NCBI GenBank assembly: GCA_903827265.1
Contig: CAIKHN010000019.1
Span: 11,814-75,813 of the forward strand
DNA length: 64,000 bases
Source of the DNA: Candidatus Uhrbacteria bacterium
GTDB taxonomy: Bacteria > Patescibacteriota > Patescibacteriia > UBA9934
Reading direction: 5' to 3'
In this document: positions 1 to 64,000 of the stretch, in pieces
Layout of the letters: each line of letters starts with the position of its first letter
Numbering within the stretch: position 1 is the stretch's first letter
Made by a program: the position numbers and the translations under genes
The notes under the pieces: model-generated
Databases searched by the model: none
What the model saw: only the letters and a program-made list of their open reading frames with translations
Told to the model about the DNA's origin: nothing

Positions 1-2702
1 TCGCCACGAGCCTTTGAAATATTCGCGCGTTTTGATTCTGCGGTAACCGATTTACCCATAACCTCCAACGCCTTTTCAGCATCAACCGCCTCTGATGTTC
101 CGGCTTTTTCAGCAATAACTCGCTGCAATCTGCGAATGTCGTCTTTCTTTGTTGCACCAGCAACGGCGAACGATGCGGCGTTTGGCGCGTCGGTAACTTG
201 CGAATCAAAGAATCGTGCAGTTTTCGAATCCGCAGTAACCATTGCATTTGCGCGGGTAACAATTGATGGTGGGTTTTTCGTATCAGCATCGGCACCAAAT
301 GTTGTTGACATCGCCGCGAATTCTGCACCAAGAACATCGCCAGTGGAGTACACAGCTTTTCCATCTTTTTTGTAGTTCAACAATGCTGCAGACGCCGCGC
401 CATGAACAGACCCCGGCAAACCACCCGCGTTTGGCTGATTCAAACGCTCAATGATTGCCGCACGACGACTATCATCACCGTCGGCAACCGCATGAGCACG
501 AACGAGGGACGCGACGCTTTGCACGCCTTTTTCCGCACTTCGAACATCCTCAACAGAGATCATCGCAACAAGAGCATCACGCTGAGCGATCGTTCCCTTT
601 CCGGATTCCAAATCTGCCCAGACCGACGACTCAACTCCATCTCTATCCTTACGCGTAAATGATTCCATCGCTTTACGTGCATCAGGATCCGCAAATGCAT
701 TTGTACTAATAGCACCAACGTTGAGACGTTTCTTGTCTTCCATTTTCTGGAAGTGTTCCATAATCATGTCCACCTTCGACTTATCGCCCTTTGCCTTAAT
801 AAGGTGCGGATTTGCGGTGTATGTGTCTTCGATAGAATCTTTTTCCTCACCAGAAAGCTGCAAAAACGCTTTGCCTTCATCAGTTGAGGCAAACGCGAGC
901 TCTTGCGCCATAACCGCGTTGTAATCCTTTGCAGCAAGCTCCTTGTAATTCTTTGCACCAGCATCTTTGTACTTCTTCTCGTATTCCTCGCGAAGCTTCT
1001 TTTGTGCCTTTTCCTTTGTGACCAGCTCTTTTGTACGTGCACCATGCACTTCTCCGCCGAACTGCGCGAGAACGCCATTTCCAGCAGAGACCCGATTCTT
1101 CGCTTCTTTAATACGAGCGTTTGCCTCGACAATATCCGCCTCAGCAAGTCTCTTCTGATCATCACTACTTTTCTCGTTCTTCAACACCTCTTGCGCCTTG
1201 AGAATACTTGCGTTTCCGGCAGCGACGTCAGCGTCACCAGCCGCAATATCAGCTTTTGCCAAGTTGTACGCCGTCTTCTGGTCATCGGTCATGTGCTCAG
1301 CAACTTCCGCTCCAGCCTTATTCAACTTCTTACGCTCTTCTTTCCCCTCATTCGCTACAAAAGCTCCGGCACTTGCGAATGTACCGCCAATCGCGCTTGC
1401 AACAACGCCGCCACCGAGTTTTTTACTTAAGCCTGTTCCCGCATTCGCCAAGCCTTTTCCAAATTGTTGTGTTAAGCCTGGAGCAACTTTTGCCAAACCA
1501 GGGACCTCAACACCGCCAACTTTTCCGCCCTTCACACCAAACTGTCCAAGTCGTTTTGCGCTATTCACTGGCCGAGCAAGACCCTTCAGCAATCCTTTTC
1601 CCATCCCTTCACTCAAGGCACTCGCTGCCCAGCCACCCAACGCTCCAGCGCTTGCCGACGCCTGCTGCATACCAGCAAGCAAAATTGCGAGCGCCAAGAA
1701 CATACCAAGAAAATTGTTCAAATCGAACATCTTTAACGGAATTCCGGCATCGCCTTGCGTTTCTGGCATTGGAAAATCTTCAGTTTGCGCGAGGTTCGAT
1801 CCCGACGACGCCGCAAGGGCAAGCCACAAGAAAAACACCATCGTTGGTCCAAAAATCAGCGCACTCGTGAACTTTGACCACCATGTTTTATAGCTCGACT
1901 CTGCCGCATGAAATACATCCTTCACCCCAACCATGAAAAATGCCAACGGCGACATGATGATTAACACCCACAAGATGACGATACGCCACACAAACGCCGC
2001 AGCAAGAAGGAAAATAACGCCAAGAATTCCCAGGAGCACCACAAACTGCAAATATGCCGCCATCAAAAACTCGAATGCTTCCAATCCTGTGCCCTTTGCA
2101 TTAATCTTCTCGATAAAATCTGCACCGAACTGTCCAAATGTATTCAAACTTAACATCGACGCAAAATTTCCAGCAGCAATAGAAACGATCGCGTTCACGA
2201 AGGTGAACATGATTACTTGGCTGACGTCGATGAGGAATCCGCAAATAAGCTTACTGAAGTTTACAAGCACGATGGCGATGAAGAGTTTTGGAAGCTGCTG
2301 CGTCCAGTTTGCAGCGGAGTATCCAATAATGGTCATGATCGCAATCACCATGAGCACCGCAACGACGAACATATTCACCACATCCCGAACAAGCGACCAA
2401 CCAAGGTTCGTAATGTGGCTATTATAAAAACCGTTGTAGCCCAACACCGGAATAACAACCATTTGAATTAACGCGAGCGTTGCCTGACCAATAGCGCCAG
2501 TAATCACCTGAACAATGCCCGCAAGCGTGATCATGGTGGTGTCGATCGGGTTTGTTGCGAACTTTGTAAACAGCTCGCTCACAGCGAACGAGTAATGGAA
2601 TGGAACCGCCAAAAGCAACACCGCTATTGCAAGCGCTGTTGCTGCTTTGTGATGTGTAAACCAATTCGCCATCCACCGAACACACGCCGTGAACTTCCGC
2701 AT
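1..2702 (-). CDS. Large polytopic membrane protein, start in window, C-terminus beyond the window edge (>=900 aa). About 330 aa with at least 6 predicted TM helices, then a long hydrophilic K/A/E/D-rich region. Architecture loosely like TrbL/VirB6 proteins; family not established
   Basis: ATG at 2702..2700 (MRKFTACVRWMANWF...). I hand-verified that the minus-strand frame stays open at 2480-2400, 960-894 and 59-1. It is absent from the ORF track because there is no in-window stop. The plus-strand ORFs over this span translate to A/P/S-rich antisense junk. Confidence 0.55.
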   Translation of the reverse strand, partial: MRKFTACVRWMANWFTHHKAATALAIAVLLLAVPFHYSFAVSELFTKFATNPIDTTMITLAGIVQVITGAIGQATLALIQMVVIPVLGYNGFYNSHITNLGWSLVRDVVNMFVVAVLMVIAIMTIIGYSAANWTQQLPKLFIAIVLVNFSKLICGFLIDVSQVIMFTFVNAIVSIAAGNFASMLSLNTFGQFGADFIEKINAKGTGLEAFEFLMAAYLQFVVLLGILGVIFLLAAAFVWRIVILWVLIIMSPLAFFMVGVKDVFHAAESSYKTWWSKFTSALIFGPTMVFFLWLALAASSGSNLAQTEDFPMPETQGDAGIPLKMFDLNNFLGMFLALAILLAGMQQASASAGALGGWAASALSEGMGKGLLKGLARPVNSAKRLGQFGVKGGKVGGVEVPGLAKVAPGLTQQFGKGLANAGTGLSKKLGGGVVASAIGGTFASAGAFVANEGKEERKKLNKAGAEVAEHMTDDQKTAYNLAKADIAAGDADVAAGNASILKAQEVLKNEKSSDDQKRLAEADIVEANARIKEAKNRVSAGNGVLAQFGGEVHGARTKELVTKEKAQKKLREEYEKKYKDAGAKNYKELAAKDYNAVMAQELAFASTDEGKAFLQLSGEEKDSIEDTYTANPHLIKAKGDKSKVDMIMEHFQKMEDKKRLNVGAISTNAFADPDARKAMESFTRKDRDGVESSVWADLESGKGTIAQRDALVAMISVEDVRSAEKGVQSVASLVRAHAVADGDDSRRAAIIERLNQPNAGGLPGSVHGAASAALLNYKKDGKAVYSTGDVLGAEFAAMSTTFGADADTKNPPSIVTRANAMVTADSKTARFFDSQVTDAPNAASFAVAGATKKDDIRRLQRVIAEKAGTSEAVDAEKALEVMGKSVTAESKRANISKARG

Positions 2703-2719
2703 ACGAAAGAAAGTATAAC

Positions 2720-3823
2720 ATGATTATACTAGAGTTCATGACCTCTCCATACACCGTCGCTCTCGCAAATGTTCCAGGCTTCGGGCCAAAAACAAACGCC
2801 CTACTTTTTGAACATTTTTCCGACGCAAAGGATGCGTGGAACGCTACGCGCGATGAGCTTTTGTCCCTCGGCGCTCGCCAACACGACGTTCAAAAATTCA
2901 TCCTGCTCCGTCAAACATGCGATCCACTCGTATTTGCAGAAACGATGGAGCGTCATGGCATTCGCGCAATAACGATTCATGACGACGAATATCCGGAGAT
3001 GTTAAAAACCATCCACACACCGCCAGCACTCCTCTTTGTGAAAGGAGCATTGCCTCCGCAAACCAAAAAACATCTCGCAATTGTGGGATCGCGACACGCT
3101 ACCGCCTACGGACTTCGCACTGCGAAAAAAATTGCCAGCGATTGCGCAAATGCTGGAATCGTTATTGTCAGCGGTTTAGCGTATGGAATCGACCAAGCCG
3201 CACACCGCGGAACTCTTGAGGTGCACGGCATCACGATCGCCGTGCTCGGGTCAGGTTTTCTCGGAATTGATAACCCACGCCACCAGGAACTCGGTGATGC
3301 AATTCTTGCAGGAGGCGGAGCAATCATTTCCGAATTTGGATTCACGACTCCTCCATACAAATATAATTTTCCTATCCGGAATAGAATTGTTGCCGGGATG
3401 TGCCACGGTACACTTGCGGTTGAAGCAGGGATTCCCTCAGGCACGCTTATCACCACAACATCAGCAACCGAGGAAAACCGCGAAGTCTTTGCGGTTCCGG
3501 GCATGATTGATTCTGCAAAAAGCAAGGGAACAAATGATCTTCTGAAAAATGGAGCCCATTTCGTTACCGAGGCCAGAGACATTTTTGAAGTCTTCGGCAT
3601 GAATGTCGCCCCCCAAGCAAGCGCGACCGCCTTTTTGCCTATTGGTCGGCCACCAGACGAAATTGCTCTTTTCGCTCAACTTGGCGCCGAACCCGTTCAT
3701 ATCGACGTCGCCATCGAAAAGGCGGGGCTCGCGACAACTGCAGGCTCAATTGCACTAACAGGCCTAGAGTTATTGGGGGTTATTGAAGATATCGGCGGGA
3801 AGCAATTTGTACGGAAGAATTGA
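2720..3823 (+). CDS. dprA: DNA processing protein DprA (Smf family)
   Basis: 367-aa ORF. Contains LAIVGSRHATAYG...SGLAYGIDQAAHRG, the Rossmann-like core typical of DprA. It lies immediately upstream of topA, as in many bacteria. Confidence 0.85.
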   Translation: MIILEFMTSPYTVALANVPGFGPKTNALLFEHFSDAKDAWNATRDELLSLGARQHDVQKFILLRQTCDPLVFAETMERHGIRAITIHDDEYPEMLKTIHTPPALLFVKGALPPQTKKHLAIVGSRHATAYGLRTAKKIASDCANAGIVIVSGLAYGIDQAAHRGTLEVHGITIAVLGSGFLGIDNPRHQELGDAILAGGGAIISEFGFTTPPYKYNFPIRNRIVAGMCHGTLAVEAGIPSGTLITTTSATEENREVFAVPGMIDSAKSKGTNDLLKNGAHFVTEARDIFEVFGMNVAPQASATAFLPIGRPPDEIALFAQLGAEPVHIDVAIEKAGLATTAGSIALTGLELLGVIEDIGGKQFVRKN

Positions 3824-3860
3824 GGAAAAGCCCGTTATTGTGCTATCGTCCGCATCATCT

Positions 3861-6143
3861 ATGTCAAAGCTTCTCATTGTTGAGTCTCCAACCAAGGCCA
3901 AAACCATCACCAAATTCCTTGGTCGCGAGTACAAAGTCATCTCATCATTTGGCCATATTCGTGACCTGCCAAAAAAGAGCACTGCAGTCGACGTGAAGCA
4001 CGGCTTTGCCCCAACATACGAAATTCCAGTCGATAAAAAGGACAAAGTAAAGGCGCTAAAGGACGCAGCAAAAGGTGTTGACGACATTTACCTCGCAACC
4101 GACGAAGACCGCGAAGGAGAGGCGATCGCCTGGCATATTGCGGAAGTCTTAAAGCTCGATCCTACAACCGCAAAACGCATTACGTTCCACGAAATTACCA
4201 AATCCGCTATTGCCGAAGCGCTCGACCACACTCGACGTATCGACATGCGAATGGTGGATGCGCAGCAAACGCGCCGCATTCTCGATCGCTTGGTCGGTTA
4301 CGAACTCTCTCCTCTTTTGTGGAGCAAGGTGCAACGCGGACTTTCTGCCGGTCGCGTGCAGTCTGTCGCGGTCCGATTGGTTGTTGAGCGTGAACGCGAA
4401 CGCCAGGCATTCAAAACCGACGAATACTGGAGCGTCGAGGCGATCCTTTCGAAATCGAACAGCGAATTCCCAACAAAACTCGTTGCGATCGGCGATCGCA
4501 AGATTGATAAGCTCGATATTAAAACTCAAGCGGAATCCGACGCTGTTGTTTCTGCAGTGCGCGATGCAGACTTCGTTGTGAAGTCGATCGAGAAAAAAGC
4601 AGCGAGTCGCAAGGCTCCAACGCCGCTGACCACATCGACCATGCAACAAGAGGCGTACAACCGTCTTGGCATGAGCGCAAAGCAAACCATGACGCTTTCG
4701 CAAAAACTTTACGAGACCGGTCGCATCACGTACATGCGAACCGATTCGACGAATTTGAGTGAGCAATTTATCACCGCAACACAAGCATTCATTCAGGCGC
4801 AGTGGGGCAACGACCTCGTCACCGGCGGCGTCCGATATCAGACAAACAAAAAAGGTGCGCAAGAAGCGCATGAAGCGATTCGTCCAACCGACGTTAACGC
4901 AACACCAGAAAGCCTTCGCGCCGAGCTCGAGCCTGGCATGTGGAAGCTGTACGACCTTCTGTGGCGCCGAACCGTTGCATCGCAATTGCCAAGTGCAAAA
5001 CTTGAACGCACCGCGATCGACTTTACCGCGAATAATCACACCTTCCGCGGCAACGGCAGTATTGTTGTCTTTGAAGGCTTCATGAAGGTTTGGCAGGCAT
5101 CAGAAGATAAAATTCTGCCAACACTTTCTGAGGGAGAGAATATTGGCAAAGCAGCAAGCGTTACCCCAGAACAGCATTTCACCGAACCTCCAGCACGCTA
5201 TTCCGATGCGTCGCTCATTAAAGTCATGGAAGAGTACGGCATCGGTCGTCCTTCCACCTACGCACCAACATTAAACACTATCGAAACGCGAGGCTACGTG
5301 TTGCGTGACGATGGAAAGCGACTGTACCCATCCGATATCGCATTCGTCGTTACCGATCTTTTAAAGGAGCATTTCCCACAAATCGTCGATTACGACTTTA
5401 CGGCAACCATGGAACGGAAGCTCGACCAAATTGCAGAAGGCGAGGAAAAGTGGAAGGAGGTGTTGGGCGATTTCTACGGTCCGTTTCATGAAGCAATTAT
5501 TGGCAAAGGCGCAGAGCTCACTCGAGAAACCGTCATGAAAGTGACGGAAATCGGCATCGATCCTGAAAGCGGGAAAATGATCGTCGCGCGCACCGGACGA
5601 TTCGGTCCGTTCGTACAAGTTGGCGAACTTTCACCAGACAAAAACGCCGAAAAACCAAAGCGCGCGAGCCTGGAAAAAAACCAAACCATCGACACGCTTA
5701 CGCTCGATCAAGCACTCAAATTGCTTTCCCTCCCTCGAACGCTCGGCAAACACACCAATGGCGACGAAATTGTGGCGAACGTTGGACGTTTTGGCCCGTA
5801 CTTAAAGTGCGGCGCAATCAACATCACATTGCCACCGGAATTCCACCCTGCAACCGTAAGCATCGAACAAGCAATTATGCTCTGCACCGACGGCGTCGCA
5901 AAGAAAATTAAGGCCATGACTCCGCTTGCAGAGCTTGGCATTGAACCTGAAACGAAAGCGAATATCGTTATCAAAGATGGACGGTACGGCGCATACGTTA
6001 CCGACGGAAAAACAAACGCGACCATTCCGAAGGGCATTGATCCAAAAACGGTAACCCTCAATGATGCAATCGATCTTCTTGTGAAGAAGCGAAAAGCGCC
6101 AAAGAGCCGATGGAAGCGTAAATCATCAGGCGACGACGAATAA
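3861..6143 (+). CDS. topA: DNA topoisomerase I
   Basis: MSKLLIVESPTKAKTITKFLG...SFGHIRDLP Toprim N-terminus, with a long body and C-terminal repeats. The track's start at 3783 is an upstream in-frame extension; the conserved N-terminus begins at the ATG at 3861. Confidence 0.93.
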   Translation: MSKLLIVESPTKAKTITKFLGREYKVISSFGHIRDLPKKSTAVDVKHGFAPTYEIPVDKKDKVKALKDAAKGVDDIYLATDEDREGEAIAWHIAEVLKLDPTTAKRITFHEITKSAIAEALDHTRRIDMRMVDAQQTRRILDRLVGYELSPLLWSKVQRGLSAGRVQSVAVRLVVERERERQAFKTDEYWSVEAILSKSNSEFPTKLVAIGDRKIDKLDIKTQAESDAVVSAVRDADFVVKSIEKKAASRKAPTPLTTSTMQQEAYNRLGMSAKQTMTLSQKLYETGRITYMRTDSTNLSEQFITATQAFIQAQWGNDLVTGGVRYQTNKKGAQEAHEAIRPTDVNATPESLRAELEPGMWKLYDLLWRRTVASQLPSAKLERTAIDFTANNHTFRGNGSIVVFEGFMKVWQASEDKILPTLSEGENIGKAASVTPEQHFTEPPARYSDASLIKVMEEYGIGRPSTYAPTLNTIETRGYVLRDDGKRLYPSDIAFVVTDLLKEHFPQIVDYDFTATMERKLDQIAEGEEKWKEVLGDFYGPFHEAIIGKGAELTRETVMKVTEIGIDPESGKMIVARTGRFGPFVQVGELSPDKNAEKPKRASLEKNQTIDTLTLDQALKLLSLPRTLGKHTNGDEIVANVGRFGPYLKCGAINITLPPEFHPATVSIEQAIMLCTDGVAKKIKAMTPLAELGIEPETKANIVIKDGRYGAYVTDGKTNATIPKGIDPKTVTLNDAIDLLVKKRKAPKSRWKRKSSGDDE

Positions 6144-6178
6144 CAAAACACGCGAGCCGTTTGGCTCGCGTGTTTGTT

Positions 6179-9100
6179 TTATGCTTCGCGTCGAGCGGCA
6201 CGCTCGAACGCCGGAAGTATGGTGTCGATTGCATTTTGAATCTGCTGCCGCGTCTCAAGCGCAGCGTACCGAAGCGACGGACCAGAACCGTCACTAATTG
6301 CCGCACGAATTCCCGGCAATGCATCTGCCTGACCGCCGAGCGCGATATACGCCATTCCCACCGCTGTTCCGAGTGTATTCACCGCATCGCCAAGGTTTGG
6401 AGCAATAACCCCTCGATTCCTGAATTGTTCTGATATCGGTCCCCACGTTGCATTCCACGCATTGCGGAATACATCAGCAGTGTTCTCAATAAACGATGCG
6501 TCCGGATCTGCCTTTGCTGCTGATTCGAATCGCTGCATGAACGAAATAGCTGCATACGATGCGCCACGAAGCGTTTCTGCCATCGGCAAATCACCAACAG
6601 TCCCAAATAACCACAACATTGAGTTTATCCCTTCTTTTGCGACTTCGCGGTCGGTTATGATTGCTTTTACTTTATTCACAACAACCTTCGCGACCTCTGC
6701 GTCTCTTTCCTTTGTATCATTCTCTGTTCCTCGTTGATAGATTGCCGCGAGATCAAGAATTTGCTCCTTCATTTCTGCTTTTTCCGCGTTGGTCAAATAT
6801 GGCGACATTGCGATTGCGCGCTCGACACGCTTTCCCGCATCAAAATTTGCTTGCACAACTTGCTCAGGAGCTGATCCTGATTTTTTCGCAATTCGCACAT
6901 TCGCCTCAAGCACGCTCTTCAGTGAAGCGAACAATTCCGTCTGCTCTTCTCGTACAAAGTGCTCCTGTGAGAGATACATTCCAATATTCGCAAAGATCTT
7001 CACCGGAAAAACTGTTGCGAGTGCACTAATAACACCTCCAGCGACGCGAATCTTCTTTTCATCCTCTGTCAGCTGTCTTCCTTCACGTTCATTTCGCGTT
7101 CGCTGGCCGGTCATCTTTTCCACCGCGTAATCGCCAATCGCTCCCCCACCAAACCAACCCCGAATGCGCCTTGCCCAGCCCGAAACACGTTCCTCGGGAT
7201 ATTTTGGCGCCTCAGAACGCTCTGTCATCTCTCGACTCGTTGGCGCTGCAAGAACTTCAGGCGCCGCTGAAGCCGAAGACCTACGACTCGGTTCAGGAGT
7301 AACGGGCCGAAGTCGCGGCGGAGTTCGAGGAGCACTCGGAACGTTAAAACGATCAAGCGCAGGAAGAGACTCGACAGGCTCCGGAGAATACGTAACCTCA
7401 ACTGTTGTTGGAGTACGTTTAAGCGTTTCAACTGGTTTTACTATAGGAAACGCTCGACGAACTGGAACTACAGGCCTTGGAACCGGAGGAAGATCCGACA
7501 ATTCATGAACGACTACCGCAAAATCTTCTTTGGTCCACCCCGGGAATGCCTTCTTCAATTCCTCCTGGAACGGATCCGCGCTTACCCCACCTTTCGCCCA
7601 CAAGCTGTACAACGCCTTCATTTCTTCAAACTCCTCACGCGCGCCAACATAGCTTTCATCGATCGCTGCCTGACGAAGGTAATTCAGATGATCGAGCAAC
7701 ACGCTCTGATCCTCAATCGATGGCCGTTCGACTCGAACTTCAACCGGAGCCTCGGGCAAAGCTACAATCGGAACTTCGATCGGAGCTTCTGGCTCTAATC
7801 GCGCCGCGAATTTCTCACGAACCTCTCCGATGAGCAATTCAAGCTCGTTGATGCTCTGAAATGTTGCCGCAATACGGAGAAAATCTTGCACGCAATCTTC
7901 TCGCAAATCCTCGAGCGAATTCATCGTCGGCTGTAAAGCGCCTTCTCGGATTTGGCGAACAAGCACCACGAGCCTATTCATTCGTTTTGATTTCAATACG
8001 TCTGGCTTCCAGAAGACGTCATCGGCAAAGAGATTGCGAATCTGCTTTTCCTGGCGCGTTGCGAGTTCTTTTCGATTGTCCTTCTTTTGCTCTGGCGGCG
8101 CTTCTCCAACATCCAATGCCGCCAAACGCTCCGCGAGCGTTGCAAAATCCTCAGGCTCCCAACCGTCGTATTCACGTGCGTCGCCACTATCGATATCTTC
8201 AGTTTCAAGATCGTCGTCAGCACCCTCTGATGCGCTACCCGACATTCGTTTTACACGTTGTTTTTCGACGATCGCATCAATTTCTGCGCTTGTTGGTCGT
8301 CGCGGCTTTTCAACAGCAGCAACAACGGGAGCAGCCTCTGGCGTTGGTGTTTCTGTTTGCGTCTCTGGCGCTGAAGCTGCAGACGGCAGAACACTTCGCG
8401 ACTTAAACACTCGCGGAACGTTTGGAATTTTCTCCATCAATCCTGGATTTTCTGCAAACAAGGCAGCAATCTCTGCTTCTAACCTTTTTCGTTCAACCTG
8501 AAACTCTTCAACATTCGAAGCGTTATCTGACTGCGCTCTTCGTAATGCGGCTCCAAGAGCGTTGTACTCAACCACCATGCGCTTCGCTTTCGAAACGAGT
8601 AGATCTTCCGGTGATTTTTCATGACGCGGCTGAGAAGCTCGCTCAAGAAATTCCTGAGGAGCAGGAAGCTCGAGTTTTAACGAAAGCCATTCGCCAACCA
8701 CATTGCGCAGCACTTCCGGAACTCTACTCACTTCAAGCGCATGTTCGATCTTTTCCTGTTTCTCTCCGGTTGCGCGCAATGCCTCAATATACACATCGCG
8801 CAGCGCAATTTCCCGACGACGCATGTCAGGCTGCGTCCAACCCTCTGCATGAAGCACCGCATCCCACGCAGCGTCCACCTCTGAAAGGAAGCGGCTCTTC
8901 TCTTTCCGTTGGACCGCTTGCATGACCCCACACTGCTTAACCACAGTGAAGAAATCAAATTCTTCACGACTAAATGCTTTTAGCGCAACGTCATCTGTAA
9001 TTTTCCCCTTTAAAAAATCGCTAATCGTTGCAACACGGCTGTCGTATGCTTCCTTTGGAAGATCCGAATGCCGAGCAAAATCCGTACCAAATACGAGGTA

Positions 9101-10576
9101 TTCAAGATCGCTATGAACTTTTCCCAACACTGCGCCATTCTTTAACGCATCAGGAGCCAAGAACCCGCGAACAGCGTTGAGCATTCCCGTAATATCTCTG
9201 TCAGCGTCTACCGCAAAAGGGTCAATCGCAGCCTCCTTTCCTTCTCCAATTTTTGGAGCAAGCTTACGAAGATCGATCCAATCTCGCTTCAACTTCTCGA
9301 GACCGTTCAACACTTTTTCCATTGCCGCAATACGCTCATCATCACTCAATAGGCGTGCATCGAGTAATGCAACTCCTTCTCGGGCAATACGAAGCAAAAA
9401 ACCAGGGAATTCATTTTCCCAACGTTCTTTGTTCTGTTCCGCCTGCGCTTTCTTCTCCTCTTCCTTCTGGCGCATTTTCTCCAAATTCTGCGCAGCAACC
9501 GCCTCCATCTCCGCAAGTTCCGCCTGACGAAGTGCATGACTCTGCTCTTTCAACTCTCCGTCACGAGCCTTCCCTTTGCCCTCGATTTGATCTCGCATTG
9601 CACGAGATCTTGCCGCGAGGTCTCCCCATTCTCGTGGGATTCTCTCGAACGTTTTCATGATTGGCAGAACCTGCTCTTTCCACTCTTTGCTGTATTGCAC
9701 GTACTCGCGTTCCACAGCTTGAAGCGCCGTTCTTGCAGCAGCAATCTCTTCTTTTGTCGCAATCGGCAATGCGATTGCTTCGGCCATCTTTGCTGGAAGA
9801 CTTTGAATTTTTTCATCAAACGCATTCATGACAGCGAATCCATTTTGCCATTCGACAAACTCTTTACGTTTCTTCTCAAGAAAGCCCGCGAAAATCACAA
9901 GCTGCTGTCGCGCCTCGACGAGCTCAGATGGCACATCTTTCCCATTCGCTTCACACTCCTGAACTTTGAGTTCGATTTGATCATCCCAATGCCGAATAAT
10001 CGCAGCGATCGCATCAAACTCCCCCTCTACTTTGTCGAGTGGGAGATTATGGACCCCGGCAATTTGCGCATCAAGCGCTTCAAAAATTTCACCCCACGAT
10101 ACCTCGCCTTCTCTTTGAGGCTTCTCTTTCTCCCTATACTGCTCCTCGTTTCTTCCACGACGTGATCGAGCGTCTTCACGGCCCTCGCGCCCCCCTTTCT
10201 TTCCACGTCGCCCTTTCTCACCCTCTCCGCTAGCGTTTTCATCGTTACCTTCCACAAGCGTCGCCGTCTTTAAGGCCTCAATAACTTCATCCAAAGGGCC
10301 CTGCACAAAAGCAAAAGCCATCTCTGTTGCCCTCTTTTGATCTTGATTATCCCACGTGACATTCTTCATCTTGCCCTTCTCGATGCCCCACGTTCGTGCG
10401 ATATCCTCAACAGTACCCTTATCTTCCACCGTACCCTTCCCCTTCTTAATGCGTTTTAAAATTGCACCGAGATCGTTCTCGAAATTCGAAGAACTCTTTT
10501 GGATTCGTTCTGCTAATTCAAATGCCATGCTCGGCTCTTCCCTGCCACTCATTCCAGGTCTTGATTCGTTTGCCAT
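6179..10576 (-). CDS. Hypothetical 1465-aa protein, highly charged (E/K/R-rich), coiled-coil and low-complexity. Has a proline-rich linker and a C-terminal ~250-aa globular-looking region
   Basis: Single uninterrupted ORF. The plus-strand ORFs over the same span are low-complexity antisense artefacts. No recognisable catalytic motif. Confidence 0.6.
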   Translation of the reverse strand: MANESRPGMSGREEPSMAFELAERIQKSSSNFENDLGAILKRIKKGKGTVEDKGTVEDIARTWGIEKGKMKNVTWDNQDQKRATEMAFAFVQGPLDEVIEALKTATLVEGNDENASGEGEKGRRGKKGGREGREDARSRRGRNEEQYREKEKPQREGEVSWGEIFEALDAQIAGVHNLPLDKVEGEFDAIAAIIRHWDDQIELKVQECEANGKDVPSELVEARQQLVIFAGFLEKKRKEFVEWQNGFAVMNAFDEKIQSLPAKMAEAIALPIATKEEIAAARTALQAVEREYVQYSKEWKEQVLPIMKTFERIPREWGDLAARSRAMRDQIEGKGKARDGELKEQSHALRQAELAEMEAVAAQNLEKMRQKEEEKKAQAEQNKERWENEFPGFLLRIAREGVALLDARLLSDDERIAAMEKVLNGLEKLKRDWIDLRKLAPKIGEGKEAAIDPFAVDADRDITGMLNAVRGFLAPDALKNGAVLGKVHSDLEYLVFGTDFARHSDLPKEAYDSRVATISDFLKGKITDDVALKAFSREEFDFFTVVKQCGVMQAVQRKEKSRFLSEVDAAWDAVLHAEGWTQPDMRRREIALRDVYIEALRATGEKQEKIEHALEVSRVPEVLRNVVGEWLSLKLELPAPQEFLERASQPRHEKSPEDLLVSKAKRMVVEYNALGAALRRAQSDNASNVEEFQVERKRLEAEIAALFAENPGLMEKIPNVPRVFKSRSVLPSAASAPETQTETPTPEAAPVVAAVEKPRRPTSAEIDAIVEKQRVKRMSGSASEGADDDLETEDIDSGDAREYDGWEPEDFATLAERLAALDVGEAPPEQKKDNRKELATRQEKQIRNLFADDVFWKPDVLKSKRMNRLVVLVRQIREGALQPTMNSLEDLREDCVQDFLRIAATFQSINELELLIGEVREKFAARLEPEAPIEVPIVALPEAPVEVRVERPSIEDQSVLLDHLNYLRQAAIDESYVGAREEFEEMKALYSLWAKGGVSADPFQEELKKAFPGWTKEDFAVVVHELSDLPPVPRPVVPVRRAFPIVKPVETLKRTPTTVEVTYSPEPVESLPALDRFNVPSAPRTPPRLRPVTPEPSRRSSASAAPEVLAAPTSREMTERSEAPKYPEERVSGWARRIRGWFGGGAIGDYAVEKMTGQRTRNEREGRQLTEDEKKIRVAGGVISALATVFPVKIFANIGMYLSQEHFVREEQTELFASLKSVLEANVRIAKKSGSAPEQVVQANFDAGKRVERAIAMSPYLTNAEKAEMKEQILDLAAIYQRGTENDTKERDAEVAKVVVNKVKAIITDREVAKEGINSMLWLFGTVGDLPMAETLRGASYAAISFMQRFESAAKADPDASFIENTADVFRNAWNATWGPISEQFRNRGVIAPNLGDAVNTLGTAVGMAYIALGGQADALPGIRAAISDGSGPSLRYAALETRQQIQNAIDTILPAFERAARREA

Positions 10577-10587
10577 ACAATATCAGC

Positions 10588-10983
10588 TTAGTCCTGAGAG
10601 GATGAAGAATTTTTGTGTTGTGCCTCGGTCGTGCGAAGACGCTGAACAATAGCACTCACGCCCGACATGTAGGTGCTATCAAGTTCCGCTTGCTTTGCGG
10701 CGTGTTTTTCAAGAATCGTCCGCAAGCTATCCACAACATCAGCAACCTCTGTACGCATCGCATTTGTAACAGACGCATCTAAAACTTCGGCGAATCGCGC
10801 AAGCTGATCAAGCCGCATTTCAGGAATAAGCGCGGCCCAAGCCTCTTTTTCCTGAACTGGCATGCTACTTGCGCCAAGCGCCTCGGCTAATCGAACCGCA
10901 AGAATGCGCGCTTCGTCGGAAAGCGCAGATTGAGAATTTTCCATATTTTGTTGTGACTTCATGCGTGAAGTATAACATCTCAT
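10588..10983 (-). CDS. Small hypothetical protein (about 120-130 aa)
   Basis: ORF downstream of the 1465-aa gene on the same strand. No recognisable motif. Possible internal starts at MKSQQNM or MENSQ. Confidence 0.4.
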   Translation of the reverse strand: MRCYTSRMKSQQNMENSQSALSDEARILAVRLAEALGASSMPVQEKEAWAALIPEMRLDQLARFAEVLDASVTNAMRTEVADVVDSLRTILEKHAAKQAELDSTYMSGVSAIVQRLRTTEAQHKNSSSSQD

Positions 10984-11026
10984 TGACTGAGCTGGTGAGA
11001 AGGCCTATCTTCGATATACTTCGTGT

Positions 11027-12505
11027 ATGGATTCCACAAATTTCTCTGACTTAGAGCGACGACTCGATGCCCATTACGGGCCGGACGATTTTGCCGTCAT
11101 CAAAAAGGCCTACGATTTTGCAAAAATCGCTCACGAGGGCCAAACGCGCGCAACTGGCGAGCCATACTTTATTCATTGTTTTTCCGTTGGACTCAAACTT
11201 GCCGACCTCAAGCTCCCAAGCAACGTTATTGCCGCAGGACTTTTACACGACGTTCCAGAAGATACCGCCTTTACCGTCGAAGATCTCGATCGAGAATTTG
11301 GCGCAGATATCGCATCGATGGTTGCCGCAATTACCAAACTCGGGCACGTAAAATACCGCGGAGAAGAGCGCTACATCGAAAACCTCCGCAAGATGTTCGT
11401 CGCCATGGCAGAGGACGTTCGTGTGGTCTTTATTAAGTTCGCCGATCGCATGCACAACATGGAAACGCTCTATGCGCTTCCAGAACACAAGCGACTTCGC
11501 ATCGCAAAAGAGGTGCTGGAAATTTACGCACCAATTGCGAATCGCCTTGGCATGGGTGAATACCGCGGATTATTCGAGGACTACTCTTTTAAATACCTTG
11601 AGCCAAAAGAATACAGCTGGACAAAACATCTGCTCGAAGAGCGCGTCAAAAAGTTCGGTCCATCGCTCGATCGCGCCATGAAACACGTCAGCGCAGAGCT
11701 CCATCGTCATAGCATCGGGTATCTCGATATCCACGGTCGTGTAAAGCACTGCTACAGCCTGTACAGGAAATTGCAGAAATACAAAAACGACATGAGCAAG
11801 GTGTATGACATCGTCGCAATGCGCGTTGTCGTGAAAGATATTACCGATTGTTATGCCGTTCTTGGCATTCTTCACGGCGTGTACACCCCACTTCCTGGTC
11901 GCATCAAAGACTATATTGCCCAACCGAAACCAAACGGTTATCAGTCGCTTCACACCACGGTTTTCGACGAAAGCGGTTCTATTTTGGAGTTTCAAATTCG
12001 TACCCAAGCCATGCATGAGGAGAGTGAATACGGTGTGGCGGCACACTGGCGATACAAGCAAGGCGCAACCCGCGAAGAGCGAAACGTTGAATGGATGGAG
12101 GAACTGTCGCGCATTCAAAAGGAACTCAGCGCGAACGACTTCATGGCGCACTTAAATGAGTTAAAACTCGACATGTTCCGCGACCGTATTTTCGTCTTTA
12201 CTCCAAAAGGCGATGTGATTGATTTGCCCGAGGATTCCACGCCAATCGACATGGCATACGCAATTCACACCGAAATTGGAAATAAAGTCGCGCAAGCAAA
12301 AGTGAACGGAGAAATTGCATCGCTCGATCGCGCACTGAAAAGTGGTGACATGTGCGAGTTAATCATCGACAAAAATCGAAAGATGCCAAATAAAGATTGG
12401 CTGAAATTCGTTAAAACGCGCCATGCCCGAAGCAAAATCCGCGCCGCACTTCATGAAGTACAACGCGGACTACTTTCCTCGCTCTGGGGAAAAGTGAAAC
12501 GCTAA
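11027..12505 (+). CDS. rel: (p)ppGpp synthetase/hydrolase of the RelA/SpoT family (HD + synthetase + TGS domains, short form)
   Basis: HD region (YFIHCFSVGLKLADL...HDVPEDT). RelA/SpoT synthetase region (YSLYRKLQKY...YQSLHTTV). TGS region (IFVFTPKGDVIDLPEDSTPIDMAYAIHTEIG). Confidence 0.85.
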   Translation: MDSTNFSDLERRLDAHYGPDDFAVIKKAYDFAKIAHEGQTRATGEPYFIHCFSVGLKLADLKLPSNVIAAGLLHDVPEDTAFTVEDLDREFGADIASMVAAITKLGHVKYRGEERYIENLRKMFVAMAEDVRVVFIKFADRMHNMETLYALPEHKRLRIAKEVLEIYAPIANRLGMGEYRGLFEDYSFKYLEPKEYSWTKHLLEERVKKFGPSLDRAMKHVSAELHRHSIGYLDIHGRVKHCYSLYRKLQKYKNDMSKVYDIVAMRVVVKDITDCYAVLGILHGVYTPLPGRIKDYIAQPKPNGYQSLHTTVFDESGSILEFQIRTQAMHEESEYGVAAHWRYKQGATREERNVEWMEELSRIQKELSANDFMAHLNELKLDMFRDRIFVFTPKGDVIDLPEDSTPIDMAYAIHTEIGNKVAQAKVNGEIASLDRALKSGDMCELIIDKNRKMPNKDWLKFVKTRHARSKIRAALHEVQRGLLSSLWGKVKR

Positions 12506-12506
12506 T

Positions 12507-13406
12507 TTACGCATTCAGCTGTCGAATCATTGCAGCGAGATCTTCTTTTGAGTAGCAATGAATCGTAATCGTGCTCTTTGCGCCACGAACATCAAGGGAA
12601 ACTTTTGTCCCAAGTTTTTCTCGAAGCGCAGCCTCGAGCGCAAGAATATTCGGATCTTTCTGCGCAGTATGGCGCTGTGACGTGACCGATTCCGCAGACC
12701 GTACCGTCACGCCACCGCCAAGCATCTTTTCAAACAATTCACGTCGTCGCGTATCGTTCGGCTCAGAAAGTAACGTTCGTGCATGACTTTTTGTAATACG
12801 TCCTTCAATAACCGCCGCAAGCATGTCTGTTGGCAGATCAAGTAAACGCAACGTGTTCGCAACTTGCGAACGGCTCTTCCCTACGCGTCCGGCAACGTCG
12901 TCCTGCGTAAGATTAAAATCGTCAATCAACATCCTGTAGGCCTTAGCCTCTTCAACAGCATTCAAGTCTGCACGCTGAATATTTTCAATAAGTGCAAGCT
13001 CGAGCTTTTGCTGTTCAGTCACGTCGCGCACAATAACTGGAACCGATGCTAAACCAACCGCGCGAGCCGACCGCAATCGTCGTTCACCGGCAATAAGCTC
13101 GTATGTTCCGTCGGCACGAACAGAGACGACAAGTGGTTGCAAAATGCCATGTTCCTTCACGCTCGCCATGAGATCCGTCAAATCATCCTCCGCGAAATGA
13201 TGACGAGGTTGACGTGGGTTTGCAACAATATCGTTTGGCGAAATGCGAAGAAGCCGCTCGGTGTGTTTTTCAGGAACATCGTGCAAAATTACCGGAGCAA
13301 CCGGAAGAACAACGTCAGCAACCGGCGCCGGCGGCTGTGCCGACGACCCTGCAGGCGGCAATAACGAACCCAAGCCTCTTCCCAAACCTCCTTGAATCTT
13401 CTGCAT
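12507..13406 (-). CDS. parB: Chromosome partitioning protein ParB/Spo0J
   Basis: N-terminal GLGRGLGSLL. ParB box ILQPLVVSV...YELIAGERRLRSA. HTH region. The track's start at 13436 would overlap parA; the ATG at 13406 (MQKIQGGLGRGL) fits better. Confidence 0.85.
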   Translation of the reverse strand: MQKIQGGLGRGLGSLLPPAGSSAQPPAPVADVVLPVAPVILHDVPEKHTERLLRISPNDIVANPRQPRHHFAEDDLTDLMASVKEHGILQPLVVSVRADGTYELIAGERRLRSARAVGLASVPVIVRDVTEQQKLELALIENIQRADLNAVEEAKAYRMLIDDFNLTQDDVAGRVGKSRSQVANTLRLLDLPTDMLAAVIEGRITKSHARTLLSEPNDTRRRELFEKMLGGGVTVRSAESVTSQRHTAQKDPNILALEAALREKLGTKVSLDVRGAKSTITIHCYSKEDLAAMIRQLNA

Positions 13407-13407
13407 A

Positions 13408-14187
13408 TTACACGGCGGCAACGCCGGCTTCTTCACGGACTAAAAATTCTCGCGCTAATCGTTCGTATGCCTTTGCAGCCTTTGAATCAGGATCATAGTG
13501 CAAAATAGTCTTCCCAAAACTTGGCGCTTCTGCTAAGCGCACACTTCGAGGAATGACTGATCGAAAAATCTTTCCAGGGAAATGCTTGTACAGCTCTTGC
13601 AGAACTTGATTCGACAAATTTGTTCGCGGATCGAACATCGTAATTACCGCACCCATAATGCCGAGATTCGGCTTAATGTGTTCGCGAACCAAGTTCACCG
13701 TGTGCATGAGTTGACCAAGACCTTCCAAAGCATAATACTCCGCCTGAACTGGAATAAGCACACTATCACTCGCAACCAAGCCGTTGATTGTGAGCAACCC
13801 GAGCGACGGCGGATTATCGATAAGAATGTAGTCGTAATCGTTTCGGATTGGCATCAACGCAGCCTCGAGCTTTCGCTCGCGATTAAATTCGGTGACGAGT
13901 TCAACCGCAGAACCGGCGAGATCTGGCCCGCCAGGAAGCAACGCAAGACCAGGATGATTCGTACCAATGATTAAATCTCGCACCTGATGCGTTCCCGCCA
14001 ACGCCTCATAGGTTCCTGAAAGTTCCGTTGGACTCTGGCCAAATCCGCTTGTCGCATTTCCTTGAGGGTCTAAATCCACCAACAATACTGACTTTCCCAA
14101 ATGCGAAAGATACGCCGCCAAATTCATGGACGTGGTGGTTTTGCCAACCCCACCTTTTTGATTCACCACCGAGACAATATGAGCCAT
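13408..14187 (-). CDS. parA: ParA/Soj partitioning ATPase
   Basis: MAHIVSVVNQKGGVGKTTTSMNLAAYL deviant Walker A, followed by LVDLDPQGNAT. Sits directly upstream of parB. Confidence 0.9.
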   Translation of the reverse strand: MAHIVSVVNQKGGVGKTTTSMNLAAYLSHLGKSVLLVDLDPQGNATSGFGQSPTELSGTYEALAGTHQVRDLIIGTNHPGLALLPGGPDLAGSAVELVTEFNRERKLEAALMPIRNDYDYILIDNPPSLGLLTINGLVASDSVLIPVQAEYYALEGLGQLMHTVNLVREHIKPNLGIMGAVITMFDPRTNLSNQVLQELYKHFPGKIFRSVIPRSVRLAEAPSFGKTILHYDPDSKAAKAYERLAREFLVREEAGVAAV

Positions 14188-14239
14188 AAGATGGCTGCAG
14201 TATAGCAACAAAAATACTCGACGAAAAGCCGAGTATTTT

Positions 14240-14316
14240 TGGTTGCGGGGACCGGATTTGAACCGGTGACCTTCGGGTTATGAGCCCGACGAGCTGCCTG
14301 GCTGCTCTACCCCGCG
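14240..14316 (-). tRNA. Initiator tRNA-Met (anticodon CAT)
   Basis: 77-nt cloverleaf CGCGGGGTAGAGCAGCCAGGCAGCTCGTCGGGCTCATAACCCGAAGGTCACCGGTTCAAATCCGGTCCCCGCAACCA. Three G-C pairs in the anticodon stem and a C1xA72 mismatch. Near-identical to E. coli tRNA-fMet. Confidence 0.85.
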
Positions 14317-14369
14317 CGAAGATTATGCCAGATTTTTCAAAATCAAGCAAATGGACACAGTCTATTCAA

Positions 14370-14897
14370 CTATCGCGTAAACGTAATGCTCTCGAGAATA
14401 GCGCTCTGAATTGGCGTTAACGCGCTTGCGCTGTCGGCATAAGAGAAATCAATCATCGAAACTCGGTCGTGCTGAACCCAAAGTGAATAATGATGGTCTG
14501 CGCCAATCAATGCGGTAATCGCCGATTGCCCGCCAACGAGCGTTGTTCCAATCTTTTGTATGGTCGAACTTGTGTTTTTCGCAAAGAACTCATCGAGATT
14601 GGCGATATCTTTGCAGGACACCCCAACGTAATACGATGAAGGAGCTTCGCCATCCTGACCATTTTGAAAATCAATATCATCTTGCGTCGTGATCACCGCA
14701 TCGCTGTCTGTCTGGGAGGCGAACACCGCATCCGATGGGTACTTCAATGAAAGACCGCACAATGTGTTTGTATACGTTTTCCAAGAAGACGTATCGAGCG
14801 CCTGCTGTGTGGCGGGGCGAGAAATGGTTTGAGCACAGCCCGCGCCAAGTAGGACCGATGTTAACGCGAGCACCGAAAGAAATTTGCGCATAGACAA
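14370..14897 (-). CDS. Hypothetical lipoprotein
   Basis: Signal peptide with lipobox (LALTSVLLGAGC), then a hydrophilic S/T/D-rich body. Confidence 0.6.
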   Translation of the reverse strand: MSMRKFLSVLALTSVLLGAGCAQTISRPATQQALDTSSWKTYTNTLCGLSLKYPSDAVFASQTDSDAVITTQDDIDFQNGQDGEAPSSYYVGVSCKDIANLDEFFAKNTSSTIQKIGTTLVGGQSAITALIGADHHYSLWVQHDRVSMIDFSYADSASALTPIQSAILESITFTR

Positions 14898-14961
14898 AGA
14901 AAGAATGTATGAGGATTGTTGAGGATACTCTGATATTACACCAGAGCATCCTCAACCGTTT

Positions 14962-16188
14962 TTACTTTACCGTGAACGAACGCACCGTGCTGTAACTCCC
15001 CCAGCCGCCGTCATCCTGGTACGCGATTCCGCGAACCGCCCAATAGTACGTGCCCTTGGAAAGGCTCGCGCTGTAGGACGTCGCAAATGCCGTCGACGGC
15101 TCGGCGCCGGTCATGTCGCCATCGGGATTCATGCAACCGCTCGTGAGCGACGAATTCGTGCATGCCATGATGTGCACCCGATACGTCCCCGAACCGTTGG
15201 ACCAACCGAGGGTCACCGGCGAGGAGACGCTCGCGCCATTTCCGGGGCTCGAAAGCGACGGCGCAGAGGGAGGCTCCACCCATGATTTCGCACCGATGTA
15301 CGTGCCAGGCGCGGTCGATCCGTTGTTCGAACACGACGTCGGGAACGTCGCCGATGCGCTCTGGCTCGCGCCCTTGCACGTCAGTTTTCCCCAGCCGGCA
15401 ACGCTCGTCACCGACGGCGACGACGTCCCGGGGAACACCCCGAAGTGCAGATGTGCGCTCGACGTCTTTTTCCAGGAGCCATACGCCGTACTCCAGTCGT
15501 AGTCATTCGCGATGGTTCCGATGGTATCGCCGGAGACATACGAGTCCCCCACCGACACACTCGAGTCGTAGACCAGATGGCCGTACACCACCACAAACGA
15601 CGTCCCGTCTGCCGCGTAGTGCTGCATGGCAACCGCCATGTTGCACATCGAGCTCCCGCCGTAGTCGTACCCCCATCCCGACGAGCAGGTGGAGTTCTGC
15701 GTTCCGCTCACCTTCACGACCGTTCCGGCCGCGATGGCGTACACCGACGTCCCACGAGACGCACCAATGTCCGTACCGTTGTGACAGGTATTCGTGTAGT
15801 AGTAGCTGCTTCCGCACGTGCCGAATCCGGCGTAGTCGTACGTATCTTTCCACGACGTGATGGAATCCATGGGGTACACGAACCCATTCCCCGCCGTCGT
15901 TTTTTCCGCTTGCACCGATGGCGCAGATTTCCGCGTCGCACACTCGTTGTCGGTATTCACGATTTTCGCCGTGTCTGCACCGGTGTCGAATCCGGAATCC
16001 TCGCCATTGCTACACGACGGCTCGATGGCACCCGAATCCGCCTCATTCCGAGCGATCGCTGCCCATTTCGCCTTGTTTGCCGCGACTTCTTTGTCCATTT
16101 CGCACTGGAAATCGCAACAGCCTGACATTTCGAACATCACGATGATGATCAGCCCGATGCCGACCATCGACGCAATACGACGAACCAT
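14962..16188 (-). CDS. Secreted M23-family (LytM-like) metallopeptidase with a C-terminal Ig/FN3-like domain. GC-rich gene
   Basis: HNGTDIGASRGTSVYAIAAGTV and a HLHFGV (HxH) motif. N-terminal signal anchor MVRRIASMVGIGLIIIVMF. The track's start at 16338 is probably an extension. Alternative frames here are Arg-rich, consistent with about 60 percent GC against roughly 48-50 percent elsewhere. Confidence 0.75.
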   Translation of the reverse strand: MVRRIASMVGIGLIIIVMFEMSGCCDFQCEMDKEVAANKAKWAAIARNEADSGAIEPSCSNGEDSGFDTGADTAKIVNTDNECATRKSAPSVQAEKTTAGNGFVYPMDSITSWKDTYDYAGFGTCGSSYYYTNTCHNGTDIGASRGTSVYAIAAGTVVKVSGTQNSTCSSGWGYDYGGSSMCNMAVAMQHYAADGTSFVVVYGHLVYDSSVSVGDSYVSGDTIGTIANDYDWSTAYGSWKKTSSAHLHFGVFPGTSSPSVTSVAGWGKLTCKGASQSASATFPTSCSNNGSTAPGTYIGAKSWVEPPSAPSLSSPGNGASVSSPVTLGWSNGSGTYRVHIMACTNSSLTSGCMNPDGDMTGAEPSTAFATSYSASLSKGTYYWAVRGIAYQDDGGWGSYSTVRSFTVK

Positions 16189-16517
16189 AACGCACCTCAC
16201 ATGTGGAGTCGCATTGATCCTGATTGATCGCCACGCCCCTGACTGCTGGAGATCGCAATCAGGAACCGACGAGCGCTGTGACGACTCGGAGAAAAAGCTG
16301 TCCCCACGATGCTTTTCTCCGAGTCGCGGAAGACCCAACCATTTCGCCGGTGCGAAAGCCCACGTGAAGGCACATCGCAGATCGCACGAAATCGATACGT
16401 CGTTCCCTAGAAATTCTCTTGTGCCGACGGCCGTCGGCAGTCACAGAACCGTTCTGCATCTATCGTGCCAAGATTTTGCGTACACCTCAAACGATTTTTC
16501 GCACAAACATCACAAAA

Positions 16518-16599
16518 CCGCCGGAACATGTCCGACGGCTTTATATTTGCGATCATTTCTCTTCGCTATCCGTTGTGTTCTCCGTCGGAACATGTCCGA
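16518..16599. repeat. Two copies of a near-palindromic 15-mer, CGGAACATGTCCGAC, about 64 bp apart. They lie in the intergenic region upstream of the M23 peptidase gene; possible operator pair
   Basis: The direct repeat is seen at about 16521-16535 and 16585-16599. The GAACATGTCC core is an imperfect palindrome. Confidence 0.4.
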
Positions 16600-16614
16600 C
16601 AGTCATTGTGGATA

Positions 16615-18021
16615 TTATTTTCCGAACTGTTCTTTGGACAGATATTTCGCAACATCCGCAATTGCAATTCGTCCGCCTTCACCAACCTGTTCCATTGAAT
16701 CACGATGACGAAGGGTCACGGTTCCGCTCTCGAGCGTGTCGTAATCGATAGTCACGCACCACGGCGTTCCAATCTCGTCTTGTCGACGGTAACGCTTACC
16801 AATGGATCCGCTCTCATCGTAGTCCGCAGAAATTCCCTGTTTCCGAAGTCCTTCGTACAACTCCCACGCCTTATCTGCGAGCCCATCTTTCTTCATGAGA
16901 GGCAGGATCGCAATCTTGAATGGCGCGAGGTCATACGGCGCACCAAACACAATGCGCGTTTCCTTCTCGCCCTTTGCTGTTGTCACTTCTTCCTCGCGGT
17001 AGAACTCGAAGAGCGTGAGTAAGAACAAACGATTGAATCCACCGGAGCACTCAACGATGAACGGGTTGTAGCGTTCCTTTGTTTCAGGATCGAAGTAGCT
17101 CAGATCCTGGCCGCTGAACTTCGCATGCTGATCGAGGTCGTAGCTTCCGCGGTGGTGCACGCCTTCAACTTCCTTGAACCCGATCTCGCCAAACTTATAC
17201 TCAATATCCCACGCATCTTGTGCATAGAACGCACGTTCATCGAGCTCATGCTGACGCCAACGAACATTCTCTTCTTTTAAGCCGATGCATTTCGTGTAGA
17301 AATCCCATCGGTTCGATTTCCATGCCTCGTATTGTGCGTCAGCCTCAGAAGGCTTACAGAAAAACTGCACGTCCATTTGTTCGAACTCGCGTGTACGGAA
17401 CAGGAACTGCTTCACCGTAATTTCGTTACGGAATGCTTTTCCAATCTGCGCAATACCAAACGGAAGCTTTCGTCGAGTCACCATCTGCGTCGCCTTCCAA
17501 TCGAGATAAATATTCTGGCAGCTTTCACCTTTCAAATACACGAGAGACGAGTCATCTTCGACTGGTCCGAGATGCGTTTTCACCAAAAGATTAAAACGCT
17601 TTGCTTTCGAAACAGAATTGCCGTCTGGACTCTTGATCTTATGTTCAGCAATGACATCGTCGACCTGTTCCGGAGTTAACGCTCCAGCATTTTCCATCAC
17701 ACCAGCATCCTCGATGAGGTGATCCGCGCGGAAACGGCGATGAGAAACGAGATCCTCGACAAGAAGATCGGAGAACCCACCAATGTGGCCGCTCGCTTCC
17801 CACACCTTTGGGTGCATAAAAATCGCACCTTCAATTTCCACCATGTCGGTTCGGCTTGTGACGTTCCAATAGCGCCACGCTGCCTCCAAGTTTTTCTTAA
17901 GAAGAATTCCCACCGGACCAAAGTCATACGTTGCCGCAAATCCGCCGTAAATATCAGAAGAAGGAAAAACGAAGCCTTTTTGTGTAGAAAAGTTAACGAT
18001 GGTTTCAAGATTGGTTGCCAT
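16615..18021 (-). CDS. glyQS: Glycyl-tRNA synthetase (dimeric GlyQS type)
   Basis: MATNLETIVNFSTQKGFVFPSSDIYGGFAATYDFGPVG... class II GlyRS signature throughout. The track's start at 18057 is an extension. Confidence 0.9.
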   Translation of the reverse strand: MATNLETIVNFSTQKGFVFPSSDIYGGFAATYDFGPVGILLKKNLEAAWRYWNVTSRTDMVEIEGAIFMHPKVWEASGHIGGFSDLLVEDLVSHRRFRADHLIEDAGVMENAGALTPEQVDDVIAEHKIKSPDGNSVSKAKRFNLLVKTHLGPVEDDSSLVYLKGESCQNIYLDWKATQMVTRRKLPFGIAQIGKAFRNEITVKQFLFRTREFEQMDVQFFCKPSEADAQYEAWKSNRWDFYTKCIGLKEENVRWRQHELDERAFYAQDAWDIEYKFGEIGFKEVEGVHHRGSYDLDQHAKFSGQDLSYFDPETKERYNPFIVECSGGFNRLFLLTLFEFYREEEVTTAKGEKETRIVFGAPYDLAPFKIAILPLMKKDGLADKAWELYEGLRKQGISADYDESGSIGKRYRRQDEIGTPWCVTIDYDTLESGTVTLRHRDSMEQVGEGGRIAIADVAKYLSKEQFGK

Positions 18022-18134
18022 AGTGGTTGGATTGTAACGAAAAACTGGAAAAATCACAAAACTCGCTATTTCCCATACGGCTCAAGATTCGGAAACTTAC
18101 CGACGCCTTATTCCTATTAGCGTAAAATCTATCT

Positions 18135-18773
18135 GTGAACGATTCTTTCTGCTACTATCGAAAAGACATCCTCGATCCAAAAATTACTATGTCTCCAACA
18201 GAAACCTGGAAAAACTTTTACCAAGCGACGCGAGAAAGTCCTCCATCGGCGTTGCTTGTTGAAGCGATGGAATTTGTTCGCAATAAAGGTACGGCGCTCG
18301 ATGTTGGATGCGGTGCGCTGAAAGATTCTCGTTTTCTTGTTCACGAAGGGTTTGATGTCGTCGCGATCGATGCTGAGCCGGCAGTTGCAAACGAAATCCA
18401 CGACATACCTGCTGATCGATTTCACTTCACACAAACGACATTCGAAGATTTTTCCTACGACGTTGAGAAATTCGACTGCATTAACGCGATGTATTCCCTT
18501 CCGTTTATCGCACCACATGCCTTCAACGACGTCTTTCGTGCAATCACGTCAGCACTAAAACACGATGGAATTTTCTGCGGAGTGTTCTTTGGAAACAACG
18601 ATGAATGGAACGCGAATCCAGACATGACGTTTCACACAAAAGCAGACGTGGAGGCGTCGTTCTCCGACATGGAGGTACTCGCATTCAAAGAAAAAGAATT
18701 TGATGGCACAACCGCGCTGAAAACTCCAAAACACTGGCACACGTTTCAGGTGATCGCTCGACGGAAGAGTTAG
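18135..18773 (+). CDS. Class I SAM-dependent methyltransferase (TehB-like)
   Basis: Motif I LDVGCGALKDS. Size and spacing of downstream acidic residues fit a Rossmann-fold methyltransferase. The true start may be the internal ATG at about 18189. Confidence 0.6.
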   Translation: MNDSFCYYRKDILDPKITMSPTETWKNFYQATRESPPSALLVEAMEFVRNKGTALDVGCGALKDSRFLVHEGFDVVAIDAEPAVANEIHDIPADRFHFTQTTFEDFSYDVEKFDCINAMYSLPFIAPHAFNDVFRAITSALKHDGIFCGVFFGNNDEWNANPDMTFHTKADVEASFSDMEVLAFKEKEFDGTTALKTPKHWHTFQVIARRKS

Positions 18774-19120
18774 CTCGACGCTATTTCAAATGATGTGAGA
18801 TCGATTTCGCGATTAAATCCTCGCAAAAACGATAATAGAAATGAACGAAGCGCGAATGGATCATGATGCATGCGGAACTCATGAACGTCACCCTCCTGAT
18901 GCGTACCAGGCAATACGCTCTCAATAAGAGTAAAGCCGTACTCTCCGCCCCGACCGGAAAATAACGTGACTACATTCCCTGTCGTTGAGAGGACATTGAT
19001 GTCGTCAATCGCGACAATTACCCCATTCGCCACCACATCCGCGCCTGGTTGTAGCGACCTCAAGGCATCTGCCCGCCTGTGAGAAAGGAAGAATTTTAAG
19101 CATTTTTGCATAAATTCCAA
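18770..19120 (-). CDS. Hypothetical protein (116 aa); the call is weak
   Basis: ORF only. No motif. Confidence 0.25.
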   Translation of the reverse strand: MEFMQKCLKFFLSHRRADALRSLQPGADVVANGVIVAIDDINVLSTTGNVVTLFSGRGGEYGFTLIESVLPGTHQEGDVHEFRMHHDPFALRSFLLSFLRGFNREIDLTSFEIASS

Positions 19121-19332
19121 ACAACCACGTAGGAAACATAGTATATTCCAAGCTGATACAAGGCTCTGTTTTATCCCCTTTTTCAGCTATTTCCCTGCCC
19201 TCCGCACCTATCGACAACGGAGGGTTTACTTTTCCGCTAATTTCTGCTATATTGTAAGAGCAAGGCGTCGAGTGACGCAGCACGTTTTTCAGTGTTTCAC
19301 CAGCAAACTGCCGATTTTCGGCGGAGGTTCCC

Positions 19333-20088
19333 ATGATCCGTCCCCTTCCGTTCCTGTTCATCGCTACCCTCGTCGGCTGCGACAATGTCGGCACCACCGA
19401 CTGCACCACCGTCTGCGGCGGGATCAACCCCGCCACCGGGCAGTACGACCCGGAGTACGACTGCAAGGACTCCTGCGACACCAGCGGAGACACCGCGGAT
19501 TCGGCCATCGAGGAGCCTGACGGCTTCCTTCTGGTGAAGGCGACCGTTCTCGGCAACGAGATCGCGAGCAACGTCATCATCGACGGGAAGATCGTCGGCG
19601 CCACGGGCGAGTCCATCGCCCTGAAGCCCGGCGAGTACACCTTCACGGTCGGCGACGATCCGACGGTGACGTCGGTGAACGGCCTGCCCGTGTATGAGTC
19701 TGCCGGTCTCGATTCCCCGTGGGAAACCGCGGATTGGATCTCGCCGGCGACGACCGCCACGGTCACGTCGGACGAACTCGTCTCGATGCCCGCGGACGAC
19801 GCCGTGATCGTGGAGATGAACCTCCTGTTCGCGGAAGGTCGGTGGACGTGTGACTCCGGCCACTCGGTCAGTACGGCAGAAATGTCGTACGCCGCCGATG
19901 GAAAGACGGTGGACTTCACGCACATTGGAGACATGATCGTCAGCGGGATCACGATGGTGACCGCAGATGACCCCGAATTCGGTAGCGGCAGCTTCCAGGA
20001 CACCGAAGTGGCAACCGTCCTCGAAGACGGAACCCACTTCTACGCCTGGCGCGGCGAACCGGAGGAGGATCCCCGTGAAACGAAGTGA
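19333..20088 (+). CDS. Hypothetical lipoprotein. GC-rich gene
   Basis: GGAGG lies 6 nt upstream of the ATG. Signal peptide plus lipobox (FIATLVGC). Acidic T/D/G-rich body. The overlapping minus-strand ORFs are judged artefacts of the high GC. Confidence 0.6.
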   Translation: MIRPLPFLFIATLVGCDNVGTTDCTTVCGGINPATGQYDPEYDCKDSCDTSGDTADSAIEEPDGFLLVKATVLGNEIASNVIIDGKIVGATGESIALKPGEYTFTVGDDPTVTSVNGLPVYESAGLDSPWETADWISPATTATVTSDELVSMPADDAVIVEMNLLFAEGRWTCDSGHSVSTAEMSYAADGKTVDFTHIGDMIVSGITMVTADDPEFGSGSFQDTEVATVLEDGTHFYAWRGEPEEDPRETK

Positions 20089-20119
20089 CGCTCGAGGCTA
20101 GGAGAGCCAAGAGTACGAC

Positions 20120-20149
20120 GAAAGCCAGACCCGCAACGGTCTGGCTTTC
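20120..20149. terminator. Perfect 12-bp stem hairpin (GAAAGCCAGACC / GGTCTGGCTTTC) between convergent genes. No strong U-tract
   Basis: Inverted repeat read directly from the sequence. Confidence 0.4.
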
Positions 20150-20214
20150 AAATTTGCACGGAAAAGTAGAACGCTACAATTCGGTGAAAAACTTTATAAA
20201 ACTACTCTAACACC

Positions 20215-20507
20215 TTAAAGACTATAAAATACCTCAACCGAGACTCCACTTTCGAGACATTCTTTTTTCTGGCGCTGATGCTCCTGGTTAATGGCGCGAT
20301 CCATATTTCCCGATTTCACAGCGTCACTAATGCCGACGGTATACCAATCATCACCGAGAGAAAAAACAAGAACAGACTCGAATGTTCCCCCTTCTTCTTT
20401 AATAGTAGATTTCGCTTCGTCCCGAAGAGAAGTGTTCAGTTTTTCACACCAAGACTTCCATTGTTCCAATTTCCCAGATTGAATTTTGTACACTCGAGCA
20501 TGCATAT
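20215..20507 (-). CDS. Small hypothetical protein immediately downstream of the giant protein gene
   Basis: ORF. The likely start is MHARVYKIQSG, just after the giant gene's stop at 20556. Confidence 0.45.
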
Positions 20508-20555
20508 TATTCTGGCGAGAAGAAAAACGAGCAGAGCTGCTCGTTTTTCTTTTGC

Positions 20556-23500
20556 TTATGGGGTTACCGTAATGACCCCATCGTAATAAACCCAAGGATC
20601 AGTAGCTAATTTGTCAGCGCTATCTGAATTTGGATATTCCTTGTAATTACATTCGTCACTTGTCTTTGGATCATCATCAAACTTCCCATCATTATCAAAG
20701 CAGCTTGATGTCCCATCTGCGTTGTACGAGGAATCTGTCGCGTCGCAAGTTCCGGTACAGAAGCCCCAATTGTCACGGATGTGGACTCGAGGACGGTAGG
20801 TGCAGGACACGCCAGGGTTTGTGGTACATGGAGCGTTGTCGTAAATGCCGTCGCTGTCGGTGTCTGCACAGGCGGTCGTTACCTTTGAAGGATTACACGT
20901 GTAGATGTGATTGTAACTGAAGTAATTTGCATCACAGCTATCAGCGTTCATTCCCCATTCGTATGTCGAATCGGTCGTCGCAGTGTCGCAGATAGACACC
21001 TCTTTGCCGTCCTGCAACCCACGATGGTTCTTGTAGAAGTTATCGGTGGTTACTGAGCCGGTAACATCAGCTCCGTCGCCCCAATCCACGATAATTCGGC
21101 GAAGCGGCAATTGGTTCTTGTCTGCTGCCGCGTAGAACTTGAGGTATGCACGGTAGAACGAATCGCCAGTAACATCGCCGTCATTTTGATCGTTCAACGT
21201 GAGGCTGTGCGATTGGTCCTCCTCGCATTCATCGTTGTAACAGTTATTCATATCCACCGCCCACACCGACGGCGCTTTTCCGTTAGCGATACGTTCATCC
21301 CATGTGGTGTCGACAGTCTTCGTGAATCCCGCAACACCGAACGCATCGTTCTGTGGTGTTCCGGTGGAATCCGTTTCCGCATACTCGTATCCTCCAGTCG
21401 AGGCGTTATACACGCCGTCAGAATACAGTCGTCCGTAATCTGCTCGGGCAAAGAAGTCCTTCACGATTCCTGACCAACCAGATCCACTATCTGCAGCACC
21501 GGTTGCGATATCGGTCCACGATGCAGTTCCAGAAACGAAGCCAACAGTTCCGCCAGTAGTCGTTCCATTATTTCCATCCGCGTATCGAGAAATACCGAGC
21601 GCGAAGTCCGTGAACGCACGCGATTCTGGATTCGTGAAATCCGCACCATTGTTATCATCTGCGCTTCCTGATGCACATGACGAATCATGCGTCGTACTTG
21701 AAACGTCCAAATTTGGTGCCGAGAAGACATAGTAATTGAGACCCGTTGTTCCGAGATAGTCCGATTCTGTGGTGTAACACGATGCAACTACCGGTGGGCG
21801 TTCCAGTGTTTCGGTGGAGATTGTTCGGCCGAATGGTGCACGTGGAGAATCTGGATTGTACGCGAAGTTCTCAAACCCAGCGCCAACCTGCGCCGCGAAC
21901 GGAGCGTCGGTCGATTCGTAATTTGTTTTGTTCAACAGCCTGTCCGTATACGGTGCTGCACCGTTATCGTTCGTGTCCGCCATCACCACCGCAGTCTCCG
22001 CACAACCAATGAAGATGTTCGCGTTGCTGTTCAGACTTCCGTATGTCGCATCTTCAGAAGCGGCAACAGTGTAATCATTCCAGTTCGATCCGAACGTTCG
22101 CAACGATGTTGTTCCGTCACCCAGTTGACGACCCTTTACTGTACAGTCCTGAACGTTGTCGGCATACGTTGTGAAATCTGAAGGGTCTTTAATTAAGTAC
22201 CGATCAAACTTCCAACCACCAGCGTCAGCATATGTATCAATATGGTAGTCCTTTGCGATACCGACCGGCTCAACGCCGCCGTCACAATATCCTGCATCAT
22301 CTATTGCACCAACCGGTACACAAACGTACGGACAATCTGCATCAGCGCCGTTGTTACATGTTGCCGAATACGTATTGTCATATGCGGCGCTTCCTTCAGA
22401 GCGTGGGCCTTGCACCGAGAAATACCCCGGCGGACATGAAACCGATCCTGTGCACCATTGATCGCTTGGAATATCTATCGCGTTCGCCTCAGCACAGAGC
22501 ATTTTTGCTCCACCTGCGAATGTGAAATCTGTTCCGTGTTCCGCAGATGTCGGATTCAGGTCTGCGAACGGCGCGACGCTTGCGCAGTATTCGGTTTCCG
22601 CAAAGTATCCCGCACTCGTGTACTTGCCGTACAAGTCGGTGCTTCCTGCCAACTGATCCACCGGCAGCCACGTGATACACGCGTTCTCTTTTCTATCGCC
22701 AAGAATGTTCGTTGAAGAATCGTGTTCCAAACAATAGCCGTCCATACCAAGAACTTCATCGATCTTCGATACTTTTGTACATGTACCGCCGCCGGCCTCG
22801 CAATGCGCCTCACTATGCACATACCCTAACGTAGCATCAGCGTCCGTATCACTATCCGACGTACAGAATTCGCCGTCGTTTTCACCGCCAACACACAAGT
22901 CAATAAGCGATGTGAAGCTTGGCTGGAAGCTTCCATCCGTTCCAACGTAAAGCACTTTTGATCCGTACGTGGCTTTTGTATATGAACAGTCACAATCTTC
23001 TCCAGCGAGACATGTTTTTGCGTTATCAAAACCCGTTCGATACGCCGTAGGAATAGCTCCAAGCGATTCATCGCTGCTCGTTCTGTCCGCAGCGCTCATC
23101 CAATCGGTAACAACAACATTTGGGAACGGACTATTAATTTCCGGATACCCTCGACAGCTCTTTGCTTCTGAATCACCAACATCGAATGTACTGCCCTGTG
23201 GAGTAAGAACACATTCATCACGAAGACATGTTCCTGATTTAAAGTTCACCGACGGATAGAATGTTTCGCCACTTGAACATGCTGCATTCTTGTCATACTG
23301 GCTGTAGTCCTCTATTACTCCGTCACTTCCCTGCTTTGCGCAGACGCCGCCCAAGCACGATTCTGTCGATCCACAATCTGCGCTCGACGTACAAACCGTT
23401 GTCGACACCGTGTAACACGAACCAATCAGACACGAACCGCCCTCTGATCCGCAGCTTGCTGTCGAGGCACACGGCGATCCCGTGTTCTCGCAATATCCAA

Positions 23501-26500
23501 CGGAACACGATGCGCCAAAGGCTTCGTCACAGCTTCCAGCAACAAAGGCTAAACGGTAATCCGAACCCGTATCCGCATCAGGATCAGAGATATCTTTCTG
23601 CGTTAACTGATCAACCGGCAATTCACCAGGAATTGCGTAGCCAGAATACTCCTCGCCATACCAGCTCACGTCGCGCTGTGCGTAAGTGTCAACGTCGAGC
23701 ACTGTTGCGGCACCATCCGTTTTCCATGCAGAACAGAACGACGCATTACCTGCCGTGGAATATTGCGTACACAAACCAATATCGCCACAAATGGTCTTGT
23801 AACTATTGGTGCGCTCATCCCATGTTGTTTGCGCATCGGAACAACTCAACCACTCGCTACACTCGCGATCGCGGTTCACCTTCAAAACAATGTTTGCGTC
23901 ATTAGATAATCGCGTACCGGTTTCACATGTTCCATTCACCGTTTCTCCGGATTCGCTCGTGAGTGGACGACAATCAGAATCGTCATAACACGAACCGTCT
24001 TCAATGGTGGACGACGAGCTTCCGTTGATGTCGTAGTACGCCGATGCATCGTACGTACAACGATTTGCACACAAATCGACGCTCGCACCAGTTGTGGAGG
24101 TGATTGTTGATGTATCGCTACAGTCGATGGGATCAGCAAATCCATTTGGTGCGCCGCCGAACAACACGTCGGCATGTTTACTTGCGACGTATGACGCGCT
24201 CATGTTTGCCGTTTTCGATGGCTCTGCGCTGTCGTTAAACAATCCGCAACCTTCTTTCTGGCTTACTTGGCCGTTGCACTTCTGGCTATCTGGCAAGCTG
24301 TTGTCTTCCAATGAATCATTGTTCAAATAGAAGTAGCTTGTGCCATCGGCGCTGCCATACAAATCTTTCTGTGTAAGGTCGGTCAAATCCTGGAACTCAG
24401 AGCAGCTGTCGTACTTCGCTAAACACGTTCCAACCCAATTGCTGTAATCTGCATCACCGTTCTTCCAAATTCCCGATGTATCGCCACCAATGACGTATTG
24501 AGGCTCGCCCGTCGTTGGATCCGTCGCGCACAGCTCAGCTGGATTCGTTCCTGTCTTGAACCATCCACTGTATTTCACGTTATCAACCGTGACATCAGTG
24601 CGGTACTCACATGTCTGATTCTGCGGATCCTTAAAGTAATGCACAGTGTTCGTTTTATCCGTCCACGCATTACAGAACAATTCTTTTTCTGAACACAATG
24701 TTGTTGCGTAATCTGCTGGCGTGTTCATGAGGTACGTGCTCGTCCAGCTCTCTACCGCGGTGTGATCCTGGCTAAACACCGGCAAACCAACTTCCATACA
24801 GCCCGCAACGTCAGACGAACACTCGACGTCAGAATTCACCACCAAGAACACGTCTTTGTCTGCTGGTGACACCACGGTCGACGCTGCATACGAAAGATGT
24901 GGAGAAAGCGATCCGGTTGCTGTAAATGCCGTTGGAGGAACATACCAATCAAGATTGAAGTCGCAGCTTGAAGATCCAACGCCAATCGTACAAAGGAACT
25001 GACTGCTCGTGTCATATGCTGTTCCGGCGCTATTCAATGCGTAGTAACACGACGTCGCTTCTGTTGCGACAGAACCGTCGATCGTTCCACAATTTCCGCC
25101 ATACACCGACGCTGTTGTTGCATCGGATTCTTGCGTAAGGAAGTATGCAGAACAGCCAACCTGGGATTCTTCACACAACGAACTAAAGCTCTTCTCGTTT
25201 GATGCATCGCCGTTTTGATCTGTGTACTCCTGACATCCCAACATGTACTGCGGCGATGAAATTCCCTCGGCAGTTTCGTCACATGATGCTGGAGTTACCC
25301 ACGAATCCTTAATGACGTCGATATTATCCTCACCCTCACGCAAGACGACGTTATCAATAAAGAATTCGTCAGCTGTCGATCCTGGCGTAAAGACGAGTGC
25401 AGAAGCGCCGTTCCCGAAACTTGGGTAGTCCGTACTATTCATGTCGAGCGGACCGTAAGAATACTCGTTCCAATCGGTATCAAGTTCGATCGCTGTCTTG
25501 AAGAATGATGCATCAATTGCACCGGATCCACTTAAGGACGTATCGAATCCAACCATGAGGGTTCCGGTTCCCTTTGCCCAGAACGACACGGTATATGTTT
25601 TCCCTGCGAACAACTCTTGGCTCAATGTTCCGCATGTCTGTTCGCCATTTGCAACGGTACATGTTCCGCCGAGTGTTCCAGGTCCAACCGCGCAGCCACC
25701 GTCGGTTGTACATGTCGCTGCATTGTCGCCAACGTACGTCCAAACAGATTCTCCAGCCGACGACAGCGAGTGACCGTCGGTTGCAATAGATTCGTTCGAG
25801 AGCGTCACGTCGGTTGCGCTAGCGGCGTCCCAGTTGGTCAAATCACCATCCTCAAAGTATTCCGTCATTGCCTGACGGCTGTTACGACTTCGGCCGCCAG
25901 TGTATTCACGGCATCCCGACTGTTTTTCAGAACATGTCGTGCTTTCGTCAGCATAACCGTAATAGCGACATTCTGCAGTTGCAGTGTCGAAATATCCGCC
26001 AGAACTTTCACAATTCGATTGTTGCGTTGTGGTATCTGCGCCAGTAACGCTTGTTTTGCGGTACGTCACACACGAATCGCTCACCGTTACCGTCTGCGAC
26101 CAGAATCGGTAATGAATGACGCCGTTCGCATCATAAAACTCACGGCAGTCTGGATTTTTAATGGTGTCGTCATGTTCATCACAACTTGCACTGTCGGTAT
26201 CGAGATTTCCATCACCGTTTGAATCATCGTCACACGTGATTCCTGTTGCTGTTGCATTCCAATTTGTACATGGCGCAGAACCTGGAGCGCTATCAGTTCC
26301 AAGACTTCCTGCATACGGATCCATCGTAACAAGATCCGATTCCACCAAATTCCATGTCTTCAACTGGTAGCCATCGGTATCCGATCCTTCCCATGTGTAA
26401 AACACCGCAGCGTCATCAGACGTTGTCGAGTTTTCTGCAGCTTGATCGGTCGTTAAACATGCACGCAAATTGGTGAAGTACGACGTTGCCTCTGAGGCGA

Positions 26501-29366
26501 TATTCGTAAATTCATCACAACCCACGGCCTGAGCCGGACATGTGTCGGCAGTATCTGGAATAAAATACACTGGGAAATCACCTTCCGGTTCGTAGCGTGT
26601 CGGCTCCTGCTTAAAGGTGTCGTATCCAACACATTCCGACGGACACGAATCAAGGCTGTCGGTAATGCCAGCAATGGAAGGATCGCCGTTTGTTGGCGTG
26701 TACAACGAACATCCGACGTTCTTTTCCGAACACACGGTTGCGTAATTCCCACATTCTGCAGGATCTGTTGCGCTATCGCCGGTGCATCCCAAATACGTTG
26801 GAGCAACCTTCACATACGCCAAGTCGAGCGTGCTGCTGCTGTAGCCTTCGTGATAACTCGATGCCGACGACTCCTGTTCGAGCTGCATGTCGTCATACCA
26901 CAATGCGTTGCCCATGACGCCAACAGTTGCAGTGATTTCGGCAGTGCGATCGGTCAACGTTGGAACGGTAAATGTACAGGAGAATCGCTCGTAATCAGTA
27001 TCGACCGGCGTACTTGTAAGGAAATCAAGCTCATTCTTGTTTGCGTACAACGCACAGTCACCATCAAGCGCAAACCCCGTGAAGTCGACGGTTTCTCCGG
27101 TGCTTGCATCGAGCGCAATCCATGCATTCGTAGAAATACCGCTCGTTGCTTGCGCGGCATAAAATGAAAGCGTGTACTCCGCGCCTTGAGTAAGAACAAT
27201 TCCCTCTTGCGAGTAACTACTCGTACCACCTGGTTTCACCGCGTCAGATCCATCGAGCATCGCCGTTCCGTCGGTACTATATGTTCCGCTTGATCCGGAA
27301 GAAATCCAGCCGTCTGGAACACCATCACTATCAACGTCTTTCTCAAATGACGGATTCGCAATCATGTTCAACGTCGTGCCATCGGTGCGGGAAACGAGTT
27401 CTTTACATCCGGCGTCCGTCGACTCACAGTCCGCAACTTCCGCTGTGAAATAGATTCGGTTCTTATAGATGTCGTTTGCAGACTCTGCAGCCGCGAGCTT
27501 TGCCGATGTTGTGTAGTCTGGGAATGCGAATGTACCAGTGCCGTCGTCGACTTTCTGCGTGTCATACCACAAACATCCTGTCGAATCCGCAGTACAATTA
27601 TCAGAATTCGTGGTATTCGAAAGGAAGTTTGCACTCTTGCCGTTTGGATCTTCGTAGCTGGTGCACGATGCGTAGTAATCCGGACACGACTCTCCACGGA
27701 AACGCCAGACGTTTTCCTCGCGAACACAATATCCATAACCACCAGTACAATTTCCGTCGCTGTCTTCGTCGATACAGCTTGGCATGTCAACACAAACATC
27801 CTGACGTTCATCGGTTACAGATGCAACCAATTGCTCGCCATACACCTGTGCCTTGCATTGCGTTTCTGGATATTTCAGCACCCAATCTGGATCAATCAAA
27901 TGGCACCATGGGTGACTATCGTCCAACTCGCCCTGATCGTTACATGTGGTAAATGCGTTCACCACTTCGCCGAGTGTCACTGGGCTATTTTCTGTGTTTG
28001 CCGTTGACTCTGCAGCCAATTCCCAACCGGTTGAAATAATACGAGCCTTCCGAAGCTTCACGAGGTTGCCATGACAGTATCCATAGCTGTAACAGAATGG
28101 ATCCTGATCACGGGCAGTATCCGACGACGGGATAAGTGGCCACGAACTCTTCAAAAGCCCTTGCTCGATTGCATCGGCGATCGTAAGGGCAGAACCAGAA
28201 TCAGCTCGAGACACCGCAGTAACTAACGACGAATCCGCCACACAGTTGTACAACGATTTTCCTGACGACGGACATGCGCTAAATTCCTGCAGCTGGCTAT
28301 AATTCTCCACGGAAAGCGGAGTAGCAGTTAAGAAACTACGGAACGACTGTCGAGCATCCTCAGCGTTACTGCTTGCAACGCTATCAGCACTAAATGGATT
28401 AATCGACGACTGGTCAAGTCCACCAAACAATCCGTCGTACACTTTTTCGGTAATTTTGGAGAGAAGCGTGTTCGTGAACACCGAACCTGCGTGCTTCGCG
28501 ATCTGCAACAATACTTCTTTGTCGCCAAGAGCCTGAACCGCGATTTGATTTCGAATGCTATCAGATGCAGACATTGTCGCGTCGAGTCGCTTCTGAATGA
28601 TTTCTGCAGGCGTTTCTACTTTTCCGGTAATGAAATCCGTTTGCGGCTTAAAGAAACCTGAAAACATTTCACGAAGCGTGCTGTTCGCTGCATCAGTTTG
28701 CGCCTTGTTCAGCACATCGCTGTACAACTGAATTCCAACGGAAAGATCGTTCGACTTTGGGTTGTATGCCTCAGCGAGTTTTGTAATGACTAACGAATTT
28801 TTTCCAAATGGATCCGTCGCCATTGATGCAACGTCACTCAAAAATCCGCCCCAGTTATCCTGAACCGCATTCCATTCACACGCTGGCTTTGGACGATGAA
28901 ACGCGCTTTGAATGCCGAATTTAAACGCGAGCGTGACGCCTGAGGCGTTTGGTTCACACAAGCTGAAGTTTCCCAAAATTCCCGTGTCATCAATTGCGCC
29001 AAGTGCTTCGCCGGCGACCGATGCACCGTAGTCAGAAAAATACTCTTCCGCAGAACGGTTATCGAACAACGGATCTCCGCCGTTTCCACCAGAAGCAATG
29101 AAAACTGCGGCATCGTATGCCAAACGATCGGTTGCGTACGTCACGGTGTTAATCAGCGCTGTGGAAACGGAAGCAACGAGTGCGGTTTGCCCAAGATACT
29201 TTAAGGCGCTCAAAATCCACTCAGTGATACGAGGCGCGTCAGCGTCAGTACTCACCGGAATAACCGCGTATGCTGTTTTTGGCGCAAAAATGGCGGCCGA
29301 CGAAAATGTGAATATCGCAAGCCCAAGAAGGAGCGTCGCACCAAATTTTCGGAAGCGGTCCGTCAT
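20556..29366 (-). CDS. Giant secreted protein (2936 aa), rich in Cys, Asp, Thr, Ser and Gly. Contains a recurring C-x-E-x3-G-C-x2-[YW]-T module
   Basis: Signal peptide MTDRFRKFGATLLLGLAIFTFSSAAIFAPKTAYA. Repeated motifs CSEKNVGCSLYT, CSEKQSGCREYT, CSEKELFCNAWT, CEESQVGCSAYF and LGCQEYTD, spaced about 150-250 aa apart. Single uninterrupted ORF. Confidence 0.8.
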   Translation of the reverse strand: MTDRFRKFGATLLLGLAIFTFSSAAIFAPKTAYAVIPVSTDADAPRITEWILSALKYLGQTALVASVSTALINTVTYATDRLAYDAAVFIASGGNGGDPLFDNRSAEEYFSDYGASVAGEALGAIDDTGILGNFSLCEPNASGVTLAFKFGIQSAFHRPKPACEWNAVQDNWGGFLSDVASMATDPFGKNSLVITKLAEAYNPKSNDLSVGIQLYSDVLNKAQTDAANSTLREMFSGFFKPQTDFITGKVETPAEIIQKRLDATMSASDSIRNQIAVQALGDKEVLLQIAKHAGSVFTNTLLSKITEKVYDGLFGGLDQSSINPFSADSVASSNAEDARQSFRSFLTATPLSVENYSQLQEFSACPSSGKSLYNCVADSSLVTAVSRADSGSALTIADAIEQGLLKSSWPLIPSSDTARDQDPFCYSYGYCHGNLVKLRKARIISTGWELAAESTANTENSPVTLGEVVNAFTTCNDQGELDDSHPWCHLIDPDWVLKYPETQCKAQVYGEQLVASVTDERQDVCVDMPSCIDEDSDGNCTGGYGYCVREENVWRFRGESCPDYYASCTSYEDPNGKSANFLSNTTNSDNCTADSTGCLWYDTQKVDDGTGTFAFPDYTTSAKLAAAESANDIYKNRIYFTAEVADCESTDAGCKELVSRTDGTTLNMIANPSFEKDVDSDGVPDGWISSGSSGTYSTDGTAMLDGSDAVKPGGTSSYSQEGIVLTQGAEYTLSFYAAQATSGISTNAWIALDASTGETVDFTGFALDGDCALYANKNELDFLTSTPVDTDYERFSCTFTVPTLTDRTAEITATVGVMGNALWYDDMQLEQESSASSYHEGYSSSTLDLAYVKVAPTYLGCTGDSATDPAECGNYATVCSEKNVGCSLYTPTNGDPSIAGITDSLDSCPSECVGYDTFKQEPTRYEPEGDFPVYFIPDTADTCPAQAVGCDEFTNIASEATSYFTNLRACLTTDQAAENSTTSDDAAVFYTWEGSDTDGYQLKTWNLVESDLVTMDPYAGSLGTDSAPGSAPCTNWNATATGITCDDDSNGDGNLDTDSASCDEHDDTIKNPDCREFYDANGVIHYRFWSQTVTVSDSCVTYRKTSVTGADTTTQQSNCESSGGYFDTATAECRYYGYADESTTCSEKQSGCREYTGGRSRNSRQAMTEYFEDGDLTNWDAASATDVTLSNESIATDGHSLSSAGESVWTYVGDNAATCTTDGGCAVGPGTLGGTCTVANGEQTCGTLSQELFAGKTYTVSFWAKGTGTLMVGFDTSLSGSGAIDASFFKTAIELDTDWNEYSYGPLDMNSTDYPSFGNGASALVFTPGSTADEFFIDNVVLREGEDNIDVIKDSWVTPASCDETAEGISSPQYMLGCQEYTDQNGDASNEKSFSSLCEESQVGCSAYFLTQESDATTASVYGGNCGTIDGSVATEATSCYYALNSAGTAYDTSSQFLCTIGVGSSSCDFNLDWYVPPTAFTATGSLSPHLSYAASTVVSPADKDVFLVVNSDVECSSDVAGCMEVGLPVFSQDHTAVESWTSTYLMNTPADYATTLCSEKELFCNAWTDKTNTVHYFKDPQNQTCEYRTDVTVDNVKYSGWFKTGTNPAELCATDPTTGEPQYVIGGDTSGIWKNGDADYSNWVGTCLAKYDSCSEFQDLTDLTQKDLYGSADGTSYFYLNNDSLEDNSLPDSQKCNGQVSQKEGCGLFNDSAEPSKTANMSASYVASKHADVLFGGAPNGFADPIDCSDTSTITSTTGASVDLCANRCTYDASAYYDINGSSSSTIEDGSCYDDSDCRPLTSESGETVNGTCETGTRLSNDANIVLKVNRDRECSEWLSCSDAQTTWDERTNSYKTICGDIGLCTQYSTAGNASFCSAWKTDGAATVLDVDTYAQRDVSWYGEEYSGYAIPGELPVDQLTQKDISDPDADTGSDYRLAFVAGSCDEAFGASCSVGYCENTGSPCASTASCGSEGGSCLIGSCYTVSTTVCTSSADCGSTESCLGGVCAKQGSDGVIEDYSQYDKNAACSSGETFYPSVNFKSGTCLRDECVLTPQGSTFDVGDSEAKSCRGYPEINSPFPNVVVTDWMSAADRTSSDESLGAIPTAYRTGFDNAKTCLAGEDCDCSYTKATYGSKVLYVGTDGSFQPSFTSLIDLCVGGENDGEFCTSDSDTDADATLGYVHSEAHCEAGGGTCTKVSKIDEVLGMDGYCLEHDSSTNILGDRKENACITWLPVDQLAGSTDLYGKYTSAGYFAETEYCASVAPFADLNPTSAEHGTDFTFAGGAKMLCAEANAIDIPSDQWCTGSVSCPPGYFSVQGPRSEGSAAYDNTYSATCNNGADADCPYVCVPVGAIDDAGYCDGGVEPVGIAKDYHIDTYADAGGWKFDRYLIKDPSDFTTYADNVQDCTVKGRQLGDGTTSLRTFGSNWNDYTVAASEDATYGSLNSNANIFIGCAETAVVMADTNDNGAAPYTDRLLNKTNYESTDAPFAAQVGAGFENFAYNPDSPRAPFGRTISTETLERPPVVASCYTTESDYLGTTGLNYYVFSAPNLDVSSTTHDSSCASGSADDNNGADFTNPESRAFTDFALGISRYADGNNGTTTGGTVGFVSGTASWTDIATGAADSGSGWSGIVKDFFARADYGRLYSDGVYNASTGGYEYAETDSTGTPQNDAFGVAGFTKTVDTTWDERIANGKAPSVWAVDMNNCYNDECEEDQSHSLTLNDQNDGDVTGDSFYRAYLKFYAAADKNQLPLRRIIVDWGDGADVTGSVTTDNFYKNHRGLQDGKEVSICDTATTDSTYEWGMNADSCDANYFSYNHIYTCNPSKVTTACADTDSDGIYDNAPCTTNPGVSCTYRPRVHIRDNWGFCTGTCDATDSSYNADGTSSCFDNDGKFDDDPKTSDECNYKEYPNSDSADKLATDPWVYYDGVITVTP

Positions 29367-29372
29367 ACGCGA

Positions 29373-30095
29373 TTACTGGGTAGTTTGAGGAGATACTGTC
29401 ACGTCCGTTGCTGAAGTCGATGCAGAAGAAGACGTGTCGGCAGCTGCGGCGTCTTCAACTTGCATTTGTGTAATTGCTTGAGAGAGTGCCGCACGAAGAT
29501 CGTCGTCAGAAAGCGCATTAATAGCCGCTGCATCACCGCCAGATTCAATAAGCAAGGTTCGAATTTGGTCTGTCGTCATTGCCGAAAGCGTTGCGCCAAT
29601 GTCCACCGTTGTTGGCACTGCATCTGGCGCAGGAGTTGATCCGGCACTGTCTGCGACCTGCTCAATAAATGTTCCTTGAAGCGTAACCGGATTCACAACA
29701 TCAGCAATCGCGGTTGCACACGGCATTGTTGGTGCGCAATTTGGATCTTGGCCTTGCGTTACCTCGGTTTTATCCTCCGTGCCGTCGCTGTCGGAATCTT
29801 TCAAGTAAGGGCTTGTTTTGTACACGTACAGCTCGGTGTAATCATCGATGCCATCGCTGTCGGTATCTTTTTTCTTTAACGACTCCATTTCCTGCTGCTG
29901 CTTCTCGTCACCAGTCAAGAACTTCGGTCCGACGTACGAAACCACAAATGGAGCAGCGACGTGCTTCCACAAAAAGAACACGCCAAAAATCAACGCAAGC
30001 GATCCAAAACCAACCACCATGCCTAAGCCCGTTTTTTGCTCGCGGCTAAGCACTGGTTTTTTTCGCGTGATGATAATTCTTTCTCCCTCCGCCAT
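29373..30095 (-). CDS. Membrane-anchored protein with thrombospondin-type-3-like Ca-binding repeats (DTDSDGIDDYTE, DSDSDGTEDKTE) and an acidic Ala-rich tail
   Basis: TM helix LGMVVGFGSLALIFGVFFLW. Two DxDxDGxxDxxE motifs. Its stop is 6 nt upstream of the giant gene's start. The track begins the ORF at a GTG at 30125. Confidence 0.6.
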   Translation of the reverse strand: MAEGERIIITRKKPVLSREQKTGLGMVVGFGSLALIFGVFFLWKHVAAPFVVSYVGPKFLTGDEKQQQEMESLKKKDTDSDGIDDYTELYVYKTSPYLKDSDSDGTEDKTEVTQGQDPNCAPTMPCATAIADVVNPVTLQGTFIEQVADSAGSTPAPDAVPTTVDIGATLSAMTTDQIRTLLIESGGDAAAINALSDDDLRAALSQAITQMQVEDAAAADTSSSASTSATDVTVSPQTTQ

Positions 30096-30176
30096 ACGCG
30101 CAATATCGTAGGGCAAGTATAACACTGCAAGGGGGTGAACACGGATCTTGTATACACAGGAACACGAAGCTGTTCT

Positions 30177-30935
30177 CTATGTGTTCAATGCAGAAAAAAG
30201 CTTCACCCAGTCTTCAGTTTTCAGCTCCTGCGGGCGGACGGTTTTGGGATAGCCGAACGATTCGATCGCGGCATCGATAACGACAAGATCGGCGACGTTC
30301 GCCTGCGCGAGTGTTTGGCGAAGTTGTTTACGGCGGTGAGCAAAGCCAAGCTTTGCAAGAGCGATAATCGATTCGCGACCAGATCCCCCAGCCTTCGTCG
30401 TCATGCGCAGCACCATCGAATCGATTTTTGGCGGAGGAATGAAAGCACCGGGTTTTACAATAAAAAGTCGTTCAACGTCGCAATAGAGCTGTGTCGCGAC
30501 AGAAAGCACGCTCATCTCCCCCGCTTTTGCCATCATGCGCTCCCCCACTTCTTTTTGAACCATCACTACCAGCTGACGCGGCGGATTTTTAGAGGTAAAA
30601 ATCTTCTCAAGAATCGCGTTCCCTGCATTGTACGGAAGGTTGCTCACGAACACCCACGGCCGACCTTGAGTGATTGCGTCATAGTCGACTAGCGCAGCAT
30701 CGGCCTGAACAATATCGGCTTGAGGGAATCGATCGTGAAGAGACGGAATAAGGTCGCGATCAGCTTCGATGAGCGTCAGAATGCCCAGCGCGAGCTCGGA
30801 TAATCCCTCCGTCAACGCGCCGGCCCCAGGTCCGACCTCGATCAAAAGCTCGCCAGACCCAACCGAAACCGCATCAACAATCTTTGCGATGATGTTCTTA
30901 TCGTGGAGAAAATGCTGGCCGAAGGATTTTTTCAT
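30177..30935 (-). CDS. rsmA: 16S rRNA (adenine1518/1519-N6)-dimethyltransferase
   Basis: MKKSFGQHFLHDKNIIAKIV...EVGPGAGALT. Confidence 0.85.
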   Translation of the reverse strand: MKKSFGQHFLHDKNIIAKIVDAVSVGSGELLIEVGPGAGALTEGLSELALGILTLIEADRDLIPSLHDRFPQADIVQADAALVDYDAITQGRPWVFVSNLPYNAGNAILEKIFTSKNPPRQLVVMVQKEVGERMMAKAGEMSVLSVATQLYCDVERLFIVKPGAFIPPPKIDSMVLRMTTKAGGSGRESIIALAKLGFAHRRKQLRQTLAQANVADLVVIDAAIESFGYPKTVRPQELKTEDWVKLFSALNT

Positions 30936-30968
30936 GATGGGGTCAGGTCTTGAATCTTGAATTCTCAA

Positions 30969-31889
30969 TTACGACAAAAATCTTCGATACCACGAAATCG
31001 TCTCCCGAATGCCGTCTTCGATCTCTACAGTCGACCGCCAGAACATCGCCTTTTGAATTGCCGACGTATCCAAACTCATACATTTTACAGCGTCTTTCAC
31101 CTCAGGCCGTGGTGTTGGACGAACATCTGTACCAATCTCTTTCGCGACCATGTCAAACAACGCGCTCGTCGAAACTTCGCGACCGGTCCCCACGTTGTAC
31201 ACACCCGTTTCCTTGCACGCCGACGCCGCAATAAGTGCGGCGACAACGTCGAGTACAAACACGTAATCTCGAGTTGTTGCGCCGTCACCATTAAGAAATG
31301 GAGCTTCGTTTCGCAAGAGCTTTTCCGTAAAAATCGCGATCGCGCCGGCCTCCTTATTTCCGTACTGCCGAGGGCCGTAGACATTCGCAAACCTCAGCGA
31401 CACCGCGTGAATACCATCGCGCGTGGCATATGAATCCAAATACGCTTCTGCAGCAAACTTTGAAATTCCGTATGGAGTTTGCGGTCTTGCCTTTGCTGAT
31501 TCGGCAATAGGCATGACGTCCTGGAGTCCATATGCAGCACAGCTCGACGCAAAAACAATAGACCGCACACCTGCACGTTTTGCTGATTCAAAAACGTTAA
31601 TCGAACCAAGCTCATTGTGCTCGGCATTCATCATTGGATCGAGGACTGATGCGCGATCGTCGATATGCGCAGCAAGATGAAAAACGATATTTGGCGCAAT
31701 ATCGGCAATAATGCTCTCGAGCTTCTTGTCTCGAATATCACAATCGATGTACGTCGCCTTTGCGTTTCGACGATCTGGCGTCGGATCGGAAAAATCGATG
31801 ACAGTGACGACGTCACCACGATCGACAAGCGCATCGACGAGATGAGAGCCGATAAATCCGGATCCTCCGGTAACGAGCGTTTTTTGCAT
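30969..31889 (-). CDS. NAD-dependent epimerase/dehydratase (SDR family)
   Basis: MQKTLVTGGSGFIGSHLV Rossmann motif, with YxxxK region downstream. Confidence 0.8.
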   Translation of the reverse strand: MQKTLVTGGSGFIGSHLVDALVDRGDVVTVIDFSDPTPDRRNAKATYIDCDIRDKKLESIIADIAPNIVFHLAAHIDDRASVLDPMMNAEHNELGSINVFESAKRAGVRSIVFASSCAAYGLQDVMPIAESAKARPQTPYGISKFAAEAYLDSYATRDGIHAVSLRFANVYGPRQYGNKEAGAIAIFTEKLLRNEAPFLNGDGATTRDYVFVLDVVAALIAASACKETGVYNVGTGREVSTSALFDMVAKEIGTDVRPTPRPEVKDAVKCMSLDTSAIQKAMFWRSTVEIEDGIRETISWYRRFLS

Positions 31890-31929
31890 ATCCAATATTC
31901 AAGATTCAAGACCTGACCCCATCATTACA

Positions 31930-33042
31930 TTACTGATTCCGCACCTGCGCATCTGATCGAAGGTACGCCTCAATGTACGGAAGCAATTCCCCGTCGAGCA
32001 CAGCGTCCGTGTCCGACGTTTCAACGTCGGTGCGATGATCCTTCACCATTTTATACGGATGGAGGACGTAGCTACGAATTTGGTTGCCCCACGCCGCAGT
32101 CTTATGCTCGCCCTTAATATCCGAAAGTTTCTCCGCGCGCGCCGTCACCATAAGCTGAAAGAGCTTGGCTTTCAGCACGTTTAACGCGGTTTCTTTATTC
32201 TGCAATTGCGATCGCTCATTCTGACAGCTTACCGAAATTCCTGTCGGCAGATGCGTCACGCGAACCGCGCTATACGTAGTGTTCACCGACTGCCCGCCCT
32301 TACCGGACGAAAGGAACGTATCGATGCGCACGTCGTCCATATCAAGTTCAACCGTCGCCGCGTCCATCGCGTCGAATTCTGGAAGAACCTCAACGAGCGC
32401 AAACGTCGTGTGACGCATTTTCTCGCCGTCGAATGGTGAAATGCGCACCAAGCGATGCACACCAGCTTCCGATCGGAGGAATCCGTATCCATAGCGGCCG
32501 CGTACCGCAATCGTGACGCTCTTGTACCCCGCCTCTTCTCCACGCGATTCATCGAGAATATCAACAGCGAATCCTTTTCGCTCCGCAAAACGCATGAACA
32601 TACGGAGCAGCATCGCCACCCAATCATTTGCGTCAGTACCGCCGGCACCAGCGTGAATAGAAAGAATAGCGTTCTTTTTGTCGTACTCTCCAGAAAAAAG
32701 CATCTGAAATTCCATAGCCATGAATCGTTCTTCAAGTTCAGCAACAAGACGATCGACTTCATGCTTATCCTCTGCGCTCCCTTCTGATTCCGCCATTACC
32801 ACAATGTCGCGCGCTTCAGCGATCTGTTTTCCAATTGCGTCCCATGCCTCGACTTCCTTCTTTAGATCTGCAGCCTCTTGCGCGACTTTTCTTGCTCGCT
32901 CTTGATCATTCCAAAATCCAGGATCACTCATGTCACCCTCAAGCTCAACCGCTCGAGCGCGAGATGCCTCAAGCCCAAGCGCCACAACCGCAAGGGCATG
33001 GCGCTCTGCAAGATTCTTGAGTTTATCGTCCAAGATTGACAT
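31930..33042 (-). CDS. prfB: Peptide chain release factor 2
   Basis: SPF tripeptide (RISPFD) and GGQ (SGKGGQSVNTT). Contiguous ORF with no programmed +1 frameshift. The track's start at 33060 is a GTG extension; the ATG at 33042 gives MSILDDK. Confidence 0.9.
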   Translation of the reverse strand: MSILDDKLKNLAERHALAVVALGLEASRARAVELEGDMSDPGFWNDQERARKVAQEAADLKKEVEAWDAIGKQIAEARDIVVMAESEGSAEDKHEVDRLVAELEERFMAMEFQMLFSGEYDKKNAILSIHAGAGGTDANDWVAMLLRMFMRFAERKGFAVDILDESRGEEAGYKSVTIAVRGRYGYGFLRSEAGVHRLVRISPFDGEKMRHTTFALVEVLPEFDAMDAATVELDMDDVRIDTFLSSGKGGQSVNTTYSAVRVTHLPTGISVSCQNERSQLQNKETALNVLKAKLFQLMVTARAEKLSDIKGEHKTAAWGNQIRSYVLHPYKMVKDHRTDVETSDTDAVLDGELLPYIEAYLRSDAQVRNQ

Positions 33043-33065
33043 GCGGAGATAGAATATCACTCTCG

Positions 33066-34697
33066 TTAGTACATGTCCCCCATCCCTCCCCCAGCGCCAG
33101 CACTTTCCTTTTCGATTTTTGGAATTTCGGTAATCGCAGCTTCAGTCGTAAGAATCATCACCGCAACCGATGCCGCATTCTGCAGTGCCGATCGCGTCAC
33201 CTTTGCAGGATCGATAATGCCGACCGCGACCATATCCACGTCCTTATCTTCTGCAGCGTCCCAGCCGTTATTTCCGACCATCGCCTTTACTCGCTCAACA
33301 ATCACGCCGCCTTCATGACCAGCGTTCTCTGCAATTTGACGAAGTGGCGATTCAATCGCGCGACGAAGGATTCCGAGACCCAACGCGGCATCCCTATCTT
33401 TATCGCTATCAAGAATCATTGCATCGAGAACGGTTCCCGCTCGCAACAACGCCACACCACCACCAGCAACAATCCCTTCTTCGATCGCAGCCTTTGTTGC
33501 CGCAACAGCATCCTCAATACGATGTTTCTTCTCTTTCATCTCCACCTCACTTGCTGCGCCGACCTTGATGACAGCAACACCACCGGAGATCTTTGCCATG
33601 CGCTCACGGAACTTTTCTTTATCAAAGTCGGAATCTGAATTCTCGAGCTGCGCCTTAATGTTCACAACACGGTCGGCGATTGCCGCCTTATCACCAGCGC
33701 CTTCCACAATTGTCGTCGTATCTTTTGTTGAAATAACACGGCGCGCATGACCAAGATCTGCAAGCTCGAGCGTCTCAAACTTCATGCCGGTTTCTGGAGC
33801 AATGAACTTTGCACCAGTCACAATCGCAATGTCCTCAAGCATCGCTTTCCGACGATCGCCGTACGCTGGCGCCTTAATTGCGAGCACGTTCAGTGCGCCA
33901 CGAAGCTTGTTCAACACAAGCGCGGTCATTGCTTCGCCCTCAACGTCTTCTGCAATAATCACGAGGTCTTTTCGGCCGGTACCGAGCAGCTTCTCGAGAA
34001 TCGGCATCAGCGCTTGCATGCTGTTAATTTTTTCGCTTGTTACAAGCACAGGAACGTCGTTATACACGGCTTCCATGCGCTCAGAATTCGTCACCATGTA
34101 TGGCGACACATATCCCTTATCAAACTGCATGCCCTCAACGACATCAACTTCGATTCCGAAAGACTGACCCTCTTCGACGGTGATGACGCCGTTCTCGCTG
34201 ACCTTCTTCATTGCCTCTGCGATCATCTTGCCGATCTCAGGATCGTTCGCAGAAATAGATGCAACTTGTTCAATAGCATTTCCATGTACCGGAGTTGAAA
34301 TCTCTGCGATCTTTTTCACAATCGCTTCAACGCCCCTCTCGATTCCTCGTCGAAGCGCCTGAGAATTCACTCCAGCCGAAACTACGCGCAAGCCTTCCGC
34401 AATAATTGACTGCGCAAGGACGACGGCAGTTGTTGTTCCGTCACCGGCAACGTCGTTTGTTTTGCTTGCAGCTTCTTTAACGAGCGTTGCGCCAAGATTT
34501 TCAAGCTTATCGGCGAGCTCAACTTCCTTTGCGACAGACACGCCATCTTTTGTGACCATTGGCGAACCAAAACCACGATCGATAATGACTGTTCGTCCGC
34601 GTGGACCCATCGTCACCTTCACCGCGTTTGCCAACTGATCTGCGCCGTCTTTCATTTTCTTCCGAGCATCATCACTAAATACAATATTCTTTGCCAT
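33066..34697 (-). CDS. groL: Chaperonin GroEL
   Basis: [35 protein letters not shown]...AGGGMGDMY; the GGM tail is diagnostic. Confidence 0.97.
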
Positions 34698-34701
34698 AAG
34701 G

Positions 34702-34986
34702 TTATTCGATAACGGCAGTAATGTCGTCGACGGAAACAATCAAGTATGTTTTGTTTTCGAGCTTCACCTCGTCTGGCGCGTATTGTTTAAACACCACAAT
34801 GTCGCCAATATTTACCTCAATCGGCTGACGATCTCCTTTCTCGAGTTTTCCTGGACCAACGGCGATCACTACGCCCTGACCCTGGCGCTTTTCACCCGCG
34901 TCAGGAAGATAAATCCCCGATGCTGTTTTTGTTTCTCTTTCCTGTGGCTCAACAATGATATGACCTCCAAGTGGGCGAAGTTTCAT
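34702..34986 (-). CDS. groS: Co-chaperonin GroES
   Basis: MKLRPLGGHIIVEPQERETKTASGIYLPD... 94 aa, immediately upstream of groEL. Confidence 0.95.
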   Translation of the reverse strand: MKLRPLGGHIIVEPQERETKTASGIYLPDAGEKRQGQGVVIAVGPGKLEKGDRQPIEVNIGDIVVFKQYAPDEVKLENKTYLIVSVDDITAVIE

Positions 34987-35018
34987 AGAGAAAAATGTGA
35001 AATCTTAACGTGCGCTAG

Positions 35019-35066
35019 CTTACCTTAATACCCTCCCCCTTTCAAAGGGGGAGTCGGAGGGGGTTG
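35019..35066. repeat. GC-rich palindromic repeat element, copy 1 (intergenic)
   Basis: CTCCCCCTTT-CAAA-GGGGGAG hairpin, flanked by GGAGGGGGTTGGAGCC. Its reverse complement aligns at about 85-90 percent identity with two elements inside valS. Confidence 0.7.
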
Positions 35067-35329
35067 GAGCCACAGGAATCTGACCCGATTCTTTGAAAAG
35101 GTCGTGACGGAATCGGAAACTGATCAGCCGAGTGGGAGATCCTCATTTTTGGAGGGCGCATGTCGTTTTTTCGACGTTTAAAACTTCGCATTACGTTGCG
35201 ATCTGAACCGAAAATTGACGAATCGTGATTTCGAATTCGAAAAATGCACCATCGCCAATCGCGCAAATCACTAAAATCGAACACCCCTACTCCCGGCTTT
35301 CGGCTTTCCCCTCATAACCATTCCAAGAA

Positions 35330-36673
35330 TCAGACCTGATCCGTCTCCCCCATTCTCATCATCATCGCCGATACAAACGCGATGAGTGCAAGACCAGACC
35401 ATGACGACCAGAGATAGTGATCAAAGAAACAAATCATGAGTATAACGTTTCCCATGCCAAATGCGTACAACGCATCGCGATGCGGGAATCGAGAAACGTT
35501 CGTCCATACAACATTCACCGCCCAACACAATGCCGCCACAAGACCAAGAAGCCCGAGCTCAGCAAGAATCAATAAAAATACATTGTGTACCGGTTGGTAA
35601 TCGAATGCATTCTTGCCGGGCTGAGTGTCAGAAAATGACAACACATACGAACCGAGTCCGCGGCCAACAAGAGGATTCGTTGCCGCCATAAATGGAACAA
35701 AATCCTCATACAATGCAACGCGCTCAATAAGAGAGCGTTCCTCGTTTACGCCACCACCGCGAATGCTCGATGCAAGATCGGTAAGATAAAATGACGCAAA
35801 AAGCGAACCAAACACGGCAATCATTCCGAGTATTGCCGCAACTGGACGAGCAATCTTCATGGAAGGAATCGACTTCACAACAAAGACCAACGTGAGCCCT
35901 ACAAACAACCCGAGGAATGCTGATCGCGATCCGGTAAGGAGCATCCCGAACATAAGAATAATCGTACCAATGCTTGTGAAGATGACGTGCTTCCGTTTTG
36001 TCCATTCACGTCGGACACTTGCCATTACGCCCCACCATGCGAAGAGCGCAACGCCAAGAAAACCACCAAAAACGTTTGGATGCGGGAAAGTTCCATACGC
36101 CCGAAGCACCCGTTCGCCATTCACCGTAAACACAGCGTCGCCGAGTTGCGCGGCATCACGAAATGCAAGACCAAACCACGAACTCGCAGGTGATGACCCT
36201 CCAAATACTTGAATAACACTCAGCGCCAGCGGAGCAAGTAGTGAAAGGACAAATGCGTAAAGTACGTGTCTCACGCTGACGCGATCAAGAAGAAGCGCAA
36301 AAAACACCATGAAAGCAAACAGGATATGCGCCGTCATTGCGAGTGAAAATACCGATCGATCCGCGAACGCCGTCCCGAGAACCGCAACAACGCAAACAAT
36401 TGCGCCCAATCGAACCGCAAGCTGATGCTTCTGCTGAATCGTAAACCATTTTCGGTCGAGAAGACTTCCGCCGATGACCGCGACCGCAAGAAGAACTTCC
36501 ACCGCGTACAGACTCATTACGCCAAACTCCGTGTGCGTTCCCGCAATCTGCGCCTCGCTATACATCCATCGCGTTTGCCAAGGCAGGAGAAAGATCACTA
36601 CCGAGAGAAACAGTGTCGTCCAATTGGGAAAGAAGCGATTCATACGCCTGAAGGATTTCGTGACGACGATCAT
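35330..36673 (-). CDS. O-antigen ligase / Wzy_C-domain polytopic membrane protein
   Basis: At least 10 predicted TM helices. Large loop with GTFPHPN and GSRSA motifs characteristic of the WaaL/O-antigen-polymerase family. Confidence 0.65.
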   Translation of the reverse strand: MIVVTKSFRRMNRFFPNWTTLFLSVVIFLLPWQTRWMYSEAQIAGTHTEFGVMSLYAVEVLLAVAVIGGSLLDRKWFTIQQKHQLAVRLGAIVCVVAVLGTAFADRSVFSLAMTAHILFAFMVFFALLLDRVSVRHVLYAFVLSLLAPLALSVIQVFGGSSPASSWFGLAFRDAAQLGDAVFTVNGERVLRAYGTFPHPNVFGGFLGVALFAWWGVMASVRREWTKRKHVIFTSIGTIILMFGMLLTGSRSAFLGLFVGLTLVFVVKSIPSMKIARPVAAILGMIAVFGSLFASFYLTDLASSIRGGGVNEERSLIERVALYEDFVPFMAATNPLVGRGLGSYVLSFSDTQPGKNAFDYQPVHNVFLLILAELGLLGLVAALCWAVNVVWTNVSRFPHRDALYAFGMGNVILMICFFDHYLWSSWSGLALIAFVSAMMMRMGETDQV

Positions 36674-37511
36674 TATGATGAAATTTTAACATGCTATCCG
36701 TTACAACAACTCGAGTATCCGCATTCATCATTGTTCGAAGATTTAGCGGGAATCGCGCACGCTGCATGCGTTCAGCAATGCGCTCGATGCCACGAACATT
36801 CGGCAGTACACACACTCCCTCAACGCGATACGCCTGTGCGCGAAGCACGCTACGTGCATGCGGAAGCGTAGGGCGCATCCATCCGTTTGCTGCACGAAGT
36901 TTTGAAAGAATGTCGCTACGATCGAGTATCGGCGAGAGTGTTGCGAGCCAAAATAGAAAGTATGGATCGTCTGAACCAATTTTTACCGCCGATAAATCTA
37001 ACCGGTCATCTGCAACAAAAAAGCTTAAGCACATTGGGTCTTTTGCGCGTTCACCTGGGCGCGCATGCATGAGCGCAAGCGCCCCGGCGAGAAGCAACCG
37101 CGTCGACCAAATTCCGCCGCGAGATGTCACGATAAACACATCAATATCGCTCTCTGCATTCGTAAAAGAAAATGCGAGCGAATTACACACCGCGATCATC
37201 TTCACCCACGGAAGCCATGATGCTATCCGTACAAACCATTGTGCACGTCGAGACTTTCGCAGCGCGTCCCCCACTCGAGTAATGCGTTCCGTTCGCCACA
37301 CACAAGTATTGCCAAGAGCAAAAAATCCCTGATCCTGAACGCATCCGTGTTTCTGAAGCCACAAAGACGACGTTAACACGCCATCAATATCCACGAGCGT
37401 TGCTCCCGGAAGATCGCACCATTTCCACACCTCAAGCGCCGTCAGCGGGAACTGAAAAAATGCAAAATACGCCAATACCCGAAACGCCGACTGTTCGATT
37501 GGCGTCGGCAT
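36558..37511 (-). CDS. Hypothetical protein with a possible nucleotidyltransferase-fold motif (SFTNAESDIDVFIVT)
   Basis: ORF. A G-S...D-I-D-like motif. Overlaps the 5' end of the downstream ligase-like gene ORF as drawn. Confidence 0.4.
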   Translation of the reverse strand: MPTPIEQSAFRVLAYFAFFQFPLTALEVWKWCDLPGATLVDIDGVLTSSLWLQKHGCVQDQGFFALGNTCVWRTERITRVGDALRKSRRAQWFVRIASWLPWVKMIAVCNSLAFSFTNAESDIDVFIVTSRGGIWSTRLLLAGALALMHARPGERAKDPMCLSFFVADDRLDLSAVKIGSDDPYFLFWLATLSPILDRSDILSKLRAANGWMRPTLPHARSVLRAQAYRVEGVCVLPNVRGIERIAERMQRARFPLNLRTMMNADTRVVVTDSMLKFHHNDRRHEILQAYESLLSQLDDTVSLGSDLSPALANAMDV

Positions 37512-37514
37512 ACA

Positions 37515-38528
37515 TTACCGTATTTTCTTGAGTACCCATCCGGATCCTGTACGAATCATGTGGAATACTCCAAAGAGAATAAACACGGCATCGCGCAAAC
37601 GGATCATCAGTGCAAATGCTAGTGCGTCCATTGGAACGCCGAGCGCTGCAAAAACCGCAGTAAATCCGCCCTCAAAGATTCCAAGACCGCCAGGAACCGG
37701 AAGAATCAGCGCGAGCCCCGGAAGCGAGCTTGCAAGAAATGCTTGAGCAAAGTTGAGCGTTACGCCAAAACCCCACGCAATATAAAGCGTCTCCACGACA
37801 CGAAACGCTACCATCGCCATGGAAAGCGCCGAGATCCCAAGAACCACGAGCCCTCCGCCAGCAAAAAAACCACGCATTAAGTCCTCTGTCTCCTCGAGCC
37901 AGTGTTCGACGCCACGGAAACGCTTCACGCGATCAAGTCGCAAACGGTGAAATAACGGTTTTGCCATTGGCTTCCCTCGGCCAAGTGCCGTGAAAAATGC
38001 GAGCAACAAACTAAACGCAATCGCCAAACCCACGGCCATAACCCACAACGTTCCAGCTCCGCCCTGATGCTCGACCAGCGCAAAAATCACGCCAAGCGCA
38101 ATAAAGACTACGTACGAACACAGTTCAAACGCAATATCGAGGGTTGCCGATGCAACAGCGCTCTTTCCTGGAACGCCGTCGGCCATTAACAGCGCAACAC
38201 GAACAGGCTCGCCGCCAGCTTGATTGAGAGGCGTCAGGTAGCCAACGGCGTATCCCGTCATGCGGTGCCAGTACATGCGCCAAATAGAAAGCCTGTGCTT
38301 CTTCTCCGTCACCTGACGATGAAGAATAATCGTCCACCGTAAGCTGTAGAGCGTGAAGTTCAGCATTGAGATGCCAACAAGACCAACAAATGGCCACGCG
38401 CCAAACGTGCTCATGTTTTGCAGGACGTTTGCCCAACCTTCTTTTGCAAGAAGTGTGTACAAGAGCCCAACGCCAAGGAAACCACTCGCAAGAATCCCGA
38501 GAAGACGCCACGGAACACGTTTGGCCAT
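37515..38528 (-). CDS. Flippase-like / lysyl-PG-synthase-TM-family (UPF0104-type) integral membrane protein
   Basis: About 8 predicted TM helices. The overall pattern resembles PF03706-type proteins. The motif evidence is weak. Confidence 0.45.
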   Translation of the reverse strand: MAKRVPWRLLGILASGFLGVGLLYTLLAKEGWANVLQNMSTFGAWPFVGLVGISMLNFTLYSLRWTIILHRQVTEKKHRLSIWRMYWHRMTGYAVGYLTPLNQAGGEPVRVALLMADGVPGKSAVASATLDIAFELCSYVVFIALGVIFALVEHQGGAGTLWVMAVGLAIAFSLLLAFFTALGRGKPMAKPLFHRLRLDRVKRFRGVEHWLEETEDLMRGFFAGGGLVVLGISALSMAMVAFRVVETLYIAWGFGVTLNFAQAFLASSLPGLALILPVPGGLGIFEGGFTAVFAALGVPMDALAFALMIRLRDAVFILFGVFHMIRTGSGWVLKKIR

Positions 38529-38545
38529 AATGCTGGCATTGTACC

Positions 38546-39277
38546 TTACTCAAGCGAACTCTTCTTTGGACTCAAGAATAGGGCGTACATTGCGTAGGTA
38601 AACGCGGTGCTCACAAAAATATAGAGCGTAACGCCGCCAACGAGCGTAGTGACACCAAGCACAAGCATCATGACTGGAAGCAAATACACCATCATCTTGT
38701 TCATGGTTGCTGTCATGTCTTCATCGAGTGCAGGACTTGAACCGCGAACCGCAGCAGGTGGACGACGAGTAATCATTTGCTTTGCCTGGAAGTACTGACA
38801 CACCGCGGAAAGCACCGCGAGTGGAATAGAAACTTTTCCGAGATCGATTCCCAAAAAGATTGGCGACATCGTCCCAGGATTCGATACAAAGCCGTAGAGA
38901 ATCGTCGGATCGATCGTGTGAATACCAGCAGCAAGCGCACGATACAGCGCAATGAAGACGAAGAGCTGCACGATTGTCGGCAAGCATGATGCAAATGGAT
39001 TCACGTTGTGTACTTTGTATACACTCATGAGTTCCTTTGCCATGGTTTCTTTGTCGTCCTTGTATTTCTCCTTAATCTCTGCAATTTTCGGCTGAATATC
39101 TTGAAGCTCCTTCTGCGCCTTCATCGACTTGTATGTGAGTGGCAACACGGCGCCCTTCACAAGAATCGTCATGGCGATAATCGAAAGACCAAGTCCGCCC
39201 CACGGAGCGATGTCGTAAATGAATACGAGCAAGTTATAGAGCGGCTGATACAGAATAGTGAAGAAGAAAGAAGCCAT
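38546..39277 (-). CDS. yidC: Membrane protein insertase YidC/Oxa1 (short form)
   Basis: LLVFIYDI...GLSIIAMTILVKGAVLPLTYKSMKAQKELQDIQPKIAEIKEKYKDD...NPFASCLPTIVQLFVFIALY. Confidence 0.85.
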   Translation of the reverse strand: MASFFFTILYQPLYNLLVFIYDIAPWGGLGLSIIAMTILVKGAVLPLTYKSMKAQKELQDIQPKIAEIKEKYKDDKETMAKELMSVYKVHNVNPFASCLPTIVQLFVFIALYRALAAGIHTIDPTILYGFVSNPGTMSPIFLGIDLGKVSIPLAVLSAVCQYFQAKQMITRRPPAAVRGSSPALDEDMTATMNKMMVYLLPVMMLVLGVTTLVGGVTLYIFVSTAFTYAMYALFLSPKKSSLE

Positions 39278-39279
39278 AG

Positions 39280-40506
39280 TTATTCAGCAACAACTGAAGA
39301 CTCGACTGAATCGTCAGCAGGAACTTCAACCGGAGCAACAGCGCCGTCTGCCTGACGTTCCTGAATATTCACTTTCCATCCGGTCAACTTTGCCGCCAGG
39401 CGCACGTTCTGGCCGCCTCGGCCAATCGCGAGCGACAACTGATCGCTTGGAACCACAACGATTGCTGCGTGCTCTGTTTCATCCAGGTTCACCTCGAGAA
39501 CCTTTGCTGGAGAAAGCGAGTGCGTAATAAGCTCTCGAGCATTTTCGCTCCACTGAATAATGTCGATCTTCTCACCAGAAAGTTCGCTGGTAATGGTCTG
39601 AATACGGCTTCCACGCTGACCAATACATGCACCGATTGGATCGATTCCTGCATCAGTTGATGCGACGGCAATTTTTGTACGAGCACCTGCCTCACGAGCA
39701 ATCGCCTTAATAACCACCGTGCCTTCCGCAACTTCTGGGATTTCAACCATGAACAACTTTCGAACAAGCTCTTCGCTCGTTCGAGAAAGCAAAATCTGCG
39801 CACCGCGAGCACCAAGCGACACTTCGCGAACATAAAATTTCAATCGATCGCCCGAACGATATCGCTCTGTTGGCATCGCATCTTCCGGTTTGATGATTCC
39901 TGCAGTACGCCCAATATCGACAAGAATAATGCGACCTTCACGACGCTGAACTGTTCCAACGATCACATCACCTTCAACGCCTTTAAACTCATTGAAGATA
40001 ATTTCACGCTCTGCTTCACGAAGCTTTTGCGTAATAACCTGTTTTGCAGTCATTGCCGCCATTCGACCAAACTCCACAGCCTGCGGAAGCTCTGTACGCA
40101 ACACATCTCCAACCTTCGCGCCCATTTTCATGAGCTGCGCATCAGAAATCATGATGTCGGTCTTTGGATTGAATTTTGGTGCAATTTCGTCCACCGGCGC
40201 TTCCGTTGGTGGCATAAAGTCTCCCAAAGCCTTCATTGCTTCGCGACGAGCCGATTCCTCTGCCTCAATCTTCTTCACCTCTTCCATTTCCTCTGGAGTA
40301 ATGTCCGCAACCACCGTTTTCACATCGAAAATTCTGGCCAAGCCAGTTTCTGTATCAAACTTCGCCTCAAGATTGTGATACTTGTCGCCAAAATCCTTGC
40401 GGTACGCCGCCGCCAATGCAGATTCGATCGTTGCCATGACACTTTCGTAACTCAAGCCTTTCTCGTCACAAATCTGACGCATCGCTAACTCGATTGCACT
40501 TGCCAT
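39280..40506 (-). CDS. nusA: Transcription termination/antitermination factor NusA
   Basis: N-terminal domain, S1 region and two KH domains (GACIGQRGSRIQTITSELSGEKIDIIQW). Confidence 0.9.
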   Translation of the reverse strand: MASAIELAMRQICDEKGLSYESVMATIESALAAAYRKDFGDKYHNLEAKFDTETGLARIFDVKTVVADITPEEMEEVKKIEAEESARREAMKALGDFMPPTEAPVDEIAPKFNPKTDIMISDAQLMKMGAKVGDVLRTELPQAVEFGRMAAMTAKQVITQKLREAEREIIFNEFKGVEGDVIVGTVQRREGRIILVDIGRTAGIIKPEDAMPTERYRSGDRLKFYVREVSLGARGAQILLSRTSEELVRKLFMVEIPEVAEGTVVIKAIAREAGARTKIAVASTDAGIDPIGACIGQRGSRIQTITSELSGEKIDIIQWSENARELITHSLSPAKVLEVNLDETEHAAIVVVPSDQLSLAIGRGGQNVRLAAKLTGWKVNIQERQADGAVAPVEVPADDSVESSVVAE

Positions 40507-40647
40507 AAAAGATTGTTCTTCAATTGTTTAAGATGAAAACCTGGCATTTCGGCCAGGTTTCAACATGGAAAAAGGATACCACAGCCCGATCGACTACGCA
40601 ATATTTGTCGCGATTTTATGCGGAAGGATTTCTTCGAACCGGGCTAC

Positions 40648-40682
40648 CAACCCTAAGCGTTGACCAACCCTTAGGATTGAAC
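40648..40682. repeat. 35-bp hairpin-forming repeat, copy A
   Basis: CAACCCTAAGCGTTGACCAACCCTTAGGATTGAAC. Stem AACCCTAAG/CTTAGGGTT with a 12-nt loop containing TTGACC. Confidence 0.75.
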
Positions 40683-40701
40683 AATCAAACGTCGCTTGTC
40701 T

Positions 40702-41643
40702 CTAACTTTGAAGCCTTTGTATTCCTCGCTGTACCCTCGATTCAATATCAATCTGCTCTAAACTCTGTGCAATGAAATCAAAACGACTTAAAGGATTCGA
40801 AGAATAGACTTCGGCAACGATTTGAAAATATTCCTGCATTTCTGATTTTTGTTTCTCCTTCTCATCTACACCAGGAAATGTGTTGATGCACGCAAGGACT
40901 TCTTGCACAGTCGATGTTTGACCAACATCTTTCATCCCAAGAAAAACCCACAATTGAGAAAGCGCCATCATGAATCGTTGCTTCGATTCCTCAACACGCA
41001 GAGCAACCATCTTTTGGAGTACTTCTGACGTTGCAATAGCACCGTCCGTCTTTCGCAACGCTATCGTCCACACCCGATCAGCTTTCACCGTACGATTATG
41101 GTTCGATTCGATTCGTGAAAAAAGTATTTCCAAATCATGAAGATCGAACAATGTATCAAGATACCCGGGATATGCATTGTCATCTCGGGTTGCCGGAATA
41201 TCTGGAAAATGCAAAATAACAATCGCTCCGGGTTTTAATTTTTGTTCGATTGAAGCGCCGTACGCCCTACGCTGCGCCACAGGAATATAACTCGATGTCC
41301 CATAATCAATATACCCATCAAGCGAACCGCCTGGCACAGATGCAACGACGTCCTCAATGGGTTGCTGTTGGACATCGATATTCCCCCTCCCTTCACCGAT
41401 TCGCGCTTTCAACGCTGCGGCAATAGTTGAGTCATTCTCAACGGCGGTCACGGAATATCCTTTTTTTGCACAATATATTGTATTTCGCCCTAATCCTGCG
41501 CCAGCGTCGATAATTTTTCCTGTCGTAATTCCTTGCGCACGCAAAAAATCCGCCATCAGCTCAACGTAATCTGATTGCCTTTCGCTTGCCTGTTCAAGAG
41601 TAAGTTCAGCTTCTGCAACCCATTCCGGAAAGTACTTTTCCAT
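40702..41643 (-). CDS. SAM-dependent methyltransferase-domain protein with a C-terminal extension of unknown function
   Basis: Motif I IDAGAGLGRNTIY. Bracketed on both sides by the 35-bp repeat. Confidence 0.6.
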   Translation of the reverse strand: MEKYFPEWVAEAELTLEQASERQSDYVELMADFLRAQGITTGKIIDAGAGLGRNTIYCAKKGYSVTAVENDSTIAAALKARIGEGRGNIDVQQQPIEDVVASVPGGSLDGYIDYGTSSYIPVAQRRAYGASIEQKLKPGAIVILHFPDIPATRDDNAYPGYLDTLFDLHDLEILFSRIESNHNRTVKADRVWTIALRKTDGAIATSEVLQKMVALRVEESKQRFMMALSQLWVFLGMKDVGQTSTVQEVLACINTFPGVDEKEKQKSEMQEYFQIVAEVYSSNPLSRFDFIAQSLEQIDIESRVQRGIQRLQS

Positions 41644-41670
41644 ATGCCAGTATTCTACCGCAATTCATTT

Positions 41671-41705
41671 CAACCCTAAGCGTTGACCAACCCTTAGGGT
41701 TGAAC
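41671..41705. repeat. 35-bp hairpin-forming repeat, copy B (34/35 identical to copy A)
   Basis: CAACCCTAAGCGTTGACCAACCCTTAGGGTTGAAC. Perfect 12-bp stem here. Confidence 0.75.
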
Positions 41706-42055
41706 TACCCCACCCCAATAATGTGCGTGATTCGGGGCGGAATCTGATCGTATTCAATCGCGATCACGTCGATGCGCCATTCGGAGTGAGGATGGCTCGA
41801 CATGAAGTGCTCGGCGACAATGGCGATTTTACGGAGCTTGGATTTCGTGACGGATTCTTCGGGGTAGCCGAATTCGTGATCGTTGCGCGCTTTTACCTCG
41901 ACCATCACAAACTCATCGCCATCTTTTGCAATAATGTCGATTTCGCCAAAGCGATTTCGATATTGAGTCTCAAGAATCGTCATCTTTTTGGATTTCAAAA
42001 ACGCAGCGGCATCGGCCTCCGCTGCATTTCCAAATATCCTCCTCTTATCGACCAT
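41705..42055 (-). CDS. yraN: YraN/UPF0102 family endonuclease
   Basis: 116 aa, with GEIDIIAKDGDEFVMVEVKAR...IDVIAIEY, typical of UPF0102. Confidence 0.7.
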   Translation of the reverse strand: MVDKRRIFGNAAEADAAAFLKSKKMTILETQYRNRFGEIDIIAKDGDEFVMVEVKARNDHEFGYPEESVTKSKLRKIAIVAEHFMSSHPHSEWRIDVIAIEYDQIPPRITHIIGVG

Positions 42056-42060
42056 AGCAA

Positions 42061-42537
42061 TTATCGAGCACGCTTCGGCAAGTACTTATTTACATCTGCT
42101 CGGGACTGTTCGCGGTGCTGCAACGCCGGAACTTCCTTCTTCACGTAGCGAACGATTGATACCGCGCCAGCAATAACCGCAACTGCCCAAATCAAGAACC
42201 AGAAACGAGAGCCAAAGAACTGAATTTCTTCAAACGTGAGGAAGAACCACGCCAATCCCACAACACCAGCAGCTGAACACAACGACGCGATCTTCTTCAG
42301 CGTGATAATTTGGTATCGGTCGTATTTTCCGTTGCGAATCACCATGCGAATCACTGATCCTGCGATAATCGCAAGCGCAAAGAATCCAAAGAATCCTGCC
42401 TCAAACGCTGCAGACATGCGCGTTGGAGTAAGATCGAACCAAAAACTCAAATTCCACAATGGAGAAAGAAAATTCATATGGGCAGGATGGTACGGTGTTT
42501 TTGGGCTGTTGGTCAATGAGAATAGACTCTTCCCCAA
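42061..42537 (-). CDS. Hypothetical membrane protein (3-4 TM)
   Basis: Hydrophobic segments only. Confidence 0.45.
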   Translation of the reverse strand: MGKSLFSLTNSPKTPYHPAHMNFLSPLWNLSFWFDLTPTRMSAAFEAGFFGFFALAIIAGSVIRMVIRNGKYDRYQIITLKKIASLCSAAGVVGLAWFFLTFEEIQFFGSRFWFLIWAVAVIAGAVSIVRYVKKEVPALQHREQSRADVNKYLPKRAR

Positions 42538-43058
42538 TGATCACGGCTTGCGCGAAACTGTCCGCATTCTCGGCACCCACCTTCAGCAAAGAGTCGGCCA
42601 GCCGCATACGGCGCAACACGATTCGCAACTTCTGGCGCAAGAACATGACGTGAATGTGGCTCCCAGTCTACGACAATAATCTGACCATTCGGAGCGAGCA
42701 ACCGACGAGCCTCGGAAACGATCGATGCACGACGACGAGCCGACCACAGCGTGTTAATAAGAAAAATGCGATCAAGCGTTCCTTGCTCGATGTCGGCGAC
42801 TCCTCCAAGTCGTTCGATGTCTCCACGAACCGGATAAAGATTCAACAGCGAATGCAGCGATCGATGTCCTCGCAACATCGATAGCGCATCCGGATGAATA
42901 TCCACCGCGAACACAACACCGTCATCTGCAAGGATTCGCGCTGCCGGCAAAACAAGATGTCCAGTGCCTCCAGCACCAAAATCCGCCACACGATGCCCGG
43001 GGCGAAGGTTCGCGATCTCAAGGATCACACGTGCATCAAGAAGCGCAGAGCCGGCCAT
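42513..43058 (-). CDS. Class I SAM-dependent methyltransferase
   Basis: Motif I VADFGAGGTGHLV and a downstream acidic motif (VFAVDI). Confidence 0.55.
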   Translation of the reverse strand: MAGSALLDARVILEIANLRPGHRVADFGAGGTGHLVLPAARILADDGVVFAVDIHPDALSMLRGHRSLHSLLNLYPVRGDIERLGGVADIEQGTLDRIFLINTLWSARRRASIVSEARRLLAPNGQIIVVDWEPHSRHVLAPEVANRVAPYAAGRLFAEGGCRECGQFRASRDHWGRVYSH

Positions 43059-43061
43059 GGT

Positions 43062-43301
43062 TTAGAAAAGAGAGCGGATAAAGCTCCCAATAATAATGTC
43101 GAACAAATCAAGCGTCACGATAAACCCAAGAATCACGATTGCTGTTCCGAGCAACTTATAAAAGAATGCCGTCGTGCCCAAATGCTGCTCCGCCCACATG
43201 ACCGGGCCAAGCATGTCCTCAAACCACCGCGTTTTCCATACCATCATCCATCCCATCGCGGTAATGAATAGGCCAATCAGAATTCGCTGCAACATATGCA
43301 C
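43062..43301 (-). CDS. Small membrane protein (79 aa, 2 TM)
   Basis: Hydrophobic ORF. Confidence 0.4.
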   Translation of the reverse strand: MHMLQRILIGLFITAMGWMMVWKTRWFEDMLGPVMWAEQHLGTTAFFYKLLGTAIVILGFIVTLDLFDIIIGSFIRSLF

Positions 43302-43316
43302 TATTTTATCACAAAC

Positions 43317-43345
43317 AAAAACGAAGCCCGGTCAGGCTTCGTTTT
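43317..43345 (-). terminator. Intrinsic terminator for tRNA-Leu (bidirectional A-tract/T-tract hairpin)
   Basis: AAAACGAAGCC-cggtca-GGCTTCGTTTTT. Confidence 0.7.
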
Positions 43346-43348
43346 TGA

Positions 43349-43434
43349 TGGTGCGCGGAAGAGGACTCGAACCTCCACGACCTTGCGGCCACCAGCCCCT
43401 CAAGCTGGCGTGTCTACCATTTCACCATCCGCGC
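43349..43434 (-). tRNA. tRNA-Leu (anticodon GAG), long variable arm
   Basis: GCGCGGATGGTGAAATGGTAGACACGCCAGCTTGAGGGGCTGGTGGCCGCAAGGTCGTGGAGGTTCGAGTCCTCTTCCGCGCACCA. Confidence 0.85.
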
Positions 43435-43522
43435 AGGTACACCACAGGAACGGGCAGAATCATAACCTCAAGATTGAAAAGATTCAAGCCTTCAGGTACC
43501 ATTCCCCAGCGATACCCCATTT

Positions 43523-43599
43523 GGACGCCTAGCTCAGCTGGTTAGAGCATCTCGTTTACACCGAGAGGGTCGAGGGTTCGAATCCCCCGGCGTCCACCA
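43523..43599 (+). tRNA. tRNA-Val (anticodon TAC)
   Basis: GGACGCCTAGCTCAGCTGGTTAGAGCATCTCGTTTACACCGAGAGGGTCGAGGGTTCGAATCCCCCGGCGTCCACCA. Confidence 0.85.
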
Positions 43600-43604
43600 T
43601 CGAT

Positions 43605-43632
43605 GAAGAAGTCCCAAACGGGCTTCTTTTTC
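43605..43632 (+). terminator. Intrinsic terminator after tRNA-Val(TAC)
   Basis: GAAGAAGTCCC-aaac-GGGCTTCTTTTTCG. Confidence 0.6.
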
Positions 43633-43664
43633 GTTTCCCCGTTCTTTGATACCCTTATTGCACT

Positions 43665-44357
43665 ATGGCAAATATGAAATTTGGGCTTATTGGACGAATC
43701 ACCACTATCCTTGCCGGCATCGTCGTTGTGGTGGCCGGAATGGCGTGGATTGGAAATGCACAGGACCACGCAAACGATCCCCAGACGCTCAGCATTCCAG
43801 TAAACGATAGTGACTGGTACGTCGGCAACAAAGACGCAGCTGTCACGCTCGTCGAATACAGCGATTTTCAATGCCCAGCATGCGGGGCATATTTCCCTGT
43901 CATGAAAGGACTCGAAGAAGCGTACGGCGACACGCTGAAGATTGTGTACCGCAACTATCCGCTGATAACGCTTCATGCGAATGCACAAATCGCGGCGCAG
44001 GCTGCCGAAGCCGCGGGAATTCAGGGAAAGTTTTTTGAAATGCACGACGCACTGTTCCAAAATCAGAAATCCTGGAGCGCTGAAACAGATCCAACAAACT
44101 CGTTCTTAAACTACGCAACCGTTATTGGTCTTGACGTTGAGAAATTCCGAACCGACCTCACGAGCAACGCGGTCATTAACGAAATCAAAAACGACATTAA
44201 CGGTGGAAACGCATCAAAACTTAGCGGAACGCCAACGTTCTTCTTGAACGGTGTGCAAATCGTGAAAAATCCTCAAGGTCTCGAACCATTCAAGACACTC
44301 ATCGATGCAGCGCTCCTTCCAGCGCCAACGGAGACTTCCGCTGAAACTGCAGAGTAA
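43665..44357 (+). CDS. DsbA-family thiol:disulfide oxidoreductase (membrane-anchored, CPAC active site)
   Basis: N-terminal TM anchor. VEYSDFQCPACGAYFP thioredoxin-fold motif. Confidence 0.75.
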   Translation: MANMKFGLIGRITTILAGIVVVVAGMAWIGNAQDHANDPQTLSIPVNDSDWYVGNKDAAVTLVEYSDFQCPACGAYFPVMKGLEEAYGDTLKIVYRNYPLITLHANAQIAAQAAEAAGIQGKFFEMHDALFQNQKSWSAETDPTNSFLNYATVIGLDVEKFRTDLTSNAVINEIKNDINGGNASKLSGTPTFFLNGVQIVKNPQGLEPFKTLIDAALLPAPTETSAETAE

Positions 44358-44359
44358 TT

Positions 44360-44815
44360 ATGTCCACTTCCCGCTGGTATCCATTCACGATTCTTGGCGT
44401 GAGCATCGTCGGATTTTTCGACGCTGCGTACTTAACTATCCAACATTACACTCAGTTCACCCTTCCCTGCAGCATTACCCACGGATGTGATTTAGTAACG
44501 AAAAGCGAGTACTCGCAAATCATGGGCGTTCCCGTCGCCCTTCTTGGCGCGCTCTACTACCTCGCAATCTTCCTCGTCGTGTACATCATCATCGAGACGA
44601 AAAAAACGGACTATCTCCGTTTCATCGCCATCACCACAACCGCCGGATTCCTCTTCTCCGCTTGGTTCGTCTACCTCCAACTCTTCGTCATCCACGCCAT
44701 CTGCCAATACTGCATGTTCTCCGCATTCACCTCAACTACAATGTTTGCCGCGTCGATTGTGTATTTTTCAAAGGAGCATCTTCGGAACGTTAAAATTTCC
44801 TTCCCTTCCCCGTAA
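44360..44815 (+). CDS. Vitamin K epoxide reductase (VKOR)-family membrane protein, probable DsbA re-oxidant
   Basis: 4-TM protein with a loop Cys pair (LPCSITHGC) and a CQYC motif. Begins 3 nt after the dsbA-like stop. Confidence 0.7.
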   Translation: MSTSRWYPFTILGVSIVGFFDAAYLTIQHYTQFTLPCSITHGCDLVTKSEYSQIMGVPVALLGALYYLAIFLVVYIIIETKKTDYLRFIAITTTAGFLFSAWFVYLQLFVIHAICQYCMFSAFTSTTMFAASIVYFSKEHLRNVKISFPSP

Positions 44816-45524
44816 CCAATCGAAGCGCTTTCGGAATCACACGGAACGAAAAATCTTTGCCTTGAAGCTGATCACCGTCTACTGTGGCGGTGATTTGCTT
44901 TTCGCAGGAAACGAACATTTCTTCAAAAGGGATACAGCCGATGTCGGCTTTACCTTTGAATAATGAAAACTTTGGAAGACGGATAATCAATGATAGACGG
45001 CCGTCGACCGGACTGATCATGCCAGCGTCATCTGGTGCGGCGAAGTTTCGGACTTCGATCGAGGCTTTGCGGAGCGGCGTGACGACGTATTGCTTGCCGT
45101 GATGGATCGAAAAGTCTGTTCCCTCGATGTGAACCGATTGCACGAATCGCTTCCCGTTCACCTCGCCAACGTCGAGCTCCTCGACATTTCGCGCGCTCAG
45201 CACGTCGCATGCCGCAACGCCGCTTGGCATACCCAAAAGCTCTGCCATTCCTCCTTGTGGGCCAACAGGAAGTAAAGCGACGACGGTCTTTCGATCTTGT
45301 ACAGCGTCGATGACCCGTCGTAACGTCATGTCATTCCCGACGGCGACCACCGTGGTAACTCCCCCACGAATTTCGTCGCGAATGAGTTCGATGGGTTCGC
45401 GAAACAAAGCCAAGCGAGCAATCTTGCCGGCAATACCCAAGTCCGTTACGCGCGTTTCAATTTGAGCGAGTTCTCGTTCAAATCGTCGGTCTTGCAGCGC
45501 TTCATCGTACACGTAGCAATACAC
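44790..45524 (-). CDS. Diacylglycerol-kinase-catalytic-domain (YegS/BmrU-like) lipid kinase homolog. Degenerate GGDGT (VGNDMT)
   Basis: VVAVGNDMTLRRV...LLPVGPQGG pattern. Confidence 0.45.
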   Translation of the reverse strand: MYCYVYDEALQDRRFERELAQIETRVTDLGIAGKIARLALFREPIELIRDEIRGGVTTVVAVGNDMTLRRVIDAVQDRKTVVALLPVGPQGGMAELLGMPSGVAACDVLSARNVEELDVGEVNGKRFVQSVHIEGTDFSIHHGKQYVVTPLRKASIEVRNFAAPDDAGMISPVDGRLSLIIRLPKFSLFKGKADIGCIPFEEMFVSCEKQITATVDGDQLQGKDFSFRVIPKALRLVTGKGRKF

Positions 45525-45526
45525 AA

Positions 45527-45901
45527 CTATTCTTCAAGAGCGACTTCAGCACGTTTCTTTCCCTTTGGCGCTTCTGCGCCCATACTGATATTTCCGTTAA
45601 CCTGCGCGCCAGGACCGATTGCCAATATTTCTGTTACCACGTCGCCCGTTATTTTTGATGATGGAAAAAGCTCAAACTTTCCGTGAACAATAATGTTGCC
45701 TCGAATTTCGCCGCTGACCACCGCATTACTTGCCTCAATGTTCGCTTCAACAATTGCCTGATCGCCAATACGTAAATCACCCTTCGTCTTCACCGTTCCA
45801 TGCACCTCGCCTTCAATAACGATATCGCCCTCAGCGTGCAAATCACCTTCCAATCGTACTCCGTGCGCAATGATTGTTTCTGGACCAGTTCCCTTTGCCA
45901 T
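45527..45901 (-). CDS. Bactofilin (CcmA/DUF583) cytoskeletal protein
   Basis: Repetitive beta-helical pattern GDLHAEGDIVIEGEVHGTVKTKGDLRIGDQAIVEANIEASNAVVSGEIRGNI. Confidence 0.75.
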   Translation of the reverse strand: MAKGTGPETIIAHGVRLEGDLHAEGDIVIEGEVHGTVKTKGDLRIGDQAIVEANIEASNAVVSGEIRGNIIVHGKFELFPSSKITGDVVTEILAIGPGAQVNGNISMGAEAPKGKKRAEVALEE

Positions 45902-45935
45902 AGAAATAAAATTACTTTGTTCTTCAGTACCACGA

Positions 45936-47642
45936 TTACATCGCTTTCACAACCGGAATGTTTAATAACTCCATTGCGTTCGTGAGCGTAGAGCCAACGA
46001 CATCAGCGAGCCCCAATCGCGCCGCAGTGAGCGACGGCTGCACCTCGTCAATCATATGCACCTCGGCGTAATAACGAGAGAACATTTGCGCAAGCTCGAA
46101 TGCATATAAACACACAAGCGATGGTCGCATTTCCGTTCCGGCTTGTGCAACGATATCTGGATATTCCGCAACCTTACGCAATAACTGTACCTCTTGAGGG
46201 TCAATGAGCGCTGATGCCAACGGAAACGCCGATACTTTCGTCTTCGTGTGCAGACTGTTAATGCGAGCAATCGTGTACAAAATATACGGACCAGTAAACC
46301 CATCCGTCGCCATCGCCTCTTCCATGTCGAACACCATTAAACGTTCCGGATCATGGCGAAGCATCACAAATTTTACCGCAGCCATCACCAATGCCTTCGC
46401 GTTTGCCGCAACGACCTTTGGCTTCCATTCCGGGTGGCGCAATACCGTTGAATCTGTCACCCGCTCTTCCATGGCATCGCGCAAATCAGACCAGCGAATA
46501 ATATTGCCCTTTCGCGAGCTCATGGCGCCCTCAGGAAGCGTAACGAACTCAAAACCTAAATGAATAAGCTCACGAGAAAACTCCATGCGTTTTAACGTTG
46601 CCGCAAGTTGTTTCATGGCGAGTGACTGACGAACGTCAACAACAATCATGGAGCGATCTGCGTGATAGTCGTTTTCCTTATGCAGCGCAAGCGCAAGATC
46701 TTTTGCGTTATACAACAACGATCCATCAGACTTCCGCAACAAATTTACTCCAAGCTTCTCCGCCTCCAAATCGACAATCACCGCGCTCTGACTGACCTTC
46801 GCAATTCCCTCAACTAAAAGCTTGTTCACGATTTGGTGTGTTTCATCGATCATCTCATGCTCCAAATAGATTCGATCAAACGACAATCCAAATTCATCAA
46901 ATGTTTCTTTCAAATTATCCATCGACCATTTCTGCGTTTTCTTCCACAGCGCAAACCATTCCCCTTCACCAGACTCGAGTTCGTTTTGAATTGCGGAAAC
47001 TTCTTGTTTCGCTTCGTCGTTCCCTTCAAGCGCCGCCGTTGCTTCAGTGTAAACGCTCCCCAAAAAATTCAAGCGGCTCGCAGCTTCAGGCTCTTCGCCG
47101 TCGTGGAACTTTTTAATTCCCCACAAACATTTCGCGACGTTGCTTCCCAAATCATTAATGTATGACACTGGAATTGCGGAATATCCATTTGCCGCAAAGA
47201 TATTCACCGCCGCTGCGCCAAGCGCGAAGTTTCGCAAATGACCAACGTGTACTTCTTTATGCGTGTTTAAGTTTGCGTATTCAACAAGGACTTTTTTACC
47301 TTTTCCTGTTGTTCCGCGACCATAACGCTTCTTCGACTTTGTGACATCATCAATAACATGCGCACCAAAAGCTTCATCGTCGAAAGTGAAATTGACGTAT
47401 GGCCCCGCCGACGTGATCTTCTTAATCATCTTCGACGGACCAATTTTTGCCGCAAGTTCTGTCGCGATTTCCGCTGGGTTACGACTCATGCCTTTTGCCA
47501 ATGTAAAACACGGGAAGCTCAAATCGCCGAATCCCGGCTTTGGCGGCGTCACAATCATGTCAGCCGTGAGTGTAAATGTTTTCCCAAGCACTTTTTTCAG
47601 CGCGGTAAAAACTTCCTTTCGTGCAACACTTCGTGCGGTCAT
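45936..47642 (-). CDS. argS: Arginyl-tRNA synthetase
   Basis: HVGHLRN class I motif. 568 aa with C-terminal ...LLNIPVVKAM, typical of ArgRS. Confidence 0.9.
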   Translation of the reverse strand: MTARSVARKEVFTALKKVLGKTFTLTADMIVTPPKPGFGDLSFPCFTLAKGMSRNPAEIATELAAKIGPSKMIKKITSAGPYVNFTFDDEAFGAHVIDDVTKSKKRYGRGTTGKGKKVLVEYANLNTHKEVHVGHLRNFALGAAAVNIFAANGYSAIPVSYINDLGSNVAKCLWGIKKFHDGEEPEAASRLNFLGSVYTEATAALEGNDEAKQEVSAIQNELESGEGEWFALWKKTQKWSMDNLKETFDEFGLSFDRIYLEHEMIDETHQIVNKLLVEGIAKVSQSAVIVDLEAEKLGVNLLRKSDGSLLYNAKDLALALHKENDYHADRSMIVVDVRQSLAMKQLAATLKRMEFSRELIHLGFEFVTLPEGAMSSRKGNIIRWSDLRDAMEERVTDSTVLRHPEWKPKVVAANAKALVMAAVKFVMLRHDPERLMVFDMEEAMATDGFTGPYILYTIARINSLHTKTKVSAFPLASALIDPQEVQLLRKVAEYPDIVAQAGTEMRPSLVCLYAFELAQMFSRYYAEVHMIDEVQPSLTAARLGLADVVGSTLTNAMELLNIPVVKAM

Positions 47643-47643
47643 A

Positions 47644-49121
47644 TTATGGAAGAAGTTTCACAAAGAATCGCTTGCCTTTCTGAACAATCACCTCGTCCGT
47701 GCGAGGAGAAACGTTCAGCATCGGATCGTTAACGACTTCGGACCCGATCTTTACGCCGGCCTGTTCGATGAGACGCTTTGCCTCGCCTTTCGACGGTGCA
47801 AATTCAGCCTCGACGAGAATTTCAACAATCGTGAGTGTTCGACCGCCCAGTGAAAGTTCTGGAATAACATCCGGCATTTCTTTGTTGCTGAACACTTGTA
47901 AGAAATGCTTCTTCGCCGCTTTTGCTTTGCTCTTGTTGTGGTACATCTCAACAACGGTTTCGGCCAAATGCATCTTTGCATCACGTGGATTCATACCACC
48001 AGCAATTGCAGATTCAACGGCAGCGATTTCATCATCTTCAAGATCGGTCGCAAGTTTAAAGTATGGAGCGATCATGCTGTCGTCCATTGCCATAATTTTA
48101 CCGAACATGTCTTCTGGCGAATCTGTTAGCGCGATGACTCCCCCTTCGCTCTTACTCATCTTCTTTCCTTCACTGTTCGTAAGAAGTGAAATTGCGAGTA
48201 CAAACTTCTCTTTCTGTTTCATCTCTCGCATTAACGTTCGGCCCGCAAGCATGTTGAACGTTTGATCATTCCCACCAACCTCCAAGTCCACATCCATCGC
48301 AACGGAATCGTAGCCCTGCATGAGTGGGTACATGAATTCGTGGAGGTAAATTGGCTTCGAAGGTCTCATGTAGCGCCCGTACTTTGTGAACAAGAAACTA
48401 GGCGCCTCTTTCGGATCTTCTTCTCTCAACTTTTTAAGCGCCTCCTGGTCTTCCTTAGAGAGGAATGCTTTGCCACATTTTGGATCCCACATTTCAGTAA
48501 TACCCGTACTAACCTCCGGCACCGAAACTCCCAAGTCTGCGAGCTTCGGATTGGAGCGAATTGTCTTGTTCATTATCTTTGCGTTGGATGCGAAAACGTT
48601 TCCACAATGTGGACATTCAATCTCTCCCATAAATCTGCGATCAAACATATCCCGCTCTAACATTTGTTGAACGGTGAAATGACTCGCTAACTGCATGACA
48701 TCTCCAAAGTTCATTTTTCCAAGCCACTTGTCGTTGAACATCACCTTTGCGGCGTTGTCGCCAGAAAACTTCAGAATCTTCGACGCTTGTTTTTTGTACG
48801 TCGCTGCATTCGCGAGTACCTCTTGCTTTGTGAGCTGCTTTCGCGTCGCAAGTTTGTCCGTCGGGTCACCGATCATTGCGGTGAACGATCCGATCAACAT
48901 GATCACCTCGTGACCAAGATCTTGGAATTCACGAAGCTTTCTCAGCTGCATTGCGTGACCAATATGCAAGAACGGTGCTGTTGGATCGATACCGTTGTAC
49001 AGCCGCAATCGCTTGCCGCTCATCAAAAGTTCGCGCAACTTTTCCGTGGTTGGATACACGGTGGCGACACCACGGGTGAGCAATCGATTAATTTTGTGTT
49101 CATCGGTAATGACGTTCATAG
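47644..49121 (-). CDS. tyrS: Tyrosyl-tRNA synthetase with C-terminal S4 domain. Has an extra segment of about 90 aa between HIGH and KMSKS
   Basis: HIGHAMQ and KKMSKS motifs. S4-like C-terminus. I placed the start at the internal ATG (MNVITDEHK) just after the stop of the upstream VOC gene; the track's start at 49182 overlaps that gene. Confidence 0.8.
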
Positions 49122-49123
49122 AA

Positions 49124-49495
49124 TTACGCGTGATCTTCATCGAGAATAAGTTGGTTGCCATCTGCATCAGCAATAATGGCATTCCATCCGCCCCATATTT
49201 GTTGGATAGGTTCTACAAGAATTGTTACGCCAGCGCGACGCAACTCGTTGACTGCGGCGCGAATATCGTCAACCGCGAGCACGATTCCTGTTGGACCGCC
49301 GATGTGAACGTTCTCAAAACCTTTTGCCCGGCTAGGATTCTTTTCCTCAACGTACAGTCGCCCGCCGGGCAACGTATATTCAGTGAAGTGTGGGTTCTCT
49401 TCAACGAGCTCAAGCTTAAGAATGTCTCGATAAAAAGCTTTCGACGCTTCTACGTCTGAGACAAAGATGAGATGAGCACCGAGGGAAAACTTCAT
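49124..49495 (-). CDS. Glyoxalase/bleomycin-resistance (VOC) family protein
   Basis: 123 aa, with a beta-alpha-beta-beta-beta pattern (AHLIFVSDVEASKAFY...VHIGGPTGIVLAVDDI). Confidence 0.6.
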   Translation of the reverse strand: MKFSLGAHLIFVSDVEASKAFYRDILKLELVEENPHFTEYTLPGGRLYVEEKNPSRAKGFENVHIGGPTGIVLAVDDIRAAVNELRRAGVTILVEPIQQIWGGWNAIIADADGNQLILDEDHA

Positions 49496-49504
49496 ATATC
49501 GGCA

Positions 49505-52201
49505 TTATGACACAAGTGCTGCGTGCTCTTTTTGGAGCGCAGCAAGTTTTTCTTGAAGATCGGCGAGCTTCTGACGTTCCCCGGCAATGACCTTCTCCGG
49601 CGCACGAGCTACAAAATCCGTATTCGCAAGTTTTGATTCTTGGGCTGCGATGAATTTTGTCGCTTCGGCGATCTCGGATTCGATTCGGATCTTTTCCGAA
49701 GCAGCGTCGACGGCTGGCAATTGTACGAAGATCTGCGCTGCGCCAACCACAATCGGCGTAATCGACTCCGGTCGCTCCATGCTTGATCGGACAATCTTCA
49801 CTTTCGTGAGGCCGCCGATAACCGACTCCATTTCCGCCAAAGCACCAGCATTGACGATCGTAATCGACTCAACATCCTTCGGTAACGTCTTATGTTCCGA
49901 GAGATAATTACGAATCGCAATTACCGCCGAGCACACCTGATCGAATGCCGCTCGATCCTCCGACGACAATTCGTGCTCAACCGTTGGCCACTTTGCAACA
50001 ATAATCATTCCGGAGTCGAAGTTCTTATAGATTTCCTCGGTAACGAATGGTGCAAATGGGTGCCAAAGGATAAGCAAACGTTCGAGAATGTAGAGAAGAA
50101 TATCGCTCTTCTCGCCTTCGATTTTGGCGATTTCGAGGTACCAGTCCGCGAAGTCGTTCCACGTAAAGTCACGCAACACTTCGATGGCGAGCGAGAAGTC
50201 GTAACGATCGATGAGTAAACTAACCTTCTTTGCTGTCTCACTAAACCGCGCAAGGATCCATTTGTCGGCAAGCGTCTTCGGCTCCACCTCCCCCCGACCC
50301 CCTCCTTCGTAAGGAGGGGGAGTCTTCGCGGAAAGAATAAATCGCGAGATATTCCACAGCTTGTTCACAAGGTTACGCGATGCTTCAACTTTCTCAATGT
50401 AATATCGCGAATCGTTTCCTGGAGTGTTTCCGGAAAGCAACGAAACGCGCAATGCATCGCAACCGTATTCTTCGATAACTTCAATAGGATCAATTCCATT
50501 ACCAGAAGACTTTGAGAACTTCTTTCCGTCCTTATCACGAAGAATACCGTGAATGTATGCGTCCTTAAATGGAATCTGGTTCAGCGCATACGTGCTCATG
50601 AGAATCATGCGCATCAACCACAAATACAAAATTTCATATCCCATCTGAATCCAGTTCGTTGGATGAAACTGTTCAAGATCGGAAGGCTTGCCGTCCGTAG
50701 CCTTGGCGAAGGACGGCCAACCGAGCGTCGAGAATGTCCACGATCCGCTCGAGAACCACGTATCGAGCGTGTCTTCATCTTGAACCCAGCCTTCGCCTTC
50801 TGGTTTTGCGCCGACAAAGATCTCCACCCCCTCCAACTCCCCCTCGGAAAGGGGGAGAGATTTAGTCTTCCGATACCACGCAGGAATACGATGACCCCAC
50901 CAGAGCTGGCGCGAAAGGCACCAGTCGCGGAGATTTTCGATGCGATCGAGATAGAGTTTCGTGAATCGATCTGGCGTAATCGAAACTTTTTGTTCGGATT
51001 TCCCATCGAGTCCAGTGGTAACCGCCTCACGCATCAAATCACGCAGCGTTTTGCCGCGACCAGGAATTTCTTTGTTCACGTTCAACCACCACTGCGTCAT
51101 CGGAATTGCCTCAATAACGTCGCCATACCGATCAGATGTACCAACGTTCTGAATAACCTTTTCTTCTTTTTCGAGAAGTCCTTGTTCCTTCAGCCACGAA
51201 ACAACTCTTTCGCGCGCAGCCTCAATGGTCATGCCGGCGACAGATCCTGCGTCGGCGGTCATCTTCCCGTCTGCGCCGATCACTTGCTTGATTTCGATAG
51301 GATCATTTTTCGCCTTCTGCACTTCGTACATTCCGAAATCGATCGCACTGTGTGCCGGAGTAACGCCGAGCGCGCCGGTTCCAAATGACGGATCAACTGC
51401 ATCGCTCGCGATCACTTTGATTGAAAGCTTTGCGCTGGCGAATTCAACATCGTATGTTTTTCCAACGAATGTTTTGTATCGATCATCAGTTGGATGCACT
51501 GCAACAGCCGTATCGCCAACCTTTGTTTCTGGACGTGTCGTGGAAATCGTGATCGGAAAATCTTTGCTGTATTTAAACGTGTACAGCATCGACTCGCGTT
51601 CGATAGTTTCGATCTCGTCATCAGAACACGTGGACTGGCCTTTCACCGACCAATTCACCACGCGGAAACCACGATAGATGAGTCCATCGTTGTACATGCG
51701 TGTGAAAAGTTCGTTCACCGCAGCGCTCCGTTTGTCGTCGAACGTGTATGCCAAACGGCTCCAGTCTGCACTGGTTCCTAATTTCTTTACCTGTGTAAGA
51801 ATCGTCGATTTTGAGCTTTCAGCAAACTCGCGAATTTTCTCAAGCAACCCTTCGCGGCCAAGCTCTTGCCGGGGATTCTTCATTCCACCAGCCATGAGAT
51901 TTTTCTCAACACGAGCCTGTGTGGCGATTGCGGCGTGGTCGGTTCCCGGCACAAGAAGCACCTTCTTTCCCAATAAACGCTGATAGCGAACCATCGCGTC
52001 CATGAGGGAGTTTTCAAGCGCATGGCCAAGGTGAAGCACGCCCGTCACGTTTGGCGGAGGCATCACCACAGTGAACGCTTCGGTGGAATCAGTAATGTTT
52101 GGCAAACCCTCTGGCGCAAAATAGCCTGAGCTTAGCCAAGATTCATAAATTCCATCCTCCACGAGCTTCGCCTCGTACGCCTTTGCCATTTCGTTTGCCA
52201 T
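49505..52201 (-). CDS. valS: Valyl-tRNA synthetase
   Basis: MANEMAKAYEAKLVEDGIYESW...PPPNVTGVLHLGHA class I motif. The anticodon-binding region (FTWNDFADWYLE) and the coiled-coil C-terminus are present. ATG verified at 52201. The first 374 aa of the track's ORF (to 53323) are antisense read-through of the GC-rich cassette. Confidence 0.9.
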   Translation of the reverse strand: MANEMAKAYEAKLVEDGIYESWLSSGYFAPEGLPNITDSTEAFTVVMPPPNVTGVLHLGHALENSLMDAMVRYQRLLGKKVLLVPGTDHAAIATQARVEKNLMAGGMKNPRQELGREGLLEKIREFAESSKSTILTQVKKLGTSADWSRLAYTFDDKRSAAVNELFTRMYNDGLIYRGFRVVNWSVKGQSTCSDDEIETIERESMLYTFKYSKDFPITISTTRPETKVGDTAVAVHPTDDRYKTFVGKTYDVEFASAKLSIKVIASDAVDPSFGTGALGVTPAHSAIDFGMYEVQKAKNDPIEIKQVIGADGKMTADAGSVAGMTIEAARERVVSWLKEQGLLEKEEKVIQNVGTSDRYGDVIEAIPMTQWWLNVNKEIPGRGKTLRDLMREAVTTGLDGKSEQKVSITPDRFTKLYLDRIENLRDWCLSRQLWWGHRIPAWYRKTKSLPLSEGELEGVEIFVGAKPEGEGWVQDEDTLDTWFSSGSWTFSTLGWPSFAKATDGKPSDLEQFHPTNWIQMGYEILYLWLMRMILMSTYALNQIPFKDAYIHGILRDKDGKKFSKSSGNGIDPIEVIEEYGCDALRVSLLSGNTPGNDSRYYIEKVEASRNLVNKLWNISRFILSAKTPPPYEGGGRGEVEPKTLADKWILARFSETAKKVSLLIDRYDFSLAIEVLRDFTWNDFADWYLEIAKIEGEKSDILLYILERLLILWHPFAPFVTEEIYKNFDSGMIIVAKWPTVEHELSSEDRAAFDQVCSAVIAIRNYLSEHKTLPKDVESITIVNAGALAEMESVIGGLTKVKIVRSSMERPESITPIVVGAAQIFVQLPAVDAASEKIRIESEIAEATKFIAAQESKLANTDFVARAPEKVIAGERQKLADLQEKLAALQKEHAALVS
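50279..50330. repeat. GC-rich palindromic repeat element, copy 3 (inside valS, in frame; encodes ...KTPPPYEGGGRGEVEP...)
   Basis: GGCTCCACCTCCCCCCGACCCCCTCCTT-CGTA-AGGAGGGGGAGTCTTC. Shares the GGCTCCA start and the CCCCCT...GGGGGAG hairpin with copies 1 and 2. Confidence 0.65.
50811..50870. repeat. GC-rich palindromic repeat element, copy 2 (inside valS, in frame; encodes ...KSLPLSEGELEGVEI...)
   Basis: TCTCCACCCCCTCCAACTCCCCCTCGGAAAGGGGGAGAG. About 88 percent identical over about 42 bp to the reverse complement of copy 1. Confidence 0.7.
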
Positions 52202-52267
52202 AGATAGGACAGAGTGTAGACGAAAGACGGATTTTATGGTAGGTTTTTCTCCGTTCTCGGAGCTTCT

Positions 52268-52606
52268 GTGCCTTCCAACAATCGTCCTGCCCAGCCTATC
52301 GTGAGCGCCGCCGAAGGCGCGCACAGCCGTCTGTCCGCGATCCTCAAAACCCAAAAAGGAGAAGACGCAAGACGACTGCGTCGCGCGATCAATAGCATTC
52401 TCAACATGATCGACCGGTTCGCCGCCGGCGACATTACCAAGCGTCAGGAGATACCTCCCAGTGTCCAACGCAACCCCACGACGGATATCGAACGGAAAGT
52501 GATGGCGTTCTGGAGGGCAACGGACCTTCTGCAGGACCGAATGTTCGATGGGCGTTCCCCGGTCTCCGAGGAAACCATCATCGCTACCTTCCATGCGATC
52601 TCCTGA
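52268..52606 (+). CDS. Small hypothetical protein, paralog A (short form) of a 3-member tandem family. GC-rich
   Basis: GTG-start ORF. Its C-terminal half aligns to paralog C (EIP..R..T....RKV......LL..R.....S..T...I.AF). Confidence 0.5.
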   Translation: MPSNNRPAQPIVSAAEGAHSRLSAILKTQKGEDARRLRRAINSILNMIDRFAAGDITKRQEIPPSVQRNPTTDIERKVMAFWRATDLLQDRMFDGRSPVSEETIIATFHAIS

Positions 52607-52620
52607 TCGCACCACATCAC

Positions 52621-52669
52621 CAACGCACGCCACGGCCCGCTCTTCGAGAGTCGGGCCGTGGATTGTTTT
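52621..52669 (+). terminator. 49-bp repeat unit containing a 13-bp-stem hairpin plus T-tract (intrinsic terminator), copy 1
   Basis: CAACGCACGCCACGGCCCGCTCTTCGAGAGTCGGGCCGTGGATTGTTTT. Identical copy at 53311..53359. Confidence 0.7.
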
Positions 52670-52738
52670 CTGAAAATATTGAAAAAAATGACGTTCTCGG
52701 CTAATCTTTGGCGGGACAACTTTCCCCCGAGGTTCATC

Positions 52739-53287
52739 GTGAAACTGCCTACTACCGCAATCCTCAGCAAATACATGGATGCCGTCCGCCGCATCCAGAA
52801 GATGATCGACGCCTGCAAGGGCGCGCACGCCGACGCATGGCTCAAAGCGATGATCGCCATCAACGAGACGTATGGCAGCATGACGGGAATTCCGTACCGC
52901 GTGATCGACTCCAAAATGCTTTGCTTGGGCGTCGGCAGGCAGGTCTGGCGTCTCTACCACGCCGTGCAACTCCTCGCGGAGTATCGGTTCACGCCAGACA
53001 CTGACGTGACGGAAGAGGACGTGATAAAGGCGTTCGACAAGGTTGCCAGCAACGCGCGTGGCAACGACACCATCTTCACGTGCGACAACGTGTCCCCGGC
53101 AGCACAGCGCGCAATGCTCAACACGCCCTTCTTCAACGACGGGCTGCCCGGATGGATCGTCGAAGGAGTCGGGACCGAATCGCCTACCATGTTCGTAATC
53201 ACCGGAAGCTTCGGCGTGACCGCGGAGCATCTCCCGGAGAACGTCCAGTTCAATCCGGAGCTGAAGATCTGGGACGTCGTTCGCTGA
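52739..53287 (+). CDS. Small hypothetical protein, paralog B. GC-rich
   Basis: About 35 percent identical to paralog C over the shared core (IPY...G.GR.V..L..A.QLLAE.R.....T.E.DVI.AFD). I placed the start at the GTG at 52739, which has GAGG 7 nt upstream. The track's start at 52658 lies inside the terminator repeat. Confidence 0.5.
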   Translation: MKLPTTAILSKYMDAVRRIQKMIDACKGAHADAWLKAMIAINETYGSMTGIPYRVIDSKMLCLGVGRQVWRLYHAVQLLAEYRFTPDTDVTEEDVIKAFDKVASNARGNDTIFTCDNVSPAAQRAMLNTPFFNDGLPGWIVEGVGTESPTMFVITGSFGVTAEHLPENVQFNPELKIWDVVR

Positions 53288-53310
53288 CAAGGCGTCGGCA
53301 CACAGCAACA

Positions 53311-53359
53311 CAACGCACGCCACGGCCCGCTCTTCGAGAGTCGGGCCGTGGATTGTTTT
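53311..53359 (+). terminator. 49-bp terminator-containing repeat, copy 2
   Basis: Identical to 52621..52669. Confidence 0.7.
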
Positions 53360-53362
53360 TAT

Positions 53363-53391
53363 TGACTTTTTGGCATTTTTCGGCTTACTAT
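53363..53391 (+). promoter_or_regulatory. Sigma70-like promoter for paralog C (TTGACT-N17-TACTAT)
   Basis: Read directly from the sequence. GGAG lies 8 nt upstream of the ATG at 53420. Confidence 0.45.
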
Positions 53392-53419
53392 AGCGACGGC
53401 ATCAACGCCCGGAGACACC

Positions 53420-54007
53420 ATGTCCCTGCAGCTCATTCCCAAGACTCAAGCCCCGACCGACAACCTTCTTCACGCCCAGGAACGTGCGTTCGAAAGCCTC
53501 ATCGTCACCATGAATACCCCCGGAGGCGGGAGGGCGCCGAGGCACCGCATGATTCAAAACATGCTCACCGAACTCGGGGTGCTCTCCAGGAATCTGAGGG
53601 AAATTCCGTACTTCCATTCCATTCGACAGGTCGAAACTGACGGAATCGGACGGAAGGTTCATCACCTCTTCGCTGCGATGCAGCTCCTCGCGGAGTGGCG
53701 CGACGAACCGACATCGGGAACGACCGAAGCGGACGTCATCGCCGCGTTCGATCTCGCGATGGCGTCGAGCACCAACGACGCCGCGATCTTCCCCGGCGGC
53801 AACGTCCATCCGGCCGTGAAGCGCCTCATCGTCGAGGGACAGAGGCATCGGCCAGAAGGAACGAGCAAAATGTCGATCCGACTCATGCACCCGAATCCGA
53901 AGATCGAGATCGATCTCCCAGGGAACGCATCGCCAATCACCGACACCGTCCCGCCGATCGTTCGGCTCAATCCTCAGACGTTCGTATGGGAGATCTTCCC
54001 GCACTGA
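53420..54007 (+). CDS. Small hypothetical protein, paralog C. GC-rich
   Basis: ORF with its own promoter and RBS. Paralogous to A and B. Confidence 0.55.
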   Translation: MSLQLIPKTQAPTDNLLHAQERAFESLIVTMNTPGGGRAPRHRMIQNMLTELGVLSRNLREIPYFHSIRQVETDGIGRKVHHLFAAMQLLAEWRDEPTSGTTEADVIAAFDLAMASSTNDAAIFPGGNVHPAVKRLIVEGQRHRPEGTSKMSIRLMHPNPKIEIDLPGNASPITDTVPPIVRLNPQTFVWEIFPH

Positions 54008-54343
54008 AGCTCACGGCTCGGCCTCCCAGGAGGTCGAGCCGTTCGTCGTTTCATAACAGAAACGAGCGGCCCGTAGGCCGCCCGTCGTTGTTCCTGCGTG
54101 TCGCTGCGTCTGGTCAATCGCCGGTCGTCGACGGAGCGTAGACGAACAGCTCCTCAAACGGAACCGGGGATGGGATCGGGAGAGTGAGGTTGGTCAAAAG
54201 ACCTCCTTGCCTCGCACGAGAGTGTGCAGAGGACAACGAACCTTAGCGAATATTTGTAAAAATGTCCACATTCGTCGGAAGCAAGATCTTGACCAGAGCA
54301 ACCCTGACCGATAGGCTTACCCCTTACCCCTCGTTTACCCCGC

Positions 54344-55483
54344 ATGTCCTTGGCGCTCTTCCAGCAATTCCACGAAACACTCAAGCGGGCGAAGCGTCCG
54401 GTTGTTGTGCTTCGATCTGAACCATCGGTCGACGATTTCACTGCTGCATTTAGCATTGCCGCACTGTGCAAAACACTTGGCGTTCCTTGCGCAATTGTCA
54501 CCAGCGGCGGACGAGCTCCTGATGCGTTGAAGTTTCTTTCTGTTTTTCAAGATGTCGTCGGCGATCTTGGAAACATCAACGCGCTTACCCTTCGCGTAAA
54601 ACTCGATCACGCAAAAGTGGACGGACTCACGTACGCCGTCAACGGCAACGATCTCGTTGTCACTATCACACCAAAAACCGGCTCATGGCAGCCAAGCGAT
54701 GTTCACATCGAGAGCAATGATTATCGTTTCGATCTCATTATCGCAATTGGGACGCCAGATCGATCGAGCCTTGGCGCACTTTTTTCAACCTACGCGGATT
54801 TCTTTGTAAAAACTCCAACCGTCGTTATCGACCACGGCCCAGAAAACGAACACTTTGGCACCATCAACATCATCGATTTAACCGCAACGAGCGTTTCAGA
54901 AGTTTGCTTTAACCTCTTCACACACATCGACGCAACGATCGTCACCTCTGACATTGCGACCACTCTCCTCACCGGCATGATGAGTAAAACAAAGAGCTTC
55001 CGCGCGCCGAACGTTTCGCCAAAGACGCTCGAAATCGCACAAAAGCTCATGGAGAAGAAGGCGGACCGCGAGGCGATCGTGGAACATCTCTATCGAACAC
55101 GATCGGTGGAAACACTTCGCCTTTGGGGCCGCGCGCTTGCTCGACTGAAGGCTGATGAATCGATCGGCTTCGTCTGGACGCTCATCACTAAACAGGATTT
55201 TGTCACCGCTGGCGCAGGCGACGATGCGTTGCGCGACATTGCCGACGAGCTTCTTCTTACTTCCCCTTCCGCGAAAGTCGCCCTCATCCTTTTTGAAACC
55301 CAAACCGGAACCATCGCCGGACAACTCTTCGCACAACGACCGTTCGATGCCCTCGTTCTCGGCGCCCCGTTCCGCGCCACCGGCACCCGCGAGTTTGCCC
55401 ATCTTTCTCTTACCCAAACCGACATCGTCTCCGCAGAACGCGGCGTCATTTCGCATCTCAAAACGAGTTTGCGCCAGAAATAG
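54344..55483 (+). CDS. DHH/DHHA1-family phosphoesterase (NrnA-like)
   Basis: Two-domain pattern (VVLRSEPSVDDFTAAFSIA...VIDHGPENEHFG...; C-terminal GGGH-like region is degenerate). Family assignment moderate. Confidence 0.55.
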   Translation: MSLALFQQFHETLKRAKRPVVVLRSEPSVDDFTAAFSIAALCKTLGVPCAIVTSGGRAPDALKFLSVFQDVVGDLGNINALTLRVKLDHAKVDGLTYAVNGNDLVVTITPKTGSWQPSDVHIESNDYRFDLIIAIGTPDRSSLGALFSTYADFFVKTPTVVIDHGPENEHFGTINIIDLTATSVSEVCFNLFTHIDATIVTSDIATTLLTGMMSKTKSFRAPNVSPKTLEIAQKLMEKKADREAIVEHLYRTRSVETLRLWGRALARLKADESIGFVWTLITKQDFVTAGAGDDALRDIADELLLTSPSAKVALILFETQTGTIAGQLFAQRPFDALVLGAPFRATGTREFAHLSLTQTDIVSAERGVISHLKTSLRQK

Positions 55484-55539
55484 TCTTTTGCTAAACGCGT
55501 CGAGCTTGAGCCCAAGAAGGGATCGCTCGCGTGGTCTCT

Positions 55540-55697
55540 TCAGTTTCCCTCCCACTCTTTCTTCCACTCAAATCCCACCGATCCACACTCCGCACATTTC
55601 ATTTCAAAATACGGTTGATCACCTCGTTGTTCCGTTAGGCCAGTCCAGGTTTCCTTACCACCACACAGCGGGCACTCGGATTCAATAGGTTGCATAT
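55540..55697 (-). CDS. Small zinc-ribbon protein (about 52 aa, CPLCGG...CAECG)
   Basis: MQPIESECPLCGGKETWTGLTEQRGDQPYFEMKCAECGSVGFEWKKEWEGN. The upstream part of the track's ORF is judged an extension. Confidence 0.45.
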
Positions 55698-55748
55698 ACG
55701 GAAATCGTATCATGCGACATCGATGTTCCAAATGGCACATGTTACAAT

Positions 55749-57182
55749 ATGCGCATGGACTCGCTTTGGTATTCAACTCGTGCAATGCCGGCGCACCGCA
55801 GAGTCGGCGCATACGTCGCAGACACCGCTCCACTCGGGCTGTTGTTTAAGCTTGTTCGCGACATTCCCGCTGCGGATCCATATCTTGTTGGCGGAACCGT
55901 TCGCGACGCGGTTCTTGGCGTCGTTCCACATCGAGCTCATGTTCTTGTTCGCGATGTCGCGCCACCACTCTTAAACAAATTCCTCAACGCCAATGGCACG
56001 GTTACGCAACACTCCAACGGCCATTGGCACGTCACACCTCGCGGTACACACGAAACGATTTCCGTTTCCGTCCCCCACGTTCGGACCCTCGATCATTCCG
56101 GAACTACAACGCGAATTCCTGCGCACGAACGATCGCTGCACGACGACCTTGCCGCTCGCGATTTTTCGATAAATTCCATGGCGTATTCGCTGAAAGACGG
56201 AATTCTTCACGATCCTCACGGCGGACTCCACGACCTCATCAACCGAAAAACAATCCGCACACTTCATCATCCAGAACTCCACCTTTCCCAAGAACCAGCA
56301 CTCGTTTCTCGTGCCATTCGCTTAGCAAGCCAATACGGACTCACGTTCGACGAAGCGCTCTGGAGTGCAATTCCGCGTCATCACGCATCGGTTCATCGCA
56401 CGGATCACGACGAAGACGGCAACAATCGATACGTTATTCCTCGTGTTCGCCTTGGCCACGATGTATTAATGGCGCTTGCGCATAATCCGAAATACGCACT
56501 TACACTCTTAAAAGACAGCGGCGCGCTTGAATCCCTCGCTCCAGAATTACTTCAACACGGGGCTACCGTGCACGACGACGGCGAAACCGGCTGGCAAAAG
56601 ACACATCGCCTCTTCGATATTCTTGAGCATCACGACATTGCTCGCGCATACGGCGCCGCAAAAAAGAGTGCAACGCTCTACCTCGCAGGCCTTCTCACGC
56701 TTCTCGACGACCGCGCGATGGGCACCCTCCGCGATATCGTCACTCGTCTCCATTTGCACGCCGTCGACGATCATCGCCTGCACTTCGATCACACAGACGC
56801 GGGCTGGATGTTGAACAAAACTGTCACACTTACTCAAGGCCACGCGAAAGAACTCTCCCCCGCCGAACGCGAACGGCTCGTCCGCGGAGCGCGCGGCGCA
56901 GAGCTTCTTGCGCTCCTCGACGCAACGGCAAGCGCAAAACACGAACATGGTATTGCTCGCGAAAATCTTATTCACTTACGCAACGAACGCGAACGCTGGC
57001 TGAACAATCCCGCTCCAGACGAACTCGTCCGCGGCCGCGATCTGCTTGCCCTCAACTTCTCCCCAGGCGCTCACCTCCGAGGAATCCTCGACAAAATCCG
57101 CAGCGCCCAACTCGACGGCCATCTCTCCTCCCGCGCCGCCGCCCTGGACTTCGCTCGATACCTCGCTGCGCAGAATGGATAA
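55749..57182 (+). CDS. tRNA nucleotidyltransferase / poly(A) polymerase-family protein (CCA-adding-enzyme-like) with a non-canonical catalytic motif
   Basis: YLVGGTVRDAVLG head motif and RDFSINSMAY motif. The DxD position reads PHRAH. Confidence 0.6.
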   Translation: MRMDSLWYSTRAMPAHRRVGAYVADTAPLGLLFKLVRDIPAADPYLVGGTVRDAVLGVVPHRAHVLVRDVAPPLLNKFLNANGTVTQHSNGHWHVTPRGTHETISVSVPHVRTLDHSGTTTRIPAHERSLHDDLAARDFSINSMAYSLKDGILHDPHGGLHDLINRKTIRTLHHPELHLSQEPALVSRAIRLASQYGLTFDEALWSAIPRHHASVHRTDHDEDGNNRYVIPRVRLGHDVLMALAHNPKYALTLLKDSGALESLAPELLQHGATVHDDGETGWQKTHRLFDILEHHDIARAYGAAKKSATLYLAGLLTLLDDRAMGTLRDIVTRLHLHAVDDHRLHFDHTDAGWMLNKTVTLTQGHAKELSPAERERLVRGARGAELLALLDATASAKHEHGIARENLIHLRNERERWLNNPAPDELVRGRDLLALNFSPGAHLRGILDKIRSAQLDGHLSSRAAALDFARYLAAQNG

Positions 57183-57195
57183 TCGTTTCATAACA

Positions 57196-57224
57196 AAATA
57201 CCGTCCGCAATGGACGGTATTTTG
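57196..57224. terminator. Bidirectional intrinsic terminator (AAAATACCGTCC-gcaa-tGGACGGTATTTTGT) shared by the convergent CCA-like gene and tRNA-Val(GAC)
   Basis: Perfect 9-bp stem flanked by an A-tract and a T-tract. Confidence 0.7.
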
Positions 57225-57301
57225 TGGTGCGCGCACGTGGACTCGAACCACGGACCTTCACAATGTCAATGTGACGCTCTAACCAACTGAGCTATGCGCG
57301 C
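57225..57301 (-). tRNA. tRNA-Val (anticodon GAC)
   Basis: GCGCGCATAGCTCAGTTGGTTAGAGCGTCACATTGACATTGTGAAGGTCCGTGGTTCGAGTCCACGTGCGCGCACCA. Confidence 0.85.
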
Positions 57302-57525
57302 TTGGAGGGCTTCCTCGTTTTGCCTATTTTCGGCTTGCTGCGTCGCACATTCGCTCGACGTACCGAGAAGTACGCCTCGCAAACTGTGCTCCTGGCGTAC
57401 CGAAACTAGCCTAAAACGAGAAAGCCCTCTTCAATCTGAATGAAAAACTAGCCTCAAATAAGAAAGTTCTACAATCTCGGTCGATGAAAAGGATACGATT
57501 CACGACGAACAATGTCAATCCTCAT

Positions 57526-57903
57526 CTACCTCGACTTTTCAATACGAGAAAAAAGGAGGGCAACCATTCCGGCGGTGAGAAGAAGTGCAAAGAACATGCC
57601 TCCGGCAACCAAGATCGCAGAAATATTACAGGAAAGAAGATCGCCGAATGCGTGAAACGCTTCTGGACTTGGCGCAGGGCAACGCGCCGCACGATTGTTT
57701 GCGGCAAGCAATACGCCGGTTGTCGCGGCACCGTATGCGGCAGCAACACTGCCAAATGTAAACAAACAACTAAAACGAGCCTTGCGCATGCTCATGGCGC
57801 TCGCCGTTGCGACAAGAGAAAAAAACACGCCTCCAATAATCCAATAGACAATAAACCACGTCGTAAAGAGCATCCAGACCATGGTGTGAGGATTTGTCTG
57901 CAT
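57526..57903 (-). CDS. Hypothetical membrane protein (125 aa, 3-4 TM)
   Basis: Hydrophobic ORF, ATG verified. Confidence 0.45.
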   Translation of the reverse strand: MQTNPHTMVWMLFTTWFIVYWIIGGVFFSLVATASAMSMRKARFSCLFTFGSVAAAYGAATTGVLLAANNRAARCPAPSPEAFHAFGDLLSCNISAILVAGGMFFALLLTAGMVALLFSRIEKSR

Positions 57904-57915
57904 AATTACGAATTC

Positions 57916-58074
57916 CTAAAGTGCGCCAAGCGCAAGAAAAAGCACAGCGCCCGCACCGAATGCCGCAAGGAGGAAGACATAGCTCAACCCAACGAATTCG
58001 TGGTTATGGTGCTGACGGCCAAGTATACCAAAAGTAATACCGAGAAAGAGAAGCAGTGGAGGAATAAAATACAT
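57916..58074 (-). CDS. Very small membrane protein (about 52 aa, 2 TM), below the ORF-track cutoff
   Basis: Hand translation gives MYFIPPLLLFLGITFGILGRQHHNHEFVGLSYVFLLAAFGAGAVLFLALGAL*. It sits between tRNA-Ile and the 125-aa membrane protein. Confidence 0.35.
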   Translation of the reverse strand: MYFIPPLLLFLGITFGILGRQHHNHEFVGLSYVFLLAAFGAGAVLFLALGAL

Positions 58075-58081
58075 AGAATTC

Positions 58082-58158
58082 TGGTAGGCTCACCTGGACT
58101 CGAACCAGGGACCACCGAGGTATAAGCTCGGCGCTCTAACCAACTGAGCTATGAGCCC
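58082..58158 (-). tRNA. tRNA-Ile with anticodon TAT (UAU), which would decode AUA
   Basis: GGGCTCATAGCTCAGTTGGTTAGAGCGCCGAGCTTATACCTCGGTGGTCCCTGGTTCGAGTCCAGGTGAGCCTACCA. The body resembles bacterial tRNA-Ile. Anticodon loop CTTATAC. Confidence 0.75.
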
Positions 58159-58372
58159 AGAAAAACTATCCAAGTTTGTCGGCTGCGTTGTCGTGCCTCC
58201 GGTCCTCGCTCGACGTACCATGACGTACGCCTCGCTTTGGTCCTCGGCACTCCTAGCATCCGGCAAACTTAATAGTTTTTCATCGATTCGATGCCGGTAA
58301 TTCTACTCTGGTTAAAGCTTTCCCTCAAGTATAACGCTTTCAAAAAAGCGCGATCCATGCCATACTCCGGCC

Positions 58373-59305
58373 ATGAAAACCATCGAAATTCCAGGCATTG
58401 AACCAAAACGTCTCGACATCGCACTCGCGGAAGTCCTTGAATTGAGCCGTTCAAAGGCGCAAAAGATCATTGCCGATGGCCGAGTCCTGGTAAATGGAAC
58501 TGAAGCAAATGCCCATGAATTGGTATCTTCCGGATCAAAAGTAGAAGTCGCTGATCCAAAAGCGCCTATTATTGATCCGAACGCGAAACCGATCGCTCCC
58601 CTCAATATCCTCTACGAAGACGCCGACGTTCTCGTGGTGAACAAACCTGCTGGACTCCTCGTTCACCCGACCACTACAAGCAACGAACCAACACTACTCG
58701 ATCTTCTTCGCGCACACATTCCAGATCTCGATGCTGTTGGCGACGACACGGCGCGTGCCGGCATTGTGCACCGTCTGGACAAACTCGCGTCCGGCGTCGT
58801 TATTGTCGCGAAAACGCCTGAGGCTTTCGTTCACTTAAAAGCACAATTCGCGCAACGCCTCACCGAAAAGCGATACACCGCACTCGTCATGGGCAACGTC
58901 ACCGATGATTCCGGTACCATCACCTTCCCTATTGCCCGATCGCAATCCAACGCCCGAATGGCAGCACGACCAAGTTCGCAAGAAGGCAAAGACGCTATTA
59001 CACATTTCGACGTGCTCCATCGTTATGCAAGCGCAACACTTCTTGATGTTCGCATTGAAACCGGTCGAACACACCAGATTCGCGTGCACTTCTTCGCTCT
59101 CGGCCATCCAGTCGCCGGCGACGATCTCTACACTATCCGCGGCGTAAAGCAGATTCCTCTTGATCGGCTGTTCCTTCATGCTCGAGCACTCACCATCGAT
59201 CTTCCGAGTGGCGAACGCAAAACCTTTGAGGCTCCGTTGCCACCAGAGCTCGAACTCGCGCTCACAAAACTCGCAGAACCCCATCTCCAACGTACAGCTC
59301 GATAA
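58373..59305 (+). CDS. rluD: 23S rRNA pseudouridine synthase, RluD subfamily (S4 + RluA catalytic domain)
   Basis: S4-like N-terminus. VNKPAGLLVHP...HRLDKLASGVVIVAKT catalytic Asp motif. Confidence 0.85.
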   Translation: MKTIEIPGIEPKRLDIALAEVLELSRSKAQKIIADGRVLVNGTEANAHELVSSGSKVEVADPKAPIIDPNAKPIAPLNILYEDADVLVVNKPAGLLVHPTTTSNEPTLLDLLRAHIPDLDAVGDDTARAGIVHRLDKLASGVVIVAKTPEAFVHLKAQFAQRLTEKRYTALVMGNVTDDSGTITFPIARSQSNARMAARPSSQEGKDAITHFDVLHRYASATLLDVRIETGRTHQIRVHFFALGHPVAGDDLYTIRGVKQIPLDRLFLHARALTIDLPSGERKTFEAPLPPELELALTKLAEPHLQRTAR

Positions 59306-59316
59306 CACGCGCTTCT

Positions 59317-59883
59317 ATGATTATTGCACTGTCGGGTGAACCCGGAGCAGGAAAATCAACCGTCAAAAATCTCCTGTCGAATCGCCTGCACTTGAAATCG
59401 TATTCCATGGGCGACCTTCGTGGAAAAATGGCGCTTACCCAGGGTATTACCATCGACGAGCTCAATGCGCGAGGCATGGACGACATTGCGTCTGACCGTG
59501 AAGTTGACGCGTTCCAAACGACCCTTGGAGAAACTGAGGACAACTTCATTATTGACGGCTGGCTGTCGTGGCACTTCATTCCCAACGCCTTCAAAGTGCA
59601 GCTCACCGTAGACCCAAAAATCGCCGCAGAACGCATTTTTGCGGCTCGATCGTTAGAATCAGACCGAAACGACGAGCCCCAATACGCCTCAGTGGCCGAA
59701 ACGCAAAGCATACTCGCGAAACGCGTGGAGCAAAACGAGGCACGATACCAGAAATGGTACGGTATTTCCCTTAAAAATGACGGAAAATACGATGTCGTCG
59801 TCGACACCACGCACCTCACCCCGGCCGAAGTTGCCGACGCTATCCTTGCGGCCATCCCCAAAAATCTTGACCCTCAGCCATAA
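59317..59883 (+). CDS. cmk: Cytidylate kinase (short, archaeal-type P-loop NMP kinase)
   Basis: MIIALSGEPGAGKSTV P-loop. About 188 aa. Confidence 0.55.
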   Translation: MIIALSGEPGAGKSTVKNLLSNRLHLKSYSMGDLRGKMALTQGITIDELNARGMDDIASDREVDAFQTTLGETEDNFIIDGWLSWHFIPNAFKVQLTVDPKIAAERIFAARSLESDRNDEPQYASVAETQSILAKRVEQNEARYQKWYGISLKNDGKYDVVVDTTHLTPAEVADAILAAIPKNLDPQP

Positions 59884-59924
59884 TTCCGCTATCCTTTCGC
59901 AATCTTTAGGAACCCAACCGAACT

Positions 59925-60266
59925 ATGACCGACGCTATCGAAACCACCGACATCATGCCAACCGTCGAAACTGGCATGTTGATCCGTATTCATGAGAAAA
60001 TCCAAGACGTGAATGCAAAGGGCGAGCCACGCGAGCGCATCCAGATCTTTGAAGGTTTGGTAACTGGTACCCGCGGTGCCGGAGCATCAAAGTCGTTCGT
60101 TGTCCGCAAGGAAAGCAACGGATTCGGCGTTGAGAAGATTTTTCCAACCACATCGCCGGTTATCACCAAAATCGAAGTTGTGAAGCGCTACAAGGTCCGC
60201 AAGCGCAAGTTGAACTTCATGAAAGACTTCGGCCGCAAGTTGCGCGAACTCGTCGTCAAGAAATAA
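59925..60266 (+). CDS. rplS: 50S ribosomal protein L19
   Basis: RIQIFEGLVTGTRGAGASKSFVVRKESNGFGVEKIFPTTSPVITKIEVVKRYKVRKRKL. Confidence 0.9.
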   Translation: MTDAIETTDIMPTVETGMLIRIHEKIQDVNAKGEPRERIQIFEGLVTGTRGAGASKSFVVRKESNGFGVEKIFPTTSPVITKIEVVKRYKVRKRKLNFMKDFGRKLRELVVKK

Positions 60267-60285
60267 TCACCGTTCTTTCAAAGAC

Positions 60286-60312
60286 GCCTCCGATTGTCGG
60301 AGGTGTTTTTGT
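60286..60312 (+). terminator. Intrinsic terminator after rplS
   Basis: GCCTCCGA-ttg-TCGGAGG followed by TGTTTTTGT. Confidence 0.7.
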
Positions 60313-60326
60313 ATAATGAACGCATG

Positions 60327-61703
60327 TTATATCGCCGGTTCGCAACCGAACTCCGCGCTCTTATACTCACATCGAACCGGAGCGTCAGGATCAGAAGTCA
60401 GCACATCACTCCCAATTGAACATTTATCTTGATTACAGATCTCCTCGAGCAATGTCGCAGCTTTTTCGGACATGATCGACGCTGTTGTTCCACTATATCC
60501 AAATTGCAAATCATCGTACACATCACAACCAACCATCGTATCGCTTCCATCACGTGACTCTGCGGCCTTTGTTCGAAGACCGCTACAATTGAATCCTTGG
60601 TAGTCACTGGAAAGTGATCCGAGCCCAGTTCCTGCAGTGATACAACTCTGGATTGTCGCATCATATTCACAATACGTCTGATGCTCGCCGTTTGATCCTC
60701 CATCAAATTCCTGCATTGCACCACAGACAGAATCGGATGCGAGCGAACTCGGAATATCAAAGCACGATGTACACATTTTCTCGCCCTTTACCGACACACA
60801 CGATCGACCGTCATCACAGTATGTGTAATTACACACATCGCCGTCTTTCCACGATCCAAGAACGCCATCCTTGAGGTGGCCCGAATCCGTAATCGTTGCG
60901 GTCCCGCCACATACTGTTGTTCCTGGAGGGTTATTTGTTGTAACCCCGTACCCCGCTTCGTCATGAAGCGCTTCGCATGACGACGCAGCGTCAAGAAGCG
61001 TCACTTCGCGGATCATTGGAACTTTTAGCGCGTTAAACACCGTAAGACGTGGATCGATCAAATTGAGAATAACGAAGATACTCAAAAGGATGACGACACC
61101 GGTAATTGCGTTCGTAATGCGCGTTTTTGCCTTTTCGATGTATTTGCTCTTTCCACGCGAGAGGACGTATTGCAAACCGCCAAGCATCATCATGACCACC
61201 GCAATTAATGCTGCCGCTGGAAGAAGCCAGGTATAAACAATATTAATGTACGTTGGAAGATTTTCAATTTCCGTAATGCTTCCAATAGGAACATTCAGCG
61301 TATACGGCGCTTCGTCGGCATAACAATATTTCTGCTCTTTCAGACCTGTCTTCGTTTTTGTGCAGTCGTACGGCATCCCCACAGAGGTATCCCATGTTGC
61401 GTGAATCGTTGAACCGTGGCTATTTCCCGTCCATGCCTTACATTGCTCTTCAGTCCAACACTTCGGATTTTCCGTTGGATAAAACTGCTGATCCGTGAAG
61501 CATCCAACAAATTGCGTATTCGTGTCAGCACACGTTTGCTGACATTGCTCCCTACTCATTGCGTCTGCGTCTACCGAACCGCTTCCCTGCGATCCGCAAA
61601 AGCATTCGCACGTCGACGTCGACGCAAACGACACCTTTGGAGAAAAGGTGAAGAGCGCCACCAAGGCGACGAACACACAAAGACTACGTTTTACGCATTG
61701 CAT
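60327..61703 (-). CDS. Secreted/membrane Cys-rich protein. Signal peptide, then an extracytoplasmic Cys-rich domain of about 120 aa, a central TM hairpin, and a C-terminal Cys-rich domain of about 230 aa
   Basis: MQCVKRSLCVFVALVALFTFSPKVSFA signal peptide. More than 30 Cys. TM pair YINIVYTWLLPAAALIAVVMMMLGGLQYVL / ITGVVILLSIFVILNLI. Confidence 0.65.
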   Translation of the reverse strand: MQCVKRSLCVFVALVALFTFSPKVSFASTSTCECFCGSQGSGSVDADAMSREQCQQTCADTNTQFVGCFTDQQFYPTENPKCWTEEQCKAWTGNSHGSTIHATWDTSVGMPYDCTKTKTGLKEQKYCYADEAPYTLNVPIGSITEIENLPTYINIVYTWLLPAAALIAVVMMMLGGLQYVLSRGKSKYIEKAKTRITNAITGVVILLSIFVILNLIDPRLTVFNALKVPMIREVTLLDAASSCEALHDEAGYGVTTNNPPGTTVCGGTATITDSGHLKDGVLGSWKDGDVCNYTYCDDGRSCVSVKGEKMCTSCFDIPSSLASDSVCGAMQEFDGGSNGEHQTYCEYDATIQSCITAGTGLGSLSSDYQGFNCSGLRTKAAESRDGSDTMVGCDVYDDLQFGYSGTTASIMSEKAATLLEEICNQDKCSIGSDVLTSDPDAPVRCEYKSAEFGCEPAI

Positions 61704-62475
61704 CGAGAATTTGGGTAAAGATCGTAAATGGAACAGATCCCTCAACTTTTTCTCCGTTAAAGAAGAACGTTGGCGTTCCAACCACACCAGCGGTTACACC
61801 GTCGGAACCGTCGGCAGCAACGTCATTCGCATAATACCCGCCATCAAGGCATCGACCGAACGCTTTCATATCGAGCCCGATTGACTCAGCAACAGCGTTC
61901 ACTGTTTCAACTCCAAGGACGTCATTCGTTGCGAACACTGCATCATGATACTCCCAAAACTTCCCTTGTTCGGCGGCGCAACCCCCAGCCTCGGCAGCGA
62001 TCGTCGCACCAGGATGCAAGTCTTCTAATGGAAAATTTCGGAAAATCACACGAACGTCATCGTGATATTGCTGAGCAATAGCGCGAACAATTGGTGCAAC
62101 TTCTTTAGAGTATGGACATCCGAAGTCAGCAAACTCTACGAGAGTGATTTTTGCACCTTTTGTCCCCAGGGACGGATCACTTGCGCCAATCAATGCTGCA
62201 GCGTCTGTATTCGTTGCTGCTTTTGTTGCAAATGCAGCAACCTTCCGCGTAAAGCTCGTGGTGGTGTATGCAAGCGCCGGATTAATGCTCCCACTACGGA
62301 TGTCCCGATAAAATCCAAACACCCGCCAAGAAAATGCCAGAACGACGCCGATCGCCAAAACAAAACCAACAAACCCAAGAATACGACTCGCCGACCACCA
62401 AGAATGCCTTGGAGGCTCTGGCGGCACCGGAAGCATGCTGATTTCTTCAGTCTCCTCCATATATGCACGAATCAT
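61684..62475 (-). CDS. Membrane-anchored thioredoxin-fold (DsbA-like) protein with a CPYS active-site variant
   Basis: TM anchor ILGFVGFVLAIGVVLAFSW. ITLVEFADFGCPYSKE...GTPTFFFNG thioredoxin fold. Its 3' end overlaps the start of the Cys-rich protein gene by about 20 nt. Confidence 0.65.
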   Translation of the reverse strand: MIRAYMEETEEISMLPVPPEPPRHSWWSASRILGFVGFVLAIGVVLAFSWRVFGFYRDIRSGSINPALAYTTTSFTRKVAAFATKAATNTDAAALIGASDPSLGTKGAKITLVEFADFGCPYSKEVAPIVRAIAQQYHDDVRVIFRNFPLEDLHPGATIAAEAGGCAAEQGKFWEYHDAVFATNDVLGVETVNAVAESIGLDMKAFGRCLDGGYYANDVAADGSDGVTAGVVGTPTFFFNGEKVEGSVPFTIFTQILDAMRKT

Positions 62476-62535
62476 AGCATAATTTCATGGATCGATCTTT
62501 ACGGACCATCCCCAATTTGGTATGCTTCACGCACT

Positions 62536-62751
62536 ATGATTCTCGATATTCTCCAGGTGGTTCTTGCCATTCTTTTAACAGGTGCAATTTTACTTCAGGC
62601 TCGCGGAACAAACGTCGGACTCGCATTTGGCGGAGACGGAAGCTTCTACCGCACACGCCGCGGCATTGAGAAAAAATTGCATATCGCCACCGTTGTTATC
62701 GCAATTCTCTTCTTTGCGACTGCATTAACAAACAGTCTTTTCACGTTCTAG
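62536..62751 (+). CDS. secG: Preprotein translocase subunit SecG
   Basis: 71 aa: MILDILQVVLAILLTGAILLQARGTNVGLAFGGDGSFYRTRRGIEKKLHIATVVIAILFFATALTNSLFTF (two TM helices with a Gly-rich loop). The upstream 155 aa of the track's ORF are an extension. Confidence 0.7.
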   Translation: MILDILQVVLAILLTGAILLQARGTNVGLAFGGDGSFYRTRRGIEKKLHIATVVIAILFFATALTNSLFTF

Positions 62752-62830
62752 TCTCTCTCTTCATATTTCGCACTCTTTTTCCTCTATCCGTGCGCGGTGC
62801 TCTCGTTGGATCGCTTCGATCCGCTCTTTT

Positions 62831-64000
62831 GTGCAAACGCCAAAACGATCCTCGGCACGCAACGTCGCCGTCCAGCAAATCGTTCGTCTTCGTGGAGGTC
62901 AATTCCCTACATGGAAGCAATGGAAGGAACTACCGCGTTTTCTCTCAGCAAAAGAGCGGCAAACTTTCGGAATCGCTCTGCTTCTCTGTGTTCTCTCTGG
63001 CGCAACGCTCGGCGCACGACTTTGGCTTTCGCACGAAACAGTTCTTGCGGCAGTCGGAGGCTCGTACACAGAAGGAGCGCTCGGTGCTCCACAATATATC
63101 AACCCCCTTTACGCAACCGGCAGTGACGTCGATAGCGACTTAACTCGACTCGTTTTCTCTGGATTAATGCGATACGACGAGCATCATGCGCTCGTTCCAG
63201 ATCTTGCAACGAACTACGCAATTTCTGACGATCAAAAAACATACACATTCACCCTTCGCGACAACGCGCTATGGCATGACGACGAGCCGGTCACAAGCGC
63301 CGACGTCCTGTTCACCATGAATGCTATTCAAAATCCGGAATACCACAGTCCGCTCGCAGTAAGTTTTGCAGGATCGAGCGTTGAGACGCCGAACGATCAC
63401 ACCGTCGTTTTCACTCTTGAGGAACCGTTTGCTCCTTTTCTTGCCGCACTCACCGTCGGTATTCTTCCGGCACATTTATGGGAAGACGTTTCGCCACAAA
63501 ATGCTCCCTTGGCCCAGTTCAACATTAAACCTGTCGGCAGCGGTCCATTCATGTTCTCGAAGCTCGCAAAAGACAATAAAGGTTCACTACGAAGCTATAC
63601 GGTTCAGCGGAACGCAAAATTCTATCGCGGAACCGTGTACCTTAGTGATATCACACTCAAATTCTACAATTCGCTTCAGGAATTAACCGACGCTGTTCGA
63701 AACAAAAACGTCGAAGGAGCCTCAGTTCTTGCAGCTCAGGACGCACAAAGCCTGGCACATGACGGCGTTATTGCTCTTGGCTCACCGCAGCTTTCTCAGT
63801 TTACCGCAGCATTCTTTAATCAAAAGCAATCTGCTGCGCTTGCCGACGACAACGTCCGCCAAGCACTCGCCATTGCAACCGATCGAACGCTCGTCGCACA
63901 AACATCAGCCGGAGCCTACGCAACACCAATCGTTTCCCCTCTCCTGCCCGACATGCCTGGATATTCTGCCGTTACGATTCCTGGAGCAGACACCGAAGGC
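62831..64000 (+). CDS. ABC transporter substrate-binding protein, family 5 (oligopeptide/nickel type), with N-terminal TM anchor. 3'-truncated by the window end
   Basis: Hand-translated frame: ...FGIALLLCVLSGATLGARLWLSHETVLAAVGGSYTEGALGAPQYINPLYATGSDVDSDLTRLVFSGLMRYDE...DDEPVTSADVLFTMNAIQNPEY.... This frame has no ATG upstream of the TM segment; the GTG at 62831 is the first plausible start. Not in the ORF track because it has no in-window stop. Confidence 0.65.
   Translation, partial: MQTPKRSSARNVAVQQIVRLRGGQFPTWKQWKELPRFLSAKERQTFGIALLLCVLSGATLGARLWLSHETVLAAVGGSYTEGALGAPQYINPLYATGSDVDSDLTRLVFSGLMRYDEHHALVPDLATNYAISDDQKTYTFTLRDNALWHDDEPVTSADVLFTMNAIQNPEYHSPLAVSFAGSSVETPNDHTVVFTLEEPFAPFLAALTVGILPAHLWEDVSPQNAPLAQFNIKPVGSGPFMFSKLAKDNKGSLRSYTVQRNAKFYRGTVYLSDITLKFYNSLQELTDAVRNKNVEGASVLAAQDAQSLAHDGVIALGSPQLSQFTAAFFNQKQSAALADDNVRQALAIATDRTLVAQTSAGAYATPIVSPLLPDMPGYSAVTIPGADTEG

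Follow-up and report, generated by a model that had tools for sequence, protein, structure and literature searches.

A short G/C-rich palindromic sequence occurs three times in the window, i.e. the 64-kb stretch of DNA analysed here: once between genes, and twice within the reading frame of valS, an essential gene. What kind of element is this, how is it accommodated inside a gene, and by what route might it have spread?

Three copies and their anatomy

Copy A (35019..35071, plus strand) lies between genes and spans the stretch 33-85 nt ahead of the start codon of groES (34702..34986, minus strand; Cpn10); its G-rich strand is the plus strand, and the groES-sense strand has the C-rich version. 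Copies C (50827..50870, minus strand) and B (50287..50326, minus strand) lie inside valS (49505..52201, minus strand), whose product is an 898-aa ValRS (1GAX match, E = 5e-160). Gene finders call a 1272-aa ORF here; its excess over the 898 aa of valS is read-through on the upstream side. The initial annotation had located the repeat at these three positions, and we found it at all of them, with about zero matches expected by chance in shuffled sequence. The pattern CCCCCT-N(2-10)-AGGGGGAG occurred in the window only at 35033-35053 and 50837-50857 (0 in 100 shuffles), C5-N-G5 hairpins were limited to the three loci (vs. 0.08 expected), and an ITxF-like three-block scan returned the same three loci only (0-1 matches in each shuffled window), giving a copy count of 3 in 64 kb. 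The reverse complement of copy A is indeed similar to copy C, at 85% over 41 nt instead of the ~88% first reported; A and B are 74% identical, and B and C 78%. Copies A, B and C are a genuine repeat family.

On its G-rich strand, each copy consists of a pyrimidine arm (CTCCCCCT or CCCCCTCC), a loop of 5-7 nt, a complementary purine arm, a second loop of 3 nt and a mirror purine block. The core of copy A (35033-35063) reads CTCCCCC / TTTCAAA / GGGGGAG / TCG / GAGGGGG and is followed by TTGGAGCC; that of copy C (50827-50857) reads CTCCCCC-TTTCCGA-GGGGGAG-TTG-GAGGGGG, with the final purine block continuing into the ancestral codons GGG GTG GAG ATC; and that of copy B (50287/8-50320) reads CCCCCTCC-TTACGAA-GGAGGGGG-TCG-GGGGGAGG, with a 7-nt direct repeat, CGAAGAC, on both sides, a feature that the other events lack. 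Perfect triads number seven in copies A and C and eight in copy B, and loop 2 is TCG, TTG and TCG in A, C and B, respectively. The mirror-repeat tail (GGGGGAG-TYG-GAGGGGG), which the initial annotation overlooked, thus occurs in all three copies. Other details of that description had to be revised: the supposedly common start GGCTCCA(A/C)C does not extend to copy C, which begins GATCTCCAC, and the hairpin of copy B, given as CCCCCT/AGGGGGAG, is actually CCCCCTCC/GGAGGGGG, a register-shifted sub-type. The hairpins fold as RNA in ViennaRNA, which models hairpins alone, with weak z-scores relative to shuffled sequence (-0.1 to -1.4), since composition by itself yields stable folds.

In-frame copies in valS and turnover between close relatives

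The closest relatives, with ValRS proteins 86-89% identical to this one, encode 873-875 aa vs. 898 aa here and have neither inserted peptide; among 44 relatives, the two segments are missing or different ones are carried. A DNA alignment of valS resolves copy C as a clean 39-nt, 13-codon in-frame insertion (~50831-50870, coding KTKSLPLSEGELE) and copy B as an in-frame 36-nt patch (50288-50323, coding TPPPYEGGGRGE) that overwrote 21 ancestral nt. Both segments are therefore lineage-specific and in-frame, and the proposed peptides and reading frames proved correct on translation (SLPLSEGELEGVEI, ValRS aa 448-461; KTPPPYEGGGRGEVEP, aa 626-641). Some of what had been counted as element is host sequence: "GGCTCCAC" in copy B is ancestral valS (GTGGAGCC, coding V-E-P, found in element-free relatives), and the GATCTCC stretch of copy C was already part of the target. 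Simple in-frame insertion, as initially proposed, thus describes copy C and fails for copy B and three further events, in which target sequence was replaced.

The placement of both copies in variable ValRS regions is supported by the alignments of relatives, by alignment to 1GAX, where both sites fall in variable linkers, and by an AF2 model, which predicts coil (pLDDT <50) for residues 448-458 and 629-635, each flanked by conserved secondary structure, the model being mediocre overall (mean pLDDT 74, with further low-confidence stretches elsewhere). Copies B and C thus lie in-frame in predicted loops of ValRS, and this location makes it most likely that the inserts are translated as tolerated loop decorations, a reading that draws on frame and length only.

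Comparison with close relatives uncovered further variation. Copy C is missing from three relatives (L121, L122 and L130) and is found in the more distant L128, there with a stem mismatch and a nested additional 36 nt. The valS gene is a mosaic, with identity dropping from 0.97 to 0.80, and this mosaic, together with the sharing of copy C with L128, leads us to infer that inter-lineage homologous recombination moved at least some copies. In a near-identical strain, a SNP disrupts the mirror block of copy B. Upstream of groES, the copy A hairpin is common to the window and its closest relative, L123 (100% conserved, in a spacer that is ~78% identical); the 5' C-rich tail is missing in L123, and L124, L126 and L127 lack the element here. 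An additional complete copy precedes groES in L123, at a position where the window retains the ancestral 13 nt, and a B-type copy lies in its ksgA, where 33 nt were replaced by 39 nt; the latter is near-identical to copy B (35/37 positions, our own count). At valS site B, L130 carries a copy in the opposite orientation (15 nt replaced by 42 nt). This copy is flanked by GACGTC by chance; the three window copies have no CGTC/GACG ends. L126 has a copy within Wzy_C, and L121 and L122 had no copies in 45 kb.

Indels of at least 9 nt between the window and L121 or L123 are few, and a substantial proportion of them involves the element; the groES spacer, valS, ksgA and Wzy_C, which differ in element content between relatives, are hypervariable loci. 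Since copies occupy other sites in close relatives, the element has been gained and lost over short time scales; copies are gained, lost and decaying between close relatives in this Patescibacteria clade. In four of the five events comparable to an unoccupied site, 13-33 target nt were replaced beside a pre-existing GGAG-type motif, and in all compared events the right-hand junction abuts a pre-existing GTGG(G)AG or GGAG(ATC/CC), with junction alignments that are ambiguous by a few bases.

Breadth across bacteria and triplex-motif architecture

The initial annotation regarded the element as one of this lineage. We found the same ~30-nt core at no fewer than 120 loci (at least 120, vs. <1 expected for the core pattern by our own calculation) in Patescibacteria, Bacteroidota, Planctomycetota, Gallionellaceae and Nitrospirota, including cultured isolates, and the four bases upstream of the core, which lie outside the search pattern, are CCCC nearly everywhere. 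Copies lie in-frame, as verified with Pfam, in UvrA (two cases), UvrC, a UvrD-like helicase, PolA, LigA, MetH, LepA, HisF, IcmF and others; in these genes both orientations and 5/6 reading frames are used, and the frame LPLxKGE(L/S)EGV is recurrent in real genes. Copies occur on at least several contigs per MAG in Sideroxydans, Paludibacteraceae and Gemmatales, REPIN-like inverted doublets are present in Andersenbacteria and Sideroxydans, and some of the retrieved loci have TM_ECO-like arms (CCCTCTCC, tail CCTCACCC). Among the viral contigs scanned there were 0 matches to the element; an Rfam search of the window at gathering threshold and of eight loci by E-value returned only tRNAs and noise; and our literature search found no publication on the DNA core or the encoded peptides. 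The element is thus multi-copy and spread over many phyla, and not lineage-specific.

The wider set allowed the three-block layout to be examined statistically. All 260 CT/GA hairpins in ~1 Mb carry a G-rich tail (260/260); this tail mirrors its own stem at 7/8 or more positions in 79% of cases, vs. 22% when each stem is paired with the tail of another; and in 199/206 the second loop has 3 nt. The tail therefore covaries with the stem, and the element is more than a palindrome. In duplex form it is a homopurine/homopyrimidine mirror repeat. Because the pyrimidine arm is followed by the purine arm and this by the mirror block, single-stranded DNA could fold back twice, into a hairpin with an added third strand; triplex folding of the present copies is a prediction from this layout. 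For repeats of the same architecture, which have no linked mobile-element genes and occupy hypervariable loci, a triplex has been observed for single-stranded DNA in vitro, not in vivo, and purine-motif triplexes are stated not to form in RNA (PMC4666352).

Possible routes of spread and competing explanations

We consider it probable, at roughly 0.7, that all three loci belong to one dispersed G/C-rich intrastrand-triplex-motif repeat, non-coding by origin, which would have spread by templated copying. An existing copy would serve as the DNA template from which, at a stalled fork or a break, template switching or microhomology-mediated repair would make a new one; the G-rich end would seed at a GGAG-like target sequence, and selection would keep only the copies that are in-frame within tolerant loops. 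Templated copying would explain the usual replacement of target sequence, the flank bases (AAGACT) shared by copies of the lineage, and the missing target-site duplication and terminal inverted repeats. The basis for this mechanism is the five events described above, and the replacement of target beside a GGAG-type motif in 4/5 of them suggests templated patch insertion. The DNA examined comprised the 64-kb window and, from other genomes, pieces of 8 kb, so that a trans-acting enzyme encoded elsewhere in these genomes may exist. We think that the element has no host function and is selfish or neutral, destabilising its surroundings.

Several other explanations have to be weighed against templated copying. 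That the three loci are coincidental G/C-rich low complexity, with the valS segments being ancestral variable sequence, gains something from the position of both valS sites in length-variable ValRS regions; given the near-absence of matches in shuffles, the 44 relatives without the segments or with different ones, a 30-nt core whose flanks were not imposed by the search at 120 or more unrelated loci, and the 35/37 match of copy B to the ksgA copy, we give it practically no credence. In our judgement, a non-autonomous transposon of REP/REPIN or MITE type, cut and pasted by a transposase encoded elsewhere (RAYT/IS200-like or other) and in that sense a true RPE analogue, is distinctly unlikely. 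The copies of the element are dispersed, short and palindromic, vary in presence between close relatives and form REPIN-like inverted doublets in Andersenbacteria and Sideroxydans, all as this explanation would have it; moreover, in-frame REPs are documented in repair and aaRS genes (PMC3733652), and transposase-driven cut-and-paste has been proposed for GTAG REPs. However, a GTAG/CGTC tag is lacking, as are terminal inverted repeats and a consistent target-site duplication, and 4/5 events lost 13-33 target nt. Clustering of ORFs over 120 loci yielded no family in more than six loci and no transposase that travels with the element, i.e. no recurrent neighbour gene family; a tblastn search of the window and ~1 Mb of loci with an E. 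coli RayT sequence, a weak test, gave no match better than E = 1.5; and Holder et al. likewise found no link to mobile-element genes (PMC4666352).

More improbable still is a host-selected functional module, be it a DNA or RNA structure acting on replication, transcription or translation (e.g. a pause site assisting ValRS folding, or one controlling the groES promoter) or a peptide, LPLxKGELEGV, with its own role. A core that is near-identical between phyla, the full conservation of the copy A hairpin against L123 in a spacer of ~78% identity and the recurrence of the LPLxKGE(L/S)EGV frame in real genes are what selection might leave behind; on the contrary, presence and absence in essential genes of 86-89% identical relatives, the use of both orientations and 5/6 frames in Pfam-verified genes, the stem mismatch and nested insertion in the L128 copy, and the SNP that breaks the copy B mirror block in a near-identical strain are not. 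The promoter and terminator scan of the groES spacer was likewise empty, and PIT elements in E. coli showed no promoter or terminator activity (PMC4666352). A groES promoter in which the copy A loop (TTGAAA) would supply the -35 box, with TAAGCT 17 nt downstream, was dropped because the scan gave no qualifying site there. DGR/retrohoming and translational bypassing were also set aside: neither a template repeat nor a reverse-transcriptase gene lies nearby, all coding length changes are multiples of three, and none introduces a stop.

Templated copying has a bolder version, which we put forward tentatively and regard as rather doubtful: the element would be a transposase-free, self-propagating DNA whose fold-back stalls replication or provokes breaks and whose G/C-rich ends prime microhomology-mediated copying into GGAG-like sites, overwriting a patch. 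If true, a DNA structure, and not an enzyme-recognition site, would be the replicating unit, and this would account for a ~30-nt architecture that extends from Patescibacteria to Planctomycetota and for the in-frame build-up in linkers of long housekeeping proteins, notably those of DNA repair. Close relatives offer sites with and without a copy, at which the insertion junctions can be read, and target replacement beside GGAG-like sequence turns transposase-free repeat spread into a testable hypothesis. Irrespective of mechanism, the elements produce lineage-specific indels in marker genes, inflate ORF calls, and may mislead alignments and phylogenies.

Relation to known repeat systems

Until now, descriptions of intrastrand-triplex repeats have treated them as curiosities of E. 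coli and cyanobacteria that lie between genes. The present locus joins two themes, triplex-type repeats and in-frame palindromic insertions (RPEs and tagged REPs), and places a triplex-type repeat in essential genes (valS here; UvrA, UvrC, PolA, LigA, MetH and LepA elsewhere) of very distant phyla, including the genome-reduced Patescibacteria.

Tagged REPs and REPINs with RAYT are similarly short (20-40 nt), form stem-loops, and occur as singletons and inverted dimers (PMC3733652, PMC3116915). Intragenic REPs are enriched in repair genes (UvrABCD, PolA) and aaRS genes (PMC3733652), and we saw the same bias for the element. Tagged REPs carry a GTAG/CGTC tetranucleotide, whereas the element has no such tag and is flanked by A-CCCCCTCC-RA (5') and AG (3'); further differences from REPs are its arms, one strictly homopyrimidine and the other strictly homopurine, and a mirror tail that covaries with them. 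It also differs from a MITE in being a single asymmetric hairpin-plus-tail, without terminal inverted repeats or a consistent target-site duplication.

Among the palindromic elements of Rickettsia, RPE-1 is longer than the element described here. As summarised in a later paper (Ogata et al. 2000, via PMC3733652), RPEs resemble it in being short, palindromic and in-frame in essential genes, translated at tolerated regions, with no known transposase. By that summary, RPE-4/6 have a CGTC tag, whereas the window copies have no CGTC/GACG at their ends; measured against the same account, a mirror-repeat third block, a range not confined to one genus and frequent target overwriting are features of the element. 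The likeness to RPEs drawn by the initial annotation holds for in-frame gain and short-term turnover, and membership in the RPE family does not, as the defining features are lacking: the element behaves RPE-like yet is not an RPE, set apart by described features and not by direct sequence comparison.

The closest relatives in kind are the BoxC/PIT repeats, on which earlier work was reportedly done by Bachellier and by Hoyne/Maher. The BoxC/PIT/TM_ECO elements of Enterobacteria have the same three-block layout (loop 1 of 3-7 nt, loop 2 of 3 nt) and are likewise ~35-40 nt long, multi-copy, highly conserved and at times in inverted pairs, at loci that vary strongly from one close relative to the next, some copies being deleted or mutated (Holder 2015, NAR 43:10126, PMC4666352). 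They are also unlinked to transposons, phages or plasmids, a trait that the element probably shares, judging from the loci and viral contigs scanned here. Their sequence differs: here the blocks are CTCCCCCT/AGGGGGAG/GAGGGGG or CCCCCTCC/GGAGGGGG/GGGGGAGG, there CCCTCNCCC/GGGNGAGGG, and the window copies do not match the TM_ECO consensus CCCTCNCCC-N3-6-GGGNGAGGG-N3-GGGNGAGGG. The arms measure 7-8 nt here vs. 9 nt there, and the present family is hosted by Patescibacteria and many phyla outside the Proteobacteria. In E. coli every copy is intergenic; of the three copies here two, and elsewhere many, are in-frame in housekeeping genes. This kind of repeat is thus already known, if little studied, and what differs from the E. 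coli copies is the sequence and the in-frame genic placement. Judged by its block layout, the element is of the same class as the BoxC/PIT/TM intrastrand-triplex repeats and is a separate sequence family within it.

Three copies of the element in the window

The initial annotation had described a GC-rich palindromic element at three loci, and the sequences found there match that description. Copy A (35019-35071; ...ACCCTCCCCCTTTCAAAGGGGGAGTCGGAGGGGGTTGGAGCC... on the + strand) is intergenic and lies directly upstream of groES (34702-34986, - strand), and copies B (50287-50326, -; + strand reading GGCTCCACCTCCCCCCGACCCCCTCCTTCGTAAGGAGGGGGAGTCTTC) and C (50827-50870, -; + strand reading GATCTCCACCCCCTCCAACTCCCCCTCGGAAAGGGGGAGAGATTTAG) lie within valS proper (49505-52201, -; 898 aa). 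In the window, CCCCCT-N(2-10)-AGGGGGAG occurs at copies A and C alone (0 matches in 100 shuffles) and C5-N-G5 hairpins at the three loci alone (0.08 expected); a scan for perfect C/T-arm hairpins returned just copies A, B and C in 64 kb, and a three-block scan again found these loci alone, with 7, 7 and 8 perfect triads vs. 0-1 hits in each shuffled window. The reverse complement of copy A is indeed similar to copy C, at 85% over 41 nt rather than the ~88% first given. The supposed start of the copy B element, 'GGCTCCAC', proved to be target sequence, because the neighbouring GTGGAGCC(R)AAGACG belongs to the ancestral valS sequence in the alignment with two close relatives, L121 (GCA_964425965) and L122 (GCA_943359525).

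A protein search placed the organism in Patescibacteria near Uhrbacteria and returned nearest ValRS relatives of 873-875 aa at 86-89% identity. At site C, the majority of the 44 relatives have AWYR-GEE-(I/L)VVG where the window has AWYR-KTKSLPLSEGELE-GVEIFVG; at site B, relatives read SRFIFT-NANGARHIESVEPK-TLADKW and the window SRFILS-AKTPPPYEGGGRGEVEPK-TLADKW. Aligning valS DNA to L121 and L122 shows a clean insertion of 39 nt at copy C and 36 nt in place of 21 ancestral nt at copy B, so that protein and DNA alignments both bear out the proposal of lineage-specific additions. The two peptides named earlier correspond to ValRS residues 448-461 and 626-641, and the reading frame is kept, as had been claimed; because every length change is a multiple of three without a stop codon, we infer that both inserts are translated. 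Also as anticipated, both sites fall in variable linkers when aligned to T. thermophilus ValRS (1GAX), and in the AF2 model (mean pLDDT 74) they are coil with pLDDT <50 between conserved secondary-structure elements.

Different inserts occupy these two loops in other lineages, namely the site after AWYR in ValRS relatives P0012, P0015, P0020, P0025-P0027, P0036 and P0040, and site B in P0009, P0011 and P0031; two examples, DSVIPAQAGIQ and NVIASEAKQS, presumably resemble translated hairpin repeats of other families. The two loops seem to serve repeatedly as places where inserts land or are tolerated. A third valS difference from L121 and L122, a lineage-specific 21-nt indel (50693-50713, -) encoding SFAKATD, is shared by the window with the more distant L128 alone and has its own inverted repeat, GCCGTCC...GGACGGC. 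The valS ORF is open for 374 codons 5' of the real start (52202-53323, -), so that a protein of 1272 aa (P0001) is called by gene finders; this extension is not homologous to ValRS and, judged by its composition, may be an antisense read-through of + strand genes. A repeat of 63 nt, at about 52609-52669 and 53298-53359, was also seen with Megablast. In tyrS (ORF 47644-49182, -), an in-frame insertion of about 282 nt (94 aa; 48359-48640), missing in the closest relatives (403 aa), has a zinc-ribbon-like CPHC...PKCG pattern and is not a palindromic element.

A mirror tail that covaries with the stem

We listed all C/T-arm hairpins present in ~1 Mb of fetched loci (n=260). All 260 have a C-rich tail on the 5' side of the pyrimidine arm, equivalent to a G-rich tail on the 3' side of the purine arm in the opposite strand, and this tail covaries with the stem as its mirror image: stems CTCCCCCT, CCTCCCCT, CCCCTCCT and CCCCCTCC have the tails CCCCCTC, CCCCTCC, CCTCCCC and CCTCCCCC, respectively. 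Tails agreed with the mirror image of the stem they belong to at ≥7/8 positions in 79% of cases vs. 22% when swapped between stems, and stems outside the search-pattern selection gave 69% vs. 34%. A second loop of 3 nt was seen in 199 of 206 cases.

Gain, loss and mode of spread

We fetched the Wzy_C-groES spacers of relatives via GroEL homologues and aligned them. The closest relative, L123, has the copy A hairpin without its C-rich tail, and copy A is wholly absent in L124, L126 and L127; L123 also has an additional full copy 60 nt further upstream, where the window retains the ancestral 13 nt, as does L126. Copies were likewise found in ksgA of L123 (B-type, 39 nt in place of 33 nt, overwriting the helix after the GxGxG motif), at valS site B of L130 (opposite orientation, 42 nt in place of 15 nt), within Wzy_C of L126, and in L128 (ValRS 79% identical), which combines copy C and a nested 36-nt insert with the 21-nt indel. 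Indels of ≥9 nt between the window and L121/L123 (~83% DNA identity) are few, and a large share are element-related. Both valS copies are present in a near-identical strain, L132 (99.95% over 23.8 kb). One of 11 SNPs in this strain, which comes from another sample, falls in the copy B mirror purine block (L132:13004-13045 vs. window 50287-50326; GGGGGGAGG to GGGGGGTGG, E to V), where ~0.02 would be expected by chance. The groES spacer of L124 (L124:3115-3700, GCA_943359525) holds a larger composite of two long inverted C5/G5-block segments around ~400 nt.

In G-rich reading, window copies B and C and the L123 groES-upstream copy share (A)AGACT-(0-6 nt)-Py arm-loop-Pu arm-TYG-mirror Pu-T-GGAG(ATC/CC). 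On the right, GGAG(ATC/CC) or GTGG(G)AG pre-exists in unoccupied sites (valS B, valS C, groES spacer and ksgA), and 13-33 nt of target were deleted in 4 of the 5 events comparable with an unoccupied site. The junctions compared show no terminal inverted repeats or regular target-site duplication, and a flanking direct repeat (CGAAGAC on both sides) was seen at copy B alone. We infer that this pattern favours templated copying with microhomology over cut-and-paste transposition, and our preferred hypothesis is that new copies would arise by templated, microhomology-seeded patch insertion. The main rival is an unseen transposase spreading the element in trans. No gene family recurs beside copies in the loci compared for neighbour genes, and the viral contigs scanned gave 0 matches. 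Identity between the window and L121 falls from 0.97 to 0.80 along valS, so sequence has moved between lineages by homologous recombination too.

Distribution and relation to known repeat classes

A scan of GTDB genomes, one for each species, with CTCCRACTCCCCCT-N(3-7)-AGGGGGAG gave at least 120 matching loci vs. <1 expected at equal base frequencies by our own arithmetic. The finding is real and its first description largely right, but the element is not specific to this lineage: its occurrence reaches far beyond it into many phyla. Hosts among the matches listed include Paludibacteraceae and other Bacteroidales, Gallionellaceae, Gemmatales, Isosphaeraceae, Gracilibacteria, Uhrbacteria, Andersenbacteria and other Patescibacteria, Nitrospirae and a cyanobacterium, with the isolates Kolteria novifilia, Aquisphaera insulae, Butyricimonas synergistica, Dyella mobilis and Marinomonas aquiplantarum. 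The four bases 5' of the pattern are CCCC nearly everywhere among the matches listed, though not imposed, and inverted doublets occur in Andersenbacteria and Sideroxydans.

Pfam-verified in-frame copies lie in UvrA (two cases), UvrC, a UvrD/AddA-like helicase, PolA, LigA and a PD-(D/E)XK nuclease, and in MetH, LepA, HisF, IcmF, an S41 peptidase, a DHH protein and Wzy_C; they use both orientations and 5/6 reading frames, LPLxKGE(L/S)EGV being the commonest. DNA replication/repair genes of unrelated phyla, the first seven cases just named, hold 7 of roughly 19 such copies (L058, L080, L009, L099, L060, L028, L025) as a raw count. In one Bacteroidales MAG (L040:4565-4773), two inverted copies lie without a stop codon between acrB-like and outer-membrane-factor genes, giving a 1655-aa fused ORF; the fusion may be artefactual, or real and brought about by the repeats.

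Rfam holds no family matching the element. The TM_ECO (BoxC/PIT) repeats, CCCTCNCCC-N3-6-GGGNGAGGG-N3-GGGNGAGGG, number 3610 copies in 262 proteobacterial genomes, are unlinked to transposons, phages or plasmids, are only intergenic in E. coli, form inverted pairs for some copies and occupy loci unusually variable between strains; their single strand forms a stable triplex in vitro, and none was seen in vivo (Holder et al., 2015; PMC4666352). Intragenic REPs are enriched in UvrABCD, PolA, RecBCD and tRNA synthetase genes, and CGTC REPs, RPE-4/6 among them, have no dedicated transposase (Di Nocera et al., 2013; PMC3733652). The element shares the intragenic habit of these REPs, to which it is unrelated, and would seem to share their repair-gene bias, but lacks their GTAG/CGTC tag. 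Its behaviour is like that of RPEs, as initially proposed, and of intragenic REPs, but the most suitable place for it is among the intrastrand triplex motifs, as a new sequence variant within this known repeat class: it resembles TM_ECO in architecture and behaviour but differs in sequence.

Follow-up and report, generated by a model that had tools for sequence, protein, structure and literature searches.

Flexible islets, which occupy fixed sites between core genes, are found for example as hypervariable regions in streamlined marine bacteria and as 'hotspot' loci in the pangenomes of E. coli and P. aeruginosa. The locus described here is the gap between valS and an nrnA-like gene in a window of 64,000 nucleotides from an uncultured, ultra-small Candidatus Uhrbacteria bacterium (contig CAIKHN010000019.1, positions 11,814 to 75,813). 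It is similar to such islets in its fixed site between housekeeping genes, its variable content, its ORFans, its deviant composition and its recombination break. However, this valS slot is tiny (0.7–4.7 kb) and has no integrase, tRNA or mobile-element genes. It also differs in that it reuses one endemic gene family instead of taking up open cargo, and in that its high GC content lasts over deep divergence.

A second group of comparable systems comprises acquired interbacterial defence islands and the arrays of orphan immunity genes in polymorphic-toxin systems (CDI, Rhs and T6SS). These arrays and the three genes of the gap, named A, B and C, have several features in common: the paralogues are small, cytoplasmic and divergent, stand in tandem, carry their own expression signals, vary in copy number and show raised dN/dS. 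However, the A-B-C array comes without a toxin or toxin remnant, a match to an immunity family, a recombinase or signs of mobility. Integron arrays and CALINs, the latter being clusters of attC sites without an integrase, resemble the locus in their small same-strand ORFans, each of which is accompanied by a palindrome better conserved than the gene. In contrast to them, the palindromes of the A-B-C array appear to be terminators without attC cores, the genes have promoter-like sites of their own, no integrase is present and all three genes belong to one family. The multigene families that encode variable surface proteins in Mycoplasma and Borrelia undergo birth-and-death evolution together with gene conversion, and they share with the present locus tandem paralogues, recombination among copies and flanking modules, and gain or loss between strains. 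However, A, B and C have no signal peptide or lipobox, no phase tract and no arrangement of silent cassettes and expression site, and the proteins are predicted to be soluble and to stay in the cytoplasm.

Genomes of Patescibacteria are small and consist mostly of core genes, together with many unknown genes. Sites of fast gene gain and loss in these bacteria are candidates for the functions through which they depend on other cells and viruses or come into conflict with them. The valS slot is a compact and well-delimited example of such a site, with a confident predicted structure that has no PDB or BFVD match, a fixed address, 0–4 gene copies, apparent concerted evolution of terminators and a stable GC3 excess that recent transfer cannot explain. 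It might be used to test how recombination biases composition and how genes are born and lost in reduced genomes. At present, the A-B-C family is another lineage-restricted family and not a demonstrated system.

The gap between valS and the nrnA-like gene

Three genes on the plus strand, A, B and C, are located between valS and the NrnA-like DHH gene (Table 1). All three same-strand ORFs are present as listed in an earlier note on this DNA, but the boundary with valS, placed there at 52202, has to be corrected, as valS starts at 52201. The valS gene is identified by NCBIfam valS equivalogs above their cutoff (E 1e-262). For the gene at the right border, the Pfam DHH match (E 3e-4) and the NCBIfam NrnA match (E 3e-7) are each under the respective cutoff; orthologues of this gene, 61–91% identical, border the slot in all relatives. 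The wider gene order is argS-tyrS-valS, slot, nrnA-like-cca. Neither an integrase nor a tRNA is found at the slot borders, and the 17-nt imperfect repeat which flanks the slot is, by our own estimate, no more than chance would yield.

Table 1. Features of the gap and of its two borders in the window.
Feature	Position	Strand	Remarks
valS, valine-tRNA ligase, 898 aa	49505..52201	-	left conserved slot border; divergent from gene A
Gene A RBS, GGAG	52259..52262	+	5 nt upstream of GTG; sequence inspection
Gene A, 112 aa, basic (pI 10.3), short type	52268..52606	+	ORF, GTG start
Terminator module, copy 1	52621..52669	+	hairpin 52630-52661, then ATTGTTTT
Putative promoter of B, TTGAAA-17 nt-TAATCT	52679..52707	+	sequence inspection; weak -10
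Gene B, 182 aa, long type	52739..53287	+	ORF; GAGG RBS 52729-52732
Terminator module, copy 2	53311..53359	+	exact repeat, 100% identical to copy 1
Promoter-like site of C, TTGACT-18 nt-TACTAT	53362..53391	+	consensus scan, 9/12; conserved in L014
Gene C, 195 aa, long type	53420..54007	+	ORF; GGAG RBS 53411-53414
Terminator hairpin of C, family type	54013..54042	+	then TCGTCGTTTC; fold of 54005-54110 dG -52, z -4.6
Terminator-like hairpin serving the R remnant	54061..54086	-	convergent with terminator of C; scan, 11 pairs then TTTCTGTT; fold
R-gene remnant, 27 codons, TTG start	54114..54197	-	AAGGAGG SD at 54202-54208
DHH/NrnA-like phosphoesterase gene, 379 aa	54344..55483	+	right conserved slot border

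Comparison of about 15 distinct loci, including those of relatives whose MAGs are labelled 'Candidatus Uhrbacteria' or 'Patescibacteria group', reveals that the gap is a chromosomal variable slot in one lineage of Patescibacteria (CPR), of which the window contains the local version. Every homologue with recovered context (L003, L004–7, L008, L009, L014, L015, L022, L024 and L028) is located in the valS/nrnA-like gap, and at every recovered locus the family genes adjoin valS divergently and are co-directional with the nrnA-like gene and cca. The family is present in the slot even in relatives with ValRS proteins only ~71–76% identical. The number of family members ranges from 0 to 4 among relatives and the accompanying genes vary, although the counts were taken from MAGs and short-read assemblies, in which breaks or collapses occur at the terminator repeats, so that some of them may be too low.

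A comparison of synteny had been proposed in the earlier note, and it shows that gene content of the slot differs even between close relatives. L012 has no family member, though its nrnA-like protein is 91% identical to that of the window, and the family is also missing in the close relatives L013, L017, L018 and L026. In L013, L018 and L026 the slot holds a gene of a second variable family, here labelled R (~255 aa in relatives), and/or unrelated ORFs. L015 has three members of the A-B-C family, and L014 has four together with two R genes. The R remnant of the window retains an N-terminus, LTLPIPSPVP, and an ELFVY motif, which match two separate parts of the R genes in L014, L013, L018 and L009; a blastn comparison with L014 (3174–3959) reveals one deletion inside the gene and another at its 3' end. 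Genes for toxins, secretion systems or recombinases and C-terminal toxin fragments are absent from the slot of every locus, and in the window they are likewise absent from ~8 kb on either side of the slot.

Genes A, B and C and their protein family

A Shine-Dalgarno-like GGAG or GAGG is present 5–6 nt before the start of each of the three genes. The GGAG-N5-start layout of gene A persists as a remnant in L014, and the start of gene B is backed by its RBS and by the N-termini of homologues (for example, MKLPSHT in P0002). The protein encoded by gene C also turns up in Logan assemblies from two different sequencing runs. The mutual homology that had been claimed for the three proteins is seen in BLASTP between B and C (E 1e-16, 29% identity over 131 aa) and between A and C (E 2e-5), but not between A and B, for which no pairwise match is obtained. 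Alignment of the A-type with the long-type profile by hhalign nevertheless gives a probability of 97.3% (E 2e-11). B and C are thus clear paralogues, and A is a member of a separate short subfamily equal to the N-terminal four-helix domain of B and C.

The AF2 models are in line with this division. The model of A (pLDDT 90.4) consists of four helices, which match the helices of the N-domain of B. The model of B (pLDDT 93.3, pTM 0.90) has a four-helix N-domain followed by a small five-stranded C-domain. In the family as a whole, the short type (~110 aa, basic, pI 9.2–10.3) consists of the N-domain alone and is represented by P0004, P0006, P0011, P0014, P0020 and the L003 gene at 9496–9825. The long type (~180–200 aa) combines a fast-evolving four-helix N-domain with a more conserved small beta C-domain. 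Conserved motifs of the family are IPY, GRxVxxLxxAxQLLAEW, IFPxGNVSPAAxR and IWDV, and there is no obvious conserved set of catalytic residues.

A profile of A, B and C gave 26 matches at E<=1e-3 among 1.84 billion representatives; removal of two repeat-driven, eukaryotic false matches leaves 24 genuine homologue clusters, which makes the family rare. Homologues are 20–75% identical in plus frames. No family homologues were found outside the lineage, nor any relatives of the family in phage, plasmid and viral collections. None of the 25 family members has a match in Pfam or NCBIfam, each weak match being confined to one member. PHROG has no match for the family, and PADLOC gives none for A, B, C and eight other slot proteins, with PHROG likewise blank for the other gap occupants. 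The earlier statement that no family is recognisable thus stands, and the fold search suggested at the time gives the same answer, since Foldseek finds nothing in PDB or BFVD at E<=1e-3. The family is previously undescribed and is endemic to the slot in this lineage.

By inspection, the N-termini of A, B and C have no hydrophobic signal peptide and no lipobox. There is no simple-sequence phase-variation tract, the only tandem repeat being a trivial 7-mer (2.3 copies) outside the genes. A phase-variable surface-protein family was rejected on these grounds.

The family evolves with dN/dS of 0.28–0.46 (A against L003, 0.28; B and C against their L014 orthologues, 0.43 and 0.33, the latter pair 83% identical in protein sequence), compared with 0.02–0.09 for valS, nrnA-like and cca. 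The N-domain evolves fastest (0.45–0.47). These values indicate purifying but relaxed selection. Measured against L014, dS is 0.23–0.42 for valS, B and C and 0.84–0.86 for nrnA-like and cca, and within B the N-domain has a dS of 0.65 and the C-domain one of 0.21. Recombination is thus visible at the slot, with a break in dS. Gene A is ancestral: the first gene after valS in L003 is of the A type, and in the close relative L014 the RBS, the start codon and a degenerate hairpin of A persist upstream of the B orthologue.

Terminators, promoters and base composition

The identical 49-bp hairpin and T-tract segment noticed earlier after A and B, CAACGCACGCCACGGCCCGCTCTTCGAGAGTCGGGCCGTGGATTGTTTT, is confirmed as an exact repeat which occurs exactly twice; none of 100 shuffles gave even one match. 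The two copies are located 14–23 nt past the stops of A and B on the coding strand. The fold of the segment is a G+C-rich hairpin with a 14-bp stem and a T run behind it (dG -29.9 kcal/mol, z -4.1). A G+C hairpin directly followed by a T tract, here ATTGTTTT(T), is what defines an intrinsic terminator, and the repeat is absent from the listing of our terminator scan because it does not reach the scan rule of at least 5 T in 8. Homologous hairpin and T-tract modules follow family genes across genomes. In an alignment of 13 such sites from seven genomes there are 13 consensus pairs, five of which show compensatory double changes, and the T-tract columns vary little or not at all. Rfam returned nothing. 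At the level of sequence, structure and covariation together show the 49-bp hairpins to be intrinsic terminators.

The orthologue of copy 2 in L014 (1133–1181) agrees in 48 of 49 bases, and independent Logan assemblies break inside this copy. The window segment 54009–54088 is 98.75% identical to L014 3086–3165, which is located downstream of the fourth family gene there. Within arrays, terminator identity is 1.00 in the window and 0.87–0.96 in L015, where the proteins are far less alike; between genomes it is 0.63–0.83. The B-C intergenic region is 92% identical to that of L014, compared with 79% for the coding sequence of B and 89% for that of C. This pattern suggests that terminators are homogenised within arrays by concerted evolution. 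The earlier note had explained the 49-bp repeat by duplication of a gene-plus-terminator unit. However, A and B are anciently diverged subfamilies, each conserved in distant relatives, and L014 keeps a remnant of A; because of this, we take the identity to reflect later homogenisation of the terminators.

The -35 element of the next gene comes directly after the terminator module. The putative promoter of B is below the scan threshold, and its region is identical in L014. The TTGACT and TACTAT elements and the GGAG RBS described earlier for C are present, but the spacer between the two elements measures 18 nt and not 17. Each gene might therefore be described, as previously proposed, as a separate unit with its own promoter and terminator. 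Such a transcription unit would consist of promoter, Shine-Dalgarno sequence, ORF, CA-rich spacer, G+C hairpin and T-tract; of these elements, the terminators are backed by fold and covariation and the promoters of B and C are matches at consensus level only.

The GC content of the gap is 0.580, against 0.503 in the rest of the window. GC3 is 0.68 in A, 0.80 in B and 0.75 in C, far above GC2 in the same plus frames, and most other genes of the window have GC3 of 0.40–0.58, with rplS at 0.66. The segment is thus more GC-rich than its flanks, as had been stated, and is compositionally distinct. Family genes have GC3 of 0.75–0.87 in L003, L004 and L009 and of 0.67–0.87 across all relatives, with no amelioration despite dS of at least 1 between genomes. 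The high GC3 is persistent and is not an expression effect, because rplS reaches only 0.57–0.66. As its cause, frequent recombination (through GC-biased conversion) or a codon preference specific to the family is more likely than recent foreign origin, GC-biased conversion itself being a conjecture. The window has two further GC-rich gene islets, so the A-B-C segment is not unique in this respect.

Origin and possible role of the array

In our judgement, A, B and C probably belong to an endemic gene family that evolves by birth and death in a chromosomal slot prone to recombination, and are not a recently imported island. The array would change as units are added, deleted and reshuffled, driven by homologous recombination and gene conversion between the near-identical promoter/terminator modules and between paralogues. 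The same processes would also homogenise terminators within a genome and thereby produce the exact 49-bp repeat. In the window lineage, A, B and C would have been retained, two more members that L014 has would have been lost, and the neighbouring minus-strand R gene would have been cut to its 27-codon stub. The proteins might be non-enzymatic binding or adaptor proteins, with the variable N-domain setting partner specificity; the evolutionary pattern and the lack of an obvious catalytic motif weakly suggest such a role.

The immunity or defence island put forward in the earlier note is unlikely. It would make A, B and C orphan immunity proteins against polymorphic toxins, or parts of an anti-phage system, diversified by an arms race. 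Such a role would suit small, divergent, cytoplasmic tandem genes with their own promoters and terminators, which occupy a slot between core genes and vary between 0 and 4 copies from one close relative to another. Their dN/dS, 5–10 times that of the neighbours and highest in the N-domain, would also be expected, and, as is often the case for immunity proteins, the libraries that were searched contain no match to the fold. However, neither the slots nor the surroundings of the window's slot contain the toxin, secretion or recombinase genes named above, and PADLOC, Pfam, NCBIfam and PHROG give no match, immunity families included, nor do PADLOC and PHROG for other gap occupants. Relatives in phage, plasmid or viral collections are also lacking, and overall dN/dS is below 1. 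Moreover, the family never leaves its one locus, unlike known immunity and defence genes, which travel with mobile elements. The earlier note would have given up its reading if the proteins lacked mutual homology, or if ordinary GC were combined with core conservation in all relatives; homology fails only in the direct comparison of A with B, and the segment is GC-rich and missing from several relatives.

A related and quite improbable extension of the endemic-family explanation is that this two-domain novel family is kept as a locus-fixed, self-homogenising diversification array. Recombination between the conserved promoter and terminator modules would keep producing new sets of specificity variants by way of the variable helical N-domain. 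Such variants would attach to, or neutralise, partners from outside that change over time (host-cell, competitor or phage proteins). The array would then be a new kind of repertoire for immunity or for interaction with hosts in these episymbiotic ultra-small bacteria, and GC-biased conversion would be its footprint in the genome.

The neighbourhood of the slot raises another idea, namely that the proteins have an accessory part in tRNA or RNA metabolism and act, for instance as regulators or adaptors, together with ValRS, the NrnA-like phosphoesterase and the CCA-adding enzyme. The strict, divergent adjacency to valS could mean a functional link instead of inherited synteny, the genes run co-directionally with nrnA-like and cca next to argS-tyrS-valS, and the basic short type may be compatible with nucleic-acid binding. 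However, descent alone explains synteny within one lineage. A family with 0–4 copies that is missing in close relatives such as the five named above is unlike a core factor, the slot also accepts unrelated genes, a terminator after each gene implies no co-transcription with the neighbours, and relaxed selection speaks against a core role. We regard this idea as improbable.

A recently acquired foreign island from a higher-GC donor, inserted between valS and the DHH gene, is very improbable and is largely refuted by synteny. The raised GC (0.58 against 0.50) and GC3 (0.68–0.80), the absence of the family from the close relative L012 and the ORFan nature of the proteins would be in keeping with a fresh acquisition. 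However, the same family is held in the same slot in relatives with ValRS identity down to ~71%, and because of this it must predate their divergence. Its GC3 has not ameliorated in any of them, it has no homologues outside the lineage or in phage, plasmid and viral collections, and the borders of the slot offer no integrase, no tRNA and only the chance-level 17-nt repeat.

An integron-like cassette array (CALIN), in which the palindromes are attC-type sites and the genes mobile cassettes, is barely credible. Small ORFans of one orientation and varying number would fit such an array, as would the conserved imperfect palindrome after each of them, which varies less than the gene itself. However, a T-tract, the hallmark of an intrinsic terminator, directly follows every palindrome, and inspection of 21 downstream regions finds no RYYYAAC/GTTRRRY core pair, with Rfam again returning nothing. 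A promoter-like site and an SD precede each gene, no integrase or recombinase occurs among the neighbours, and the array consists of one family only and not of mixed, unrelated functions.

Spurious ORFs in a GC-rich spacer whose real features are non-coding have next to no probability, for although GC-rich DNA gives stop-free frames on both strands, including several antisense ORFs of 100–200 aa, this reading is refuted by the protein homologues in plus frames, dN/dS well below 1, GC3 much above GC2, the SD sites and the confident AF2 models (pLDDT 90–93). One antisense frame does continue valS, as the earlier note had observed: the minus-strand ORF at 49505–53323 is 1272 aa long and overruns the true ValRS by a false extension of 373–374 aa, which crosses the GC-rich cassette.

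Genes and signals between valS and the nrnA-like gene

The gap between valS and the NrnA-like DHH gene (the slot) carries three small genes, A, B and C, whose open reading frames (ORFs) were found exactly where an earlier note had placed them (see the table of features). Each start codon is preceded by GGAG or GAGG at a distance of 5-6 nt. The earlier note had also described an identical 49-bp segment after A and B. This repeat is present in exactly two copies, located 14 and 23 nt past the stops of A and B respectively, and it has zero matches in any shuffle of the window. Its fold is a 14-bp G+C hairpin (dG -29.9 kcal/mol, z -4.1), after which comes ATTGTTTT. Gene C has a downstream hairpin of its own, and a second hairpin past C reads as a terminator on the minus strand. 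The candidate promoter named for C is a TTGACT-N18-TACTAT site, although the spacer is 18 nt long and not 17 nt. The false extension of valS reported in the earlier note is likewise real (373 aa) and results from stop-free antisense frames in the GC-rich gap.

Coordinates of features in the window and, where a locus number is given, in related Patescibacteria genomes
Feature	Position	Strand	Remarks
TyrRS	47644-49182	-	512 aa
valS	49505-52201	-	NCBIfam valS equivalogs above cutoff
17-nt imperfect direct repeat	52208-52224 / 54130-54146		15/17 matches
Gene A	52268-52606	+	112 aa, GTG start
49-bp repeat, two copies	52621-52669, 53311-53359
Gene B	52739-53287	+	182 aa, GTG start
Gene C	53420-54007	+	195 aa, ATG start
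Hairpin of C	54013-54042		downstream of C
R stub	54114-54197	-	27-codon ORF (MTNLTLPIPSPVPFEELFVYAPSTTGD); own minus-strand terminator
Shine-Dalgarno (SD) of R stub	54202-54208		AAGGAGG (strong)
NrnA-like DHH gene	54344-55483		DHH and NrnA matches weak, under cutoff
tRNA-Val	57225-57301		anticodon GAC
tRNA-Ile	58082-58158	-	anticodon TAT
GC-rich islet 1	14962-16338	-	458-aa protein
GC-rich islet 2	19333-20088	+	251-aa ORF
R genes, L014	3174-3959, 4110-4874	-
R gene, L013	4095-4856	-
R gene, L018	1503-2303	-
R gene, L009	130-897	-
R gene, L026	6140-6940	-
Tandem ORFs, L019	3577-4065, 4223-4696	+	small
Terminator hairpin, L012	4849-4899		ACGCACGCCACGGCC...GGGCCGTGGATTGTTTT

A rare protein family with two architectures

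A HMMER search of 1.84 billion cluster representatives with an A+B+C profile (E<=1e-3) found 26 proteins, two of which are spurious eukaryotic repeat proteins. A word-indexed search with C alone gave only the self-match, and the relatives surfaced with the full profile search. The remaining 24 members make up a genuine protein family, which is rare and had not been described before. They fall into a long type of ~180-200 aa, to which B and C belong, and a short type of ~83-112 aa, like A. The three proteins of the window had been described as mutually alignable, and this holds for B with C (E 1e-16) and A with C (E 2e-5), while A and B give no pairwise alignment. A profile restricted to A-type members matches positions 1-110 of a profile of long members only (probability 97.3%, E 2e-11).

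The AlphaFold2 model of B (pLDDT 93.3, pTM 0.90) has four long helices, spanning residues 6-101, and two short ones; its C-terminal domain (140-180) is five-stranded. The model of A (pLDDT 90.4) has four helices in the same order as in B. Because the short class is conserved, matches the long profile and has a confident model of its own, A is not a truncated pseudogene but represents an N-domain-only subfamily. Short members are consistently basic (pI 9.2-10.3); among long members, pI values from 4.8 to 10.0 occur. A, B and C are coding and constrained, but far less so than their neighbours: A, B and C have dN/dS values of 0.28, 0.43 and 0.33 against orthologues (Nei-Gojobori), whereas valS, the nrnA-like gene and cca have 0.02-0.09 when the same pairs of genomes are compared. 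The selection is thus relaxed purifying, and it is the N-domain that evolves fastest, at roughly double the rate of the C-domain (0.45-0.47 versus 0.22-0.25). It is possible that these proteins are non-enzymatic binders in which one domain provides a variable specificity.

The statement of the earlier note that no family is recognisable was upheld. Pfam, NCBIfam, PHROGs and PADLOC gave nothing over noise for A, B and C, and in a scan of 25 members no domain family was matched by more than one. Foldseek found no match at E<=1e-3 among PDB structures or BFVD viral models. The sole match in a PDB sequence profile search, a methyltransferase (E 0.0025), is marginal and implausible and was rejected. 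No family match was found by tblastn in 50,697 phage and 72,556 plasmid records, nor any relative among viral contigs in IMG/VR pattern scans, and the literature search revealed no described equivalent. The earlier note had suggested an immunity or defence island. This reading has no positive support, since a toxin, a defence-family match and signs of mobility are all absent, and we regard such a role as unlikely.

A slot of conserved position and variable content

In genome contigs, corresponding loci were located by using the conserved nrnA-like gene as an anchor. The source environments include the samples of Logan runs ERR4194438 and ERR4195057 and the groundwater from which L013, L018, L026 and L027 were obtained. 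Every family member with a recovered neighbourhood lies directly past the valS start and is encoded on the other strand, with the nrnA-like gene and cca downstream of it. The position of the slot is therefore conserved but its content is variable, with the A/B/C family as its main, endemic tenant. Locus fidelity is strict and the copy number ranges from 0 to 4. The protein family is new, and its genomic setting, in which core genes enclose a small flexible slot, is of a known kind. ValRS of the window is 71-86% identical to that of these relatives, which indicates that the association between family and slot is old.

Content of the slot in the window and in related genomes (long, B/C architecture; short, A architecture; R, second ORFan family of ~255 aa on the minus strand)
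Locus	Slot content
Window	A, B, C and a 27-codon R stub
L003	short, long, long
L004-7	one long
L008	two long
L009	R and two long
L012	no member; 675-bp gap with unrelated 160-aa ORF; nrnA-like protein 91% identical to that of the window
L013	no member; unrelated 168-aa ORF and R
L014 (closest relative)	four long and two R
L015	three long
L017	no member
L018, L026	R only
L019 (more distant relative)	different ORFs
L022	68-aa ORF and one long
L024	one long
L028	two long

A functional tie of the family to ValRS, the NrnA-like protein or the CCA enzyme, next to whose genes it resides, fits poorly with a slot that is empty or otherwise filled in close relatives, and we consider it improbable. In L019, where ValRS is 55% identical, the two small tandem ORFs in the slot show weak mutual similarity (E 7e-5 over 44 aa) and are unrelated to the A/B/C family.

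Intact R genes are present in the slots of five relatives, one of which (L014) has two copies, with GC3 values of 0.64-0.81. The R stub of the window joins the N-terminus LTLPIPSPVP to the mid-protein ELFVY motif of an R gene, and is a remnant with an internal and a 3' deletion. The R family has no match in Pfam, PADLOC or PHROG. Its profile gives weak but repeated matches (E 0.24-0.55, several entries) to PDB sequences of the RNA-polymerase alpha C-terminal domain at R residues ~33-85, a resemblance that might serve as a lead.

The GC-richness of the segment noticed earlier was confirmed (58.0% in the gap against 50.3% in the rest of the window). GC3 is 0.68, 0.80 and 0.75 in A, B and C, compared with 0.40-0.58 for most other genes of the window. 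The slot lies 5-10 GC points above its flanks whatever its content, and family GC3 is 0.67-0.87 across every relative. Expression-linked codon bias was rejected as the cause, because rplS reaches only 0.57-0.66 in the same genomes in which family genes have 0.75-0.87 (three relatives) and 0.68-0.80 (the window). As dS between family-bearing genomes is at least 1, the signal of a recent import would have decayed, and yet the GC3 excess is maintained. Recent horizontal transfer is disfavoured by specific tests, as are an integron-like array and spurious ORFs. Our favoured conjecture is that the excess stems from recombination-associated GC-biased conversion or from a family-specific preference.

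Two other GC-rich islets occur in the window (GC 0.58-0.62 per kb), so the cassette beside valS is not its only compositionally deviant accessory content. The first encodes a protein that carries a Peptidase_M23 domain (38 bits, over the cutoff) and, apparently, a hydrophobic segment at its N-terminus; the second ORF has a lipoprotein-like N-terminus and no Pfam match. Genes for large secreted proteins include 6179-10576 and 20556-29366, both on the minus strand.

Terminator homogenisation and recombination in the array

Downstream of every family gene, whichever the genome, come a CA-rich stretch, a homologous G+C hairpin and a T-tract, and usually also a TTGAC-type -35 element that belongs to the next gene. 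An alignment of 13 terminator sites gives a consensus stem of 13 pairs. Compensatory double changes occur at five of these pairs, and the columns of the T-tract vary little or not at all. Judged from this covariation, the hairpins are probably intrinsic terminators of putatively autonomous gene units, and the promoter-gene-terminator unit appears to be ancestral to the family.

The terminators evolve in concert. Their identity is 1.00 within the window and 0.87-0.96 within L015, but 0.63-0.83 between genomes, and the proteins beside homogenised terminators share just ~25-45% identity. When the window is compared with L014, identity is 92% in the B-C intergenic module but 79% in the B and 89% in the C coding sequence. 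The exact 49-bp repeat would thus be a product of module homogenisation and not of a recent duplication; the earlier note had read it as the duplication of a gene-plus-terminator unit.

L014 lacks A but keeps its GGAG-N5-start and a degenerate hairpin ahead of the conserved putative B promoter, which indicates that A is ancestral and was deleted in L014. Two extra L014 members, missing in the window, lie between C and a shared 80-bp convergent-terminator block (98.75% identical). Over the region 51896-57179, dS against L014 is 0.23-0.42 for the valS N-terminus, B and C and rises to 0.84-0.86 for the nrnA-like gene and cca; inside B it jumps from 0.65 to 0.21. Such steps point to recombination breakpoints within the array and beside it. 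With dS of ~0.2-0.4 in the cassette and on its left and ~0.85 on its right, the window and L014 are mosaic genomes whose recombination junction lies at the slot. The array probably evolves by birth and death of genes, with recombination taking place at its repeated regulatory modules.

The two copies of the 17-nt imperfect direct repeat lie almost exactly at the edges of the cassette. They were rejected as att sites: L014 does not conserve the left one, and in a region of 2.4 kb such a match is no more than chance would give. A DGR or tandem-repeat mechanism was also rejected, as neither a template/variable repeat pair nor a simple-sequence repeat is present.

The short-read assemblies of C on two Logan contigs (L001, L002) independently start within the 49-bp repeat (contig position 1-30). 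The repeat thus breaks up de Bruijn assemblies, and counts of copies in MAGs from this lineage may be too low. The exact sequences of A and B were not on record in our look-ups, so that independent assembly support for the A-B-C order comes only from the B-terminator-C arrangement of L014.

In the close relative L012 a family-type terminator hairpin is present despite the absence of any family member. It lies past the unrelated 160-aa ORF, immediately before the conserved promoter region of the nrnA-like gene, and suggests that slot genes are replaced between fixed regulatory modules.

TyrRS of the window is longer than its counterparts in L003, L004 and L024 (408-412 aa), which align from window residue 268 onward only. 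Residues ~190-240 carry CPHCG...CGK motifs resembling a zinc-ribbon insertion, and at least the first 183 residues of this long form are common to L012 and L013. Beside tRNA-Val lies a tRNA-Ile whose anticodon, TAT, is uncommon in bacteria.

Follow-up and report, generated by a model that had tools for sequence, protein, structure and literature searches.

The window, a 64-kb stretch of DNA from an ultra-small member of the Patescibacteria (CPR), encodes a membrane-anchored DsbA-like protein with a CPYS instead of a CxxC active site, directly followed by a Cys-rich exported protein with a central T4SS_pilin hairpin. The DsbA-like protein is proposed to be a monothiol disulfide isomerase/chaperone for this co-encoded surface protein with its putative 13 disulfides, with a canonical DsbA(CPAC)-VKOR pair as the oxidant. 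We infer both the chemistry and the client, and give this reading an even chance. Compared with a preliminary description of the same locus, the observations are partly confirmed and the interpretation is partly supported.

The DsbA-family gene lies at 61684–62475 on the minus strand, with a longest ORF of 263 aa. Its start is more likely M6 at 62460, giving 258 aa, the length of most orthologues. The Cys-rich gene (60327–61703, minus strand) encodes 458 aa from its ATG, as described earlier. This ORF can be extended to a GTG at 61787, but all 39 orthologues compared share the M1 encoded by the ATG. From the stop codon of the DsbA-like gene to the ATG of the pilin-like gene, the two overlap by exactly 20 nt (61684–61703, minus strand; read from the sequence, ...GATGCAATGCGTAAAACGTAG), in agreement with the approximate value given before, and they probably form a translationally coupled bicistronic unit on the chromosome. 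Between the stop codons of the pilin-like gene and the convergent rplS, an inverted repeat was read by eye (CCTCCGACAATCGGAGG, 60287–60303, no strand assigned), likely a terminator common to both genes, on which a consensus terminator scan made no call. Promoter and terminator consensus scans gave counts about as expected from shuffles, so that an internal promoter is neither favoured nor disfavoured. The canonical pair is found at 43665–44815 (plus strand), based on Pfam Thioredoxin_4, DSBA and VKOR and a CPAC motif. It is separate from the locus, as had been stated, and is presumed to be the source of oxidising equivalents.

The DsbA-like protein matches Pfam Thioredoxin_4 (1e-21, 78 bits) and DSBA (1e-18, 68 bits), both past the cut-offs, and its profile retrieves 3gyk from the PDB (1e-27). 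The AF2 model (pLDDT 89.7) aligns with 3gyk in Foldseek with a TM-score of 0.87 and an rmsd of 1.9 Å, and the best structural matches include ScsC, TsdA, BdbD, BcfH, MdbA and alpha-DsbA2. It has the thioredoxin fold with inserted helical domain of the DsbA family. The redox dithiol of that family is replaced by C120-P-Y-S123, within DFGCPYS (62107–62118, minus strand), as read directly from the sequence. In an alignment of 58 family members, C120 is invariant and S123 nearly so. Since the motif is CPYS, and CxxS or CxxT is present in 106 of the 120 matches listed, the protein should be seen as a member of the DsbA fold and not as a canonical dithiol oxidase. All DsbA relatives outside the Patescibacteria (about 75, fetched from genomes) carry CxxC. 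Judged by these alignments, CxxS/T is a fixed trait of one Patescibacteria DsbA clade, not a lesion. In the literature, no paper was found that ties Patescibacteria to DsbA or CxxS.

Other parts of the active site are retained. Alignment A3 shows no variation at G233, T234, P235 and T236, and T234-P235 (61771–61776, minus strand) belongs to a conserved cis-proline loop predicted to face the active site. Two extra cysteines, C166 (61978–61980) and C209 (61849–61851), delimit a stretch in the helical insert (61849–61980, minus strand). Both are invariant in alignment A3, missing in the CPAC paralogue and present in a CxxC relative (L043), and they presumably pair as a structural disulfide. Hydropathy indicates a single N-terminal membrane anchor at aa 32–50 (62326–62382, minus strand), after which comes a conserved juxtamembrane motif, SWRVFxFYRDIRSG. 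The model has a long helix at residues 29–61 and a further helix at aa 73–88, N-terminal to the thioredoxin domain. The protein's own anchor flanks are ambiguous (2 K/R on the N-side vs 3 on the C-side). Of the 58 family members, 37 have more K/R on the N-side of the anchor than on the C-side, 16 have equal numbers and 5 have fewer, and this family-wide positive-inside bias favours an N-in, C-out orientation. The anchor, the thioredoxin fold and the FGCPYS site of the preliminary description were all found. Membership of the TrbB or TraF families was considered and rejected, with scores far under the cut-offs: 12.5 bits vs 132 for TrbB TIGR02738, 11.4 vs 199 for PRK13728 and 16.1 vs 23 for Pfam TraF.

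Of the 28 cysteines of the downstream protein, 2 belong to the signal peptide, 10 to the N-domain (aa 32–127) and 16 to the C-domain (aa 243–454). The earlier figures of 30 or more in total and more than 20 in the second domain were too high, as the mature protein has 26. Cysteines make up 6.1% of the protein, compared to 0.67% for the remaining genes of the window. About 60 full-length orthologues were found, every one in Patescibacteria, and all 26 mature cysteines are conserved in 39 orthologues of 29–59% identity, with an even number per ectodomain. Most simply, they would form 5 + 8 = 13 disulfides. The previously noticed signal peptide covers aa 1–27 (61623–61703, minus strand), with K and R in the n-region, a hydrophobic core and predicted cleavage at SFA|S. 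In the AF2 model (pLDDT 87.2), confidence is low at aa 22–27 and a confident domain follows. This N-terminal ectodomain (aa 28–146; 61266–61622, minus strand; pLDDT mostly >90) consists mostly of beta strands, and each of its 10 conserved cysteines (C32, 34, 36, 54, 58, 68, 82, 88, 114 and 127) is either invariant or conserved to at least 90%. The C-terminal ectodomain (aa 235–458; 60330–61001, minus strand), with 16 conserved cysteines, is mixed alpha/beta.

For neither ectodomain could a known fold or outside homologues be detected by sequence and Foldseek searches. A phmmer search of the C-terminal ectodomain against 1.84 billion representatives returned only 11 matches, of which 9 share the architecture of the Cys-rich protein. 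Matches to P0236, a PKD-repeat protein, and P0238, a tandem-repeat ORF, were rejected as repeat-driven artefacts. Foldseek against PDB and BFVD gave nothing for this domain at E<0.001, and a sequence search of the PDB gave no match. By these searches, the C-terminal ectodomain is lineage-specific. A homologue search with the N-domain only gave no matches, with just one candidate scored, and is uninformative; part of this domain is also found in peptidase-bearing paralogues.

Between the ectodomains lies a VirB2-like hairpin (aa 148–216; 61056–61262, minus strand) with a basic loop, SRGKSKYIEKAKTRITN, predicted to be cytoplasmic. It matches Pfam T4SS_pilin (PF18895) with 38.5 bits, where the gathering score is 26.6; this identity was absent from the preliminary description. 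The two adjacent TM helices reported there are found at aa 149–181 and 186–216, both hydrophobic and both long in the model. The loop carries 6 K/R (mean 5.3 in orthologues), compared to 0 before helix 1 and 2 after helix 2. By this charge distribution, both Cys-rich domains lie outside the cell, as had been suggested. The hairpin is 50–67% identical to that of paralogues bearing other ectodomains, and together with the cytoplasmic loop it is close to invariant among them. An outside-hairpin-outside plan, previously called unusual, is common to dozens of Patescibacteria paralogues with peptidase ectodomains. Two hydrophobic helices, a short basic loop and an upstream signal peptide are as in T4SS pilins; the size is not, as such pilins are small (~100 aa, the hairpin alone) and this protein has 458 aa with ectodomains of ~120 and ~220 aa. 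No T4SS family, and no linkage to virB4, was detected among the 32 window proteins scanned for families, and orthologous loci have identical housekeeping flanks.

The link between the two genes was followed across relatives, with co-occurrence estimated from 12 contig look-ups, a genome scan and the matching of exact contig sizes. The pilin gene is directly 3' of the CxxS DsbA gene in 11 of the 14 loci inspected. In a junction alignment, the identical 20-nt overlap appears in six lineages (the window, L001, L003, L092, L093 and the P0195 locus), and overlap and junction sequence are kept where the pilins are only about 50–55% identical. Contigs of exactly the same size as that of a listed CxxS DsbA were found for 24 of the 62 pilin orthologues, and in sister strains both genes are together on the same contigs. 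The equivalent position also holds other Cys-rich proteins with quite different ectodomains: one with 48 cysteines after a CPYS DsbA (L013), and one with 42 cysteines after a CPFC DsbA that keeps C166/C209 (L043). The adjacency described earlier is conserved in many loci, a strong association though not an obligatory one. With this conservation and the external placement of the Cys-rich domains, neither of the two outcomes said earlier to refute the proposal was observed. A CxxS DsbA gene without a pilin gene occurs in L009 and L010, in the same secG/rplS slot, and in L082 in a different context. Conversely, L008 and the P0061 locus have the pilin gene in the secG/rplS slot but no DsbA gene, and the complete set of cysteines is retained in the pilin.

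According to the proposed mechanism, the Cys-rich protein would be exported by Sec, with the hairpin in the membrane, its basic loop in the cytoplasm and both ectodomains displayed outside. Next to it, the DsbA-like protein would be tethered to the membrane, its nucleophilic cysteine and cis-Pro loop kept and Ser replacing the resolving cysteine. Disulfides would be introduced by the canonical DsbA(CPAC)-VKOR pair. The C120 thiolate may then attack mispaired disulfides of the nascent ectodomains, producing a transient mixed disulfide that would be resolved by a client thiol. Co-translation beside the client might give the helper local and stoichiometric access. The net effect would be isomerase and holdase activity without a DsbD-type reductant. 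DsbC is kept reduced only with DsbD. As a monothiol site holds no intramolecular disulfide, it should neither act as an oxidase nor be inactivated by oxidation. Nor should it be reoxidised by DsbB or VKOR; the partner of VKOR in this stretch of DNA is the CPAC paralogue. CxxS mutants of PDI and yeast Eug1 keep isomerase activity, while CxxS mutants of DsbA trap clients in mixed disulfides. The preliminary description had suggested a 'dedicated oxidoreductase or isomerase'. An isomerase or chaperone is chemically plausible, but a stand-alone oxidase is not, because of the CxxS site, and 'dedicated' is too strong, as either gene also occurs without the other.

The occurrence of either gene alone is also what might be expected if the CxxS DsbA were a general monothiol isomerase/chaperone for the whole exported Cys-rich proteome, and its position beside the pilin gene inherited synteny. 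This explanation is possible, though somewhat doubtful. The secG-SBP...rplS-cmk-rluD neighbourhood is syntenic, with flanking genes conserved in every locus, and because of this the adjacency may in part be plain inheritance, not selection. Furthermore, among the listed matches no full-length pilin orthologue is on the 874-kb contig of P0173. The window encodes further exported Cys-rich proteins, one of 2936 aa with 120 cysteines and an M23 peptidase with 15, which could be equally possible clients and speak against the pairing. However, inherited synteny fits less well with an exact overlap and junction kept between such diverged pilins, or with a pair that persists after the ectodomains are swapped for other Cys-rich modules, as in L013 and L043. 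Besides, a housekeeping CxxC DsbA with VKOR is already present.

Another possibility might be a role in assembly or retention instead of catalysis, in which the CxxS protein binds the hairpin protein, either covalently (in the manner of ERp44/AGR2) or non-covalently (in the manner of F-plasmid TraF), until hand-over to a T4SS-type system or polymerisation. The VirB2-like nature of the hairpin is in line with this, and its near-invariance among paralogues suggests a common machine or partner. The same can be said of the helix at aa 73–88, of the oligomeric ScsC, BcfH and alpha-DsbA2 among the best structural matches, and of the weak likeness to TraF and TrbB. Yet this likeness stays below threshold (see above), and TraF lacks the cysteine that is invariant in the DsbA-like family. 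As the conserved cysteines of each client domain are even in number, none is obviously free for stable retention, and no T4SS genes were found in the 64-kb window. Such a role is considered unlikely. A thioredoxin domain in the cytoplasm, or a non-disulfide role unrelated to the downstream gene (thiol peroxidase, sulfenate handling), is hardly credible: the ambiguous anchor flanks of the window protein and the CxxS motifs known in non-Dsb redox enzymes too (PMC2757866) would allow it, but the family-wide charge bias, the extracytoplasmic location of the closest proteins by sequence and fold (DsbA, ScsC, BdbD and TsdA), an extra invariant Cys pair suited to an oxidising compartment and the tight coupling to an exported Cys-rich protein all argue against it.

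The isomerase/chaperone proposed here can be compared to several known systems. Pilus and fimbrial DsbA paralogues (BcfH and SrgA of Salmonella, TcpG of Vibrio, TrbB of the F plasmid, MdbA and TsdA of Actinomyces/Corynebacterium) likewise have the DsbA fold and are co-encoded with, or needed for, a disulfide-containing surface-fibre protein. The membrane tether resembles that of the Gram-positive MdbA and BdbD type. However, BcfH, SrgA, TcpG, TrbB, MdbA and TsdA retain CxxC and are oxidase-capable, whereas here Ser or Thr replaces the resolving cysteine clade-wide, and the client combines 13 putative disulfides with a hairpin of the VirB2 type, unlike sortase or chaperone-usher pilins. The trimeric isomerases ScsC, Wolbachia alpha-DsbA2 and BcfH share the catalytic DsbA domain with CP[YF]x and a Thr-cisPro loop, as well as a helical segment at the N-terminus. 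They are soluble periplasmic CxxC trimers, formed via this N-terminal helix, which here is a membrane anchor. In the eukaryotic ER, ERp44, AGR2 and yeast Eug1 likewise combine a CxxS thioredoxin fold with an oxidising compartment, the probable location here too, and a separate CxxC oxidase. AGR2 serves very Cys-rich clients (mucins) via mixed disulfides. The present protein differs in being bacterial, anchored and of the DsbA type with helical insert. The likeness would be one of mechanism, not of family, as judged from motif and predicted compartment.

As for the client, the VirB2/TrbC-like pilins of Patescibacteria T4SS (PF18895; PMC12102498) have the hairpin domain and the phylum in common with it. 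Canonical pilins of this type are ~100 aa long and often encoded near virB4 or in arrays, whereas the present protein has 458 aa with two Cys-rich ectodomains, and its gene lies in the secG/rplS slot, in a 64-kb window where no T4SS gene was found. Neither such hairpin-ectodomain fusions nor a Dsb partner are mentioned by Quinonero-Coronel et al. (PMC12102498), and T4SS and pilin genes have been reported as essential in epibiotic Patescibacteria (PMC12102498). Going further, the monothiol DsbA might hold the nascent hairpin protein at the membrane by a mixed disulfide, in a bacterial version of the thiol-mediated quality control of the ER, and release it once its 13 disulfides are native. The near-invariant VirB2-like hairpin would then allow its insertion into a T4SS-type filament with interchangeable host-contact ectodomains on the surface (a Cys-rich module or, in paralogues, peptidoglycan hydrolases). 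This extended scenario is improbable.

A DsbA clade that is monothiol by nature would illustrate how disulfides can be proofread in a minimal-genome bacterium without a DsbC/DsbD-type reducing pathway. The large VirB2-like-hairpin proteins would form an undescribed class, with ectodomains of unknown fold or, in paralogues, cell-wall hydrolases. The annotations 'pilin' and 'thioredoxin domain-containing protein' mask both this class and the monothiol DsbA clade. In epibiotic Patescibacteria, the large hairpin proteins are candidate host-contact factors.

The pair is real and consists of two minus-strand ORFs, a DsbA-like gene (61684..62475, 263 aa in its longest form) and a gene for a Cys-rich hairpin protein (60327..61703, 458 aa counted from the ATG). 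Their overlap, put at about 20 nt in the preliminary description, is 20 nt in the window sequence. The longest form of the hairpin-protein ORF starts with a GTG at 61787, which is disfavoured relative to the ATG since all 39 aligned orthologues retain the M1 encoded by that ATG and the junction at orthologous loci is the same as in the window. Most DsbA-like orthologues are 258 aa long and begin at the equivalent of M6, making 62460 the likelier start of the DsbA-like protein. The unit is flanked by the divergent secG (about 62530-62751, + strand) and the convergent rplS (59925-60266, + strand). An inverted repeat between rplS and the hairpin-protein gene, CCTCCGACAATCGGAGG (60287-60303), is followed by a T-run on the + strand and is likely a shared terminator; a consensus scan missed a terminator at this position.

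The wider surroundings are of a housekeeping nature (ValRS, ArgRS, TyrRS, GroEL, TopA, NusA, YidC, ParAB, RelA/SpoT), and no T4SS genes were found among the window proteins scanned. The catalytic domain of the ValRS (49505-53323, - strand, 1272 aa) begins at aa 392, leaving an N-terminal extension of ~390 aa without a family match, while the TyrRS (47644-49182, - strand, 512 aa) matches its catalytic domain in two stretches, which suggests an insertion. ARAGORN identified a tRNA-Ile with anticodon UAU (58082-58158, - strand), an uncommon bacterial route to AUA decoding. The ORF at 6179-10576 (- strand, 1465 aa) has only 3 Cys and no Pfam match.

Both Pfam (Thioredoxin_4, 1e-21; DSBA, 1e-18) and a structure model (pLDDT 89.7) place the DsbA-like protein in the DsbA fold, with Foldseek returning 3gyk as the top match (TM-score 0.87, rmsd 1.9 A), followed by ScsC, C. 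diphtheriae DsbA/TsdA, alpha-DsbA1/2, BcfH, BdbD and MdbA; a PDB profile search is consistent with this result. Its active site, C120-P-Y-S123, is CxxS rather than CxxC, as first described, and 106 of the 120 best matches likewise carry DF[G/x]C-x-x-[S/T] in a single-domain protein about 250 aa long. An alignment of 58 sequences, which share 38-75% identity with the window protein, shows no variation at C120, T234-P235, C166 and C209 and next to none at S123. CxxC sites are rare in the 120 best matches and occur there in two-domain proteins about 400-460 aa long; both of those with a named source are myxobacterial. A scan of a genome collection gave about 75 DsbA relatives outside Patescibacteria, all CxxC, and CxxS/T sites only in the Patescibacteria loci L012, L013 and L082. 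Judged from these sequences, the CPYS site is a clade-wide trait and not a lesion. The C166/C209 pair is absent from the canonical CPAC DsbA of the window. A CxxC relative from Magasanikbacteria that occupies the same genomic slot (locus L043) does carry it, which suggests that the monothiol clade descended from a slot-resident CxxC paralogue.

The hairpin protein contains 28 Cys, two in the signal peptide, 10 in the N-domain (aa 32-127) and 16 in the C-domain (aa 243-454); the earlier figures of 30+ in total and >20 in the second domain were overcounts. Its Cys content is 6.1%, versus 0.67% in the other window genes. The central TM hairpin (aa 148-216) corresponds to Pfam PF18895, T4SS_pilin (38.5 bits, gathering score 26.6), and the protein scores under the cut-off of the pilin-like NCBIfam family Mbov_0395. 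It can be considered a PF18895-domain member without the canonical pilin size and linkage. The AlphaFold2 model, for which 39 orthologues were aligned, has high confidence (mean pLDDT 87.2) and shows a mainly beta-stranded N-domain, a hairpin of two helices (149-181 and 186-216, 31-33 residues each) and a mixed alpha/beta C-domain, with a pTM of 0.58 making the relative placement of the domains uncertain. The sequence carries a signal peptide with SFA|S, and K/R residues number 0 ahead of helix 1, 6 in the loop SRGKSKYIEKAKTRI and 2 behind helix 2 (loop mean across orthologues 5.3). This distribution argues for a cytoplasmic loop and for two Cys-rich domains outside, in agreement with the topology initially proposed. 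Each of the 26 mature Cys is either invariant or conserved in at least 90% of 39 sequences (29-59% identity), and with even numbers in both ectodomains (10; 16), the simplest reading would be 5 + 8 disulfides.

No known relatives of the ectodomains could be detected. Pfam returned nothing apart from the hairpin domain, Foldseek against PDB and BFVD gave zero matches at E<0.001, and a sequence profile found nothing in the PDB. When the C-domain was searched with phmmer, 1.84 billion cluster representatives yielded 11 matches, nine of the same architecture; the other two were discounted as repeat-driven artefacts.

Apart from about 60 orthologues of full length, the homologue search retrieved a further ~50 proteins of 370-530 aa on other Patescibacteria contigs (P0063-P0114) whose match, at 50-67% identity, covers only the hairpin with its flanking residues (aa ~141-234). 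The outside-TM-TM-outside plan, initially regarded as unusual, is thus recurrent. These paralogues combine an N-ectodomain, a VirB2-like hairpin and a different C-ectodomain (C39-like, NlpC/P60, M23 or M15_4 peptidase), with 6-25 Cys each; part of the N-domain is also common to some of them. One (P0069) shares a 617,920-bp contig with close relatives of the window pair. The hairpin and its cytoplasmic loop hardly vary from one of these paralogues to another, which points to a common partner or assembly route. In CPR, VirB2-like PF18895 pilins are reported to occur widely, frequently close to virB4 or in arrays, and to be essential in one cultivated epibiont (PMC12102498). No other domain is as abundant as PF18895 in freshwater-specific structure clusters (10.1101/2025.04.23.650224); neither source mentions a Dsb partner or fusions to large ectodomains. 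The hairpin protein may serve in host contact or as a structural component of the surface, either membrane-anchored or in a T4SS-type filament. In such a filament, both ectodomains would face outward by analogy with VirB2/TraA pilin topology.

Judged by their database names, all close relatives belong to Patescibacteria/CPR, and Uhrbacteria appear among those further away. Fourteen loci with a CxxS/T DsbA were inspected directly, and the gene pair proved to be conserved in relatives, which had been named as a check. In 11 of the loci, the window included, the pilin gene lies directly downstream (the window, L001/2, L003/4, L005, L006/7, L011, L012, L013, L092, L093 and the P0195 locus); it does not in three (L009, L010, L082). 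Two loci (L008 and the P0061 locus) have a pilin orthologue with the full Cys set and no DsbA. Six lineages share the exact 20-nt overlap, and their junction sequence (...GATGCNATGCGTCAAACGTAG) is conserved; elsewhere the genes overlap by 29 nt (L006) or 4 nt (L011) or are 142 nt apart (L005). For 24 of 62 pilin orthologues, the longest contig exactly equals in size that of a listed CxxS DsbA, and in sister strains both genes are on the same contigs. The positional equivalents in L013 (3253-4860, 535 aa, 48 Cys in repeated short modules, behind a CPYS DsbA) and L043 (5768-8326, 852 aa, 42 Cys, a third hydrophobic segment, behind a CPFC DsbA), both with uvrA next, have ectodomains quite different from those of the window protein, yet a DsbA-like gene still precedes them. 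The inspected loci share a syntenic neighbourhood (SBP_bac_5, secG / X / rplS or uvrA, cmk, rluD), so the conserved adjacency is partly inheritance.

Among the closest known kinds are the pilus-dedicated DsbA paralogues BcfH, SrgA, TcpG, TrbB, MdbA and TsdA, which are all CxxC, unlike the window protein. The ER CxxS PDI-family proteins ERp44, AGR2 and Eug1 resemble it in the proposed mechanism only, and CPR VirB2-like pilins share the hairpin domain but are small and T4SS-linked. In literature searches of limited coverage, no description of a natural monothiol DsbA clade, or of its coupling to Cys-rich hairpin proteins, was found, a result that amounts to no more than absence of evidence.

The nucleophilic Cys and cis-Pro loop are kept and the resolving Cys is consistently missing; together with a probable tether on the outer face of the membrane and an mRNA presumably shared with a 26-Cys exported protein, this argues for a monothiol disulfide isomerase or holdase. 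We give about even chances to such a role in which the hairpin protein is the main client. Isomerisation is known to be catalysed by PDI variants with a CxxS site and by Eug1, a natural CxxS protein, and CxxS mutants of DsbA become linked to their clients through mixed disulfides. The same chemistry serving a broad clientele is a less probable but serious alternative, as two further Cys-rich proteins are encoded in the window: one of 2936 aa that contains 120 Cys (20556-29366, - strand; 4.1% Cys, sole Pfam match CBM_4_9), which is probably a disulfide-rich surface protein too and might be an alternative client, and an M23 peptidase that contains 15 Cys (14962-16338, - strand; 458 aa, 3.3% Cys), in which no pilin hairpin was found by profile. 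Directly behind its anchor, the CxxS DsbA family strongly conserves a juxtamembrane motif, (FS)WRVFxFYRDIRSGxINP (window 62296-62328, - strand, aa 50-60), which could be an interfacial helix or a hairpin contact. That the DsbA-like protein acts as an assembly or retention factor is unlikely. A non-Dsb or cytoplasmic role is highly improbable, and the Trx domain is likely external, with K/R flank counts favouring N-in/Trx-out in 37 of 58 family members, being equal in 16 and reversed in 5 (2 vs 3, ambiguous, in the window protein itself).

Under the monothiol isomerase or holdase reading, oxidising power would be supplied by the CPAC DsbA-VKOR pair at 43665-44815. DsbC needs DsbD to be kept reduced; a monothiol enzyme would be permanently "reduced" and therefore need no DsbD-type pathway, which, if this mechanism is true, would be an attractive economy in a minimal genome.
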